Positions 1 to 64,000 of a stretch of 64,000 nucleotides of DNA are shown piece by piece; within the stretch, counting starts at the first letter, position 1, and each line of letters starts with the position of its first letter. This DNA comes from Epiperipatus broadwayi (lineage: Eukaryota; Animalia; Onychophora), in NCBI GenBank assembly GCA_028023455.1, contig JAQFVV010000010.1, positions 11,036,001 to 11,100,000 on the forward strand, in the 5' to 3' direction. The translations under genes and the position numbers were made by a program. The notes beneath the pieces were generated by a model. The model saw nothing but the letters and a program-made list of their open reading frames with translations. It was not told where the DNA came from and searched no databases.

Positions 1-229
1 TTTCATTCTATTTTATTTATTCATTTTATTTAATTTATGGTGTCATTTACCCAATTATTTATTCATTTTATTTAATTTATGGTGTTCATTTACCCATTTT
101 ATATCATAATCATCTTACAATTAATATTAGGTATTCAGTCTGTTCTATATTCATACTTAATATTACATGTTATCTCTATACTAGAAAATCTCTACAACTG
201 TACAAAATTTATACCAAACAATACTTCCA

Positions 230-984
<755 letters not shown>

Positions 985-1476
985 TTAGTAGTTGCTGCTC
1001 TAAAATACAATATATATATCATGATCATCAGAAGTCATTTTTAATTGCTATCATAAAACTCAGCAAAAGTTACTGAGCTACTCTTACTACCAAAATGATG
1101 AAGATGAGTTACAACTAAAACACTAGTGTTATAATATTAATAACACATGGTTGAACCTAAAAATTCGCATTTTTCGTCTGCAAAAATTTTTATTTTCAAA
1201 TTTTTAAGCGATGCAGTACAAAAGTTCCAATAGAAACATAAGTATAAATATGATTTGTTGACTAAATAGTGGATGACATTTTTCTATTTGGAATCATTCT
1301 TAGGTTTTTATTATTTAGTTTACAAATTTTATTAGCCAAAATATTATTAGGCTAATTGTAAATATGCAGAAAACACTAATCTAATTTCTTTAATCAAAAA
1401 TTATATAAGTAACTATTATTAAAGGATTGTAAAATTTAAATATTTAATTTTATATACGTTTTTTATTTTATTTTAG

Positions 1477-1705
1477 CTTCATCTAAATAAGCCAAATGAA
1501 AAGGCATGTTTTCTATATTATGGTACCAATGTAGTCCAACAGCCTATTAAACTGAACCAATTGGCAGACAAATTTATAGCAGACAGTAAACAATTTATAA
1601 AAAGCAACGTTTTAAACTCAAAACCATTCTTTTTGTATATGGCTTTTCCACATGCACATGCAGCCATGTTCAGTTCCGAAAAATTTAAAAATTCATCAAA
1701 GAGAG
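1477..1705 (+). CDS. Internal exon of an arylsulfatase (steryl-sulfatase/ARSD-like, sulfatase family)
   Basis: Acceptor ttttag|C at 1476/1477 (phase 0). Translates LHLNKPNEKACFLYYGTNVVQQPIKLNQLADKFIADSKQFIKSNVLNSKPFFLYMAFPHAHAAMFSSEKFKNSSKR(G), resembling STS-type CF...QQP...PFLL...H.H.ALFSS. Donor G|GTTTGT at 1705/1706 (phase 1). Confidence 0.9.
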
Positions 1706-3773
1706 GTTTGTGTTTCGCTAATAATTGTTTTTTTTTTTGCTAAAATTTCTACTCAGTTCATTTAATTTTTTCTAATATTTAATATAGTAATACAATCAAT
1801 TCAAGTTTAATAATATATAGCCTATAAATAAAAGAACTGTAATATAATGATTAGTACAACAATCCGCTATGCCAGAACTTGGAATCATATCCCTGTAATG
1901 CAATCTAACTAGTCATCCATTATTGCATGAGATAAGAGTATCACAATATTTTTAGATAGAAGATAAACAAGGATGAAAACCTGCTCAAATCCTTACCATT
2001 CAGAAAAAGCAAGCTTTGAAAACAATGTCTTCCCTTTCACATATTTTTAAACCATTAAAACATCACATGATCATTTTTTCTTATACCTATACAAGCTATT
2101 AAAACAACAACAATGGGATACTAGATGAGAAGACTCTGGATTAAAATACATAACATCTAGCTTCTATTAATTATTATAGCTTGCACTAGGTGGCACTATT
2201 GCCTGAGGAAAATTTGTTATTGTTTTAAGAGATACTTGTACCTGCAATGCATTATTTAAAGGCTTTTTTAAAAATCTTTTCTTCTCTCTCTATATATAAT
2301 TAACCTTATATCATATATTTTATTTTTAAAGTGTGAATATGTTAATAGGTATATATGATTGCAATTTTAAATTGTTTTAAACCATTCAGGTAAAATTAAA
2401 AAATTATTATACAAGAAATCAAAAATGCTACACAAAATCTGATTGTATGAAGTTTTGGCTGTTATTATGGTATGATATATGTACAATAGAATATTAATAA
2501 ATGCATTTATTTAATATGTAGTTATTTCTAAAAACTGATATTAATTTCTAGCACTATTTTAAAATTCAATTCAAATAACTATCAATAGGCACTTAGATTA
2601 TGATTAATTTAGTTAAAAGACTGTCCAAGAAGTTAATATCAGCTTCTAGAAAATAATATATATATATATTAATCATAGCATTCTTTTGAAGAATGACTTA
2701 AAAATTGACAAATTTTATCAATAGACCAATATTTTATCTGACATAATTATGTTTTGGATAATGAATGGATCCTCTGAATTCAACCCCTTTCACACTAGGA
2801 ATAATAATGTAGTCTTTTACATTAGTAGATGTTTTATAGATCTCTTTATTTTATGTTGTGAATTTTATAAATACACAATCATAATTAAATATTATATTCA
2901 TATCACCATGACAACATAAAATACATATTATAAAAGGTAAAGATAATTTCTATTTAAATTGCAACCTTTGCATATATTCTTAAGCATTACAAATATAAAA
3001 ATTAAATAGATAATTAACAATCATATGTGTGATTCTATGTAATCATATGAGTAAATCTTAATATTCTCTGGCAAACACCACTTAAAACTGACAAAATGTG
3101 TAAAGATTGCAAATGAGATATAAATTGTCTGACTTTGTAAGATATGTTTAACGTTGTGAAACTGATTTGAATATGAAATTTAATTATGATTGTATGATTA
3201 TAAAATTTACACCACGAAATAAAAAGCCCACAAAAACATCTATTAATACAATAAACTATATTTCTAATGTATTATAGTTATAGATATTCAAATCTCCTTA
3301 TCCCTGGTGAGAATAAATTATCTGAAATATATTTATGTAATAAGAGATTGGTCTGCTTTCTTATGTTGTATAGAGTTTTTCCAATTTTAAGTAATTCTGA
3401 CAAAAGAGCACAGGATTTCATCACATGATTACATATAATCTGACTAGATTTTTAATTACACATATATATATATGTTAAAAAGTAAACAATTGAAATAAAT
3501 GAGTAAATTCATATAATAATAAAAGTGCCTAGAAAGCATGTTACTAGGCAACCACAAAAATATATAAAATTAAGATACTCACCCACCAAATGCCCAAACA
3601 AATCTTACCAATCATTGTCAAAGCTAAATTATGTATACAGCCTCAACTCTTTGAATAGATATTATCTCAGACAATGATAAATAGTGGATCAAAATTACAA
3701 ATTAGATAAGAAGTTAATGGAACTTTATTTCTGTTAGCTTAAATTAAATGATACCAAGCTATTAATATTATTT

Positions 3774-4720
3774 AAACAGGCAAAACTCTCCATACAGTAG
3801 TGCCACTCAGTGCAAGCCAGAGTAATCAATGGATGCCAGAAGGCTTGCACATAAAATCCCTATCCAGTGCCTACTCATCCAATATCTCCAGACTAGTTTC
3901 TGGCTTGTGGCCTTCATCAGTGAAGAGCTTTGGATTTGAGAGAACTGCATTTGGATCTTAGGATCTAATGCAACCCTCAAAAAGCCACCTTTTATCTCTA
4001 CTTAACTACAAAACTATGAGAATCAAATTAAAAACACAATAATATTTTCAATCTAAGCCCATTAGCCTATGTAGTCATATGGGTCTGAACTCAGTTCAGT
4101 ACCCATACATTTTGGTGTCTTTGCTTCTTTAATAACCATAGCCATCACTATTCTATTAGGCAGAATTGCTTGTAAACCACTGAACTTCACATGATCACCA
4201 TTTCTTATGCTTGCTCATAACTGTTATTAAAACAGGCAAAACTCTCCATACAGTAGTGCCACTTAGTGCAAGCCAGAATTATCAATAGATGCCAAAAGGA
4301 TTGTGCATAATATCCCTATCTATTTCCTACTCATCCAAAGACACCAAAATGTATGAGTACTAAACTGAAATTAGACCCATATGACTACATAGGCTAATGG
4401 GCTTAGATTAGAATATTATTCTTTTATATTTGATTCTCATAGTTTTGTAGTTAAGTAGAGATAAAAGGTGGCTGATGGAGGGTTGTATTACATCCTAATA
4501 TCTAAGTGCAGTGCTCTCAGATTTAAGGCTTCTCACTGACGAAGGTAGTCTGGGGATATTGGATGAGTAGGCACTAAATAGGGATTTTATGCACAAGCCT
4601 TCTGGCATCCATTGATTACTCTGGCTTGCACTGCGTGGCACTACTGTATGGAGAGTTTTGCCTGTTTTAATAAGTTATGAGCAAGCATAAGAAATAATGA
4701 TCAGATGATATTCAGTGGTG
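3774..4720. mobile_element. Family A (HHR retrozyme-like) composite: ~1.2 tandem units plus an inverted partial unit
   Basis: ACAGGCAAAACTCTCC recurs at 3776 and 4232 (period 456 bp); an inverted arm runs ~4339-4720. Confidence 0.9.
3877..3935 (-). ncRNA. Type I hammerhead ribozyme, intact core (family A)
   Basis: Minus strand reads AUCCAA AGC UCUUCA CUGAUGA AGGC CACAA GCCA GAAA CUAG UC^ UGGAGA UA UUGGAU. Confidence 0.8.
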
Positions 4721-5484
4721 TATTATTACTATTATATATCAATATACAATAAATATGCCAATAAATAAACTAGCTATCATATATAATTAAGTTCCTCATT
4801 CACAACTCATGTTTTAATACCCAGTCAAATCTTATTAATCATTATCAAGGCTAAATTATATACAGATAAAAAATAGAATTCCATTTTCTATCCCAATCTA
4901 AGCTGGTTAAATAGATTGTAACTAGACAATGATATATAATGAAGCAATATTAAGCAAATCAGGCTAAATAATTTAAATTGTTTACAAGGCATAGTTAATA
5001 TTTATTAAAGTTTATATTTTAAAAATCAATCTATTCTACTTTAAATAAATGTATAATAAACCAAAGATGTCATTAATTAAACTGGCTATCATACATAATT
5101 ATGTCACTCACTTCCAAATCATGTTTACTATGCTCTGCTAGATCTCATATACCATTATCAAGATTAAATTATAAAAATGGCATTCCACATTTTACGTTAT
5201 ATACTCATCTAAATTGTTCAAATAGATTCTAACTCAGATAATGAGAAATAACAGAGATAAAATTATAAATCAATCAAATAAAAAAAATGTAACTTTATTC
5301 CAGTCAGCTTAAATTAAAATTCTCAACTGGTATATAATTTTGCTCCATTATTTGTCATTGTGGATGGTTACAGTAAATAGAATTCCCTTTATTGATGAGA
5401 ATTGATGATTATGTTAAGTGTGACTTGGGGGTGAGTTATATGACTGTCAGTTTAATTACTGGCACATATGATATTATTATAGAA

Positions 5485-6269
5485 CAGAGGTGGCCAAACT
5501 TTTAGACATTAGGGGTGACTTTTTTGATGAAAGTGTACCTGAGAGCGCCTATATTTTTTTTCAAAGTGTCGAATCGGAAACCAGAAAAAAACATTTTTGC
5601 CAAAACAAAAACTGGAATGGGAAAAAATAATGGTTTGAAGTCCTGTTTTTTTTTTTTAGAATGTACTTACAAATTGGTGTTTTTTTTATAATGGCTTTTT
5701 AGGTATTCACAAATATTGGTGATGTTTTTAGAAGATACTTATGAACTGATGAATTTTTTTCTATATATGAACTATTGAAGATATTTTGCTATGATTACTG
5801 TTAAACTACCTCAGATCTCTCTAGTATTACAATTTTTCCATGTTGTTTTATAAAATATTCATTAAATTACTATATAAAGTGTTTTAAAAAGTTCACAACT
5901 TCTTTGTTTTAAAATCAGTTCATTAAAATCCTTTTTTCTCCAGGACAAGTTATTTTCATTTCTCCTCTAGAAAAATGGCAATTAAATAATTTTAAGAATT
6001 TTAGCTCTAGCATTATAAAAAAATAACTTAATTCTTTTCAGCTTCTTCCAACATGTGTTTATTTTTGAGATCGACAATAACAACAGGTGTTATTTTAAAT
6101 TTAACTATTTTTACATGAGAATTATTTTGAATTTTTACTTTCTTTATTATTTTTTATATTCAAATCATCTCTGAATTTATCACTATAATTATCAATGTTA
6201 ATGTAAGTTTCGTAGTCAACTTCCAGAGATTCAACTGGTAAACCACTGTTGACATCTTGGCCACCTCTG
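5485..6269. mobile_element. Non-autonomous hAT (Charlie/Buster-like) element
   Basis: 13-bp TIRs CAGAGGTGGCCAA / TTGGCCACCTCTG; 8-bp TSD TTATAGAA / TTATAGAT (7/8, central TA). Confidence 0.85.
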
Positions 6270-6529
6270 TTATAGATTGATATAAAGGAAAACAATTTGC
6301 TTGCAAGATATCAATGAAAATGAATAACTATTATTTCTATCTTAAAACCATTTAAATTGACTGGAATGAAAGTAAATTGACTGATGATAATTTCATTCCA
6401 CAGACACTCTGTAATTCTGTGTCTAAGAAAATTTACTTAAATCCTTTGGATTATTTTATTTTTTAGACAATTTGGAAATTATCCAAATAGCAGCATCTTT
6501 AAGCTTTGGAAAATACTGATGTTATTTTA

Positions 6530-6980
6530 GATAACAAAAAACAACAACAACACAGTTATTGTTATTGACAGATACAAAAAACTTATATAATATTAATAAA
6601 TGCCTAGTGCTTTTGACCTAAATCTTTATCAAAGCCAAAAACTGTATATTATAAAAACTAATCAATAAATGTTGAAATGGCTATTATGTAAACCAAGATA
6701 ACTAATAGGAAAACTAGTCAATCAAAGAGTACTTTTGATCACATATGATTCTTTAATTTTATATTTTTTATCCTGTGTCTCTAAATTGTCTAGTTTTCCT
6801 ATTAGTTCTTCCTGGTCTATGTAATAGCTATTTCAACATTTATCAATTAGTTTTTATATACATTTTTTGCCTTGATAAGGACTTAGGTTGAAAGTGCTAA
6901 GCATTTATTAATATTATATAAGTTTTTAGTATCTCTATCAGTAACAACAGTCATTATGTTTTATTTTTTGTTATTTCAAA
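6530..6980. repeat. Foldback (inverted) repeat carrying a minimal U3:A8 hammerhead relic in each arm; Penelope pLTR-like
   Basis: Arms ~6530-6722 and ~6785-6980. Consensus of 6601-6636(-) and 6868-6904(+) is UGCC UUGAUAA G GAC UUAG GUC GAAA GCGC UA^ GGCA. Confidence 0.7.
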
Positions 6981-7544
6981 TATAAGACAAGAAGTATTTG
7001 TTTATTATATTTATAATATCACTTTATAATTTGATACTTTCTATAGTCATAATTTTGGATTTTTTTTTAATTAAGAGCTTGGATTTGGATAATTGTAAAA
7101 CATATAACTACGAATATGATAAATGCATAATATACAAAACAACATAAAAGTAAAAAAATGACCCTGATTCATGCCTTATATAAAAATTATACGCAACTCA
7201 GAGTGGTCCAATAATTAGTACTCATATAAGAAACTCCATTGCTTATTCTCTAAATGGAAGTACTAAATTCTTATAATTACATTAATATTTTGATTTTGAG
7301 ATATATCTAAAAGCTGCTAAACACCATCTTACCACTTATTCAAATAAAAATATATATTATAATAATAGTCAGAAGTACTTTTAAAACAGTATACATATTT
7401 CAAATAATCTATATCACACTTAATATCATAAAATTCAATTATTTGAATTATTAAAAAAATTTATATAGGTTTTTATTAATATATATATATATATATATAC
7501 ATATATTATATGTAATAGTACAATACCCATTATAGAAAATATTA

Positions 7545-7735
7545 TATATAAAAACATATAAACATATATAATTAATGGTATAAACAATATTGTAGAAGCG
7601 CTTTCGATTACGCAGTAATTCTCATCAGCTTTAAATTCAGTTAAAGCTGATGAGGATTACTATGTAATCGAAAGCGCTTCTACAATATTGTTTATACTGT
7701 TAATTATATATGTTTATACATATATGATTTTTATA
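7545..7735. repeat. Palindrome with a minimal hammerhead core on each strand (7596-7628 minus, 7647-7680 plus)
   Basis: Plus strand: CTGATGA G GATTAC TAT GTAATC GAAA GCGC TT; the mirror copy is on the minus strand. Stem I is weak (2 bp). Confidence 0.75.
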
Positions 7736-7764
7736 GTTTATAGATATAAATGATATACTTTTCA

Positions 7765-8080
7765 GATTCATCCACGTATGATTTTTATTATAATTATACT
7801 GATATTTTGGCTTGACCATACTAGCCATCAACTGTATAGATTACTAAAAATATGGTTGTAAAGATGCTCAAAAATACAAAAATGCAACATGGTTTATCAT
7901 TCTTATAATTAAGCTGTGAGTACCTATCTAGAATGCAACTCTTAGAGGAAATGGGTAATATGTATCCAGACTTTAACATAGTTATAAATCAATGTTTGCA
8001 TAATTCACCCACTTGATGTCTTATATGATTAAGCTGAAACATTAGTACATTTATAATAAAAATTATATATGGATGAACCC
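7765..8080. mobile_element. MITE-like element, superfamily unassigned
   Basis: Imperfect ~28-bp TIRs TTCATCCACGTATGATTTTTATTATA / TATAATAAAAATTATATATGGATGAA. Confidence 0.5.
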
Positions 8081-9165
8081 AAAAAATACAGATACAATTG
8101 CCAGTATATATATCATTAGATAAAAATAATAATAAAAATATCCCAATATTTATTACCAGAATATTCTTCTTAACGAAAAAAAAAAAGAGTAGATATATTT
8201 TTTCCACAACTTCAAATATAGAGTAGATATTTTATTTTATGCTGCAATATTTATTATTGGTTTATTTTTTATTCATTTTGATGCATCTATAATAAGGCAT
8301 CCAATACCATATTGCCTCTTATTTGATTTAGAGTTACTGCTTGTATATTGTAATTCACTATAAATTTAATATATGATAATCAATCACTTTTTCATGATGT
8401 GTTTCTTCAAGTTTTTGGGCTTACAGGTCAGGATTTTAATTTATTATACTGTAGAACAGATGACACATATTTTCATACATACACATACATGCAGAACTCT
8501 TAACTAAGTCATTCTGGGTACATATTACTCCTTTCTTCTAAGATTTGCACTCCAAAAGATACAACCCAAATAATTTTGCTCAACAACCCATCATAAGAAT
8601 GATAGCTGTGTAGACATTTTTGTTTATAGTTGTCAAGAGACTTATAATAAAATTATTGCTTCAAAATGCTGGATTGGTATTTCCTGAGATCAGACATTAA
8701 TGGTTATTTTGTGACCTTTTCTTACTATTTGCAGTTAATATGACAGTGTAGAGAGATCTATCTAGGTGAATTTCTAGGAATAATGAATAATATGAAATTA
8801 AACTAGTTCTCAGTTGTTTTATAGTTTCTTTTTCTATTCATTTGTACTAATAAACCAGTATATTGTTTTATAAACAGCTTTGGGTTTTTATCTTCGATCA
8901 TGAGGTGTTTTTCAATTCTGATTTTGGTCCACAATTATTTATCAATAAACTTTTTTAATTAAAATTTTATAGAACTCTGTTATCCTTCTTTTCAAATTTG
9001 CAAAAGTTGATTTTTATAGTATATTTTACTTTCCATAATCATATATTTTGCACAATTTTATATTATTAGACTATACCATATTCAAATAATGAATTATACA
9101 GTACAGTTTTAACAAATTCTAGTCATGATTTACTGTTTTCAGAATCTCTCTTATATATTATACAT

Positions 9166-9451
9166 TAATAATCAGAAAATAATAAATTCTTTACAACAGC
9201 TATATAAATATAGACATTTTTTATACATTAAAGGCCTTTTTTAGCACCTGATTTGGTGCCCTTTTCAAATGTTAATCTATTACATTAAATTAAATTAATA
9301 TAATAACATAATAGATTATTAGTAAACAGGAAAAAAATCTCCATGTAGTTGAAAAGGGCACCAAATCAGATACTGAAAATGGCTTTTAATGTATAAAAAA
9401 GTTTGATATTTATATAGCTGTTATAAAGAATTTATTATTTTCTGATTATTA
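9166..9451. repeat. Foldback repeat with U3:A8 hammerhead relics (9225-9272 minus, 9349-9392 plus)
   Basis: Two-arm consensus ACAU UUGAAAA G GGCAC caaaucag GUGCU GAA AAAGGCCUUU A^ AUGU. Confidence 0.65.
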
Positions 9452-9699
9452 TTTTATGAAAGAAAACCATAAAGATATTTATTTTTTCCCAATTTTAATG
9501 ATTATATTTAATATAATATTCAATCTAAATAAGATTAAAACAAACAATTAATTATAATTATAATTATTTAAATATCAAACCGGCTTTCATCTCTTATTGA
9601 GACCTTTTTAAAATATAAAGTTTTATACACACATGATGTGATGTACTGTGACTTCTCCTTATACGGAGTCAGGAATCTCTCAGCAACTATGGCCAGAGA

Positions 9700-10320
9700 A
9701 ACCTGTTAGCCACTTTACCTTCCCTTTCCATTCTCCACCCTAAATTTTCCCATAATCAGCTCCATCCCATTTCCACAACATAATCTTTGTCAACTCCATG
9801 ACCTTCATATCTAAACCCCCCTTATCTTTTCCCAAACCTAGCATAAAAACCAATAACTCACTTTCTATATAATCATTTGTACCCTTTCTGCTTTCAAGCA
9901 TTTACATTGAAGTAACAGATGCCTAATATTTTCTATGCCTTCCTTACACAACTTGCAGACTAAATCACCCATATTTTTCCATTTACGTGTATATTCCCTT
10001 GTTGCTAAAGATCCCGTTCGAACCTTAAACAATAAACTACTTTCCTTACTATTATCATAAATTAACTCACACTCAATGTTCCATTTACTTCTATATATAT
10101 TTAAACTCATTTTACTCTTCATAATAGTTCTCCATCTCTCCAACTCCCTATTCTTTATTAATGCATCTATTCTTCCATCCCACTCTTTATCACTATAACA
10201 CTCAACAATCCTCCTAACACAATCATCCCACCTTTTGTACAAGTATACTGACATAAATTCTTTATCCAAATCTTCTGCATATCGCATTACCTTTCTCACC
10301 CATCTTGCACACATGACCAA
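9700..10320 (-). mobile_element. 3' fragment of a non-LTR retrotransposon (RT C-terminus plus Cys/His knuckle)
   Basis: ORF 9865-10320(-) contains LFKVRTGSL...CKLCKEGIENIRHLLLQC, typical of the zf-RVT-like ORF2 tail. Confidence 0.75.
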
Positions 10321-10374
10321 TTAATTACACTCATTCTACCTACTGGACATTTTTTACCTTAAACAATATATTAG

Positions 10375-10575
10375 GGGTTTGAATTCAGACTTTCACACCC
10401 TCAACTATCCATGCTATCTCATACTGTTGACATACTTGATCCCACATGTCGTTGGTGATTATTTATCTTTTTGACATGTGTGTGATCAAATGTTCATCAG
10501 TATGAGATAGCGTGGATAGTTGAGGGTCATGTGAAAGTCTGACTTCAAACCCCTATATATCACATATTGGAGTGC
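10375..10575. repeat. Family Y foldback (short arms)
   Basis: CAGACTTTCACACCC...ATCTCATACTG and its reverse complement; the same sequence occurs at 52155-52535 and is related to 48320-49390. Confidence 0.7.
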
Positions 10576-10849
10576 AGGTATGAAAAAGCCTGTACTATAG
10601 GAAAAAAATAATATCTTAAACAATATTATTAGTATTATATATATATAACCTATAAATAAATAAACAAAACAAAATACAATACATAACAAACTTTAAAACA
10701 TTATATATGATTTGCTTTTTTGATTATTTAAAACCATACAAATACATATATTTTTATATACCTATATAAAAATAAAAAAAAATTTATTTTTTAAATATTT
10801 TTTAAAAATATTTTTAATTCCCCTTCCCCTTTTCACTTCTATAAATTTC

Positions 10850-11770
10850 CATTTATAATTTTACAATAATTTTTAAATCTTTCAATTATCTAATGATACC
10901 CATTTTCCACATAATTTTCCTGGATCTTTAATTATATTAACACATGTGTTTCAGTTATTAACACATGTATCTAAATTTGCCTGAATATATAAAATTTCAT
11001 AAAATATTCTTTTATGATAATCTTTAACATATAACTTGAATATTCTTCTCACATTCCATTTTATGACCAGTATCTAATGTATATATGGTTCTGAACTATA
11101 TTTTCACATCCAAATTTTATAAACTACCCCTACCTGGTAATTCTTCTTTTACTAACTTTTTATATATCTCCTTTAAATATGGAATAGATATCCAATTACA
11201 ATCTTTATATTTACTCCTATCATACTTATTTCTATTATTTACATTTTTATTCCCCCAAACCCTTCTGATTATTTTTTGTACTGTATTTTAACATAATCAT
11301 TATTTATTTTTAATTTTTGTGCATATGCCTCTTTCTTATTTACGTAGGTTTATCATTTTAAATCTTAAATCCCTTTAAAACACCTATTTTTTGAGACCAT
11401 GGTTGGTATAACTTTGGATCAATTAAACTCCTAATTTTCTTATCTTTAATATAATATTTAACCACTATTTTATTCATCACTCCTCTTTCCACAAAAATAT
11501 CTAAATATTTTAATCCATTTATCTCTTTTTTCACTATAAACTTAATTTTATCTTTATTATTATTCAATTCATTAAAAAACCTTATCAATACTTCTACTAT
11601 TTCCAATAAGAAAAATATCATCCACATACCTATAATACTCTATAATTCCTTTATTTTTTATAAACTCATCTACTATATTTTCTTCTATACTACTTACAAC
11701 AACTGATGATGATATCTCACTTATTGAACAACCCACAACTCATCTCTCTTCTATACTACAAAACTTCTTT
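10850..11770 (-). pseudogene. Decayed Penelope-like element: RT plus GIY-YIG endonuclease remnant
   Basis: Minus strand shows YYRYVDDIF (~11620-11645), KIKFIVKKEINGLKYLDIFV, WISIPYL, and GVVYKI.C...IYI..TG (~11065-11130), with frameshifts and stops. Confidence 0.75.
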
Positions 11771-12629
11771 ATTTTTGGCTTTATCAATGAAGCAAACTGT
11801 ATGCTACATAATTAAGCTTAATCACAAAAATGACACCTCCTTTTTCTATGCTCAACTTGTAAAATAGATAATTCAACATTCTTTGCTGAGTAAATAGCAC
11901 AAAATTAAGCAGAAATAAATTTTTAAATATTAAATGCATTAAAATATATTCTATATCCAGCTATAAATGATTTCAATAATCATGTACTCACACCTTTTGA
12001 CTTGACTTAAAAAGATATGTTCCAAATTGCCATAGCTTGAAATTGGTATAGGGGTGGAGACAATCCTAGATAAAGATGATTTGAATGTTTTCTCATGTAA
12101 CATTTATCATTAAAAAAAAAAGCTTGTTTAGAGTTATTAGCATGCCCTTTATTTTACATATTTGTAAATGCAAGCTATATAAGTCATGTGACATATGACT
12201 TTATTTTATTATATATATTGAAATAAATGTTTTATGGATTGTTGGTATATCCAGTAAATAGAGAAGCTTTAACTTTCGTTATTACCAAGAAATTCTCAAT
12301 TACTACTAATTGACAATTCCTGAGGCTAAGCAAGTTTTACTCATAAACCTATAATAGCTCATTTGTTGGTGGTCTTTTGTTGAAGTATTATATATTCTCT
12401 TCATTTTATATCTTCTTTTTACATTGATAAAATTATAAAACAATAAAATAAGTCTACTTTTTTAAAAACATTATAATAATGCTTAATTTATTTTATACTT
12501 GATTAAGACAATTTTGACTGACTGGCAATCTTTTTCAAAGCTAATATATATATAAGTGTAAACATTAAAAGCATAAAGCTAAAGTAGTCAATAAATAATC
12601 AAAATTACCCCAAATCCAAAACTCAATAT

Positions 12630-12810
12630 ATGCAAAGATAGTTTTTTTAATCGATATTAACAATACTAAATAAACATTATATTCTATTATAAATTCAATC
12701 CTCTTTATATCTTATCGAATATATATGACGGGATATAAAAAGAATTCAATTTATAATGAGATGTAATTTTTATTTAGCATTATTTATATTGATTAAAAAA
12801 ACTATCTTCT
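12630..12810. repeat. AT-rich imperfect inverted repeat
   Basis: AAGATAGTTTTTTTAATC...AATTCAATCCTCTTTATATC mirrored by GATATAAAAAGAATTCAATT...GATTAAAAAAACTATCTT. Confidence 0.55.
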
Positions 12811-14149
12811 TATACAATCATGTGTACACTAATATATTTTAGTTTTGAAACTGGTCAGTCAAAACAGTCAGGCGAAGTATAAAATAAAATATTATTATAG
12901 ACTTAAAAGAAAAGTGGATTTATTTAATTGGTTTTTTTCCCCTGCTATTTTAAGGATTGTTCTCAGTTCGTGGGATTACAATTGTCAGAATGATATAAAT
13001 AAAGCATATACGAAATGTTAAATCTTTGGGAAAAGAAAATAACGCATTGAAATTTCATTATCTTAAACATTTCTTTGCCTGTATTTAAAAACACTTTGTT
13101 TTATCCATTTTATCAACCTCCTTACCCACTAAATACTTTCCTTATGTAATTAATTCTCAGTTCTTTTTTATTATATACCGTATATAACAAATATGATAAT
13201 AATTATATTTTTTGGAGTAAGCATGAATTTAAATATTATTCAGAATTTTATTTCCAATTTATATCCACCCAAATTATTTTAAACAGTTAATTTTTTTTAC
13301 ACTTCTAAATACATTATTATAAACACGTACAATTAGTTATTTATAAATGCAATTAGTTCAAATGTTTTTTAAAAATTTATCTATTTACTTGAATGGAATT
13401 GACAAAGACTGAATTCGATAAGGAGAAAATTCACCAAAGTAGAAAATACATTTTGCAAATAAATTTATTCATAATCAATTTGTTTACTTTTAATCTTTTC
13501 ATTTGTGCCATCTGGTTTTTAATACTGGAAATATTAATAGTGATTAGTAACAAGAATATATCGTACTTTAATTAATACAGTACTTTAAAATCATATTGAC
13601 ACTTTATAAAGATAGAAGAATGAAAATACATTTGGAAATTAAATCATAAAACGAGCAAGCGATTTATTTACATGTAATTTATGAAGGATTTCTTTCAATC
13701 ATTTGACAAATTTATTTATTTATGCATAGCACAAGTGTGTGCATACGCGCAAAAATAAACTCATTTACAGATCTAAAAACATTAACAATAATGTAAAATA
13801 ATTAAATATGTAAAAATAAGTTCAACTAGTTAGCTACAGATGTAAAGTAAAGTTCAATAATAAAAGTTATAACGACTGTAAAATGAAATATACAAAAGTT
13901 GAATACAATTCAAATGACAGTAGGCATGATGAGAAATTAGTTCTAGTAAACAAAGGATTAATGAAATCAGGTGTCATATTTGAAATATGTGTGGACCATG
14001 CAAGTCATAAACATGAATTCTTGTGTGTAGCTTATAATATAAAGAATATAGTCCATGCAGAAATGACATTTTTTGTTTTACAGTATGAATGTTATATTAT
14101 ATAGTCTTTCTAAATTCTTTTCTTCCTCCTTTTGTTTTTGCTGTCTTCA

Positions 14150-14310
14150 TATATAATATTGAATTTCAAAAATCTAACACTTTTCACTTTTCAACAAAAA
14201 AACTTTTATTATAGATTACAGTTTCAACCGTACTATGCAGTCTTCATCATAATAAAAGTTTTTTTGCTGAAAAGTGTAAGATTTTTAAAATTCAATATTA
14301 TATATGAATG
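14150..14310. repeat. Foldback with decayed hammerhead (14213-14250 minus), same family as 50746-50927
   Basis: Minus strand ATGATGA A GACTG CATAGTA CGGTT GAAA CTGTA ATCT, inside the shared arm CAGCAAAAACTTTT. Confidence 0.6.
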
Positions 14311-15180
14311 TTATGTTAATTTATAACAAAGAACATAAGGGTATAAGAAAAATACAACAAAGTTGTAAGAATGTTTATTATATTCTAACTCTTCTAAGCA
14401 TCAATTTATCAAGCTATTCATCTGATTAAAATTTTTCATTACTCAATATTTTTTTAATTATAGTTATGTTCATCAATATTCACTGGATGACCGTTGAATA
14501 CATAGTTAGTATGTAATGCTATCTAACATATTTAGATTGAAAAACTAGTAACATGTGCAAAAGTACAGATTGAAAATCATTGTAATTGGTTAAACAGTTT
14601 TTGGGGTCAAAAAGATTTTTCTTTATTTCATCAGAAATTTGTTTAAAGTTTTCCCATAAAAACCATAATGGATTCACAAACAAGAGAACACAGATTTCTA
14701 ATTTGGAAGATGTTTATCACTTGCAATTCCAAACTAAAGCTTTTTTTTTGTTTTTAATTATGAGAGAAGAAAAAAAGTGTTTCCAATTTTGTTTTAATAA
14801 GATTATATATGACTCACTTTTTTTTTTTTTAAAAAAAAAAAAGATATTTAGCATTTAAGAGTTTCACCTTGAATACTGTAGAATTTATATGAAATGATCA
14901 AAAGATAATTTTCTAATTATCATTTAACCCAAATAGAATTTTTTTTCATGTGGATGGATATTATGAGGGTATCTAGCAATAATTTGTTTCATTAATTTAA
15001 TGGAAGAGTGAATTACACTCAATTTGAATTTGCAGCCAGAACAATGTGGTGAAATTATTGTATTTAATATAGTATCAATAAGGTTCCATAGAGCCATATA
15101 GTTCAACTTAATTAAGCAGAAGTTTATTTCAATATTCTGAATACATCCATCCAGGTATATTTCAAAACACTAAATATCAC

Positions 15181-15262
15181 ATTTTATGCATAAACCTTCT
15201 TGCATCCATTGATTGCTCTGGCTTGCACTGAGTGGCACTACTGTATGAAGAGTTTGGTCTCT
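15181..15262 (+). mobile_element. Family A fragment
   Basis: ATTTTATGCATAAACCTTCTTGCATCCATTGATTGCTCTGGCTTGCACTGAGTGGCACTACTGTATG. Confidence 0.85.
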
Positions 15263-15889
15263 GTGTATATTCAAACATTGATATAAAATGTTGGATCTTT
15301 CCATAATTTTTAAAATGATCTTGCAGTGATAATGGCACAAGTTCAAACTCATTATATTGCAGAGATTCTCAGTATTATATGACAGATTAGTCAATGTTTT
15401 GATCTTCAAAGATAAGTCATAATTTTTTTTTTTATTAATACCACTCACTATTTGCTATTCGCTCACTATTTGCTATTCAAATGAATGATTTTGGCTTCTA
15501 TCAATAAAAATGCTCCTGAATTATTACCATTCATTTTCTTGTTATTTTTTTCTTTATATCCACTAATATCTCAAGCATAACAAATCAAGAAAAAACTAGT
15601 TTATAAAAGCTCAAAAGCAAATCCAATATAAAGAAAGCTGCACCATTAAAAAATCAAGCCCCCATTTGGAAAACATTTAGAAGAGTGTATATCTGTAAAA
15701 AATATAAGCTAACTCCACTACTGTTTTTAAAATTATGTCATTTGTAAATAGTAAATATAAAAATATTTGATATAAAAACACTTTTATTTATTTAATTTGA
15801 TAAATAATCCACTAAAAAACAAAAAATTCTTTTTTATGTGTGAGCATAAAGAATGGTGGTCATGTTATGGTTGGGAATTTAATTTTACA

Positions 15890-16115
15890 CAGAAGCAAAA
15901 CTCTCCATACAGCAGTACCACTCAGTGCAAGCCAGAGTAATCAATGGATGCAGGAAGGTTAGTGTATAAAATCCCTATCTAGTGCCTACTCATACAATAT
16001 TCCAGACTAGTTTAGGCACTAGATAGTGGTTTTATGCAATAATCTTTCTGCATCCATTGATTACTCTGGCTTGCAGTGAGTGGCGATACTGTATGGAAAG
16101 TTTTGCCTCTGTGAA
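15890..16115. mobile_element. Family A short foldback
   Basis: Arm ~15890-16012 and inverted arm ~16013-16115. Confidence 0.85.
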
Positions 16116-16253
16116 AAACAGCTTGTGTAAATGCAAAGAATGGTAATCATATGATATTTTGATAATTTAATTTTAGTTGTTATTTGTAACTTTAAATAAA
16201 AAATGTAGTGTACCCATAAATTAATCATTTCAATAACTATTACATAAAAAATA

Positions 16254-17163
16254 TTAAAACAGGTAAAACTCTCTATACATATTGCCACTCAGTGCACAAG
16301 CCAGGGTAATCAATGGATGTCAGAAGGCTTGTGCATAAAATCCCCAACAATTTCCCACTCATCCAATATCCCCAGACAAGTTTCTGGTTTGTGGCCTTTG
16401 TCAGTAAGGAGCCTTGGATCTAAGAGCACTGCACCTAGATCTTGGGATCTAGTGCAATTCTCCAACAATCACCTTTTATCTCTACTTAACTACATAACTA
16501 TGAGTCTTAAGTTGAAAACACTATATTTTTAATTCAAGCTCATCAGCTTATATAGTCATATAGCTCTGAACTCAGTTCAGTACCTATACATTTTGGTGTC
16601 TTTGGTTTTTTAATAACCATAGCCAACACTATCCGATTAGGCAGAATTGGTTTTAAGCCAATAAACATCACACGATCACCATTTCTTATGCTTGCTTATA
16701 ACTGTTATTGGCTTAAAACCAATCCTGCCTAATAGGATGGTGGTGGTTATGATTATTAAAGAACCAAAGACAACCAAAATGTATAGGTACTGAACTGAGT
16801 TTGGACCTATATGACTATATAAGCTGATAAGTTTAATTGAAAATATTATGTTTTCAATTTACAACTCATAGTTTTGTAGTTAAGTAGAGATAAAAGGTGG
16901 CTGATGGAGGGTTGCATTAGATCCTAAGATCTAGGTGCAGTGCACTCAGATTCAAGGCTCCTCACTGACAAAGGTTACAAGTCAGAAACTAGTCTGGGGA
17001 TATTGGATGAGTAGGCACTAGATGGGGATTTTATGCACAAGCCTTCTGGCATCCATTGATTACTCTGGCTTGCACTGAGTGGCAATACTGTATGTAGAGT
17101 TTTGCCTGTTTTAATAACAGTTACAAGCAAGCATAAGAAATGGTTATCAAGTGATGTTTATTA
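16254..17163. mobile_element. Family A foldback of two full units with 13-bp TSD
   Basis: Arms meet at ~16706. TACATAAAAAATA at 16241-16253 and 17164-17176. Both HHR cores read CTGACAA (G8 lost). Confidence 0.9.
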
Positions 17164-18123
17164 TACATAAAAAATAGTGATTGGATTAATTAATTTATGG
17201 ACATCCCACACTTTATTTAAAGTTACACTTAACAATAGTACATTACTTATCAAATTGAATTAAGGTGCTTTTTTAGAAAATATTTTTTATATAATTTTTT
17301 AGTATTCAAGTCTATCCCTATATTCACTCCAATTTTTCAAAATTATTTATCATAAACAGGAAGCTATTTGTATTTAATTTTAAAAACTGAAAATGTAAAC
17401 ACTATCACTGTGTTTCTACTATTTGAAATTAAATTCATGCACATTAAAACTCAGTTCCAAGATTATTGTGTTTATGTAATCAATGGTTTGAAGAATCAAG
17501 TTATAGTTAAACAATCAAAAGAAATTAAGATTTCATCCTCCCTTTCTTTTTCCTTCTATTTTAATCAACTGCCATCAAATTAAATGAAAACATACTTTTA
17601 AAAAATTATAATACCATCTATTGTACATCACTAAAACTTACCAATCCAATTTCAATGCAGTTTTATATGTTGCTCATCAACACTGTTAGGTTGGACAACT
17701 CTGAAATATTGCATTTTGACATTGCACTGCCATCAAAACAGAACACTTATAGAAATTTTGAAGAAAATCCATTCCAGTAGTAGTAGGTTAAAAGTCAGAA
17801 GATTTGAAACAAATAAATAAAAGTCTTAAGTTAAATAAAAGAATTTTAAATATTACTCTAAAAGTAAGTTTTTTTCTAACACTTTTAAAGAAAAAAGATG
17901 GGTAACATTACAAAAAAATCATGTTAAAAATGATAATGTTAAATTGCTTCTGAGGGTGGGTACAAATCTACTAAAAATAATGATACATTCAGCTTGTTAG
18001 AGCAATATTACAACCAACCCTTCATTATAGATTTAAACTATAGTATTCTTGTTAATCAAAGGTTTGTTGGAGATAATAAAACTATTCGACTAGCAATTTC
18101 TAAAGTAACTATTTATTTTGTAA

Positions 18124-18308
18124 TAGTGGTTCTCAACCTTCCTAATGCCACAACCCTTTAATACAGTTCCTTATGTTGTGGTAACCCCCAACCTTAAAAT
18201 TATTTTTTTATTACTTCATAACTGTAATTTTCAATGGCCTTAGGTGACCCTTGTGAAAGGGTTGTTCAACCCTCAAAGGGGTCACGACTCACAGGTTGAG
18301 AACCGCTG
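18124..18308. mobile_element. hAT MITE resembling SPIN/URR1 non-autonomous elements
   Basis: TIRs (T)AGTGGTTCTCAACCT / AGGTTGAGAACCGCTG; TSD TTTTGTAA / TTTTATAA (7/8). The body matches my recollection of URR1 (GGAACTGTATTAAAGGG, TGGGGGT.ACCACAACAT, CCCTTTCACA.GGGTC). Confidence 0.85.
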
Positions 18309-18462
18309 TTTTATAACTTAATTTTCCCATGTATATTTTTGAAATAATCTATAATTTCGAAATCAGAAGAGTGACATTTTAATGAGTAGCAGAATCGTAT
18401 CAGCAAGGATATTTTATAAATCTGAATTTAACTGTAACAACACTTCTATTTCATAACTATTT

Positions 18463-18555
18463 TTTTCCATATATCAAAACATTGACTGGGAAGCAAACCC
18501 AGGCCAGCTGCTTAGAAGGCAGCTATACTAACCACTAGGCCACCAATGCTTGACT
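18463..18555 (-). mobile_element. tRNA-derived SINE copy
   Basis: Reverse complement starts TCAAGCATTGGTGGCCTAGTGG and contains GGGTTTGCTTCCCAG. Confidence 0.7.
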
Positions 18556-19439
18556 AACTATTTTCATGTAGTAGATAACTACATTGATCAATTCTCTGAC
18601 CATTTTAATAAAATAACATTTACTAGATAGTAATTAAGTTGTTCTTTCAATAATTTCAGATTACATTAAAAAATATTCAACAACTCTCATAAAGATAAGT
18701 TTTAAATCTAAGTTCATATTTGTTAACATCAACATTTCATTTGCAATACATGTATTTTATTTCAAAATATATTGTTTTGTATGTCTGTGTGTCATCTACA
18801 AATTACATTATTTCAGCAATGCTAACCTTATAATCAGTTACAGAAGTGATGCTACAACATAATTTCCCATTGGGTTACTTGAGTCATTGACCTTTGAATA
18901 TAAAAATAAACAGAGTTTAAATGCAATAATAGATGCTTGGTTGTGAGATATGCTATCAGACCGAGAAAAATTCGGTAAATCACTTGTAAGCCAAAGAGGT
19001 GAAATGATGCTAACAAATATATGTATTGTATTATATAGCCTAAGACAAAAAGTGAAATTTAATATTGTGAAATAAGTGATTAGATTGAGATAAAAAAATG
19101 TTTTCTCTGTGGAATGTGATTAAACGAATATTCAAATAAACATCATCTCTAGCGGCCATCGTGCAGGTCAGGTAAGAGTACCAATAATAAGATAGGATAA
19201 TTAATATAAGACTAATATAAAACAGAAAGAATATAGATATCTGAGAAGAGAGATTTATTGTATGCATAAAGGAGAATGTAATGCATGTTTTAATGATAAA
19301 GTAACTGAAAAATAAATTATCACAAGAAGTAAATAATATTTACTAAGGTAGTAAACCTAAAGCATGTGCAGTTGAAAATGTGAAGGTAGGGACCTCTACA
19401 GGTCTTAACCACAAGCTTACACAGTTAAGGAAAAATAGA

Positions 19440-21200
19440 TACTGGATAGAATTTACCTGCAGCTGAAAAAAGTCATATACAAAAATGAGCTCAGAAAGAG
19501 CAAATGTGACAGTCGATAAAACACAAGGTAAGTGATAAATAAAATGTATTAAGAAAGAATTGTCAAATAATGAGAAATAAGTGCAAGAAAAGTTAGTTTC
19601 AAAATTAGAGAAGAATTATGAGAGAAAATCAAAATTATTGTGAAGAAAAGTCAAGAGAATAGGCAAGTAATCATGGAAAAAACATAAAATATAATTGATG
19701 AAGAAGGGAGAGTAAAGAGGAAAAGTGGAAAAAATTCTAAAAGAAACTAAAATGAAATATAAATCAATGAAGTTGCAATATGAAGAAATGAACATGAGAG
19801 TTTGAAAGAGCAAATCGAGGCAATCCAGAAGGAAATAGTCAAAGATTTGCAACAGTTAAAAATAGGTATCTATTATAAAAAATAGTCAAATACTTTATTA
19901 CTCATGAATGCAGAAGTTTAAACACTAAAAGATGATAGAGTGAATTCCAGAGTCCCCTACTTTATTCTGAACTAAAGCATTTAGCATAAAGAAGTATTTA
20001 AATAAAAGAAAACAGTTGAAGAAATAGCTTGAAAAACTGCTGCAAAAAAAAAAGTAACCAAAGAGGAATCAAAATCTAACAAAAGATTTAAATCTAAGAG
20101 AAAGAGATACAGCATGTTAAATGGCAATATTAGGATTTTTGAAAATAAAAACTTTCCACATTAATTCTGGAAAAATACTAACGAACCATTTGGACAGTCT
20201 TGATAGCTATTTCTGTGTGAATTGGATGGAGATATAATATAACACCCACATGAAAGAACTGGCAGGGAGATTTTAGTCATTGAAGAAATCCTGTTTTATA
20301 AGTTTCTAAGCCAATCTTAATTGTCACGAGGATTATAAAAAACATTATTGAAGGAGTGTTGTACAAAAGAATAAGACCAAATAAGCAATACAGCATAGGA
20401 TCAGGAGGAAGCTACAGAGTTTATTCAGATAGAAGTGGCTAACCTCAAATCATTAAAAATAGATACCATATCAAATTTAGCAAAATAATTTGGAAACTAT
20501 CTTTGCCCTATAAAATTGGCTAAATAATCATGTCCAATGATTAAATAATGATACAGTAGTTGGCTTAGCTGCTTAATTCAATGGACATTGTCAATCTAAT
20601 TCAAAGAGAACATGAAAAAGAGACTGAATTTTCAAATTATAATAATAAAAATTTATACAAGAATAAAGATAACTTTAATGCAAATTACATGAGTGGAACA
20701 AATTAAGAGACCTTCTCAACATGAAAATATGAAGCAATGACATAAAAAAGATAAACTGCCCAGAAAAAAGAAGATATGTCCAAAGTAGATGCTTATTTTT
20801 AAGAGAGTGGGTTGAGAGTCAACCTAGCTAGAACTTAGTGTAAGCCCAAATCAACAAAGAAAAAGCCTATACAAAAATGGCTGACTAAAAAGGAGTTAGA
20901 TTATAAGGGTAAAAATGACATACCATCATCTATCAAAGTTTTCAGTATATCGAAAAGTAAGATGACTAAGTACTATGCCAAAGCAGTCAAAATATAGCTC
21001 TGTATATTTTCTGTGACCCATGACTGAGGAAAAAAGAAAATAGCAAAAAAGCTCAATAGTAATCAAAAGAGATAGTTTATTACAGTAAGTCAGAAGACCT
21101 GATATATAGATTACTCTGTATCTAAAGGACAAGACTGCCTAAATACATGACAAAATCTATCCAAAATGTTCACATCTGATGGATAAGGAACCAAGATAGT
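19440..21200 (+). pseudogene. Heavily decayed gag-like (K/E coiled-coil) LTR-element internal region
   Basis: Purine-rich interrupted K/E-rich frame at ~19480-19860 and an integrase-tail-like stretch at ~21050-21200; no LTRs found. Confidence 0.3.
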
Positions 21201-21923
21201 AGGATAAATTTTAATCTGCATCTGAATTAAAAATGGAAAAAAAAAACTAAGATGCATAAGATAAAAGGTATCAGTGAAGAAAAGAAATATCTCACTAAGT
21301 AGACAAAAACATTAATAACATTTAATGATAGAGAGTTTGTTATAAGGTAGATTGATGGTGTGGGATGAAAGAACAGTTTCTGTTTTTATTATTCACAGCA
21401 AAGATGAAGATTATGTTTTGTTGAGACATTGCTGAATTCAAGTTAGTTTATTATTAACTATTATAAAATTTTTAAGGTGGATTTTTCTGCACAAAAAGTG
21501 TGGAATTATAGTCATTCAATTGACAAAACCATATTCAAATGGTGAAAATCTCTGATTTAGCTACTTATAATATTTTTTATACTAGTGACATAAAATTCTA
21601 GTGATGTTTTGCAGAACTAATATTGTGATATTTAGATTAATATACTGGCTCTGAAGACGGTTGCTTTGCAGGTCATAAAGGAATTTCAGTAGAAGTACTG
21701 TAGACTTATACAAAATAGGAGTCTTGCGTAGATAGGAGAGTGATCTTATAATAAACTTCATCTTTACCAATTACATATAGTAAGGAGTATGTCAACCTAG
21801 AATAAAAGAAGTGTCATAAATACTTTTTTTGATCATATAATTTACACTGACTATATACCTACTGCATGAAAAAGCCATGTAAAAAGAAGACAAGTTAAGG
21901 GTCACCATTTGAAAATATAAATA

Positions 21924-22675
21924 AACATCACATGATCACTACTTCTTATGCTTGTGTATAACTGTTGTTAAAACAGGCAAAACTCATTATACATATCGCC
22001 ATACACAGCAAGCTAGAATAATCAATGGATGCCAGAAGGCTTGTGCATAAAATTCCCATCTAGTGTCTACTCATTCAATATCCCCAGACTAGTTTCTGGC
22101 TTGTGACCTTTGTCAGTGAGAAGCCTTGGATCTGAGAGCATTGCACCGAGATCTTAGGATCTAATGCAACCTCCAGCAGCTACCTTTTATCTCCAATTAA
22201 CTACAAAACTATGAGTCTTAAACTGAAAACACCTTAATGTTTTAATCCAAGCCCATTAGCTTATATAGTCATATGGGTCTGAACTCAGTTCAGTACCCAT
22301 ACATTTTGCTGTCTTTGGTTCTTTAATAACCATAGTTACCACTATTCTATTAGACAGGATTGGTTTTAAGCCAATAAACATCACATGACCACCACCACCT
22401 CTTATGTTGTGTATAACTTGTTAAAACAGGCAAAACTCGCTATGCGTATTTCCACACACACAGCAAGCTAGAATAATCAATGGATGCCAGAAGACCTGTG
22501 CATAAAATCCCCATCTAGTATCTACTCATCTAGTATCTACTCATCCATTATCCCCAGACTAGTTTCTGGCTTGTGGATGAGTAGGCACTAGATGGGGATT
22601 TTATGCACAAGCCTTCTGACATCCATTGATTATTCTAGCTTGCTGTGTGTCGCAATACGTATAGTGGGTTTTGCC
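21924..22675. mobile_element. Family A (subfamily A2) ~1.4 tandem units plus inverted arm, 14-bp TSD
   Basis: Period 453 bp (ACAGG at 21973 and 22426); TGAAAATATAAATA 21910-21923 / TGAAAATAGAAATA 22676-22689. Confidence 0.9.
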
Positions 22676-22974
22676 TGAAAATAGAAATACATGACCATCC
22701 CATGAAAAATAGTAATGTGGGGGAAAATGAATAAATCTTAGATTTAACCAGATAAAAAAGTAGAGATGGTAACTATTTTTATTTTATTCAGGTTGGGGAA
22801 TCTCGTAATAAAAAAACAGGACTAACTTTTAGTTCAGTTGCATACCATAAGTAAGATATATAAAATTTGCAAATTAATTAAATATTTTTGTTAAAACTAA
22901 AAGTTTGTTAATACTAGAAATAATACTTTTAAATAAGAATATTTTGTTAGCGGCAAAGTTTTTTTTTTTTGTAT

Positions 22975-23045
22975 AGCATCCATTGTTTTCTCTGGCTTGC
23001 ACTGAGTGGCTCTACTGTATGGAGAGTTTTGCCTGTTTTAATTGC
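22975..23045 (+). mobile_element. Family A fragment
   Basis: GCATCCATTG...GGAGAGTTTTGCCTGTTTTAA. Confidence 0.8.
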
Positions 23046-23565
23046 AAAAAGATGCTAAGAAGGTATCACTTTTAAAATATATATAAATAATTATATAACA
23101 TAAAATTTGCAATGAAAAAAAAAAGATAGATTTTGGAAAACGTTTTATTAAATGTAAATGTATTGAAAAGTTATTTAATTATGATAAAAGAAGAGATTTT
23201 GAAGAAGGGAGTATATTCCATGTTAGCATGTGAAAAGAAGATATAAATGGAGAGATTCCATATAGATTGATTAAACAAATCCACGTTTCTTGAAATTGTG
23301 ATCGTTTGAAAACAAAGGAGTTTCAGCAAAAGGAAGAAAAATATAGCTGCTAGAAATTATAATACCATTAACTGTAATTGAAGAAAACTGCAACCTTAAT
23401 GGGAAACAGTGAAAATCTTTGAAAATAATAAAAAAAACATAAATAATTTAGCTAGAATCAAGGTTTGTGACTAGATATCCCTTTTGCATTGCCACAGCTT
23501 GTCCAGGTGGGTAGCAATCTACTTCTTCATAATGGAAGAACTGGCAGATGGGAAAACCTTGAAGT

Positions 23566-24052
23566 ATTAAACCACTAAACATCACACAATCACCATCTCA
23601 TGCTTCTTATGAGCAAGCATAAGAATGGTGATCCTGTGATGTTTAGTGGTTTAATATCAATCATGCCTAATAGGATAATGGTGGCTATGGCTATTAAAGA
23701 AACAAAGACACCAAAATGTATGGGTACTGAACTGAGTTCAGACCTATATGACTATATAAACTAATGAGCTTGGATTATAAACATTATTGTGTTTTCAATT
23801 TCAGACTCATAGTTTCGTAGTTAAGTAGAGATTAAAAGGTGGCTGCTGGAGGGTTGCATTAGATCCTAAGATCTAGGTGCAATGTTATCAGATCCAAGGC
23901 TCCTCACTGATGAAAGCCACAAGCTAGAAACTAGTCTGGGGATATTGGATGAGTAGGCACTAGATAAAGATTTTATGCACAAGGCTTCTGGCATCCATTG
24001 ATTACTCTGGTTTGCATTGAGTGGCACTACTGATGGAGAGTTTGCCTGTTTT
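23566..24052 (+). mobile_element. Family A near-full unit with short inverted 5' arm, 13-bp TSD
   Basis: AAAACCTTGAAGT at 23553-23565 and 24053-24065; inverted arm ~23568-23617. Confidence 0.9.
23892..23950 (+). ncRNA. Type I hammerhead ribozyme, intact core (family A)
   Basis: ATCCAA GGC TCCTCA CTGATGA AAGC CACAA GCTA GAAA CTAG TC^ TGGGGA TA TTGGAT; predicted cleavage after 23936. Confidence 0.8.
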
Positions 24053-24553
24053 AAAACCTTGAAGTGTCTATGAGAATGCCTTTTTTTCTAGAGTTGCATA
24101 AAGTGAAGTCAGAAGTAGTCTAAACTTCTACAAGTCCCAAGAATCTTTAAAGACCAAAGTAATTTGTTAATATGTAAAGTTTTCTAAATAAAAAAATATT
24201 TAAAACTGCAAATATCATAAATAAAATCATACCTGAAAGAAAATTAGATGAAGAGAATAGTGCAACAAGAATGATGGCAAATTCAACCAAATTAAAATTC
24301 ATTACTGTTAAAAGTTTGGGAATGCACTAAACTAAAAAATACATTATAATATGGCAGATGCTTGAGAAACTGAATGTCAGAAATTTTAGATATAAAAGTT
24401 GAGTATATTAGTTAATGTAGAAGTTTAAATTATACATACTATGTAAAAAGTATAATTTCTAATTAATAGCATATTTTTTAGAAAATATTAAACCTTAAAT
24501 TATAATAAGTTAATGTTAATTTATTACAATTTTTGTCTTAAATATTATTTATA

Positions 24554-24628
24554 TTTTCCATATGTCAAATGCGTTGAGCCGTGCTTGGAAGGCAGCTATG
24601 TTAACTGCTAGGCCACCAACACTTGACA
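24554..24628 (-). mobile_element. Degenerate tRNA-derived SINE copy
   Basis: GGCAGCTATGTTAACTGCTAGGCCACCAACACTTGAC matches the family 5' half. Confidence 0.55.
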
Positions 24629-25403
24629 AATATTATTTATAATTTGAAATATTAATATTTTTTAAAAACTATCTCTTAAGTTAATGATATTAAAAAAATA
24701 TCTCTCATATTTCTCTTTAATTTTAACTTAAAGCATTGAAAATATGAAATGACTGTACACTATTTTTTAATAATTTTATCATTCTCAGAAATGTAGTAAC
24801 TGATAGATATGTCTATATTAAAGAACAGTTTTTATTAATCCTGGGATTAAGATATAATAAATAAAAAATTGCAATGTAATTCATATATAATCATTTTTTA
24901 TAGCAAACAGTATTGGAGAGTCTGGTTTAGGTTCATTATACCTCAATCGAATAATAAGCATTTTATTAATAGTAATAATCACAAAGCAAATGATTTTCTA
25001 TTTAGGTCAAATAGTAGCAATATTAAAATACAACTTTGCTTATTTGTATTTATATTTAGTTTTACATCTTAGAAGTTTCTTTATCTTTCTTATCTAAACA
25101 GGAATGTGTGTGTTCATGCTATATGCATGATAATAATGATTGTGATAGTAGAACTAAATCACGAGGTAAGTGATAATATATGGCAATAATGATGAGATAA
25201 GTAATCATAATATAGTTATGTGATTATGGTGATAATGAAATAAATGAAGCTGCCTGATAAACATGATATCTAGAAATGATTAAAATCATAAGAAGCATTA
25301 TGTTACATCAAGAACATAATTATGTATATGAAGTCTTGTGATCAGCTGGGTTGAATCCAGGGATGAAGATTGAGATAAATAAGAGATTGTAAGAATTAAT
25401 AGG

Positions 25404-25821
25404 TTTTAAAACAGGCAAAACTCACTATACATATTGCCATACACAGCAAGCTAGAGTAATCAATGGATGCCAGAAGGCTTGTTCATAAAATCCCCATCTA
25501 GTGCCTACTCATCCAATATCCCCAGACTAGATTCTGGCTTGTGGCCTTCATTAATGAGGAGCCTTGGATCTGAGAGGGATCTGAGAGCACTGCACCTAGA
25601 TCTTAGATCCAAGGCTCCTCACTGATGAAGGCCACAAGCCAGAAACTAGTCTGGGGATATTGGATGAGTAGGCACTAGATGGGGATTTTATTCACAAGCT
25701 TTCTGGAATCCATTGATTACTTTAGCTTGCTGTGTATGGCAATATGTATAGTGAGTTTTGCCTGTTTTAAAACAGTTATACACAAGCACAAGAAGTGGTG
25801 GTCATGTGATGTTTATTGGTT
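25404..25821. mobile_element. Family A (A2) head-to-head foldback, 14-bp TSD
   Basis: TAAGAATTAATAGG at 25390-25403 and 25822-25835; arms meet at ~25603. Confidence 0.92.
25607..25665 (+). ncRNA. Type I hammerhead ribozyme, intact core (family A)
   Basis: ATCCAA GGC TCCTCA CTGATGA AGGC CACAA GCCA GAAA CTAG TC^ TGGGGA TA TTGGAT; predicted cleavage after 25651. Confidence 0.82.
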
Positions 25822-27362
25822 TAAGAATTAATAGGATTTGTAATACATTGGCCTTGATTAATAGAGGTACTGCCAAGTGTTGGACATGGGTAATAAAACT
25901 GATTTTTGTCTACAACCCGATCTGATCTCTTGTGATACTAAAATATGTGGTTTCTTTCAGTTTTCAAAAATAATGCATCAATGAAATGGTATGAAAGAGA
26001 AATGCTCTATCAAATTACAATATACATATTGTACCGTATTTTTGTATAATTAGCATTGGTAATTTAAAATTAAAATTATTACATTTTTTAAAAGAGAGAA
26101 TTTTTAAAAAATATAATCTGATTTATTTTAGACAATGTAAATTATATATTTTTTCTAGTTAAAAAAATAAAAAGAGAGACAATAACAAAATGTTATTTTT
26201 GATTTTGATAAGATAAGAATATAAATTCTTATCGTAAAACAATTAACATTATTTAAAGTTAAAATCACAGCATTACTTCACCATAATTAAAGATGGCCAC
26301 TGAGGGGGGGGGATGAATTTAGAAACAATAATTACAATAAATTGGTCAAAAGTAAAAAGGTGTAAACAATGTGTGCACGGTAGACTAAAAATCAGGGAGG
26401 GTACAAAAGCAAACCCTTTGTAGATCTTTCATCTTACATCTTTTGTTTTCATCTTCTTTTGCCTGGTGTTATTTATGACCTCCAAAAACAATTTAATCTA
26501 AACAGATTTTGATCTTTTAGAGGGAATCTAAAATGCAGCAAGCTATTTCCATCAGTGGACTGCATTGTTGTAACATGTGAGTAGAGAATAGTTTGTTCAC
26601 AATGCTTTCTTCCTTCCTGAAATTGTATAATGCTGTGAATGAAGCCATCACTTCCCTGAATTTTTGAATCTCTGGACTACCTACAAGCTGTAATAATATC
26701 ATACAAAAGATCCCACTCAGGACAAACAAAACCATGCATGGGAATTCTCTAAATGCTATAACTGAACAGTTGAAACTTACCGATAAGAAACTTTATCTTA
26801 TATGTTATAAGTAATCACATTCTTGAAACTATAAGTAATTTTGAAGACTGTGTTTACTCATATTACAGACAATTAGAATCCCAAGAACCTTTGCTTTTGA
26901 TACTCACCTTATTTTTAATATTATATTTTATTCTCTCCTTAGAATTATAAATATTTATTATATTTATGAATTAATAAACTTTATGAATATAACTTATTTT
27001 GTTGTCTATCTAAATTTATTATTAGCATATTATTAGTTAAATTCTATTATTATTATTTTGCCAAATAAATTTCCAATGCTGTATCTAAAAATATAATCCT
27101 CCAGAGTGTAACAAATTATCATTTAATAGTGACTAATAAAGATAGTTGGTGAGATCCAGTGTATTCGTGTATAAAATCCTGGTGTCTAATAAACAAATTA
27201 AAAACTGGTTCTTTTTCCCATTATTAGTAAAAGTTAGTTATGTTAAAAGTGAATTGTGTGATTGAAAAATAATTACTTTCATGAAAAATACCCAACATAT
27301 TTCTAATAAACAAATTATAAGAGCGGATTTAATTTGGCCACCAAATATGTGTAATATATACA

Positions 27363-27467
27363 TTTTTTTCTCATGTGTCATAGCATCAGTTGAGAAGCAA
27401 ACCCTATAACCCAGGACAACTGCTTGAAAAACAGCTGTCACTGACCGCTTGACCATCAATGCTTGAC
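27363..27467 (-). mobile_element. tRNA-derived SINE copy
   Basis: CATGTGTCATAGCATCAG...AACCCAGGACAACTGC...CAATGCTTGAC. Confidence 0.8.
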
Positions 27468-27899
27468 AAACATTCAACATGAGGCTTATGTGCCATAAGC
27501 ACAGCCCAGACATAGGGTTTGGAAACTCACAACCCGAGATTAGAGTAGGAGTTAGAAGGAATAAATTTTGAAGTATAAAAGCAGGGTCATTAAAAAAATC
27601 TTACTGTGTACATAAATGGGGAGGAAGGTGAAAGTAGGCAAACATATGGTAAAGAAAATAGCTCAAAAGGAAAGTGACAATGGGGAGAAGAAGGTCAGTG
27701 AATATAATAGTGAAATAAAAATAATAAAATAAATATTAGTTAGTGTTAAAGGAAATAAAATTCAAGTAAAATATATGAGTAAGAAAGATAGAAAATTCAT
27801 AGTAAAGAAAATTGTAGAAAATTAAGAATAGTAAAACCATGGCAGTAGAAATGAAAAGAGTAGACACAGTGGTATAAGATGATAAACTTTGCATCCCAA

Positions 27900-30800
27900 G
27901 AATGCCCCAAAACTATGATATGGATTAACAATATTGAAGTGTATGTATTGTTTGATTTGGGTAATCAAATATCAGTCATAAGAATATATACAAATGCATG
28001 ATTCAACAAGATGTTTGAACTCTGCCAGTGAAGAAAGCCAAGCAATGCTGGTCAAGAGCAAAAGGCTCAACTAGAGATGAACAGATATGGGTATGGGTAA
28101 GAGTAGGAAAGAGAGATGTCCAACATATTTTGCTAATATTGAAAGGACTCATATATGATATAATATTAGGGTCTGAACTTCATGCACAAAACAGAGTGTC
28201 TTATCATCTATAAAGAAGGCAGTATCACATGTGAAGGAGAAGTAGTGAGTTTGGGTCAAGGGAAAGAATGCTGCTGAGAGAAGTACTTAGAGGATACAAG
28301 CAGAGATATGGAGCAAGGGGAGAACAGATAAAGGAAAATGGGAAAAGGCATTGAAAGAATTACTAGAGATATAATGCAAAATTTTCAGATAGATCCAGGA
28401 TAATTAAAGGATATGAACACCGAATTAAAATTATCAATGGCACACCATACTAGTCATGATCTTATCCTGTACCTTATCAATATAGAACAGTAGTTGAAAA
28501 ACAATTGCCACAAATGGAGGAATTGGAGAGTGATAATGAAGGAGTCATCATCATATAACAATCCTTTAATGATAGTAAAAAAGATGGGTCAGTAAGGTTA
28601 TGCCTAAATGTTAGACAGTTGAATAAGATTACATAGTCTGATCAGAATGTTTCTCCACCTATAAATGAATTATTGAACAAGTTCCACAATAAAGAACTTT
28701 TTTCAATGTTAGACATGACTGCCAGCTATTGGCAGATTAAACTACATTCAGCATACTACAAGTATACAACTTTCCATTATAACAGCATATATTACCAGTT
28801 TACCAGAATGCTATTTGGTTTAAAGAACAGTGGAGCAGAGTTATTGAAATGTCTGGATAGAATTGGTAGAGTATTATCCCTGGAAATAAAGAGTTTGATT
28901 ATCATTTATAAGGATGATGTCATTATTGTATCCAAAATCCCAATGGAACATTTATGACATCTTCAAATGTTTCTACAAGAATGCAATGACAAGGGCATTT
29001 CAAATTAATTTATAGAAAAGTTGTATTGCTGTGATGGAAGTAAGTTTTTGGGGGCATTTAATAAGAAAAAAGGGGATTAAGTCCCATCCTGATAAAATAT
29101 AGGTTGCTATGGATTTCCCAATCTTAGGTCAATAAGACAAATTGGGTCCTTCTTAGGGTTGTCTAATTTCTATAGCAAATTTTAACTTTACAACAGATAT
29201 GGAGCCATTGCTGCAGCTACTATGAAAAAGTATTCCATAGGAATGAATGGACAAACATGAAGCAGTATTTAAAGGCATCAAAGAAAAATTTTTGAGCAAG
29301 GTAATGTTGGTGTACCCAGACTTAAAGAAACCTTTTATAGTACAACTAGACAGCAGCAGATATGAGTTGAGTGCAGTACTGATGCAATCTCAGGTTAATT
29401 TTAGCCAAGGTGAAATGTATTTTATTAGCAGAGCCCTAGGGGACTATAGATCAATTACCCTGTAACAGAAAATAAGGCATTAATCATGGTATGGGCATTC
29501 CAGAGTTTTTAGCAATTTTTAATAGGGTCAGAAGTGATAGTCAGGACTGATCACAAAAGTCTGAAATTCCTTAACCACAGCTATTTGATCAATAGTAGAT
29601 TAATTCAGTGGATCCTTTTTCTCTAAAAATTTTAACTACTCTGTACAATATTGTAAGGGAACAGAAAATGTGGTGGCTGATGCCTTGAGTCACAATCCTG
29701 GGCCTGAGATCTCGAGTCAATTGCAAATGGAAGATGACGTCTGGTGGCAGTAGGCATAGAAATAGATACCCCATTGAAGATGAACTTAATCACTTAGGTG
29801 ACAAATAGAAGCAAGACTCCAGTTACCAAAGAGTTATAAATAATTTGGAAACAGAAGAAAGTGAAAATGAGACAAGGGAAAATAGTCTGAAAAAATGGGA
29901 GAAGGTACCACTTGAGAGAGGGTTTTTTGTAGTATTTAATGGATATAAAAGAGAAAATGTAGAGAATGGTGGTGCCTAAGAGCTTTGGGAAATAAGGGAT
30001 TAACAAAATAGAAAGACCATTGAAAACATGGTTTTGCTGGCCAAATATAAAGTATCGGGAAGGCAATATGTTAAAGGGATGTGAAGTACACCAGCAGACA
30101 AAATCTGCCAACAAATCATATGTGAGTACATTGAACTCCATAATTCTTGAGAAACCTAAAGACCTGATAGCTATTGATTTTTACAGGCCACTATCTGCAT
30201 TTTGAAATATGAAATATGTATTAATACTTATGTTTTTTTCAAAGTGGATGTTTGTGTACCCTATGTCACAGGTGAATGGAAGCAACACCGTACAGATATT
30301 AAAGACACAATATTTCCCTAAGATAGGTAAACTGAGGGCTGTTTTATCTGATCATGGGACTCCTTTCATCATGAATGATGGAAACCCAGCACATTGTCTG
30401 TTCGTAATTCTCAGTTAAACCTGTGAAAATGGGTGATGAGAGAATTGGGACATCTTTCCAAAGTGTATACATCATTTAACTATAAAGAGTGGGTAAAACA
30501 GTTGCCACAGGTGATTAATTATATCAACTGGACTGAGAACAAGTCTACAGGTTTCACATCTTTTCAACTACAGTTCAGACAACACATGCCAAGACTGTAC
30601 AAAGTCAAGTTGCCAGTCATCCCCAAATGTATTAATGAAGATGTGGATCAGAGAAAGGCAACATGGAGAATAAGACACACTGATGAACTGAGAGCAGATA
30701 GAAAGGGTCCAAAAGCTATCAGTTTCAGAAAAGGGGATGAGGTATAGGTTACAGTACACCCAGTTAGCCAAACTAAGAAAGGTATCTGTAAAAAGTTTCA

Positions 30801-30900
30801 GAATTTGTATGAAGGACATCAGATAGTTAAAGAGAATGGCCCAAATGCATTTACTTTTGCAAATAAAAGGGGAAAGAAGGGGACCTATAATGCCAGGGCA
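27900..30900 (+). pseudogene. Gypsy pol pseudogene, order PR-RT-RNaseH-IN
   Basis: VLFDLGNQISVI (protease relic); KDGSVRLCL, LDMTASYWQI, MLFGLKN, YKDDVII (RT); PFIVQLDSS (RH); DLIAIDFY, LSDHGTPF (IN); many stops and frameshifts. Confidence 0.9.
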
Positions 30901-33900
30901 TTAAACAGGTCATATATAATAAACTGAATGGACTTAACCCTGAAGGCCTTGAATATAATTAAATAAGACAGGATTAGTGTGATTGATTTGGGAAGTTAAA
31001 AGTTATTAAGAATAAAAAGAGGCTAAACATACTATTTTATTCTTTCCATCAACTGCAGAGGGGTTGTATCATATTTGTGGTCCAGTCAGTATTGGTAATT
31101 TAGAATTAAAAATTATTAAATTTCTTAAAAGAGAGAATAGTATTTTTTTAAGAATAATCTGATTTATTTTAGACGATGTAAACTATATTTTTTTTAGTTA
31201 AAGAAATAAAAAGAAAGAGAATAACAAAATGTTACTTTTGATTTTGCTAAGATAAGAATATAAATTCTTATCGTAAAACAATTAACATTATTTAAAGTTA
31301 AAATCACAGCATTACTTCACCATAATTAAAGATGGCCACTGAGGGGGGTGGTGGAATTATTATAGAAACAATAATTACAATAAATTGGTCAAAAGTAATA
31401 AGGTGTAAACAATGTGTGCACGGTAGACTAAAAATCAAGGAGGGTACAAAAGCAAACCCTTTGTAGATCTTTAATCTTACATCTTTTGTTTTCATCTTCT
31501 TTTGCCTGATCTACAAAAACAATTTCATCAAAACTGATTTTGTTCTTTTTGAGGGAAATATAAAATGCAGCAAGCTATTCTCACCAGCAGGCCGAACTGG
31601 CATAACGTGTGAGAAGAGTTTGTTTGCAGATGCTTTTTTTTCCTAAAGTTGTGATAATGCCATGGATGAAGCCATCATCTACCTGAATCTTTGAATCCCC
31701 AGACTGTCTACAAGCTGTTATAATATCATACAAAAGATCCCACTCAGGACAAACAAAACCATGCATGGAATTCTTTAAATGCTATAATTGAACAGTTGAA
31801 ACTTACCGGTAAGAAACTTTATCTCATATGTTATAAGTGATCACATTTTTGAAACTATAAGTAATATTAAAGACTTGTTTAATCATGTTACAGACAATTA
31901 GAATCCCAAGAACATTTGCTTTTGATACTGAGCTGATTTTTAAAATTATATTTTATTTTCTCATTAGAATTAGAAATATTTATTATATTTATGATGTCTA
32001 TCTAAATTTATTATTAGCATATTATTAGTTAAATTCTATTATTATTATTTTGCCAAATAAATTTCCAATGCTATATCTAAAAATATAACCCTCAGAGTGT
32101 AACAAATTATCATTTAATAGAAACTAATAAAGGTAGGTGGGGAGAGTCAGTGGATTAGCATATAGATTCTTGGAACCTAATAAAAAAATTAATAACTGTT
32201 TCTTTCTTCCACCATTGGTAAAAGTTAGCTATGTTAAACAGGGTTGTGTGCCAGAAAAATAATTACTTTTATGAAAAATATCTAACATATTCCCAATAAA
32301 CAAATTATCAGAGTGGATTTAATTTGGTCACTGAATACGTGTAATATTAAAGTGTATAAACCCAAAGATATCAATTAATGATACTATATATATATATTAT
32401 AACAGTTGGTCTTTTTCCTTTTGATCACAGAGGGTGCCATCAGGTGCTGCCTACCTGGAAAATTTATTTAATGTGATCAAAAGTTAATGATGATGATGAT
32501 TTCTACCAACTACACCCAGGGAGAGCAAGAGCTCAATGATATTGTAGACAATTGAGAAAATAACACTTGGACAAATGTTAGCTAATATAAGTTTAAAGTG
32601 TATTAAAATTAATATAAAAAAAAACTTTCAAGTACAGAGATATATAGAAAATAAGCACGATTTTATTAAATTCTATCAGGCATGTATGAACAAAAATAAA
32701 ATGTCAACACTCTGGCAGACAGACTAATTTTCTAATAGAGTTTTAAAAGGGAGGGAAGGATTTTCCTTCAGCTGAAGATTCACCTAAGCAACTCTGGTTT
32801 CTTTATTCAAAAAGTTTTAAAACAAATCACAAATGAAGGATTCTTGCATGAATCAATGAAACCAGTGTGAGTGAGTGATCACTAGATTATTGAACAGTGA
32901 TGTCATATTGTCTGCAGAACTACTGCATGGTCAACCACATTGAAGATTGGCATGGTCAATTATAATGCAAGAAAAATAAATGTGATATGTGAATACGATA
33001 GAGTATGAATTGAAGTATGGGAGAAAACTTAAATCTCCAATTTAACGAAAATAGAAAAGTTAGAAAATACTCTGGCAGAGATAATTTAAAATTGAGAAAA
33101 CATTAAATCTCTGGTTTAAGAAAAACAGACATATATTACTGGTGAATCACCAACCAAACAATTGGACAAAACTAAGCTGCTATAATAATAATTAGAAGTC
33201 TCAATAGAAGAAAGGTAAGTAATCAGAAAATTATTTACATTTGCTCAAGCATTTATTAAGAAAGTGAAATAATTATAAATGTAAATGGATTTAAGAACTA
33301 AACTCTCAGTACACACCCTGACATATAAATTCAAAACAAACATAAAATCTTAAAACTAAGATTTCAAGACACTAACAGTAAGCAAAAGATATAAAATTTA
33401 GGTTACTTTTTAAGATTAAGCTGAGACTTTAAAACTATGGTAAAAATAAGGAAACATGTTACCTCAAGGTATAAGGTTAAGATTGGCTGATGTCTTTCAG
33501 AATGGCACACATAGTTCATTCTACTGGAGAAAAACATTAGGTTTTCATTTTTGTTCAGGATACAGAACCAATGGTAGGGATCAGTTCTGGTTTGAACTCT
33601 TAAGCCATGATTTTTCTGGGACAATTTGGAATTCAGGGCTCATCTTTAAGTTGTTTTAGCATGACATGATGTTCAGTCAATTATTTATGGCATATAGTTG
33701 TGGCATTCTGCAGGAAAGATTCTTTTCAGCAATTATAAATCCACAAAATAATTTCAACAGAATCTTCTATACACCAAAATAATATTCTTGATGATGGCTC
33801 CCAGATGCTGACAGTGACCTTAAGAAGTTATAGCAGCATGACAACTCAAAGAAATCTCCTGATTGGCATACTAAAAGTTGAAGTAAAACTAAACAATCAG

Positions 33901-34707
33901 AATAAACATCAATAGCTGAAGAATCCTCAGTTCATAATCCCAGGGTTATTTATATGAGCTCTTATCTTCCATAACATTGTTTAATTAGTAGTTTGAGACC
34001 AGGGCATTTCTTTATCTCAACTCAATCTTAGAGATTCTGACCAGGGCTATTCATAATTAGTTAAAATAAATTAAAAATTGATTACAATCACAATAACAAG
34101 AATGCAATTACAAAAAAAACAACTTTCCAAAACTAAAATGCTTTGTTCAAAAAGGATTAACTTTTTTTTTTTTAAATTTAGAATATTTTTATAAAATTTA
34201 AGAGTTTTCTTGCCTTTAATTACTTGGATAAAAAAAACAAGCAACCAAAAGAAAACTATTCTTTAAAAAATAAAATGTATAAAAAAAAAATAAAATGACA
34301 CAATTTTAAACCATAACTGCATGTGTGCACTATTGCACATACTCATATACACAACCTTTAAATAGTTTTCTTTTAAAACTTTATTAAAACAAAAGTTGTT
34401 TTTACTTTTGTGATAAAACTTTTGAATCAGATAAAGCATCCGGTTCAACTGCCCCAACACATGATGAAAAAATAAAATAAAAGCATTCCTGTGTTTTTTT
34501 TAAAAACTTTAAACATTTTAACAAACCCCTATAAAAACTCAGATGAATATTTGTCCTGTGATCTGAAAGGATATTTTGTTTTCTTATTTCAACTTTAACT
34601 TTATTTCATAATCCATGAATACAATTTTTTTGTTTATTTATTTTAAACCCATCCGATTACTCTAAGTTTAAACCCCTTAACCTTTGTCTGGTGATTATTT
34701 TTCTCCT

Positions 34708-35406
34708 TTAATTAGTTTTTCTGATATAGGCTATTTCTCCTCTCCTGTATTTTCTTTGCTCATAAATTTTTCTCTTATCCCTTTCACATTCTGTTTTCTT
34801 TTCTGACTCATATATCTGAAAACTCTTTTGCCCAACAAAACTCCACATTTCTTTAAACTGTTTTATTTTATTACTGATCGCATGAACATTAGTGAATAAA
34901 AACAATTCATTTTGTATAGTCTTTTTGCATGTATTTAATAAGATGGTCCTATAAAGAGCTTCCACCTCCATTTTAAAATTATACTCCTTAATCTTTTTCT
35001 TTATTTTATATTTATGTTTAAAATGAACAGTTATCTTAATCACTTTATTTTTACTTTCTTGTACAAACTTTTTTATATTAATTTCTGCCTTTAACTTATA
35101 ACTTTCTTCTGGATTTTCTACTTTCTTCTCCACACTATCTATCTGTATCCATTCTTTATCCATTTCCATCTTTATTTCAGTATTGTCCATTTCAACACTA
35201 TCTGATTCCAACTCAACTTTCTTTTCTTTCATACTTTCTTTTACTATATCTACTTCCTGCCTTTCTATAATCAGATCTTTTTCTACTATTCTAATAGCTA
35301 GCTGATTTTCCTCAACTCTTCCCATTATTTCATGTCTCATTTTCCTCATTTCTGCTCTGAGTTCTGCCAGCATTGCTTCCTGACTTTGCTTGAATTCCTT
35401 ATGCAT
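34708..35406 (-). CDS. Gag-like coiled-coil ORF (232 aa) ending in an integrase-tail-like motif; probably a TE relic
   Basis: E/K-rich heptad N-terminus (AMLAELRAEMRKMRHEIMGRVEENQLAI), C-terminus YRRGEIAYIRK; located between the LTRs. Confidence 0.45.
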   Translation of the reverse strand: MHKEFKQSQEAMLAELRAEMRKMRHEIMGRVEENQLAIRIVEKDLIIERQEVDIVKESMKEKKVELESDSVEMDNTEIKMEMDKEWIQIDSVEKKVENPEESYKLKAEINIKKFVQESKNKVIKITVHFKHKYKIKKKIKEYNFKMEVEALYRTILLNTCKKTIQNELFLFTNVHAISNKIKQFKEMWSFVGQKSFQIYESEKKTECERDKRKIYEQRKYRRGEIAYIRKTN

Positions 35407-38400
35407 TTCTCTATTTTATTCCTTTATTTTTTGATGCATTTCTCTCATCATATCTATCATCATCTTCATCATCATGTGAGTCTCTACCACTTCCTTTTCT
35501 TTTTCAACCACTCCCATTTTAGAAATAAGCTCAAATCCCACTCTATTTAACTTTTATTCTCACTTTTACAAAAATATAACTTCTTAATATTTTTTTTTAA
35601 AGTTTCTTATGTTCAACAATAAATCCAAAGAAACAAAAAAATGCTATTTAACTGTTTATTAATTTTTCATATTAAAAAAAAGATGAACCCCCTCACACCA
35701 AACTGCCCCAACAATCCATACCATAACTAACACAAACAGATCCCTACCTATGAAATCTTGCCTCCTACACATGAAATATTCCTCAATTGTCTGAACAAAA
35801 TCTCATGGGTTTTAAACTCAAAGCCCTACATTGGTTGCACTAAAATTTAAATAGCTATGTAATGGTTGGTTATTTCTCCTTTTGATCACAGAGGGCATCA
35901 TCAGGTCACTGTGTACCTGGAAAATTTATTTATCATGATCAAAAGTTAATGATGAAGTTGGTTTGCACCAACCAGACCCAGGGAGAGCAACATCTGGATA
36001 ATATTGTTCAGACAATTGAGAAAATAAAACTTGGACAAACAGCTAATATAATTTTAAAGTTTATCAAAATTAATATAAAAAAAAACTTTCAAGTACAGAG
36101 ATGTACAGAAAATAAGTGTGGTTTTATTAAATTTTTATCAAGCATGTACGAACAAAAATAAAACATTAATGCTCTGGCAGACAGACTAATTTTCTAATAG
36201 CATTTTAAAAGAGAGGTAAGGATTTTTCTTCAGCTGAAGATTTACCTAAGCAACTCTAGTTTCCTTATTCAAAAAGTTTTAAAACAAATCACAAATGAAG
36301 GATTTCTGCATGAATCAATGAAAACAGCATGGGCAAGTGATCACCAGATTATTGACTAGTTAATCATATTATCTGCAGAACTACTGCATGGTCAACCATG
36401 TTGAAGATTTCCATAGTTGATTACAATGCAAGAAAAATAAATATGATATGTGAATATGACAGAGTACAAATTGAAGTATGATAGAAAACTTAAATCTCCA
36501 ATTTAATGAAAATAGAAAAGTTAGAAAATACTCTGGTGTAGATAATTTAAAATTGAAAAAACATTAAATCTCTGATCTAAAGAAAACAGACATATATAAC
36601 TGGTGAATAACCAACCAAACAATTGGTCAAAACTAAGCTGCCATAATAATAATTAAAAGTCTCAATAGGAGACAGGTAAGTAATCAGAAAATTATTTACC
36701 TCTGCCCAAGCATTTATCAAGAAAGTGAAATAATTTTAAAAGTAAATGGCTTTAAGAACTAACTCTCAGTACATGCCCTGACATATAAATTCAAAACAAA
36801 CATGAAATCTTAAAACTAAGATTTCAAGACACACTAAAATACAATCAGAAAATACATATAATAAATGCTTAAAATATTTCAATTGACTAGGCAAAAGATA
36901 TTATAAAATTAGGTTACTTTTTAAGTAATATTTTTGTATAAATTGCATATTGTTGTTAAATTGGTAATAAATTGAGAGATTGCCAATCTCTTGCATGTGC
37001 CTACTGTTGCTTCTCAAATAGCCAATCAGATGTTAAGACAGCAGTCTGATGCATGATCAAGCCACAACACATGACAGAGTTTTTGATAAGAAAAAAATGG
37101 TCCCACCCTCTTCTCTACTTAACTTTTTATATATATAAGCCAGTCTTAAGCATCTTGGCTTGAAAGTGTGAAGCTATAAATATATTCATATATTACTCTG
37201 TGTCTTAATTTACGATAGTACAGTGCAAAACCTTAAGTTTACTATGCCAGAGTTTTCTAGATGTTAATATAAGTTATAAGCAACGTGTGTAAATAATATT
37301 GTATAAATCACATATTGTTGTTAAATCAGTAATAAATTGAGAGGTTGCCAATCTCTCACATGCACCTACTGTTGCTTCTCAGACAGCCAATCAGATGTTA
37401 AGACAGCAGTCTGAAGCACGATCAAGCTGCAACACATGCCAGAGTTTTTGATAAGAAAAGGATGGACCCACCCTCTTCTCTACTTAGCTTTTAAATATAT
37501 AAGCCAGCATTACACATCTTGGCTTGAAAGCATGCAGCTATAAATATATTCATATATTACTCACTGAGTCACCCTGGTGAGAATAAGGAAACATGTTACC
37601 TTGAGATATAAGGTTAAGATTGGCTGATGTCTTTCAGCACAGCACCCATAATTCATTCTACTGGAGAATTCTGGTGAAGACTTTAGGTTTCCATTTTTGT
37701 TCAGGATACAGAAGGCAATGGTAGGGATCAGTTCTGGTTTGAACTCTTAAGACATGATTTTGCAGGGACAATTTTGGATCCAGGGCTCATCTTTAAATTG
37801 GTTTAGCATGACATGATGTTGAGGCAATTCTTCATGGCATGTAGTTGTGGCATTCTTCAGGAAAAATTCTTTTTATCAAATAAAAGTCAATGGTAGGGAT
37901 CAGTTCTGGTTTGAACTCTTAAGACATGATTTTGCAGAGATGATTTGGGATCCAGGGCTCATCTTTAAGTTGGTTTAGCATGACATGATGTTGAGGCAAT
38001 TCATCATGGCATATAGTTGTGGCATTCTTCAGGAAAAATTCTTTTTAGCAAATAGAAGTCCACAAGATAATTTCAGCAGAATCTTCTATACAGCAAAATA
38101 ATATTATCGATGATGGCTCCCAGATTCTGACAGTGACCTTAAGAAGTTATAGCAGCACAGCAATTCAAAGAAGTCTCCCAATTGGCATACTAAATGTTGA
38201 AGTAAATCTAAACAATCAGACTAAACATCAATAGCTAAAGAATCCTGAGACCATAATCTCAGGGTTATTTATATGAGCTCTTATCTTCCATAACATCTTG
38301 TAATTAGTAGTTTGAGACCAGAGCATTTCTTTATCTCAACTCAATCTTAGAGATTCTGACCAGGGTTAATCTTATTCATAATTAATTTTTTTTAAAAAAT

Positions 38401-38568
38401 GTAAAAACAAGCCTCAGCTTTAGTTAAAATAAATTAAAAATTGATTACAATCACAACAACAAGAATGCAATTACAAAAAAAAAAAAATTTCAAAACTAAA
38501 ATGCTTTGTTCAAAAAGGATTAACTTTTTTTTTTAAATTTAGAATATTTTTATAAAATTAAAAGTTTG

Positions 38569-38601
38569 CTGAGGAAGACTGCTAATACAGTTGAAACTGT
38601 T
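38569..38601 (+). ncRNA. Minimal hammerhead core relic inserted in one LTR
   Basis: CTGAGGA A GACTG CTAATA CAGTT GAAA CTGTT; absent from the other LTR copy; no stem I. Confidence 0.5.
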
Positions 38602-40872
38602 ATAATACATACAAATTATTTGCTTGAAGTGTTAAAGGAGTGTTGATGAAGTTTGATAAAAAAAACAAACAAAAAACAAGCGACCAAAAGAAAACTACTT
38701 TTTAAAAAAAAATCTATTAAAAAAATAGAAATGACAGAATTTTAAAACATAACTGCATGTGTGCACTATTGCACATACTCTTGTATACAAAGCTTTTAAA
38801 TAGTTTTCTTTTAAAACTTTATTAAAACAAACGTTTTTATTTTTGTGATGAAACTTTTGAATCGGATAAAGCATCCAGTTCAATATATATATTGTATCAG
38901 AATAAATATATGGGACATGCTATATCCGAAACATAGCCTACTTAATGATCATCATTTGTAATAGCATAAGAAAAATAAACTAAGAAAGAACAATCCTAAA
39001 ATAATGCCCATGAATTGTAACATCATTTGTTTTATAATGAAAATAATAAACTAAAATGCAAATCAATCAATGAATAACAATCTAACACTTAAGTTAATAA
39101 AATAATAATAATAGTCTTTGTTAGAATCTCATAAATTTCAATAGCATTTAGAATGGATAGAAAACCAATAAAACATTATTATTTCAAACTGTCCTAAAAT
39201 ATAAGCATTATTTGTAATAGATCAAAAATAAAGCAATGAAACAAAATACCACAGTCTTATAAATAACAGTATACACCTGTAATAAAGACCCCTTGTAATA
39301 GAATGAAAATAATGACAAAGAAATACATAGAAAAACTTTAATATTCCTTATGAATCAACACACTGTTTATAATAATATACCCTTGTATTAAAAGTTAAAC
39401 ATTATTTCTATTTATATTTAAATGAAATGATTCATAGATTAGTGAAATAATAATTTTAATATGTTCTACAAGTTTATAATATTAATGATATCTATCAAAA
39501 TATGTAACTTAATAATTGATTTCTAATTAAAACTAAATAAAATAAAAGTATTGCTAACGCAACCTTGCTATTCCACTAATGTTAATATACTCTTATTACC
39601 TAAGTCAATTATAATAAGCTTAAATACTTAATAATACAAAATCAGTTAACCCAATGTATCTTTCCATTTTCACCAACTTAATATATTATAAAATCAAATC
39701 ATCCTATTAAATAACTTTTAAGATTTTCAATATCCAATCATAACAATATATAAAATATATGATAGATTCCTATTTGATGCTTATTCCAACAACTGACAAA
39801 TCAGATCCAATTATTTTTTAGTTTATTAAAACTTTAGACATTAACTGTCAAAGCATATGAAAGATTGTTAGAATTATTATAGTCAAATATTAATATTAAA
39901 ATTTAATATTCAAACTAAGTTTACAATCCACACTAACAAACTTTAAATATAATTAAAGCAAATCACTCTAATTCATAACAGACTGAAATATATTACTATT
40001 ACCAGCTTTATAAGTGAATAAGATTATGATCTTTATGGATGTACATTAACTTAATATAATATTTATTTTAATCAATATTGACTTAAAATAAAATACATGA
40101 ATATTTTATTTCAATTATGTTTACTCATCTTCAATAATTATCATATTTGCATATTTGTCAATCATCAAATCAATTCTTGTATAATTTCTATTTTAGTATA
40201 TCTATTACTTGTTTCTAACAAAATAATTACAATAAGATTTTAGTTAGTTATTAAATATTTAAGAATTTCAGTTTATTGTTGTATAAGATCTATACTTGGT
40301 CAGATAATAAGCATTACATTTAATACAAAAAGTAATATATAATTATACTTATCGAATCTGTGTTTATAATTTCTGAATTATTTTCATAACTGCTTTTAAT
40401 GACTTATGTGGTATAACCAATTAGTGAATATCATCTCCAAATATGATTAACCAATGAATTTGCATTGTAAAATTGAATGACATTTTAAATTAATTCATGA
40501 TTTATTAATAAAAATCAAAAAAATGTATATGACAAATAAACATTTAAAATATATGCATATAATCCAATTACCCTTTAAGCAATAGGTTTTCAATTGACAT
40601 TAACTTGATATTTAAATAGGTAATTGCACCTCAATTTCCACTAATTAAATGCTTATGTAGCACACAAAAAAAATGTTATAGAAAGTTTATCTTTCCAAAA
40701 TGTAAGAGAGTTCAAGATATATCTTCTTTCTGTACTTCATATAAAAACATAGTTAATCGAAACATAAAAAAATATATATAAACATTAAAAGCATAAAGCT
40801 AAACTAATCAATAAATAATCAAAATTAACCCAAATTCACAATTAAACCAGACTAGACAAGAAAAACTCTAAA

Positions 40873-40916
40873 ACACTACCAATGGTTTCACTGCTATGAG
40901 CAGACTTCTCAAGTGT
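40873..40916 (-). ncRNA. Minimal type I hammerhead with U3:A8 core
   Basis: ACAC UUGAGAA GU CUGCU CAU AGCAG U GAA ACCAUUGGU A^ GUGU; 4-bp stem I and near-palindromic stem III. Confidence 0.65.
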
Positions 40917-41244
40917 AAAGAACTACAAACTAACACATTTAAGCTAAACATTACCCACAAATCCACTTATTTCCCATATACTTTTAATGTTTACATTTTG
41001 ACTAGATTCTTTGTGTTTTATTTTTAATTTTTATTTTGTATATTAGTATTTATTTATATAGATTGATTTTGTTGCACGAGTGTTTTTGGAAGGATATATG
41101 TTTATTTAGTCAATGAATTTAAAATATCATCGATATATTTTTTCTTTTCAAAATAGTTCATAATTTTCCATATATGTTAATGAATACATCAAACTTCTTC
41201 TTTTCAAAACTTGTTTTAATATGACTATAATAAAAATAAAATAC

Positions 41245-41287
41245 ATCCAACATTTCGACTATTTTATATAGCCTTTTTCAAGGAATA
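41245..41287 (-). ncRNA. Minimal type I hammerhead with U3:A8 core
   Basis: UUCC UUGAAAA A GGCUAU AUAAA AUAGUC GAAA UG UU^ GGAU. Confidence 0.6.
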
Positions 41288-43534
41288 CTAAAAAAATTTA
41301 AAAAAAAATAAAAATACAAATATATAATGATAAATATCACATATTCCAAACAAATGCAAAAAATATTAAAAAATACTAAAAATTCTCTTTACCTCAACAT
41401 CTTTTTCTATTACAAACAATCTCAACTTAATCAATTTTTTTACATTTATATACCCATCCAAAAGATAAGGCCACTTGAACAGAAGGCATTGCATCAGAAA
41501 TTTAGCAAGTAGCTGAAAAAGTCCCAATAATAATTGCTACCAAATAATCCCAATCAATCAGAAAAACTACTTAATAGCTTATTGATTGGAAAAATAGAAT
41601 TTAAATTCTACAGGAAAGAAAAAAGTATTAGAAAAGAGTGTTACTTTATACCATAGGTTTTAAACAATGGATAAGTAAAATTATTTGATTTAGATTAAAG
41701 CTTATTGCCAAACTATAGTCAATTGGATCAAAATTTTATTCTAATCACTAAATAAAGCATTTTTGGATTTTTCCAGTATTTAGCAAATATCATTATGACA
41801 TTCTTAGCTTCATGATTTTTTTCAGAAATTAGATTTTCCAGTCCATTGAAATTATTTAGGAAAAAAATAAAAATAAGGGGAGGGGGGAGACATTTGGAAA
41901 TTTTTAAAATATAGTCATAAAACAAAATAGTAAAGTCAATGGAAGGTAAACAAATGTAGAAAATAAAAACGTAGACAAATTTAAATATATATATTGATTT
42001 GCTATGAAATTAATGAAATCAAATGGAGATCATCTGAAAAAGTGTTTTGACTAACCCACAGAGATTCTGATATATATATACACACATGTATATAAAGCTC
42101 ATGTATTTTATCCAATATTCTCAGACCTATTCTATTACCCAATATACATTATTATGACGTGCTTAGTTACCTGATCTTTTCTGAGACAGGATTTTGTAGC
42201 TCACTAAAATTATATTTGAAAAAGAGAATTAACAATAAAGGGAAAAAGTGTTTAGAGATTTTTAGAATGTAGTAATAAAAACATTAAGTAAGTTGGATGG
42301 AAGAAAAACAAAAGTAGAAAAAAAATAGCCTCGATAAAGATACATTGCATCAAAAGCCTGACTTAGCAAATTTAAATTAAAATATTAATTATTAATTGTC
42401 ATATATTCATGAGGAATATAATTTTATATTTCACTACAATTTACTTAATTTGTTATATATTATGCTTCCAGTTCAATTGATAATTAAAATTTGCGCATCA
42501 AACAATGAGAGAAAATGGTCTGAGTTTCTGGGTTGATGAATGTTTGAAATATGCGGAGTTAAATATAAGAGATGTCTGTGATAAAAATTAAAATATATAT
42601 ATTGTAACATTTAGTTTAAAATGAGAGACAGTTAAAAAGATAATAGTAAAATATATATATAATTTTATTTTATTTATGGATAGGTAGCATGGTTATAAAA
42701 AGTGTGTAAGTATATATATATGTGCGTGTGAGAATAAGTGTAAACAGTCACACGCACATTAACATTTAATTATTTCATTACAAAATAAAATAAAATATAA
42801 TAATAACAGTATTAATTATTAAATTTGATAATAAAGATAAATAAAATAATTAGTCTGATAAAGTGTTATTATTTTTTAAAAAATAATGTGTAAAGTTTTA
42901 TTTTGTTTATTTTAATCGGTTTGAAAGCTGGGATATAAAAAAAAAAAATCGTGATTTTATTGTCTGATCGAGGAGAAGACGGGAAAAAGAATAACAAGAG
43001 ATATACGGAAAGCTCATGAACTGTTAAATAACAGAAAAGTTTGTCTCCTAAATCTAAAAAAATTAAAACATATTTATTTTGAAAAACTACAAACAACATA
43101 TAGTCCTAAATAGAAGTAAGTAAGAGAAGAAAGACATATTTCTCCAAAAGAACTGGATATTTAAAATTTTACCAGATTAATGGATTAACCAAGTTTATAC
43201 TAACTTTCTATATCATCTTATAATTCAATTCATGATGATTTTATCATTAAAACAAAGGACACAATAATTGGATACACTTATCAAAGCAATCAAACTTACT
43301 TCAAGTATTGTGTAATGCCAGTAGGAGTACTGTCATCTGATCACAAAATGAACTCCAATAAAAAGAAAATTGCCGATTTGGTGAAACAAATTAAAAAATC
43401 ATTTCCTTTTGCAGTGCAATTTTCAACAAGCTAAAGTAATAATGATGATTTATTGTTAGTTTTTTTATTATTATTATATTCTTAATTAAAAAACTATAAA
43501 GAGTTCTAGATACAATAGTTCACATATCTTATTT

Positions 43535-43632
43535 AATAAATATTAACTTTATGCACAAGCCTTCTGGCATCCATTGATTATTCTGGCTCGCATTGAGTGG
43601 CATTATTGTATGGAGAGTTTCGCCTGTTTTAA
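43535..43632 (+). mobile_element. Family A fragment
   Basis: TTTATGCACAAGCCTTCTGGCATCC...GGAGAGTTTCGCCTGTTTTAA. Confidence 0.85.
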
Positions 43633-44150
43633 AAAATATTCCATTTAAATAATAACATTATAAAAAAATATTATTGATAGGAGAATATTTGAGATTTTTT
43701 ATGCACACGTAAAATATCGATGAGTTTTAAAGACATTAAAAAAAAGAATAGTATGCATCTTCATAATTTTACAGTTGGATATTTATAGTTTTTTCTTTTT
43801 TTAAAATATGGAATAAATAAATATGTACACACTTATAAATAATCATTTTGAAGTACATAAAATATATTTTGTTGTAACAACTGATTTATATAGATAGGTA
43901 ACAAAAATATTAATCTCTGTACTTCTGCTCAGATTCATAATTAAAACATTAATAATTTTAGCATAAATAATAAAATGGTAAGTAAACACACAGGATACCA
44001 TTAATTAATATGTATGGTTAAGACAGTGTGTGTTATTGTTTCTGCAAATGTTTAACAATTCTTTACATATATATATATAAATCTTAATATTGAAATTATA
44101 AAATTATTTCTCCTTAAGATAAATATTTTTTATTACATTTATTTTGGTAC

Positions 44151-44408
44151 TTTTGGAGTAGCGCTACCATGACGTAATTCGCCAGTCATAATTATTCTAA
44201 CTTTGCGAATTATATTAAAAACTCACAACTATGGCATTCTGCTGTCACAAACATCCTCCCCCTTCCCATTGGAGAAAGGTATAGCATTCTGCCGTGTTGC
44301 AACTACAGGCAGCCAAAATTATTACGAAAACCTAAAGTGCTAGAAGAATTTGCAAAGTTAGAATAATTAAGGCCAGGCGATTACATCATGGCAAAGCTAA
44401 TCCCAAAA
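44151..44408. mobile_element. MITE with ~60-bp imperfect TIRs, relatively CpG-rich
   Basis: TTTTGGAGTAGCGCTACCATGACGTAATT...ATTATTCTAACTTTGCGAATT versus its inverted counterpart at ~44347-44408. Confidence 0.7.
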
Positions 44409-45464
44409 TATTTTTATTTTATTTGGTTATTTTGTAAAAGAGCTATAGTACAATTATAGGAAGAAAAATTACGAGTAACCAAAATGCTGTACACATTAGG
44501 TATCAATTAATTAATTTATTGTTTTATTATTAGTAATTTAATTTGTGCTTTTTTATGTTTCACATATATTTCATGTTATAAATTATTGTTATCAATTGCC
44601 ATGGTAGTCATTGGTCTCAATTTTATATATTGTTTTAGTTTGAATTTAAGATAGATTAATTCATATTAGATATCATAATGAATTTATATTTTTTATTATT
44701 CTCAGCAATATTTAATATTTGTCTCATAATGTATAACTTTAATATATTAGCAATGAGATGGGGCGAAGTAGCATAACTATGTGATGAGTATCTATCTTGA
44801 CTTTCATGGCACTTGAAATTTATAAATAATTGCAAGTTGGGATAAATCAATAATAAATTTAATGTATTTGGTGATATGACTATAATATTGGTGTTATTCT
44901 AAAGTTATAATGTTACAATTTCATTTGTTTATGCTGATATATTTCACCATTACTGTTTTGGTTTTCATACATTGAGCTAGAATGAAGGGCTATATTTGCT
45001 GGACTGTTAAATATATATATATTTATGTAAGTAATAATTGATTTGAAAAATGTATATAACCAATCTAATTTCAAATTTTATAGTGTATGTCTTAATCAAA
45101 ATTTTTATCATATTGCAAACTATCTCCTCATGCAAAAATTTCAGTTATCCTCTATTACTATTCATGTATATCAGACGTGAATCTACTTGAGGAAATGTAC
45201 TTACAGTAAGAGAGAGTGATATGAAATTTTTATACTAAGAGATAATGTGCAATATGATAGATTTCAATTGAGAAATACCCTATAATATCGAAAATTTGAT
45301 TAGTATTGAAGACATGTAAGAGATTGTGACTGGGATTAATTGAAGAATGCAGGTTCAGATCTTTATTCATATGTTTCAAGAATGTTTTGTGGAATAAAAG
45401 TTTTAAATATATCTAAAAGTGATAAGGCACATATAAAAAGAGGAATAAAGTTGGATTAATGATA

Positions 45465-46116
45465 TTCGGTGCTAATTTAGTATGTGATCTAGTACATAAT
45501 CTCTGCCATTTTTTAATTTGAAAAATGACCAAAAACATCATCTGACACATCTAAGTGATAAAAAAAAAAGCCAAAAGTGGGAAAATTTTGAATTCAGGTC
45601 ATGTGACAAAAATTTTACACAAACACTTTCTGTAATCAATCAAAAGCTAAACTTTACAAAATAAAAAAAGCATCATGTATTTTTAACTTATAAAAAGTAT
45701 AGATATTTAAAAAACCAAAATGTAAAAAATTTATAAATCTTGTCAAGCAAAAAACTTTACAAAATAGATCACATAATAAAAAAAAATATTTTAAAAATAT
45801 AAAAAGCTAACATGCATTATTAAATCATGCAGGTTACAAAAGAAGCATGGTGCGCTACCTTTATCAAATTAAATTTATAACTTGTAAGCCTCATTTTTGT
45901 AAAAATATAAATGTCAAAATAAAATCTAAAATAAAACATTTTATTTTTATAATTAATTGTAATTTTTCTTACCAGAACTCATGTCACATCTCTATAAAAA
46001 GCAAAAAAACCTACATATTTTCAAAATATAAGATGCCCACGTATTTTTAATATATAAAAAGCATCATGTTTTTCAAATTAAAAATGGTGGAGATTGTGTA
46101 CTAAATTAGCACCTAA
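45465..46116. mobile_element. Tc1/mariner-type MITE
   Basis: TA|TTCGGTGCTAATTTAGTA...TACTAAATTAGCACCTAA|TA: TIRs with TA target duplication. Confidence 0.7.
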
Positions 46117-46839
46117 TATTCTATGTTTATAATTAATTAAAACAAAACATTTATATTAATCTTTAACTTTATTTAAAGTTTATATCTTGGCTAGGAATGA
46201 TATGATAATCTCTAGCTTAATAAATGATTAGTAATAATTATTAATATATTTATCTAAGGTGGATAGTGTAAAGATGTGAATGCAGGAAGGTTGAATAAAA
46301 AGTTCTTAGATATTGATGATCATTTTGTGGATTTAAATTATATGCTAAAATGATTTAATTCATCTATCAACTTTTACAAAAATTATTATAATGACTCATG
46401 TTTAAGATTCATAATAAAACAATGATTATTATATTAAGTATATTAAAAGATTTGTTTATTTCAAGTTTGAATGAAATGAGAGAAATAAAGATATGAGTGC
46501 ATATCAATATCCAGCTTAATGAAATATTCAAAAAATTTATTAGGATATTTTATAAATGTTGGAGACAGATTCTCATTATTATTATTACTTGATGATGATG
46601 ATTATATGACTGCAATTTAAACTTCGTTTAGGGCAGTACTTTTTTCTTTACTATTTTTCTTATTTATATGACTGATCTTAGGATTTATCTTACATCTCTA
46701 TTTTTATTATGTTATACTAAGGATTGCAAGATTTTCTCTACAAATTGATGATATTAGGTAATTTATGACATGGCACAATGATAATAAAATGGTGATTAGT
46801 ATTGACAAATGTTTAATAGTATCATATTTTTAATAAATT

Positions 46840-47101
46840 ATTAAAAATAGGCAAAACTCTCCATACAGTAGTGCCACTCAGTGCCAACCAGAGTAATCAA
46901 TGGATGCCAGAAGGCTTGTGCATAAAATTCCTATCTAGTGCCTACTCATCCAATATCCCCACCCTATCTACTGCACAAGCCTTCTGGCATCCATTGATTA
47001 CTCTGATTGGCACTGAGTGGCACTACTGTATGGAGAGTTTTGACTTTTTAATAACAGTAATGTGCTAGCATAAGAGGTAGTGATCATGTGATGTTTAGTG
47101 A
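46840..47101. mobile_element. Family A short foldback with probable 12-bp TSD
   Basis: TTTTAATAAATT 46828-46839 / TTTTAATAAGTT 47102-47113. Confidence 0.85.
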
Positions 47102-47879
47102 TTTTAATAAGTTCTGAATTATCTTTGTATCTCATAAACAAGAGGAGACTATAACTTTAAATTATAGCTTGGGGAAAAGTGATTTATTCCCTTTGTTTAC
47201 ATATACATGGAGCTATGTGTGATTTAAACTTTACATATTAAATCTTGTTTAATTATTACAATCAAGGTGTTAAAAGTGATATGTTGTCTACACCTTGTAT
47301 TATTAATTATGAGTTTAAGAACTTTTAACTGCCATATTTCATTTGTTTGATAAATTAATTTCACTCTGAATTACCAAAAATGTTGACAAAAGTATGCTTA
47401 TAAACATCAGAGCAACTAAAAATAGATGGATTCATTTTTATTGGATTTATCCTATTCTTGATTCATTTGTTCAACATTTAGAGTGCTTTCAAGTCATGGC
47501 CTGGGAAAAGTGCTTTACTCCCATTGTTTACATTGAGGTATGTGTTTTTTTTAAAACTTTGTATCTATAACGTACTGATAATCACTAAATTAAATGTAAT
47601 ACTTTTCAAAAAAATCTAAATGTCATACTTACAAATAATGGACCTTTTCATGCATATATCAAGTACATAGTTAAGAGGGCTCTCAAAATTATGGGTAAAT
47701 GTTAGGTATAGCAAACTATTTAATGATAAAATATGAATTATTTAAGTATTTTGTCTTTACTATTGTTGATTATATAGCTGTTATTTGGAGTCCTCACTCT
47801 TAAATGGAATATTATTGAAATCCAATTATTAAAAGATAAATTTTATAGACACATCAGGTTAAATAATAATAGCATGGTA

Positions 47880-47978
47880 TTTTTTTTATCATGTGTCATT
47901 GGCCAGGAAACAAACCTGCTAACTCGGGACAACTGCCCGTAAGGCAGCTATGCTGACCTCTCGACCACCAATGCTTAA
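47880..47978 (-). mobile_element. tRNA-derived SINE copy
   Basis: CATGTGTCATTGGCCAGG...GACCTCTCGACCACCAATGCTT. Confidence 0.8.
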
Positions 47979-48319
47979 CATTTTTATATAAAATTCTTAG
48001 TAATTTATCAAAATTTGCTAATAAATATTTTATTCATTTCTGCAAAATATAAAACTAGGTTTTTTGAATCTTTTTTTATATTAAAACATGTTACTCAAAT
48101 AATCTTAAATTTTCTTCATTATTTTGACTATTGGTCTCTTAGAATAAAGGTTTTTTTTAATACTAATCATTTCAATCCAAGTAATAAAAACTATAACAAT
48201 GTCCTTATTGAAAACATGATCATCAGTTTATTAAGATTATATCTTATTTCTTCTAGTATTTTCATTTTATTTTTTCATAATTTTATTTATGATATTTTTA
48301 ATATTTAAACACAAATATA

Positions 48320-49390
48320 TTGTATATACTGAACTTAATGTAATTTAGAAGGCATTTGAACTCAAACTTTAAGCTCCCTACAATTATCCACTCCATCTTA
48401 TACAACTGACAGACATGATCATATACATGTAAAAAGAATAAATGATCTTCAATATATGTATTTTATACTGAATCAGCACTCACCAGTTGATCCAGATCAT
48501 CTTCCACACACACATATGTAATCGGTGCTCAGTTTATATTAAAATAGCAAATTTTCATACTTCAATGGACAGGCTTCAATCTTCTCCATCCTCCAACTCT
48601 TCAGCCATCCATACCATTGAAAATCTGATGGAACACTCAAAGCCCTTGTTGATGCCAATATTGTTGTCATACCCATGTTGACTTTAAGGCACTCTGACCC
48701 CTCACACATAATACCTTAATATGTCTATTTAAATACACAGAAGAGGGATGTCAGAATATAGGCAGAATATGTAATACTTAAATACAAGTATAACGATTGT
48801 AAAAAAAAAGTATATTGTCTATACTGAACTTAATGTAATTTAGAAGGTATTTGAACTTAAACTTTCAAGCGCCATACAGCTATTTAACTTAGATTTTCAA
48901 TCACCCTACATCCACTCCATCTTATAGAGCTAACACATGACCACATACTTATATTTAAGCATTACATATTCAGTCTGTATTCTGCCACCCCTCTTCTGTG
49001 TATTTAAATGGATATATTAAGGTATTATATGTGAGGGATCAGAGTGATTTAAAGTCAACATGGGTATGACAACAATATTGCTATCAACAAAGGATTTGAG
49101 CATTCCATCATCAGACTTTCAATGATATGGATGGCTGAAGAGTTGGTCGACGGAGAAAATTGAAGCCTGTCCATTAAAATATAAAGACTTGCAATCTTAA
49201 TATAAACTTAGCACTGATTATATATATGTGAGACCAACTGATGAGTGCTGGTTCAGCATGAAATATGTATATTGGAGATCATTTATCTTTTTCACATGTA
49301 TGTGGACATGACTGTCAGTTGTATAAGATGGAGTGAATAGCTACAGGGAGCTTAAAAGTCTGAGTTCAAATCCCTTATAAATTATAATAT
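48320..49390. repeat. Family Y large foldback (~450-bp arms plus partial direct duplication), Penelope pLTR-like
   Basis: Arm ~48320-48790 is mirrored by ~48945-49390; ~48820-48950 repeats the start of the left arm. Confidence 0.8.
49234..49275 (+). ncRNA. Minimal type I hammerhead ribozyme (family Y)
   Basis: CCAA CTGATGA GTGCTG GTT CAGCAT GAA ATATGTAT A^ TTGG. The sister copy at ~52265-52285 gives a palindromic stem III ATACGTAT. Confidence 0.75.
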
Positions 49391-49499
49391 GTATGTATTT
49401 TTTTTAACTTTATTTGTACTATTTATGTAATTTCTGTGTATTCAATAATTGGCATTTACTGCTATTGAATTGTACATTAAATAAACATTTAAATGGAAT

Positions 49500-50262
49500 A
49501 ATAACAATCATTCAATTCAATTCATTTAAGTGCTAAACAACAGTGTATATCCAATTATAGTTTACATATAAAAATAGTAAAGGGATATAAACATTATGTG
49601 TATAACATAATAATAAAAGAAAATAACAAACAAAGAAGAATATATATATATAAATAAATAAATAAAATAAATTTAAATTTGTCAACAATGACATTTCAAT
49701 TTAAGAATATTACAAAATTGCTTCTAATCTAAATTTAAATGATTAGTATTATTAAAAATATGATTGTATAAAGAGGGTAGCATGAATAAAGGAGAACATT
49801 TAAGGACATTGGAATGGCAAGTTTATATATAATAGACAAAATCAGACTGATTATCATGCTCATAAGACCTAATTATAATAGTTGAAATTATATCAGATAG
49901 GATAACTTAATGATTAAAGATTTTATAAAGATATTTAAGATCTTTGTATTTCCAGCTAGAAGAAAGATGAAGAACACCTTTATTTTCCAGAGAAACATAT
50001 TTTGGAGAACTTATTAGATACTGATTGTAATAAATTACAGCCTTGTTTAGAATTAAGATTACAATTCATTGAACAATATTTATGATGGGAAGAACCAATG
50101 AGAAAAATAATTTCAATTTTGGATCATCACTGAAATGATAACTATATTTAAGGATGGCACCCATAATTTTAAAAGCTTCACCAATGATCATTTCTAAATG
50201 AGGAAGAAATGATTCATTGCTAGAAAATAAGTCTCAGATCTTTTGGAATTCAACAGAATTAA
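49500..50262 (-). mobile_element. 3' fragment of a CR1/L2/jockey-type LINE
   Basis: Minus strand FLPHLEMIIGEAFKIMGAILKYSYHFSDDPKLKLFFSLVLP (post-RT region) and a (TTGAA)-like tail near 49510-49525. Confidence 0.6.
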
Positions 50263-50264
50263 TT

Positions 50265-50348
50265 TTAAAACATGCAAAATTCTCTATACAGTAGTGCCAC
50301 TCAGTACAAGCCAGAGTAATCAATGGATGCAAAAAGGTTTGTGCACTT
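50265..50348 (-). mobile_element. Family A fragment
   Basis: AAAACATGCAAAATTCTCTATACAGTAGTGCCACTCAG...ATCAATGGATGC. Confidence 0.8.
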
Positions 50349-50745
50349 CCTCAAGCAATATTTCCATAGATCTGATGAATTTGTAAAAATATTAAATCTA
50401 TTTATCAAGGAAATTACAGTCAGGAAATTGTTGATTTAAACAAGTTTCTGTAAGAAATATAAGATCAAAGTGTTTTGTTTAAAAGAATTGTTTAATTTTG
50501 GCATATTTAGTTGACAATTGCCTAATATTCATAAAAAAAAACAGAAAGGCATGCCATGGTAACCAGGAAAATAATAAAAATAAAGCCAATAAAAATAAAG
50601 AGAAAAATGGAAGAGGATGAAGAATAAAGAGAAAGTCAGTGATAGACAAAGAGATAAGAATATAAATTCAATCAAAGTCTTAAAGAATTAGCCCTTCTAA
50701 ACACTTTCCTTCTTCCTTTCCTTTATTTCTGTTATCTTCATATAC

Positions 50746-50927
50746 AATATTGCAATTCAAATAATTCTTCTTATGCTTTTTTCAGCAAAAACTTTTTATT
50801 ATTATTATTAGAAGAAGAAGAGAATAAGATCTGATGAAGACTGCAAGGGACAGTCGAAACTGTAATAATAATATAAAAAAGTTTTTGCTGAAAAAAGTGT
50901 AAGAAGAATTATTTGAATTGCAATATT
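50746..50927. repeat. Foldback enclosing a minimal hammerhead (50827-50868 plus)
   Basis: AGAT CTGATGA A GACTG CAAGGGA CAGTC GAAA CT GTA^; the sister copy at 14213 supplies the pairing ATCT for stem I. Confidence 0.7.
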
Positions 50928-52139
50928 AAATATTAATTTACTGTATTTATGTGCAAAGCAGAAATATAAAAGCAAAAATATTTTATATTATTCATATTAA
51001 TTTTATGACAAACAATGTTAGTTCTTAAAGTATTTTCAAGGAACAATTTAACATTATATGAATAAGATTCTCTGGCATATTAGAAAGAAAATATCTATTG
51101 TTTTTTATATTGATATTAGAATAAATATTAGAGAAGAATTCAGTAAAATAAGAATTATTCAAGCTAGCAGATATATTAATTTTTGTTATCACTGAAGAAT
51201 GAAGTATGTTATCATTCATACTAGAAGTAAAAAAAGAGTATCCAAAATTATTTTCCCTATTATTAACATTATTATATATATTATTGTTAAATTCTGTGCA
51301 TTAAAAATAATAGGATCTGTGAGCTGGAATGAATTTGGAAGCATCAGCTAGAGAATTATGTATCCTAAAAATAATAAGAAGAATTAATATTATTATAATT
51401 GTTGTTGATGTTTGATTTTGTCAAATCAACATCAACTTGTGGGAGTCATATAAATACTATTTTTGTAATTGGCTTTATTCATTAGGGTGATAACGGAATA
51501 TTTATCTCAGAACTGATCATTTTTTTCTTTTTTTAAAATACTATAATCATTTGTTATTCTATGCAACAGTCAATAAATAGGTAGCTTAATTTAATGTATA
51601 ATGCTAGAAGTTGATTTCCCAATCAGAAGGCATTCATAGTGACTATTTCAGAAATATATCTAAAAAAATCTTAGAGTAAATGTGGAAGAATCACAAAATA
51701 GTCAGACATGTTGTCATTAATCTGAGCCTATAATGGAGGTTTGGAAACTCATTCTGACCAAAATTTTATCATATCATAAGAAACCTGCGTGTTAAATACC
51801 AAGATTGTGGATTTTATTTTAGAAGGGAATAAAAATGATTGTTGTTTGAAAAATATATAAATCAGTAAAAAAAACCATTTTTTTTTAAAATAGAGCTTGT
51901 CACCAAAAGAAAAATTTCACAAACATTTAATTTTAAAGGTCTTGACTTTTTCAGCGATCTTTATTTATGTTTCAAGAATGTGCGTTGAAGTAAATATTTT
52001 AAATATAGTTTAAAACGATATTCCATATATATATAAATTAAATTGAATAATAAAACCAAATATATAAATATTTAACCTGTTTTAAAACTTACAATTAGTC
52101 TAAAAATGATAATAACCTCAATCGTCACAAATAATTTGT

Positions 52140-52540
52140 AATAATTATTAATGTAATATATAGAGTATATGAGCACAGACTTTCACACGACCCACCACTG
52201 TCCACACCATCTCATAACACTGATACACTTGAACACACATATGTTGAAAAGATAAATAATCACCAATATACGTATTTCATGCTAAACCAGCAATAATCAC
52301 TTGGTCCAGACTACCATCTCTACACATATATGCTATAAGTGCTCAGATATATATTAAGATAGCCAATCCTCATACTTTAATGGACAGGCTTCAATCTACT
52401 CCACACTCCAACTCTTCAACCGTCCAGCCAATTGAAAATCTGATGATGGAATGCTCAAAGGCAGTGTTATGAGATGGTGTGGAGAGTGGTGGGTCATGTG
52501 AAAGTCTGTGCTCATATACCCTATATATTACATATATAGA
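52140..52540. repeat. Family Y foldback with decayed hammerhead
   Basis: GAGCACAGACTTTCACACGACCC / GGGTCATGTGAAAGTCTGTGCTC arms; interior matches ~48430-48660. Confidence 0.8.
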
Positions 52541-53236
52541 CACAGGTATATAATAAGCCTGTGTGTTTCAGTTATTATAATTATTAATGTATTTTTTTAA
52601 AATTGACGTATAAAAGCTGTGGGTGCAGAAAGTGTGACAATTGGAAATCAAATTGTGTTAATTATTTAATACAAAGTATTCCAAAATAAAATTACTTTAA
52701 AAGAACATCCATATAAACATCGTATAAGTTTTATGTAATAAAAAGTAGAAAGAATAAATGAATGAGAAATACAAAATTTTAAATAAAAAACTATGTATCC
52801 CGTGCAGAAAATCATGAAGAATCAAATGCAATATACATGTTGCCTATGCGTGAACAACATAGTTGGAAAAAGATTTGTTTGCATGGATAAAACTAAACAT
52901 TTAATTCCAAAAAAAAATAGTCTACTTGTTGGAAATGTGTTTGTTAGATTAATTACAGAAAAATCTCTTAAGTCTGCCAAAGATTACTATCAAATGTTAT
53001 TCTTTCCTTTTTAGATATTAATATTGAGCAAAGAAATATTGATTTATGATTACATCTGGCAGCAATACTAATTGTGTATTAGTTTGACTTTGCAAATTAA
53101 ATAACTAGTATAATTGAAATAAGGTCAGGTAATATGCTGTATTCATTTTTGTTTCCAAACTCAATCATCAAAAGTAAACAAATTGGGTATTAATCTACAA
53201 TTGCACCAGTCCATATAGAGCATGGTAATGTTGATT

Positions 53237-53577
53237 TTAAACCACTAAACATTACATGATCACCATTTTTTATGCTTTCTCATAACTGTTATTAAAACAG
53301 GCAAAACTCTCTATACAGTAGTGCCACTCAGTGCAAACCAGAGTAATCAATGGATGCCAGAAGGCATGTGCATAAAATCCCTATCTAGTGCCTTAGATCC
53401 TAAAATCTAGGTGCAGTGCTCTCAGATCCAAGGCTCCTCACTGATGAAGGCCACAAGCCAAAAACTAGTCTGAGGATATTGGATGGGTAGGCACTAGATA
53501 GGGATTTTATGCACAAGCCTTCTGGCATCCATTGATTACTCTGGCTTGCACTGATTGGCTCTACTGTATGGAGAGTT
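53237..53577. mobile_element. Family A foldback; HHR has G12-to-A change
   Basis: Arms meet at ~53392; core CTGATGA AGGCCACAAGCCA AAAA CTAGTC. Confidence 0.88.
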
Positions 53578-53879
53578 CATTTCAATAATAATTTATTAAC
53601 AATATATAGTGATTCCATTCTGATGAAAATAAAAATTGTACAATAACATGATTATATTAATGTTCTGTTTGACATCTGGCTAGAATGAATTATGTGAATG
53701 CAACTGTTATACCACTTATGTGGTTGGGTAATAGTGAAGAAAATTTGTATAGTGTGTGTGATACAAAGAACTTGTTTAACATGGTTAGAGTGTTTTATAT
53801 AAGCATAAGTATTTTTTAAGATTGCCTGATCTAAAAGGCTAGGTTGGTTGGAGTTGATAAACAGAAAGAAAGTAGTGAA

Positions 53880-54800
53880 ATTAACAATTAGGTACCATCA
53901 AAGGTTTTACTGGAGGCAAGGAGCTGATCACGTTTCTTGATTTTTTTGAGTGTTTGATAAAACAATGGTATAACTTGTAGTAGTGGAAATTCCATGAGTG
54001 TTTTGTGTCTTACAATCCATATGGCACAAAGGAAAAATATAGAAAGCCTTATTATTGAAAATGTTCTGTTATGTATGGTATTTTCAAGTGAGGGAATCAT
54101 GTCAGTTCTTATGTTGGAATTGATGATAATCATATCTTTCAGCATTTTTAGTCTTAGGCATCAGTGTATAATATGCTCTATGGTTTCTTCTTCATGAGAG
54201 CACAGACCACATATTGGGTTGATGCTAGAAATATCTCTGGTGATAAAGAACCCATTTGTGGGAAGCCCATTAAGATTAATTTTAATGATGAAGTTAAGGA
54301 ATTTGGGCTCCAGACTCCATCTTTTGAAGTATGTAATTAGTCTTTGGTTGGTTATGTTTAGACTGTTTTTAATGAGCTGTTGATTAGGTTGTATGCTTCC
54401 CATAGAGTGATTTTTTGGTCAAGATTAGAGGGCATAATCGGGTTATATAGTTTTAAGTGTCCTACTAGTAATGATACCCATGACCTGGTAAAAAGCGGTG
54501 GATGATCAGTCGGTACAATTTTTTCAATAATGTTGGAGTATCTGAAGGAGTGTATAAGATTATGCAGAGTATTGTGAGTTTTTTGTAATATGATTGCCTG
54601 TATCGAGTAGAATGACAGGCCATTGTACCCGCATGGCCATTGGATATCTCACAAGCTAATTGTCACTGTTCTTCCTCTCCAGAGAAGTTTGGTACATAAT
54701 CGGTTAATTTTGTTTTGAAATTGTTTTGTAATTTTAATGAATGGAAGATAATATGAGATTTTTGGCATTATGATCATGTTGAGGCCTACCTTTCCATATA
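53880..54800 (-). mobile_element. 3' fragment of an L1/Tx1-like non-LTR retrotransposon
   Basis: GKVGLNMIIMPKISY, NGLPT...CGLCSHEEETIEH (zf-RVT-like) and AIWIVRH motifs in broken frames. Confidence 0.7.
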
Positions 54801-55261
54801 GTGAGAGGTAACTGTATGAAGAGTTTTGCCTGTTTTAATGATGATTTTACAATAAGTGAAAATTCAAAATAAAATATTTATTATAAAAAAGATCAAAAAC
54901 CTACATCATCATCTGATAAAGTATATAGCTCATCATTTGTACCCCTCCTTCATGTACATATTAAAAGGTGAAAAATATACAATTCTAAAGTGAATTTGCA
55001 TAATGTATATCCATAGATAGAAGAGCTATATAAGATGTAACCTAATCAGCCGTAAGTTGTAAAGGTCACATCTGTGTGTTCACATTTATCTGTTTTTATA
55101 TATTCTCTTATTATTATTTAATATATATTTTTAAAGAAAGTATTTATTACTGCAAGTTGAATTGAAATTTTACAATTTAAGAATAAGCGCTGTTCAATAA
55201 TTTATAGGAATTTTTGTAGATTTTCACTTTATATCAACAATGAAGATATTTATTTTGCTAG

Positions 55262-55426
55262 GTTTGTATGGTGACATGATTAATGAAATGGCAGGAATTG
55301 TTGGTGATGTTTTATCTACAGTTAAACAGTATAATATAGAAGAAAATACGTTAGCCTTTTTTATTTCTGATAATGGGCCTCATATAGAACTATGCCTCGA
55401 AGGAGGAAGTCCGGGAATATTAAAAG
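55262..55426 (+). CDS. Next internal exon of the same arylsulfatase
   Basis: Acceptor tttgctag|GT. Translates (G)LYGDMINEMAGIVGDVLSTVKQYNIEENTLAFFISDNGPHIELCLEGGSPGILK(G), carrying the YGD..EM, NTL.FF.SDNG and GG..G..KG sulfatase motifs. Donor G|GTTAGC at 55426/55427. Confidence 0.92.
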
Positions 55427-55749
55427 GTTAGCAAAATATCTTCAGTATACATTTTAAAAATTCTTTTTATTTGCACACGTACATTCTTGTTACACACAGA
55501 TAAAAAAAAATTTAAGGTAAAATACTATAGTCAAATATTTTTATTATTTTTAAAATAAAAAATTTAAGTTTATTAAAAACAGATTACATTTTACAAAATA
55601 TTTAATCTGATATTCTCATAGATATATTTGCATATGCATATGAAAGGTTCCTGTGCTGTTACATCTGCCTAATATATATATAATTTGAGTTTGAATCCAA
55701 GATTGAATAAACTTAACTTTTTTCCCAAATTCGAATAAATCTTAGCATA

Positions 55750-55852
55750 TTTTTTTTTTTTCCATATGCCATAGCATCGGCCGGGAGATGAACCCACAAC
55801 CGTCTGCAGCCAATTACTTGCTTGCAAGACGACTGCGATGACCTCTCGGCAA
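55750..55852 (-). mobile_element. tRNA-derived SINE copy (divergent)
   Basis: CATATGCCATAGCATCGGCCGGGAGATGAACCC...GACCTCTCGGC. Confidence 0.65.
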
Positions 55853-57009
55853 CTTCATTCATAACCTGTAAATTATGTCTGGCAATCATTAGAAAACGAA
55901 GATTATAAAAAAATACTTAAACTCTCATCAGCTAGAAATTGGCAAAGCGGGTGAAGTTGGCGTGGAATAGGCTATATGTGATGAATTGAGGCAAACATAA
56001 TTTTTAGTTTTCTGTAAAATATAGTATTTTAAAAAAAATCAAGACATCTATTATCCAACTCCAATGCCAAAGCATTGAAAAAATTATTGATTATGAGATC
56101 AGCTTGCATGTGGTATTAACTGATTCTTTTCTGTTAAAAGGTGCTGGAATTTCACAGTTTCTATTCTATTTCGTTATAAAAGATCAACAACATAAAAATT
56201 AAAACATCTTTACATTTCAATTCAAGCTAACTTTTTATAAGGCTAATATTAGATCAGCAATTATCAATTATTATATCAATTTCAGTTATAAATAACAGCA
56301 GGTAACATTGGTCTTTAAATAAACACTATTTTTATACTAATTTTTAGCTAATTGGTATTTTTTGATTAAGATTCTGGGCACTACCATTGAATTCAGACAG
56401 CTTACAATATTCAATGTTTGGAATTGAATTAAAAATGATAACAGTATCTATTTCCATGTAAGCACCAAAAGTTTATAATGCTGAGTCTAATTATTGTATA
56501 AAATATATTGTTGATGATCATTCTGCTGAATACAAACACACATCTGTGTAAATATGTAATACGTTTAATACACAGTGTCTGAGATAGAATTTAAATATAC
56601 ATGTAGTAGTATCTTCCAATAATGACAGGTTAGAGATCAAATTCAGCTGTTAAGAAAATATTAAATGGATTAAGTCCTTTTTTCACTGAGAAATGCTTTA
56701 ATGACAAAGCAAAAAATCTTAATTCTATTGTATATAATATGTATTTTACATGGTTTGGTGCAGTGATAGAATGGTAGATTATGGAATTCAGGTCCATGGA
56801 TCATGACCTAATACTGACACTTTTGATGCTTAAACTTCGTATGAAAGCCTGAGCAATAAACCATTGGATTATTTTTCTATGGATTATGCTTTTGCAATTT
56901 TGCAAGATCTATTAAGCAATGATATGAAAGTAAAACAAATCTTATGTATTTTCTTTATTTATAATGACAAATATAAATTTGAAAATAAATATATTTATTA
57001 ATGAACTCA

Positions 57010-57596
57010 CTATATGTATTGCCACACACAGCAAGCTAGAGTAATCAATGTATGCCAGAAGGCTTGTGCATAAAATCCCCATCTAGTGCCTACTCATCCA
57101 ATATCCCCAGACTAGTTTCTGGCTTGTGGCCTTCATCAGTGAGGAGCCTTGGATCTGAGAGCACTGCACCTAGATCTTAGGATCTAATGCAACCCTCCAG
57201 CAGCCACCTTTTATCTCCACTGAGAGGAACCTTAGATCTGAGAACACTGCACCTAGATCTTAGGATCTAATGCAACCCTCCAGCAGCCACCTTTTATCTC
57301 CACTGATCTCCACTGAGTGGAGATAAAAGGTGGCTGCTGGAGGGTTGCATTAGATCCTAAGATCTAGGTGCAGTGCTCTCAGATCCAAGGCTTCTCATTG
57401 ACGAAGGCCACAAGCCAGAAATTATTCTGGGGATATTGGATGAGTAGACACTATATGGGGATTTTATGCACAAGCCTTCTGGCATCCATTGATTACTCAG
57501 CTTGCTGTGTGTTGCAATATGTATAGTGAGTTTTGCCTGTTTTGACAACAGTTATACACAAGCATAAGAGGTGATGGTCATGTGATGTTTATTGGC
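57010..57596. mobile_element. Family A (A2) head-to-head foldback with internal ~80-bp duplication and 11-15 bp TSD
   Basis: TTATTAATGAACTCA at 56995-57009 and 57597-57611; palindromic centre ATCTCCACT-G-AGTGGAGAT at ~57306-57324. Confidence 0.92.
57096..57154 (-). ncRNA. Type I hammerhead ribozyme, intact core (family A)
   Basis: Reverse complement identical to the consensus HHR at 25607-25665. Confidence 0.82.
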
Positions 57597-59079
57597 TTAT
57601 TAATGAACTCATTTCATTTCTAATTTAGCATTTAAAATACTTAATTTACATTATTCTTTTATCATTAGCACTAAACATAGATATGATTTGGTTAACAAAA
57701 TTATTATGTATATATTTACAAACCTTGAAAAATTGCTAGAAAAAGAAAGTGCATGGCTAATTGAAGCAGATAAACAAAGTGAATTACCAAAAATAAAATA
57801 GTACACAGTATATTTTTCAACCCAGATATTGAATGCATATTTCACCAATACCACCATAAAATAGCATGGACATATGGTGTCTTTATATCAAATCACTTTA
57901 ATCAGATATATTAGATTAATTACTTTTTAACAGAATTATAATTGTACACAAATAATAATAATAAAATATATATACTTTTTAAAGTAGTTTTTATCATCAA
58001 AATTAAAAAAAAAACCTGAGTTATTTTTCTCTTTTAAAATAAAAACTTGATTATTTATTTTTAAAAAAAGCCATTGAACATAATTTGAAAAAATGATTGT
58101 AATTTTATTTTAAAATATAATAGTAATCTAAAATAAATACAATTTTCATAATTATTTATTCATTTTGATATTATTTTATTTCCAATCTTAATGACAAAGT
58201 AAAATATTAATGCTATTGTGGGTATTATATATTTAAAAAAATATAAATATCAAATTTTTAAATATATTTTTATTTAATTAGTCAACTTATTTTAACTGTA
58301 ACATTAATACCTTATCAGACAGTGACAGTTAATTTTAATATAATCCAAAAAGTAAGGAATAAAGGCTATCATTTTCAAAGTCAATAACAAATAAATTTGA
58401 TGTTCCATGAAGTTCTTTTAAAATATTAGTGCATCTACCTGTCCAGAATCTGGAATCAAGTCAGCACTTAGTAAATCTTAGCAACTTTTTTAGTCATAAA
58501 TAGTCTTAGAATTTTTTCAGGTATATGGTCCATAGCCAATTCGACTACCATCCAATAATGATTGGTAAATGAGTATCTAGCTATTTTAGTTAATGAGAAG
58601 GTTTCAGGTAAATCTGAATTGGTCAATTGAGTATTGATATTCTAACTATAAAAAAAGGTTATAATATGTTACAATATCCATATTCCTAAAGTTGTTAAAA
58701 CCAGAATTTCCCTTTTTCCCCTATCATTTTTACTTCATCCTTATTTAACTGAAAATGGTAATACTTTTTCAGATATTTTTGTGAATATACAAGCAATGTA
58801 ACTAAAAATCTGTTATAACAATACAAATTTTAAATAAATATTATTTTCTATAGCATATCCAATAGTCTATATTTACAATGCAATCAAATAAAATATATTC
58901 CTTGACATTTTCTTACAGTTTCAACAGATCAGAAATCTTCATCAGAGCTAAAATATTCAAATATCTATGCCCATAAAAATTAGTACATATTTATGCATGA
59001 CTAATTATAATTATATAACACCCTATGTATAATAATTTACGCTACAAATTTTATGAAAACAAATATTTTAATGAACTTT

Positions 59080-59830
59080 ATAGTTATATATAATTGAAAT
59101 GAAAAATAACTACCTCTACTAAGTTATGTGACACCAAAAATCATGAAAGACAGAATATTACCATTCTATCTTTAAGCTCTCTTATTATATAAATATAGTT
59201 TTTGATGTAGTTTTGAAATTATATGGTGAATTTTATTCATTGTTTTAATTTATGTATAATCTAAATAATATGAAATCACATTCTTGGAGTCTTACTTTGA
59301 ACAAACTCTGAATGTTATATATCATTTTTGATTGTCAAGCATTGGTGGTCGAGAGGTCAGCACAGCTGCTTTACAAGCAGTTGTCCTGGGTTAGCGGGTT
59401 CGCTTCCCAGCCGTTGCTATAACACATGAAAAAAAAATCTGAATGTTAGATAAAATAGTAGTTTTTACAAATATAATAATAAATAATTATAACTTTTTTA
59501 AATGGATGTAATTAATATGAAAGTAACTACTGCCCACCGAGTAATGTGATATCAAAAATAGTAAAAGACAGAGTGATGCCACTGTGACTTTATGTTCTGT
59601 TGTTATATAAGCTTAGTTTTGGATGTACTTTTGAAATTATAGAGTGAATTTTATCTATACATAAACTAAATCAATAATTCACCCTATAATTTCAAAACTA
59701 CATCAAAACTAAGCTTTTATAATAAAAGAGCTTACAGAGTGGTATCATTCTGTCTTTCATTCTTTTTGATGTCACATATCTGAGTAGTAGATAGTTACTT
59801 CTATTTCAATTATGGATATTTAAAAAAGTT
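59080..59830. repeat. ~160-bp unit present twice in direct orientation and once inverted
   Basis: Copies at ~59080-59240, ~59500-59660 and inverted ~59675-59830. Confidence 0.65.
59335..59438 (+). mobile_element. tRNA-derived SINE copy (tRNA-Gly-like ends, A-tail)
   Basis: GCATTGGTGGTCGAGAGG (A box) ... GGGTTCGCTTCCC (B box) ... CACATGAAAAAAAAA. Confidence 0.85.
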
Positions 59831-60189
59831 ATGATTATTTAATATTACACTAATACTTATATATTTTTACACCTTCTCAACAATGTTCTTATAAATTTCA
59901 ACTTCGTATTTTGTATTCTTATTTTTATATGATTTTTTTAAATATATTTTTAATAAATATATTATTTTACATAACATTTTAATAATTTAAATTATTTTTA
60001 TCGTGAATTACTTAATTACAATACAGTTATATATTTCTAATTTTTCCAATGTTTTTAATTCTTTTTTCTTAATAATCCTATCTTTCTTCAACTCTAAAAA
60101 CTTTTTATCTCTCAAAAATTTAAATCGTTTTATATTTTATATACTAATTCTCACACAAACATATAATTTCCTAAGCTTACACAAGCAAT

Positions 60190-60352
60190 TATTAACAGTA
60201 GCAAGCTCTCCATATGGTGCCAACTAGTGCAAGCTTTACTAATCAATGGATATTGGATGAGTAGGCACTAGATGGAGATTTTATGCACAAACCTTCCTGT
60301 ATCCATTGATTATTAAGGCTTTCACTAGGTGACACTACTGTATGGAGAGTTT
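60190..60352. mobile_element. Degenerate family A foldback
   Basis: CTCTCCATATGGTGCC...ATCAATGGAT followed by TTGGATGAGTAGGCACTAGATGG...GGAGAGTTTT. Confidence 0.75.
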
Positions 60353-60929
60353 TCTATACTAAGTCTCTCTATGAGATTTTTAAAAACTATTTCCTATCTA
60401 TTTTTAATGTATATATTTATTTAATAAACTATATTTTTTATAAAAGTAATGTTTAAAGCTCAAATCTTTACTTAAAGTTTGTCTAATATTTTTAAATATA
60501 ATAGCTTTTTTAATTTTTCTATTCTTAAGAAATAGGAAAATTGAAGCTATTAGGGATAGAAAAATTAAAGAATCTATCATAATTAAAAATATTTGACCAA
60601 TTTAAATATTTGTAAATGAAAATATAGTTTATTAAATAAATATTTAGATTAAAAAATACCCACTAAGAAAGTTTGTATATAAAATATAAGACGATTTTAA
60701 TTTTTGTCTGTTAAAAAGTTTAAGAATTGAAGGGATGAAAGATTATAAAAAAAATAATTAAAAATTTGGGGGAAAATAGAAAGATATAGTTATATTATAA
60801 TTAAGTACTGCATGATTAAAACTGTAATAAAATAATTAAAGTGATAAAAATAAGTTAAATTATTAAAAAGTTTAAAAGTATATACATTTCTACAAAAAAA
60901 AATCAAATAAAAAAAATAAGTTAATATTT

Positions 60930-61038
60930 TTTTTCCCCCATGTGTCATAGCATCAGCCGGGACGCGAACCCGCTAACCCAGGACAACTGCCTGTAAAGCA
61001 GCCGTCACTGACCTCTCGACCACCAATGCTTGATAAAA
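60930..61038 (-). mobile_element. tRNA-derived SINE copy with 12-bp TSD
   Basis: AAGTTAATATTT at 60918-60929 and 61039-61050; CpG-rich, best-preserved copy. Confidence 0.88.
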
Positions 61039-61039
61039 A

Positions 61040-61720
61040 AGTTAATATTTCATATATAAAATTCAATAAAAAGATTGTCCTCCTTTTTTCTTTTTAAAAA
61101 TTTTATTTATTCACATGAATCCATATATATATATATATACTTCAAAAGTACATTATTTTAATCTTTCCTAGTTTCAACTACTTTTCTGTAGTTATTATCA
61201 AGGATCTACAAAATATATTTATATCTACATTATTAATATAAATATACATTTTTTAAATATAATATAATAACATTTCTTTATCATCTACCTATAATTCTTT
61301 TTTTATTTTTTTATTAATTACATTTACTTATCTCCCTATATTCTTTTAATTTTTATATATTACCGTTTGTTTGTTTTTTTACATCTTATAAAAACATTAA
61401 CAAAAACACCAATACTAACAATGTAAAAAAAATTGGTAATATATAAAAATTAAAAGAATATAGAGAGGTAAGGAAATGTAATTTATATAAAAGAATTACA
61501 GGTAGATGATAAAGAGATATTATTATATTATGTTTTAAAAAATGTATATATATCTTTTTTGCACATCTTGATGACTATATAAAAGTAATCAAAATGTAGG
61601 AAAGATGAAAATAATATATTTTTTAAGTATATATATATAGATTCATGTGAATAAATAAAGTTTTTAAAAAGAAAAAAGGAGGACAATATTTTTATCAGAT
61701 TTTATATATGAAAGATTATT
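61040..61720. repeat. Large AT-rich foldback with U3:A8 hammerhead relics (61167-61203 minus, ~61566-61602 plus)
   Basis: Arms ~61040-61380 and ~61430-61720; approximate consensus UCC UUGAUAA ..GACUAC..GUAGUC GAAA CG UA^ GGA. Confidence 0.6.
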
Positions 61721-64000
61721 TTTGGAACTATATTTTTTAAAGAAAAAAAAAGTTTTATTGTTATTAATTTTATTAGTAATTATGGTGATATTTTAAAGGT
61801 AAATTTTTAAGTTAATATTTATAATATTATTTAAAAAGTGTCAATTCTTTCTTTCACCTTATGTTTTTTTTATACATTGATACAATTATAAAACAATTAA
61901 ATAAATTCAATATTTGCCTAAAGTTTTTTTAATCATTAAGTCAATGTTTATTTTATTTTTTTCTCAATTAAAGTTTTGACTAACCAGCAATCTTTTTCAG
62001 AGCTTAAAATATATATGTATACATGAAAACACAAAATTATTTTGATCAAAATAAACAAAATAAGCATTGTAGCTAATCATAAATTGAATCTTTTTTGTAT
62101 CCTATTATATATATGCTAAATGTATAATCTCATTATAATAAATTTAAAGACCATAAATTTTTACCATTTTATATAATTTTTTCCTTCATATTAATTAATA
62201 TTATTATAATTATAAAAATATAGCTAACTTTAAAAATCTAATTTTTTTCACCTATTAAACATTTTTTTCTTTAGATAAATAATAGAAATTTAATAAGTAA
62301 AATTAAAATAAACAATTAAAAAACCTTAGTAAATGATAAAACATTATAAGTTTTTAAAATTAACTATGTATTTATAATGGCAATATTGAATTAATATGAA
62401 GAAAAAAAAAGAAAACAAAATTATATAAAAGATAATGCCTTAGTGCTTTTAACTTTATTAAACACAAATGTAAATATAAACTTTGAGAGTATATATATAT
62501 TGAATTAAATATTTCCATGGATTAGTATTATAATAAAGAATAGAAATGAGGAGCCTCAGAGATTGACATTTAGTAGTAATTGATAATTTCTTGGCAACAG
62601 CAGAAGTTAAAGATTATCTCTGTTTACCAGGATATGAATTCCTCATTTCTATTCATTATATATATATATCCAAGTCACATATTACATGACCTATATAGTT
62701 TGTACTTAACAATATGTAATAAAGAGCATGCCAATATTTTTAAACAAGTTTATTTTATTATTTTTTATTTATTTTTTATATGATAAATGCTACAAGCATT
62801 CAAATACCCACCTATGACTGTCCCCACCCCCAGATTGTCCCTGAGCCATGGCTTTCCTCAGTGAGGAGCCAGGCTACCAGATTCAAAAATACCAACTCCA
62901 GCCAAGCATTTATCTAATACTTAAATGTTAAGAAGAACTGAAACTTTCAGTCATCTAATGTCTTTAAATTCAGCTCTCCAACTAAAATAGCTACATGGGC
63001 CTAAATATATATATATACTGTAACCTTTGGCTTTGCTAATAAGGCTGATATTTCATTTTTTATGATATTTAATAATAATAAAAATTTATAAGGAGAAATT
63101 TTCATTGAGTTAAACTATCTTTGCAAATTATATTTATTAAGATTAAATAAGCATATGCAAATCTAAATAATAAATTATTTAAAGTATTTTGGTCATAAAT
63201 AAATGTAATTGTATTTTACTTTATTGTTTTGTCAAAGTACTTTAACTTTTAGGTTGACAGAGCGGCCATATTGAATATTTAAATAATTATGTTAACCCAC
63301 AAATTTTATCAAAATATATGTTTGTATTACTAAAAAATGATATAATATATATTGTGTTAAAGATCAAACACCAAAGAATGTAATTAAGCAGAAAAAAATA
63401 TAGTCCTTGATATTCAAAGTAATAAAAAAAATAATAAAAGTTAATATTTCTAATAATTATTTTCATATTATTTCATAAATTCTAAATTATCATGCATTCA
63501 ATTTAAAATTATATTTTTGCTAGTGGGTTAATTGGATTCATTATAAAATTTCTAAAAAATAAGTATATAATAACACTTACCTAAGGTAATTTATCACTTG
63601 AACACTTCATAGAATAAAGACATTAGTACCTTTCATTTTTCTCTGTAGCCCTTCAAAATGTATTTCCATACAAGGGTGTGCAATGTATATGTCATCCCTA
63701 ACAACATCCCCTATAACTTAATATTGATCAATAATTAATATAATTTGAATATTATAATAAAGAACTTCAATACTGTTTGTAATTTATTAAAATGTACTAC
63801 TAAAATAGTCACTATATACAAAATAAAATAATAAAATAAAATAAAAAGTGAATGAAATACTAAATTCATTATAGAGTTAAGCTTGAGGTACACAAGTTAG
63901 TAGTTTAGGGTCAGTGCAATGTAGTATTATTTATCCTATTTTTGTAGGTTTTGAGGGCTCATATTGCTTCATGCTACTATGACCATAAATTTAGTAATAG

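Follow-up and report, generated by a model that had tools for sequence, protein, structure and literature searches.

The question raised by this stretch of the Epiperipatus broadwayi genome (64,000 nt of contig JAQFVV010000010.1, hereafter the window) is what kind of element is represented by the hammerhead-bearing repeat dispersed along it, and by what route its copies were inserted.

The repeat family in the window and in the assembly

BLAST of the window with a natural cleavage-to-cleavage monomer (L032:2229-2684) as the query revealed one non-coding family with a unit of ~456 nt, present as 14 insertions between positions 3773 and 60353 and covering 5,225 bp (8.2% of the window). The 30-nt core CTGATGAAGGCCACAAGCCAGAAACTAGTC was found three times exactly and four times with 1-3 mismatches in the window, at a chance expectation of 0. 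The GC content was 39% in the unit and 28% in the window, the host genome being very AT-rich, and the longest stop-free stretch of the unit did not exceed 61 aa. These results agree with the first-pass annotation of the window, which had described a non-coding unit occupying ~8% of it in about 15 loci; the hairpins that it had named, TAGATCCTAAGATCTA and CTGAACTGAGTTCAG, were both located within the unit. The tandem repetition with a period of 453-456 bp that it had reported was not found in the window: Tandem Repeats Finder detected no ~455-bp array there, no window arm exceeded 1.35 units, the longest same-strand stretches were 3773-4338 (1.24 units) and 21922-22537 (1.35 units), and the period of 456 was visible only as a terminal redundancy of ~110-165 nt.

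In the 5.6-Gb assembly, the 30-nt core was counted 22,261 times without a mismatch (reversed control, 0), with copies on every one of the large contigs listed. Subfamilies had unit lengths of 427-467 nt, and true tandem arrays of such units were found elsewhere in the genome, including an array of four 466-nt units that were 100% identical (L031). Thousands of contigs of the family, of uncertain type and resembling low-coverage DNA, were present in each of four coded organisms, and the 30-nt core sequence was absent from the searchable literature.

Anatomy of the insertions

The sample used for insertion anatomy comprised 55 insertions from the window plus 36 loci. Eight of the 14 window insertions were head-to-head, the left arm being on the minus strand, the right arm on the plus strand, and both being 5'-truncated; in the whole sample, 36 of 55 were head-to-head, none was tail-to-tail, and 19 were solo, five of the latter with a short inverted arm. 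The outer ends lay downstream of the cleavage site, the short one at unit 106-118 (mode 117) and the long one at ~160-175, with one arm carrying an extra "tail" of ~40-60 nt; a short end was paired with a long end in 32 of the 36 head-to-head insertions. Target-site duplications of at least 10 bp were found in 24/55 insertions versus 3/55 in the shifted control, and a typical insertion had a single duplication of 12-15 bp around both arms. The identity of arms within an insertion was higher than that between insertions (median 0.90 vs. 0.86, p = 1.8e-6) and reached 99-100% in young insertions. Poly(A) or microsatellite tails were absent from the 3' ends of the insertions. The description in the first-pass annotation included neither the head-to-head organization nor the Penelope-type insertion anatomy, the latter being the most informative feature of the family.

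Insertion 1 consisted of a minus-strand left arm at 3773-4338 (unit 9-456 + 1-118) with the short outer end at unit 118 (...GTTTTGCCTGTTTA) and a plus-strand right arm at 4335-4722 (unit 222-456 + 1-173) with the long outer end (tail), the target-site duplication TATTA(A/C)TATTAT lying on either side of the two arms; an intact hammerhead core at 3891-3920 (minus strand) had A-U in place of G-C at helix I pair 1.4-2.4. Two short head-to-head arms at 15886-16112 (unit 3-118, minus; 18-115, plus) were joined close to the ribozyme cleavage site. In the insertion at 16257-17160 (minus arm 16257-16695, end at unit 117; plus arm 16705-17160, end at unit 165; target-site duplication TACATAAAAAATA), the ribozyme cores were decayed in both arms (CTGACAA). 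The insertion at 21922-22674 combined the 1.35-unit minus arm (21922-22537, long end at unit 165) with a plus arm at 22574-22674 (short end at unit 110), and it had a decayed core (G8A; 22087-22116, minus strand) and the target-site duplication TGAAAATA.AAA. A ninth case was found at 23567-24051, where an inverted arm of ~45 nt comprised tail sequence only (unit ~175-129, minus strand) and accompanied a plus arm at 23609-24051 (unit 129-456 + 1-117); a palindrome was located at 23558-23664, the target-site duplication was AAAACCTTGAAGT, and the intact core at 23907-23936 (plus strand) belonged to the subfamily in which a compensatory change gives the helix II pair A10.2-U11.2.

The arms of the insertion at 25409-25824 (minus 25409-25615, end at unit 117; plus 25601-25824, end at unit 174; target-site duplication (A)GAATTAATAGG) were 94.6% identical; the plus-strand core at 25622-25651 was intact, the full motif with both helix I strands spanning 25607-25665, and the mirror core on the minus strand (25525-25554) was decayed. 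The ribozyme was absent from both short head-to-head arms at 46833-47104 (unit 1-130, minus; 40-172, plus). At 53231-53577, a minus arm (unit 19-180, long end) was paired with a plus arm (unit 375-456 + 1-106, short end), and the core at 53441-53470 (plus strand) carried G12A and is presumably inactive. The insertion at 57004-57599 had a minus arm at 57004-57300, which ended at unit 106 (short end) and contained an internal duplication of 83 bp, a plus arm at 57320-57599 (long end at unit 173), an arm-to-arm identity of 94.4%, the target-site duplication TTAATGAACTCA, and an intact core at 57110-57139 (minus strand). Solo fragments were revealed by BLAST on the plus strand at 15181-15268 (unit 34-119), 22976-23038 (unit 55-117), and 43548-43629 (unit 36-117), and on the minus strand at 50274-50345 (unit 40-110); a further plus-strand fragment at 60248-60353 (unit 4-108) had a possible diverged inverted arm upstream. 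The window copies are old, 5'-truncated, dead-on-arrival insertions.

The truncation polarity agreed in every case with the ribozyme strand. The copied strand is the hammerhead-bearing strand, copying begins at fixed sites and ends at variable 5' points, and arms can extend through several identical units. Synthesis is primed by both staggered target nicks, and a typical insertion therefore consists of two head-to-head arms from one template within a single target-site duplication of 12-15 bp. This structure matches the insertion signature on record for Penelope-like elements (PLEs), namely, 5' truncation, partial tandems, an inverted head-to-head copy, and a one-sided tail (PMC8557442).

The genome contained 10,241 GIY-YIG candidates and three PLE families with intact ORFs of 800-901 aa, the copies of which were 96-99% identical. 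Among the matches listed, all close pairs of PLE GIY-YIG matches (19/19) were minus-then-plus, i.e., head-to-head. In 38 PLE loci (~170 kb), neither a PLE sharing sequence with the unit nor a canonical hammerhead was found; similarity to the unit was limited there to L067 and L044, apparently separate insertions of the family, and to a ~71%-identical stretch in L075, none of which adjoined a PLE ORF end. PLE remnants were found neither in the window nor in the retrozyme loci. Homology to a pLTR was not found, and the link between the family and PLEs rests here on insertion anatomy.

The hammerhead motif

A descriptor scan of the window detected an intact core with helices I and II at exactly four sites, 3920(-), 23907(+), 25622(+), and 57139(-), which are the four copies that the first-pass annotation had regarded as intact. 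The motif is a type I hammerhead with a GUC cleavage site, in which helix I (6+6 bp) is interrupted by an internal loop, helix II consists of an A.A mismatch (10.1/11.1) at its base followed by 3 bp, and helix III is reduced to one A-U pair that closes the palindromic loop CUAG. Because helix III is limited to 1 bp and its loop is palindromic, the ribozyme should act as a dimer; for newt and axolotl ribozymes with this type of helix III (1 bp and a palindromic tetraloop), a requirement for dimers has been documented (PMC7229834). Cofolding of two 63-nt motifs predicted a double hammerhead with intermolecular ACUAGU/ACUAGU pairing (MFE -38.4 kcal/mol vs. -34.8 for two separate monomers), which is consistent with the earlier suggestion that the palindromic stem III favors dimeric cleavage. 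According to this prediction, cleavage would be most likely within a double hammerhead formed through pairing between the ACUAGU stretches of two ribozymes. In characterized ribozymes, catalysis is weakened both by a mismatch at the base of helix II and by a 1-bp helix III (PMC7229834). The Infernal check against Rfam that had been proposed was negative, no hammerhead family giving a match at the gathering score, or at E ≤ 10 on 23000-27000 and on the 80-nt stretch 25596-25675. The circular monomer was predicted to fold with -148.9 kcal/mol (z = -7.9 vs. shuffles) and 70% of its bases paired. Since no window locus has two intact ribozymes on the same strand, the release of a unit-length RNA by double cleavage is impossible there.

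The double change G10.2-C11.2 to A-U in helix II was present in 6,071 copies in the assembly, whereas from the single changes at 10.2/11.2 (932 A.C and 691 G.U) independence predicts ~29 doubles; a compensatory change at ~200 times the chance expectation shows that the amplifying lineages retained helix II. Among 71 copies sampled, the pair was GC in 55 and AU in eight, with no one-sided changes, and 91.7% of cells overall were paired versus 24-45% in slid controls. The sole variable core position among copies was N7, which is also the sole core position free to vary. Among copies, conservation was 0.946 in the hammerhead region, only slightly above the 0.921 of the remaining unit. No spike at the cleavage site was seen among the 5' ends of 62 arms taken without selection (two within ±2 nt); thus, the genomic record holds no direct trace of in vivo cleavage.

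Mode of copying and place among known elements

The whole reading that we consider quite probable is that of a non-autonomous, non-coding non-LTR retrozyme family, with a unit RNA released by the hammerhead and copied by PLEs. The defining traits of metazoan non-LTR retrozymes are shared by the family, namely, dispersed, high-copy non-coding units with a type I hammerhead in each, tandem arrays, a predicted circular monomer with strong self-pairing, and a minimal, palindromic helix III (PMC7229834), and in this respect the assignment made by the first-pass annotation stands. The tandem arrangement does not apply to the window copies, the circRNA replicon that it had proposed, with any RNA-to-RNA replication, is only a candidate reading, and the kind of element, an animal non-LTR retrozyme with PLE-type integration, is already well known. 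Source loci with at least two tandem units would be transcribed, and the type I hammerhead of each unit, acting as a paired dimer, would cut after GUC. The resulting RNA of unit length would probably be ligated into a circle with a high degree of self-pairing, and the RT/GIY-YIG endonuclease of a resident PLE would then use it as the template in target-primed reverse transcription.

A PLE-dependent SINE-like retroelement, in which the hammerhead is an inherited relic without cleavage or circles and an ordinary linear transcript is the template, appears unlikely, even though several observations fit it: the Rfam hammerhead models have no match, the A.A mismatch is combined with a 1-bp helix III, the 5' ends show no accumulation at the cleavage site, the 3' ends lie 117-175 nt past that site rather than at it, and conservation of the ribozyme hardly exceeds that of the remaining unit. 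However, the dominant sequence, with its 22,261 exact copies, keeps all 13 core nucleotides, core variation is confined to N7, and the 6,071-copy subfamily carries a compensatory change far beyond chance. Axolotl hammerheads with the same type of helix III, one of them with a mismatched helix II base, cleave as dimers. A template that is circular or of unit length is compatible with the arrays of identical units, although these could alternatively reflect transcription of a homogeneous array into multimers or a recent duplication at the DNA level.

Mobilization of a SINE by a LINE (non-LTR) reverse transcriptase instead of that of a PLE is very unlikely. Twin priming by L1 varies the outer end of the inverted arm, whereas the outer ends here are fixed on both head-to-head arms; the 3' ends have no poly(A) or microsatellite tail, partial tandems with a one-sided tail of 40-60 nt are PLE hallmarks, and PLE copies of the same genome show the same minus/plus pairing. 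LINE-type RT fragments do occur in the window (RVT_1, 28673-28957; zf-RVT, 9865-10320), and variable target-site duplications and 5' truncation are LINE features as well. Slightly less credence still is given to a DNA-level element, either a foldback/MITE-type transposon whose arms are inverted or a satellite propagated through unequal crossing-over, which would account for the long palindromes at many loci and for the identical-unit arrays, and "satellite DNA" is the historical name for retrozyme-like repeats. The internal junction and arm length differ in every insertion, whereas the outer ends are fixed, which indicates that each structure was built anew and not cut and pasted. The outer ends are also non-equivalent (short and long in 32/36 insertions), the target-site duplications are variable (12-15 bp), the copies are dispersed on all large contigs listed, and the truncation polarity always follows the ribozyme strand.

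Among invertebrates, schistosome Sm-alpha and cave-cricket pDo500, which the first-pass annotation had likened to this family, likewise represent type I hammerheads in short non-coding repeated DNA. Both repeats are included in the seed alignment of Rfam Hammerhead_1, a model that gave no match to the motif studied here (80-nt stretch 25596-25675, E ≤ 10). Plant LTR retrozymes are similarly non-autonomous, with a circular RNA intermediate presumably released by their hammerheads; however, these hammerheads are of type III, the plant elements possess LTRs along with a primer-binding site and a polypurine tract, and they combine 4-bp target-site duplications with Gypsy-type mobilization, none of these features being present in this family (Cervera et al. 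2016, PMC4918200). With the retrozymes of the coral Acropora (220-240 nt) and the mussel Mytilus (PMC7229834) and with vertebrate retrozymes, described as PLE derivatives on the basis of co-occurrence and pLTR homology in Xenopus (bioRxiv 10.64898/2026.07.22.740005), the family shares a type I hammerhead within non-coding units that are either arrayed in tandem or dispersed, a low GC content, target-site duplications of more than 4 bp, and PLE co-occurrence. In the invertebrate ribozymes published so far, helix III is stable and monomers cleave well, whereas the ribozyme here is of the dimeric type.

In this last respect, the family resembles the amphibian non-LTR retrozymes, namely, newt satellite 2 and axolotl Rtz_331/HHR_Amex1 and Rtz_353/HHR_Amex2 (Cervera & de la Pena 2020, PMC7229834), which also have a type I hammerhead in each non-coding unit of a few hundred nt, tens of thousands of copies, a single-bp helix III with a palindromic tetraloop implying a dimer (here, A-U closing CUAG), a highly self-paired predicted circular monomer, and PLEs in the same genome; the base of helix II is mismatched as in HHR_Amex2 (A.A here, U.U there). 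The two differ in unit length (427-467 vs. 330-350 nt), are unrelated in sequence, and the host here is very AT-rich. In axolotl, in vitro cleavage and in vivo circles were shown (PMC7229834), whereas the present family is known from genome sequence; the head-to-head tailed anatomy found here is not described in that paper, where "inverted" occurs 0 times. Compared with PLEs (Evgen'ev & Arkhipova 2005; Craig et al. 2021, PMC8557442), the unit is only 456 nt, non-coding, and without an RT or GIY-YIG ORF, its tail is 40-60 rather than 30-40 nt, and its long helix I, with 6+6 bp around an internal loop, contrasts with the very short helices found in the "minimal" hammerheads of pLTRs (Cervera & de la Pena 2014). 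The sampled resident PLEs showed no sequence similarity to the unit and had no canonical hammerhead. Meanwhile, the family shares with PLEs the 5' truncation, the partial tandems, the inverted 5'-truncated head-to-head copy, the tail at one end only, and a dimer-type hammerhead with almost no helix III, and with the resident PLEs the minus/plus pairing of copies.

The hammerhead motif and its variation across the genome

The repeat family carries the motif AUCCAA-GGC-UCCUCA CUGAUGA A-GGC-CACAA-GCC-A GAAA CUAG UC^U GGGGA-UA-UUGGAU, in which helix I consists of 6 + 6 bp with an internal loop between them and is open-ended (type I topology), and helix II consists of 3 bp above an A10.1·A11.1 mismatch. 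Within one molecule, helix III is reduced to the A15.1-U16.1 pair closing CUAG; the palindrome ACUAGU can pair over 6 bp intermolecularly, and a 6-bp helix III forms between two molecules only. When two 63-nt motifs were cofolded, the minimum-free-energy structure was a double hammerhead (−38.4 kcal/mol vs. −34.8 kcal/mol for two separate monomers). The catalytic core of hammerhead ribozymes comprises C3-U4-G5-A6-N7-G8-A9, G12-A13-A14, A15.1-U16.1, and the cleavage site H17; the corresponding core CUGAUGA ... GAAA ... ACUAGU-C^ was kept in four copies of the window and in 29 of the 71 copies sampled for alignment. The core 30-mer CTGATGAAGGCCACAAGCCAGAAACTAGTC was found in the window in three exact copies and in four copies with 1–3 mismatches, the chance expectation being 0. 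A structure-aware scan (CUGANGA, helix II, GAAA, a UH site, and five or more of the six helix I pairs) returned exactly 3920(−), 23907(+), 25622(+), and 57139(−), which are the four copies that the first-pass annotation had named as having intact cores. The search with Rfam hammerhead models, which the same annotation had put forward as a check, gave no match at the gathering score, nor when 4 kb or the 80-nt motif alone was scanned at E ≤ 10; consequently, the ribozyme identification rests on the descriptor and on covariation and not on a curated model.

Genome-wide counts of cores by the helix II pair 10.2-11.2 were 22,261 for G-C, 6,071 for the A-U double change, 932 for A·C, and 691 for G·U, whereas only about 29 A-U doubles were expected under independence. 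These counts are evidence that the fold mattered during amplification, and the A-U change itself goes back to a single event or a few events rather than many. In the 71 sampled copies, 91.7% of the cells assigned to helices I and II were paired, compared with 24–45% in slid controls. The G-C to A-U change at helix I pair 1.4-2.4, as seen at 3920, occurred in only 31 genome copies, a count that is uninformative on covariation because single changes were not counted. Per-position conservation was 0.946 in the ribozyme and 0.921 at the other unit positions, a weak difference that was not counted as evidence. The sole core position with common variation in the alignment was N7, with U in roughly half and C in roughly one fifth of the copies; the CpG at C7-G8 seems to decay either to U7, with the core still valid, or to A8, the dead core CTGACAA, which suggests that the genome undergoes decay of the CpG methylation type.

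Insertions in the window and elsewhere in the genome

A natural cleavage-to-cleavage monomer taken from a young array in the genome (L032:2229-2684, 456 nt) served as the BLAST ruler, and unit positions were counted from the cleavage site. In the window, 14 insertions between 3773 and 60353 were identified, which together occupy 5,225 bp (8.2%); the earlier hand estimate of approximately 8% was accurate, and both hairpins named with it were confirmed by comparison with the unit. The description of the window copies as tandem did not hold, since Tandem Repeats Finder detected no array of approximately 455 bp there and the same-strand runs reached at most 1.24 and 1.35 units by BLAST. The window thus contains partial tandems only, and arrays with a unit spacing of 427–467 nt are found elsewhere in the genome. 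In one array (L031), four 466-nt units were 100% identical to each other; in L032, the identity between units was 98.5–99.1%, and the identity between arms equaled that within arms. An assembly of three haplotype sets was ruled out, as unique window sequence had no second copy, and the copy counts therefore refer to the 5.6-Gb assembly. A search of sequencing runs gave 14 contig-level runs of uncertain type, and no run recorded as RNA contained the family. In four of these runs, from four differently coded organisms, thousands of short family contigs were found; contig depth was greatest at the ribozyme and the initial ~75 nt of the unit, which is uninformative on transcripts.

Eight of the 14 window insertions were head-to-head, with a minus-strand left arm and a plus-strand right arm, and a ninth had an inverted arm of approximately 45 nt. 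The identity between arms was 86–95%, which indicates that the window insertions are old. Intact or near-intact cores numbered 4 per 64 kb in the window against a genome mean of ~0.3 per 64 kb, calculated from 28,332 cores in the 5.6-Gb assembly, which amounts to an approximately 12-fold enrichment. Insertions were clustered at 15181-17160 and 21922-25824, and adjacent or nested insertions were also found at four genomic loci (L007, L021, L031, and L036). Clustering and enrichment may reflect a preference for sites near existing copies or for AT-rich DNA, or selection by the scan. In the minus arm of insertion 57004-57599, an 83-bp tandem duplication (two copies, 96% match) was located at 57141-57306; it corresponds to unit positions ~349-425, immediately upstream of the ribozyme core. 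Insertion 16257-17160 is flanked, outside its target-site duplication, by inverted repeats at 16197-16256 and 17161-17220 (...gtgtacccataaattaatcatttcaataac / gtgattggattaattaatttatggacatcccac...); since these flanks are mutually inverted, the retrozyme was inserted within another palindromic or MITE-like element.

The anatomy was analyzed in 55 insertions from the window and 36 genomic loci, of which 28 were selected by similarity to window:3780-4340 and eight were chosen among the listed exact matches to the core. Among them, 36 were head-to-head, none was tail-to-tail, and 19 were apparently solo, including five with a short inverted arm that BLAST had missed. The inner ends (5′ on the ribozyme strand) varied, and the outer ends were fixed. 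The latter fell into a short class at unit positions 106-130 (mainly ...GGAGAGTTTTGCCTGTTT at 117) and a long class at 140-190 (modes near 160, 165, and 174), and 32 of the 36 head-to-head insertions had one short and one long end, with either on either side. A GTTTAAT motif common to both outer ends was considered and discarded, given that the long ends are spread across positions 158-180. A direct repeat of at least 10 bp (at most one mismatch) flanked the whole composite in 23/36 head-to-head insertions and in 24/55 overall, compared with 3/55 in the shifted-boundary control. The target-site duplications were ~12–15 bp long, and a single duplication enclosed both arms; examples in the window are GAATTAATAGG (25409/25824) and AAAACCTTGAAGT (23567/24051). 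The median identity between arms was 0.90 within the same insertion and 0.86 between different insertions (Mann–Whitney p = 1.8 × 10−6). In young insertions, the arms were 99–100% identical and yet differed by about 10% from other copies.

Several further features of the window were recorded. A very long (TAG)n microsatellite (~237 copies) that continues into (AGC)n occupies 256-965 and 859-984, and the two long ORFs that span 192-1044 are artefactual products of the repeat. Reverse-transcriptase fragments at 28673-28957 (+; Pfam RVT_1, 5 × 10−11) and 9865-10320 (−; zf-RVT, 8 × 10−7) are probably decayed LINE-type elements. A 172-bp tandem repeat (two copies, 94% match) at 37712-38060 is unrelated to the family. 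tRNA-like sequences were detected at 18478-18549 (−) and 59339-59418 (+) and in a genomic locus with a Penelope-like element (L073:2520-2599, −), with Rfam tRNA scores of 39.5, 32.6, and 28.1 bits, respectively; the copies at 59339 and in L073 are near-identical and have a 12-nt T-loop insertion. They look like members of a tRNA-derived SINE family and not tRNA genes.

Template, integration, and resident Penelope-like elements

The polarity of truncation always matched the ribozyme strand, which indicates that the hammerhead-bearing strand is the reverse-transcribed one. The formation of the palindromes by simple snap-back (self-primed hairpins) was rejected because the arms are unequal in length and do not share inner or outer coordinates. 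Insertion 5′ ends showed no spike at the cleavage site (2/62 within ±2 nt), and a mild excess was observed over −26 to +12; arm-length decay or stalling of the reverse transcriptase can explain this excess, and the 5′ ends were not accepted as evidence that cleavage in vivo has left a fossil record. The 3′ ends lay 117–175 nt beyond the cleavage site, which rules out priming at the cleaved 3′ end of a linear monomer; the positions are compatible with a circular or multimeric template.

Penelope-like elements (PLEs) are characterized by frequent 5′ truncation, partial tandems producing pseudo-LTRs, an adjacent inverted 5′-truncated copy, and a 30–40-bp tail confined to a single end (Craig et al. 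2021, PMC8557442). All four hallmarks were present in the family insertions, the tail being ~40–60 nt long as against 30–40 bp in PLEs (PMC8557442). The genome contained 10,241 GIY-YIG candidates, and three PLE families had open frames of 800–901 aa, with copies 96–99% identical; the PLE reverse transcriptase/GIY-YIG machinery is therefore potentially active. In the Atlas, the PLE ORF was placed in RVT_1/HTH_animal/GIY-YIG clusters with mixed taxa (Arthropoda and Chordata). In our reading of the match list, each of the 19 pairs of closely spaced GIY-YIG matches was minus-then-plus, as were all ten close opposite-strand pairs of ribozyme cores on contig C1; thus, the resident PLEs and the repeat share an unusual integration geometry.

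The intact-frame families, coding for reverse transcriptase and GIY-YIG (800–901 aa), are represented by loci L069 (G000:C12394:20942000-20951900), L071, and L073, and one of them is arranged as a head-to-tail tandem (period 3,135 bp), with an inverted copy upstream. No canonical CUGANGA...GAAA hammerhead was found within ~900 nt on either side of the ORF in these three loci. Such an absence near the ORF is unusual for PLEs with a C-terminal endonuclease. The search for an autonomous partner covered 30 GIY-YIG loci and eight loci with long PLE ORFs, 38 in total, which is a small fraction of the 10,241 candidates, and was performed by regex hammerhead scans, Rfam on three PLEs, blastn, blastx, and tblastn. 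The 38 loci contained no canonical hammerhead, and no homology was found by blastn or blastx between the unit and the PLE ORF, pLTR, or 3′ end (38 PLE loci and eight PLE ORFs). The unit matched these loci only in two apparently separate family insertions (L067 and L044) and, at ~71% identity, in a stretch of L075. Within the window, tblastn with the PLE ORFs revealed no Penelope remnant. In Xenopus, by contrast, retrozymes have been linked to PLEs by homology to the pLTR (bioRxiv 10.64898/2026.07.22.740005), and no such homology was found here in the 38 loci.

A bolder proposal, which we regard as unlikely, is that this repeat serves as a natural, minimal substrate exposing the unsolved mechanism of Penelope integration through double priming on one template. 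According to this scheme, the target would be cut with a stagger, and both 3′-OH ends would prime reverse transcription on one unit-length, probably circular, RNA. Priming would occur at two fixed sites approximately 40–60 nt apart, nearly always one of each (32/36 insertions), and the two cDNAs would extend in opposite directions on the target and meet at a random joining point; synthesis could circle the template several times, producing identical units. If double priming is correct, the PLE tail, pseudo-LTR, and inverted upstream copy would be outcomes of double priming on a circle and not products of endonuclease resolution, and the role of the hammerhead would be to make the circle.

Significance and comparison with known retrozymes

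To our knowledge, retrozymes are the sole route to small ribozyme-processed circular RNAs from animal genomes. What mobilizes them is still argued on the grounds of co-occurrence, shared hammerhead type, and pLTR homology in Xenopus. The insertions described here provide an independent line of evidence, in that a 456-nt noncoding unit shows the complete and unusual signature of Penelope insertion (arms joined head-to-head and copied from a single template, a tail on one side, and a target-site duplication of 12–15 bp) thousands of times, including insertions with arms still 100% identical. The value of the family is that of a clear example, very abundant and active until recently, in which the anatomy of the insertions connects retrozymes with integration of the Penelope type, and no mention of such evidence was found in the retrozyme literature examined. 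A full-text search of the literature for the core sequence yielded unrelated primer strings only. The family is a convenient system for testing target-primed reverse transcription of the PLE type, and it also poses the question of whether a weakened, dimer-only hammerhead (A·A at the base of helix II and a 1-bp helix III) is enough in vivo. For annotation, it should be noted that the family accounts for 8% of the window and for many palindromic "foldback-like" loci, which are liable to misclassification by repeat finders.

Metazoan non-LTR retrozymes have a noncoding unit of 150–450 bp with one type I hammerhead and occur as dimers to multimers; they are devoid of LTRs, a primer-binding site, and a polypurine tract, have a GC content below 50%, and have target-site duplications, if any, of more than 4 bp (PMC7229834). 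Their circular monomers are predicted to be highly self-paired, and linear and circular unit-length RNAs are expressed (PMC7229834). In the family studied, the GC content of the unit was 39% (28% in the window), the longest stop-free stretch was 61 aa, the target-site duplications were ~12–15 bp, and the terminal redundancy was merely unit sequence; the arrays (427–467 nt) are at the upper edge of the published unit size. The main reading of the first-pass annotation, a non-LTR retrozyme, was right. Its claim of novelty was too strong, since elements of this kind are already known, and the label "replicon" was overstated. The newt ribozyme and axolotl HHR_Amex1 have the same type of helix III, with cleavage of 6% as a monomer and efficient cleavage as a dimer (PMC7229834). 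In axolotl HHR_Amex2, the base of helix II is mismatched as well, with U·U (PMC7229834) in place of the A·A found here. Folded as a circle, the unit had a predicted energy of −148.9 kcal/mol (shuffles −105.5 ± 5.5 kcal/mol, z = −7.9) with 70% of its bases paired, and this predicted fold is similar to those of the published retrozyme circles.

Follow-up and report, generated by a model that had tools for sequence, protein, structure and literature searches.

How the head-to-head palindromes of the repeat family A arose, and whether each of them records one insertion or several events, is the question raised by the 64-kb window, i.e. the whole stretch of DNA that was analysed. Family A is a non-coding repeat with a 454-nt period and a hammerhead-ribozyme motif on the sense strand, and at least 11 of its insertions in the window consist of two inverted copies within a single target-site duplication (TSD). 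Six of these palindromes had been listed in a first-pass annotation and were recovered with their flanking direct repeats (11/12 to 15/15 matches); it had overlooked five further composites, the tail at one end only, the junctions between tandem units and the match to the published footprint of Penelope-like elements (PLEs) (Table 1). We regard the composites as probable PLE-type single insertions, made by double priming at a staggered cut. The head-to-head footprint is the published Penelope-like insertion anatomy and not a new mechanism.

Table 1. Family A composites, solo copies and hammerhead motifs in the window. Unit coordinates refer to the 454-nt period; S and L denote the two types of outer end; TSDs are given as left copy / right copy, with matches as identical bases/length.
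Feature	Position	Strand	Left arm or remark	Right arm	TSD position	TSD sequence	Match
C1, newly found	3772-4723		minus, 3772-4338, 1.25 tandem units, S end	plus, 4339-4723, unit 55-462, L end	3760-3771 / 4724-4735		11/12
C2, newly found	15888-16163		minus, 15888-16013, unit 277-404	plus, 16014-16163, unit 303-453	15876-15887 / 16164-16175	AATTTAATTTTA	12/12
C3	16254-17163		minus, 16254-16709, unit 404>453/1>406, S end	plus, 16710-17163, unit 1-454, L end with tail	16241-16253 / 17164-17176	TACATAAAAAATA	13/13
C4, subfamily A2	21924-22675		minus, 21924-22574, 1.4 tandem units, L end	plus, 22575-22675, unit ~297-398, S end	21910-21923 / 22676-22689	TGAAAATA[T/G]AAATA	13/14
C5	23566-24052		minus, 23566-23606, tail only, unit ~420-462, L end	plus, 23607-24052, unit 412>453/1>405, S end, ~one full period	23553-23565 / 24053-24065	AAAACCTTGAAGT	13/13
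C6, subfamily A2	25404-25821		minus, 25404-25608, unit 205-408, S end	plus, 25609-25821, unit 235-458, L end	25390-25403 / 25822-25835	TAAGAATTAATAGG	14/14
C7	46840-47101		minus, 46840-46961, unit 286-407, then 10-nt filler	plus, 46972-47101, unit 325-454	46828-46839 / 47102-47113	TTTTAATAA[A/G]TT	11/12
C8, newly found	53231-53577		minus, 53231-53391, unit 304-466, L end	plus, 53392-53577, unit 204-392, S end
C9, subfamily A2	57010-57596		minus, 57010-57314, unit 174-388 and internal re-copy (57224-57312, unit 166-254)	plus, 57315-57596, unit 174-457	56995-57009 / 57597-57611	TTATTAATGAACTCA	15/15
C10, old, newly found	60153-60354		L arm	S arm, unit ~288-395	60140-60152 / 60355-60367		12/13
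C11, old, newly found	2045-2228		L arm, 2045-2106	S arm, 2115-2228, unit ~287-405
Solo, 5'-truncated	15181-15269	+	unit 319-407
Solo	22976-23042	+
Solo	43548-43635	+
Solo	50265-50345	-
Solo	54802-54839	+
Hammerhead motif, best preserved	25614-25662	+	intact, in C6 plus arm
Hammerhead core	23907	+	canonical, in C5 plus arm
Hammerhead core	57139	-
Hammerhead core	3920	-

TSDs of 12-15 bp sit at the homology-defined outer ends of nine of the 11 composites; a search at C8 and C11 found none, and no internal TSD was seen at the inner junctions. The comparison of TSD-like matches with chance, set beforehand as one possible refutation of the palindrome claim, came out in favour of the claim: with element ends placed by homology alone and a tolerance of ±8 nt, seven of the 11 composites scored at least 11 in this blind test versus 0.75% of 4000 random position pairs (0.2% of the pairs reached at least 13). 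Short-read contigs from an independent run bridge outer junctions, and there the read depth for family A is about 10^4-10^5 times the unique depth; no empty site was seen among the 15 joints listed of 2033. Arm-versus-arm identity is 87-95% (94.7% in C6), which counts against a foldback artefact of the assembly, and the insertions are old, with a corresponding divergence of 5-13% between arms.

All 11 composites have the arrangement claimed at the outset, with the sense (ribozyme-strand) 3' ends pointing outward and inverted arms that overlap in unit coordinates. Moreover, every one of them combines one S end (unit ~388-408) with one L end (unit ~452-466), the difference being a 47-nt tail that occurs on one side only (P = 0.0005 under independent end choice). 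The inner junction is unique to each composite and carries 0-5 nt of microhomology (4 nt in C1, 2 nt in C4) or a short filler, while the S end of C9 shows a 6-nt microhomology between target and element. Tandem 453>1 junctions occur within arms of C1, C3, C4 and C5, with at most 1.4 units per arm. The five solo copies are all 5'-truncated with an S-type 3' end at unit 405-408, and none extends past the hammerhead site; this combination of 5' truncation and a constant 3' end (~406) is the hallmark of reverse transcription that begins at a fixed site.

In the twin priming of L1, described by Ostertag and Kazazian in 2001, cDNA synthesis reportedly starts from each of the two 3' ends at a staggered break, and a single TSD then encloses an inverted 5' segment and a direct 3' segment. 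The second primer reportedly anneals internally on the same RNA, giving adjacent segments with the poly(A) 3' terminus at one end only. The contrast already drawn with this process was correct, and L1-type twin priming was rejected for family A, whose arms overlap nearly in full, by 86-403 unit columns, and whose outer ends are both element 3' regions within the 3' start zones.

Like family A, foldback elements and MITEs have long arms in inverted orientation between direct repeats; their termini are fixed, as is their short TSD, and their internal structure is copied. A DNA-level origin, either as such a transposon or by inverted duplication of a solo copy through replication template switching, would suit the fact that the composites are long inverted repeats in a window with many other AT-rich palindromes. 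However, the ends form no fixed TIR pair, S and L being 47 nt apart, and the variability of the inner junctions, the 5'-truncated solos with one fixed end and the tandem junctions in arms speak against it as well. Foldback or MITE identity was rejected on these features, and if a solo had been duplicated in inverted orientation, the repeats flanking the product would be inverted, whereas the observed ones are direct; we give hardly any credence to an origin at the DNA level.

The statement that both arms tend to belong to the same subfamily also held, with agreement in 9/9 composites (P = 0.0045 under random pairing). The A2 states (unit columns 358, 365-366, 369, 376, 385 and 387) are shared by the two arms of each composite starting at 21924, 25404 and 57010 and are absent from all others. 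Likewise, G at unit column 362 is found in both arms of C7 and in no other copy, and the two arms of C2 have rare variants in common that elsewhere occur only in the nearby solo S1. On the other hand, the closest relative of an arm is not always its partner arm, which counts against a single event. Two successive insertions, in which a second, inverted copy homes in on an older copy at its 5' end, might be favoured by the recognition of their own tail region by PLE endonucleases (as cited in PMC11167929), and nested insertions are expected because family A is so abundant. A second TSD would then be expected, yet one TSD brackets the whole in 9/11 composites and none lies at the inner junction, and both the strict S/L pairing and the subfamily agreement would be left unexplained, so that this scenario seems very improbable. 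The earlier proposal of a one-event origin is thus supported by the single TSD around the whole, the lack of an internal TSD, the variable junctions and the subfamily and rare variants shared between arms.

Two routes to such an event had been proposed, double priming from a staggered cut and fold-back template switching. The former is better supported and would proceed as follows. A PLE-type GIY-YIG endonuclease might nick the target at two positions separated by about 13 bp, which would leave 3' overhangs, and each 3' end would then prime cDNA on family A RNA, one at S and the other at L. The antisense cDNAs would converge, and a template jump or microhomology would link them at a point that varies between copies; once the overhangs were filled in, the whole palindrome would lie within a 12-15 bp duplication. 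The template RNA seems to be multimeric or circular because arms cross the 453>1 junctions. A purified PLE protein acts on both target strands in vitro, cutting and extending each (PMC11167929), which supports this route and the single-event reading. Alternatively, a single priming could be followed by fold-back or template switching to antisense RNA, a second RNA or the element's own cDNA, a route proposed for Penelope (PMC3846280). This would fit the near-perfect hairpin centres of C9 (inner ends at unit 166 and unit 174, separated by 3 nt) and, similarly, C5, the arm lengths within 20% of each other in 7/11 composites (permutation P = 0.0005) and the internal re-copy in C9, which indicates that the polymerase does jump. 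However, simple snap-back on the element's own cDNA cannot produce either the second arm's 47-nt tail or the stretch by which the S arm reaches past the L inner end (L inner minus S inner exceeds zero in 10/11 composites, with a median near the tail length), and the extension of both target strands in vitro argues against single priming too. Overall, we consider the fold-back route unlikely.

The anatomy of the family A insertions matches that of published PLE insertions. There, an inverted pLTR and a 31-bp tail at one end are enclosed by one TSD, and a whole direct-plus-inverted pLTR structure was confirmed by an allelic empty site (PMC3846280); a matching layout is drawn in fig. 2 of PMC8557442, and two internal RT start sites delimit the PLE tail in vitro (PMC11167929). 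Compared with Penelope/Poseidon, Neptune, Nematis, Naiad and the Pen families of Adineta vaga (PMC3846280, PMC8557442, PMC11167929), family A shares partial tandems, a head-to-head inverted 5'-truncated copy, a tail at one end, a single TSD around the whole and AT-rich targets, and it carries a motif resembling the minimal type I hammerhead that lies upstream of the start of reverse transcription in PLEs. Its layout would correspond to a PLE terminal module, in which the putative minimal hammerhead is followed by two RT start zones, ~120 and ~167 nt downstream of the predicted cut site. In contrast to PLEs, it lacks an ORF, and its 454-nt unit closes on itself; its tail measures ~47 nt versus the published 30-40 nt, and the TSD is a tight 12-15 bp versus 8-10 bp in A. 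vaga. An autonomous PLE is defined by one ORF that encodes both a telomerase-like RT and a GIY-YIG endonuclease. The ORF list and Pfam revealed no PLE reverse transcriptase or GIY-YIG gene within the 64-kb window; none of the four ORFs of at least 130 aa lies inside family A, and the sole Pfam match is zf-RVT (9865-10320). Therefore, family A is at most a non-autonomous PLE derivative.

Similar properties are found in metazoan non-LTR retrozymes, non-coding, low-GC, high-copy repeats of a few hundred nt for which a PLE origin has been proposed (PMC7229834; bioRxiv 10.64898/2026.07.22.740005). Family A resembles them in its type I hammerhead-like motif with a 1-bp helix III and palindromic loop, tandem-joined units and TSDs >4 bp, whereas retrozymes form tandem arrays giving circRNAs and family A forms dispersed head-to-head composites with 0.1-1.4 units per arm. 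Family A is probably a new non-coding member of the PLE-type kind, comparable to such a retrozyme. RNA-library contigs of several species contain family A sequence, and no circular junctions or cleavage-site ends were reported.

The hammerhead-like motif lies on the strand claimed for it and in its best-preserved copy (25614-25662) consists of helix I (UCCUCA/UGGGGA, 6 bp), the core CUGAUGA, a 3-bp helix II (GGC/GCC, with A.A at its base and one compensatory G-C to A-T change), GAAA and a 1-bp helix III with the palindromic loop CUAG; cleavage is predicted after UC at unit 285|286. The assignment as a minimal type I hammerhead is at the motif level, as the Rfam covariance models reported no hammerhead in family A, the A.A at the base of helix II also counts against it, and the motif folds no better than shuffles (z-score -0.15). 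We know of no established role for the hammerhead in the PLE transposition cycle. Three S arms end within 2 nt of the predicted cut and 6/11 within ~10 nt; the inner end of the C7 minus arm lies exactly at the site, and that of the C10 S arm also falls there. Both arms of C3 and one of C5 are each very nearly one 454-nt period long, which is what cDNA going once round a circle would give. Furthermore, one target 3' end would always start at S and the other at L, which might point to one RNP dimer across the tail, and the matching arm lengths hint at two cDNAs made in step. In vitro, the two PLE start sites were used alike on both strands (PMC11167929), which counts against the explanation in so far as the strict one-S-one-L rule does not follow from it alone. 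Tentatively, the footprints might record PLE details not shown in vivo, namely asymmetric use of the start sites, templates that are often hammerhead-processed or circular, and coordinated cDNA synthesis, patterns that were recognised post hoc in 11 composites of one window.

The PLE transposition cycle is poorly understood, and an in vitro system first became available in 2024. With 10^4-10^5 short non-coding copies, most of them complete head-to-head composites with clean TSDs, family A offers a convenient natural record for genome-wide PLE measurements, i.e. of start-site choice, stagger length, junction microhomology and the use of ribozyme-cut or circular RNA as templates. For annotation, each composite should be counted as a single PLE-type insertion and not as a MITE, foldback element or miRNA-like hairpin. 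Rfam miRNA models gave spurious sub-threshold matches on family A composites.

The family A repeat, a non-coding element with a hammerhead-like motif, is present in the AT-rich window (21-35% GC) as 28 pieces, found by BLAST with one arm of the palindrome 16254-17163 as query. A search of the window with a dimer of the unit yielded a period of 454 nt, and several arms traverse the 453>1 junction without a break, showing that units are joined head to tail. Eleven loci are inverted, head-to-head composites (C1-C11), i.e. the six described in the first-pass annotation and five more, and solo fragments occur at five loci. Read evidence consisted of contigs from four runs aligned to the window, one of them with DNA from the same species. 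Summed depth, which is not a copy count, was 0.4-11.5 million in family A bins versus 60-540 in unique bins, hence the family is extremely abundant. RNA-library contigs from several related species also contain family A sequence.

The outer edge of all composites is the 3' end of the strand bearing the hammerhead-like motif, and the two arms overlap in unit coordinates (positions within the 454-nt period), so that both traits initially reported for six palindromes hold for the five added ones as well. Outer ends are of two kinds, short (S, unit 388-408) and long (L, unit 452-466), the difference being a tail of ~47 nt. Every composite has one S and one L end (11/11; P = 0.0005 under independent choice), and all solo fragments end at S (5/5). 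Homology alone was used to fix the element ends beforehand; 9/11 composites then showed direct repeats of 12-15 bp at these ends, matching at 11/12 (C1, C7), 12/12 (C2), 12/13 (C10), 13/14 (C4), 13/13 (C3, C5), 14/14 (C6) and 15/15 (C9), while none was found at the homology-set ends of C8 and C11. The earlier claim that a single target-site duplication (TSD) brackets the whole palindrome was thus confirmed for C3, C4, C5, C6, C7 and C9 (11/12 to 15/15). It also withstood a check against chance matches in AT-rich flanks: under a blind rule (±8 nt, no more than one mismatch), 7/11 composites scored at least 11, compared to 0.75% of 4000 random position pairs from the window (0.2% scored at least 13), so AT-richness does not explain the repeats. 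The single direct TSD contradicts both an assembly of the palindromes by two successive insertions and an inverted duplication at the DNA level, and supports the proposal that each whole composite stems from a single insertion event.

In C4, C6 and C9 both arms carry the A2 subfamily states, which are missing from every arm of the other six scorable composites, and this concordance (9/9, P = 0.0045) bears out the assertion that both arms tend to belong to the same subfamily. Moreover, C7 has a variant common to both arms and absent from every other copy, and both arms of C2 share rare variants (unit 399-403) that recur elsewhere only in the solo copy S1, ~600 bp upstream; by their sequence, S1 and C2 may have a common source or reflect a local duplication. 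Nearest-neighbour arm identity did not decide the pairing, since partners in a high-copy family with star-like relationships are only sometimes mutual best matches; subfamily states and rare shared variants were used instead. Arm-to-arm identity is 87-95%, so the insertions are old, and the palindromes did not arise by foldback in the assembly. The youngest composites are C6 (25404-25821), C9 (57010-57596) and C7 (46840-47101). Contigs of the same-species DNA run bridge the right outer junctions of C4 and C5 with at least 31 nt on each side and touch three further junctions, with 22-26 nt lying inside the element. Neither an empty allele nor bridging of an inner junction appeared in the four-run contigs, which is uninformative since the listing covers only 15 of 2033 joints and contigs lose rare variants.

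Two routes to such palindromes had been put forward, and priming from both ends of a staggered cut is the best-supported one. A staggered break of ~13 bp would yield 3' overhangs, both of which would prime cDNA, one at S and the other at L; the cDNA 3' ends would then be united at a variable point and the overhangs filled in. The inner junction is distinct in every composite, with 0-5 nt of microhomology or short filler. As to the second route, fold-back template switching, a snap-back with the element's own cDNA as template has no way to give the second arm its tail, and it leaves unexplained why the S arm usually reaches farther 5' than the L arm. Further patterns in arm ends and lengths are post hoc and rest on 11 composites. 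The inner ends of S arms cluster at the predicted ribozyme cut (6/11 in unit 276-297, three of them within 2 nt of unit 286), no solo copy reaches past this site, and both arms of C3 and the S arm of C5 are very nearly one period long. Arm lengths lie within 20% of each other in 7/11 composites (permutation P = 0.0005). These patterns would be compatible with templates that are circular or cut by the ribozyme and with a pair of reverse transcriptases acting in step; alternatively, the ACTAGT palindrome may be a hotspot for pausing or switching. Re-copied segments within C9 and C4 (see table) suggest that the polymerase slipped or jumped between templates in the course of insertion.

The motif at unit 250-291 is complete for a minimal type I hammerhead, with a 6-bp helix I, a CUGAUGA core, helix II of 3 bp, GAAA, a helix III of 1 bp closed by the palindromic loop CUAG, and a predicted cut at 285|286. 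The full core is retained in 5/11 copies spanning the motif, and in one copy helix II shows a compensatory replacement of G-C by A-T. The base of helix II carries A.A. A 1-bp helix III with a palindromic tetraloop has been described for ribozymes of Penelope-like elements (PLEs) and retrozymes (PMC7229834), and we call the motif a putative hammerhead of this type. Folded as a monomer it was unremarkable and gave no signal, as expected for dimer-type minimal hammerheads, so this is not evidence either way. Rfam returned no hammerhead family for the whole window at gathering thresholds or for 15800-26000 and 25600-25700 at E≤10. At this permissive cutoff, only sub-threshold miRNA-type hairpin matches appeared at family A palindrome centres (MIR7533, MIR1319, mir-3927, MIR475 and MIR5512, far under gathering scores); these are artefacts of the hairpins that could misdirect automatic annotation.

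The anatomy of the composites is that of the published PLE insertion footprint (figure in Craig et al. 2021, PMC8557442). Arkhipova et al. 2013 (PMC3846280) described a PLE insert that is completed by an adjoining inverted terminal repeat (pLTR) and surrounded as a whole by one TSD. Head-to-head is the commonest arrangement, and in another case, with direct and inverted pLTRs, the empty allele at the site demonstrates that the complete structure entered in one step. With a purified PLE protein, both strands of the target are cleaved and extended, and two neighbouring start sites for reverse transcription lie inside the RNA, their spacing being the tail (Frangieh et al. 2024, PMC11167929). The family A unit runs in the order hammerhead, ATG within CUGAUGA, S site, tail and L site, which corresponds to the pLTR/ORF-start module of PAc except that the unit would close on itself with no ORF. 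No PLE ORF was found within the window. Family A fits a non-coding PLE-type element. PLE mobilisation has been proposed for non-coding animal hammerhead repeats, the non-LTR retrozymes (PMC7229834; bioRxiv 10.64898/2026.07.22.740005); family A adds a new, clean, non-coding member to a kind of element that is known already.

The sequence around the TSDs was searched for a motif marking the nick site; apart from AT-richness none emerged, and 2-6 nt of microhomology blur the boundaries. The reconstructed empty site of C3 folds strongly (z = -7.5), but a hairpin target as a general rule was rejected since eight other reconstructed sites lack a strong fold. The C3 target is the centre of an AT-rich palindrome of ~180 bp, the left edge of which is occupied by C2.

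Coordinates of repeats and related features in the window (hammerhead-like strings by position)
Feature	Position	Strand	Detail
Added composite	2045-2228		
Added composite	3772-4723		
Added composite C2	15888-16163		
Added composite	53231-53577		
Added composite	60153-60354		
Solo copy S1	15181-15269	+	
Flanks of C3 target	16158-16253; 17164-17254		76-77% complementary
Duplicated segment, C4 arm	22520-22545		~13 nt, CTACTCATCTAGTAT-like
Re-copy in C9	57224-57312		unit 166-254, beside 174-388
Spurious miRNA match	15930-16071		
Spurious miRNA match	16609-16760		
Spurious miRNA match	22495-22611		
Spurious miRNA match	23558-23661		
Spurious miRNA match	25485-25691		
Other palindrome	2806-3262		
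Other palindrome	7533-7742		arms 102 nt, 84% complementary
Other palindrome	9151-9466		
Other palindrome	48368-49356		~990 bp; arms ~420 nt, 84-89% identity
Other palindrome	52146-52538		
Other palindrome	59474-59847		
Other palindrome	61038-61723		
Hammerhead cores in 7533-7742	7647; 7628	+; -	CTGATGAG..CGAAA
Strings in 48368-49356	48604; 49135; 49238		CTGA[A/T]GAG..GAAA-like
Isolated core-like string	30680	+	
Isolated core-like string	50831	+	CTGATGA-A-GACTG..CAGTC-GAAA
Isolated core-like string	58945	-	
tRNA-like match (RF00005)	18478-18549	-	39.5 bits
tRNA-like match (RF00005)	59339-59418	+	32.6 bits
zf-RVT domain ORF	9865-10320	-	E = 8e-7

The other palindromes showed no convincing TSD when searched with the tabulated boundaries. 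The one at 7533-7742 is a second head-to-head palindrome, unrelated to family A; both its strands carry a hammerhead core of canonical minimal type with a palindromic loop III (GCGC), and its low-complexity AT flanks yielded no clear TSD. The palindrome at 48368-49356 belongs to a different family, and its inverted symmetry extends into the flanks. The isolated core-like strings outside family A suggest several ribozyme-bearing repeat families in the window. The two tRNA-like Rfam matches have the 5' sequence GCATTGGTGG in common and may be heads of tRNA-derived SINEs rather than tRNA genes. The zf-RVT ORF, located within 8000-12000 where the GC skew is strongly negative (-0.20 to -0.48), is probably a decayed non-LTR retrotransposon and not a PLE.
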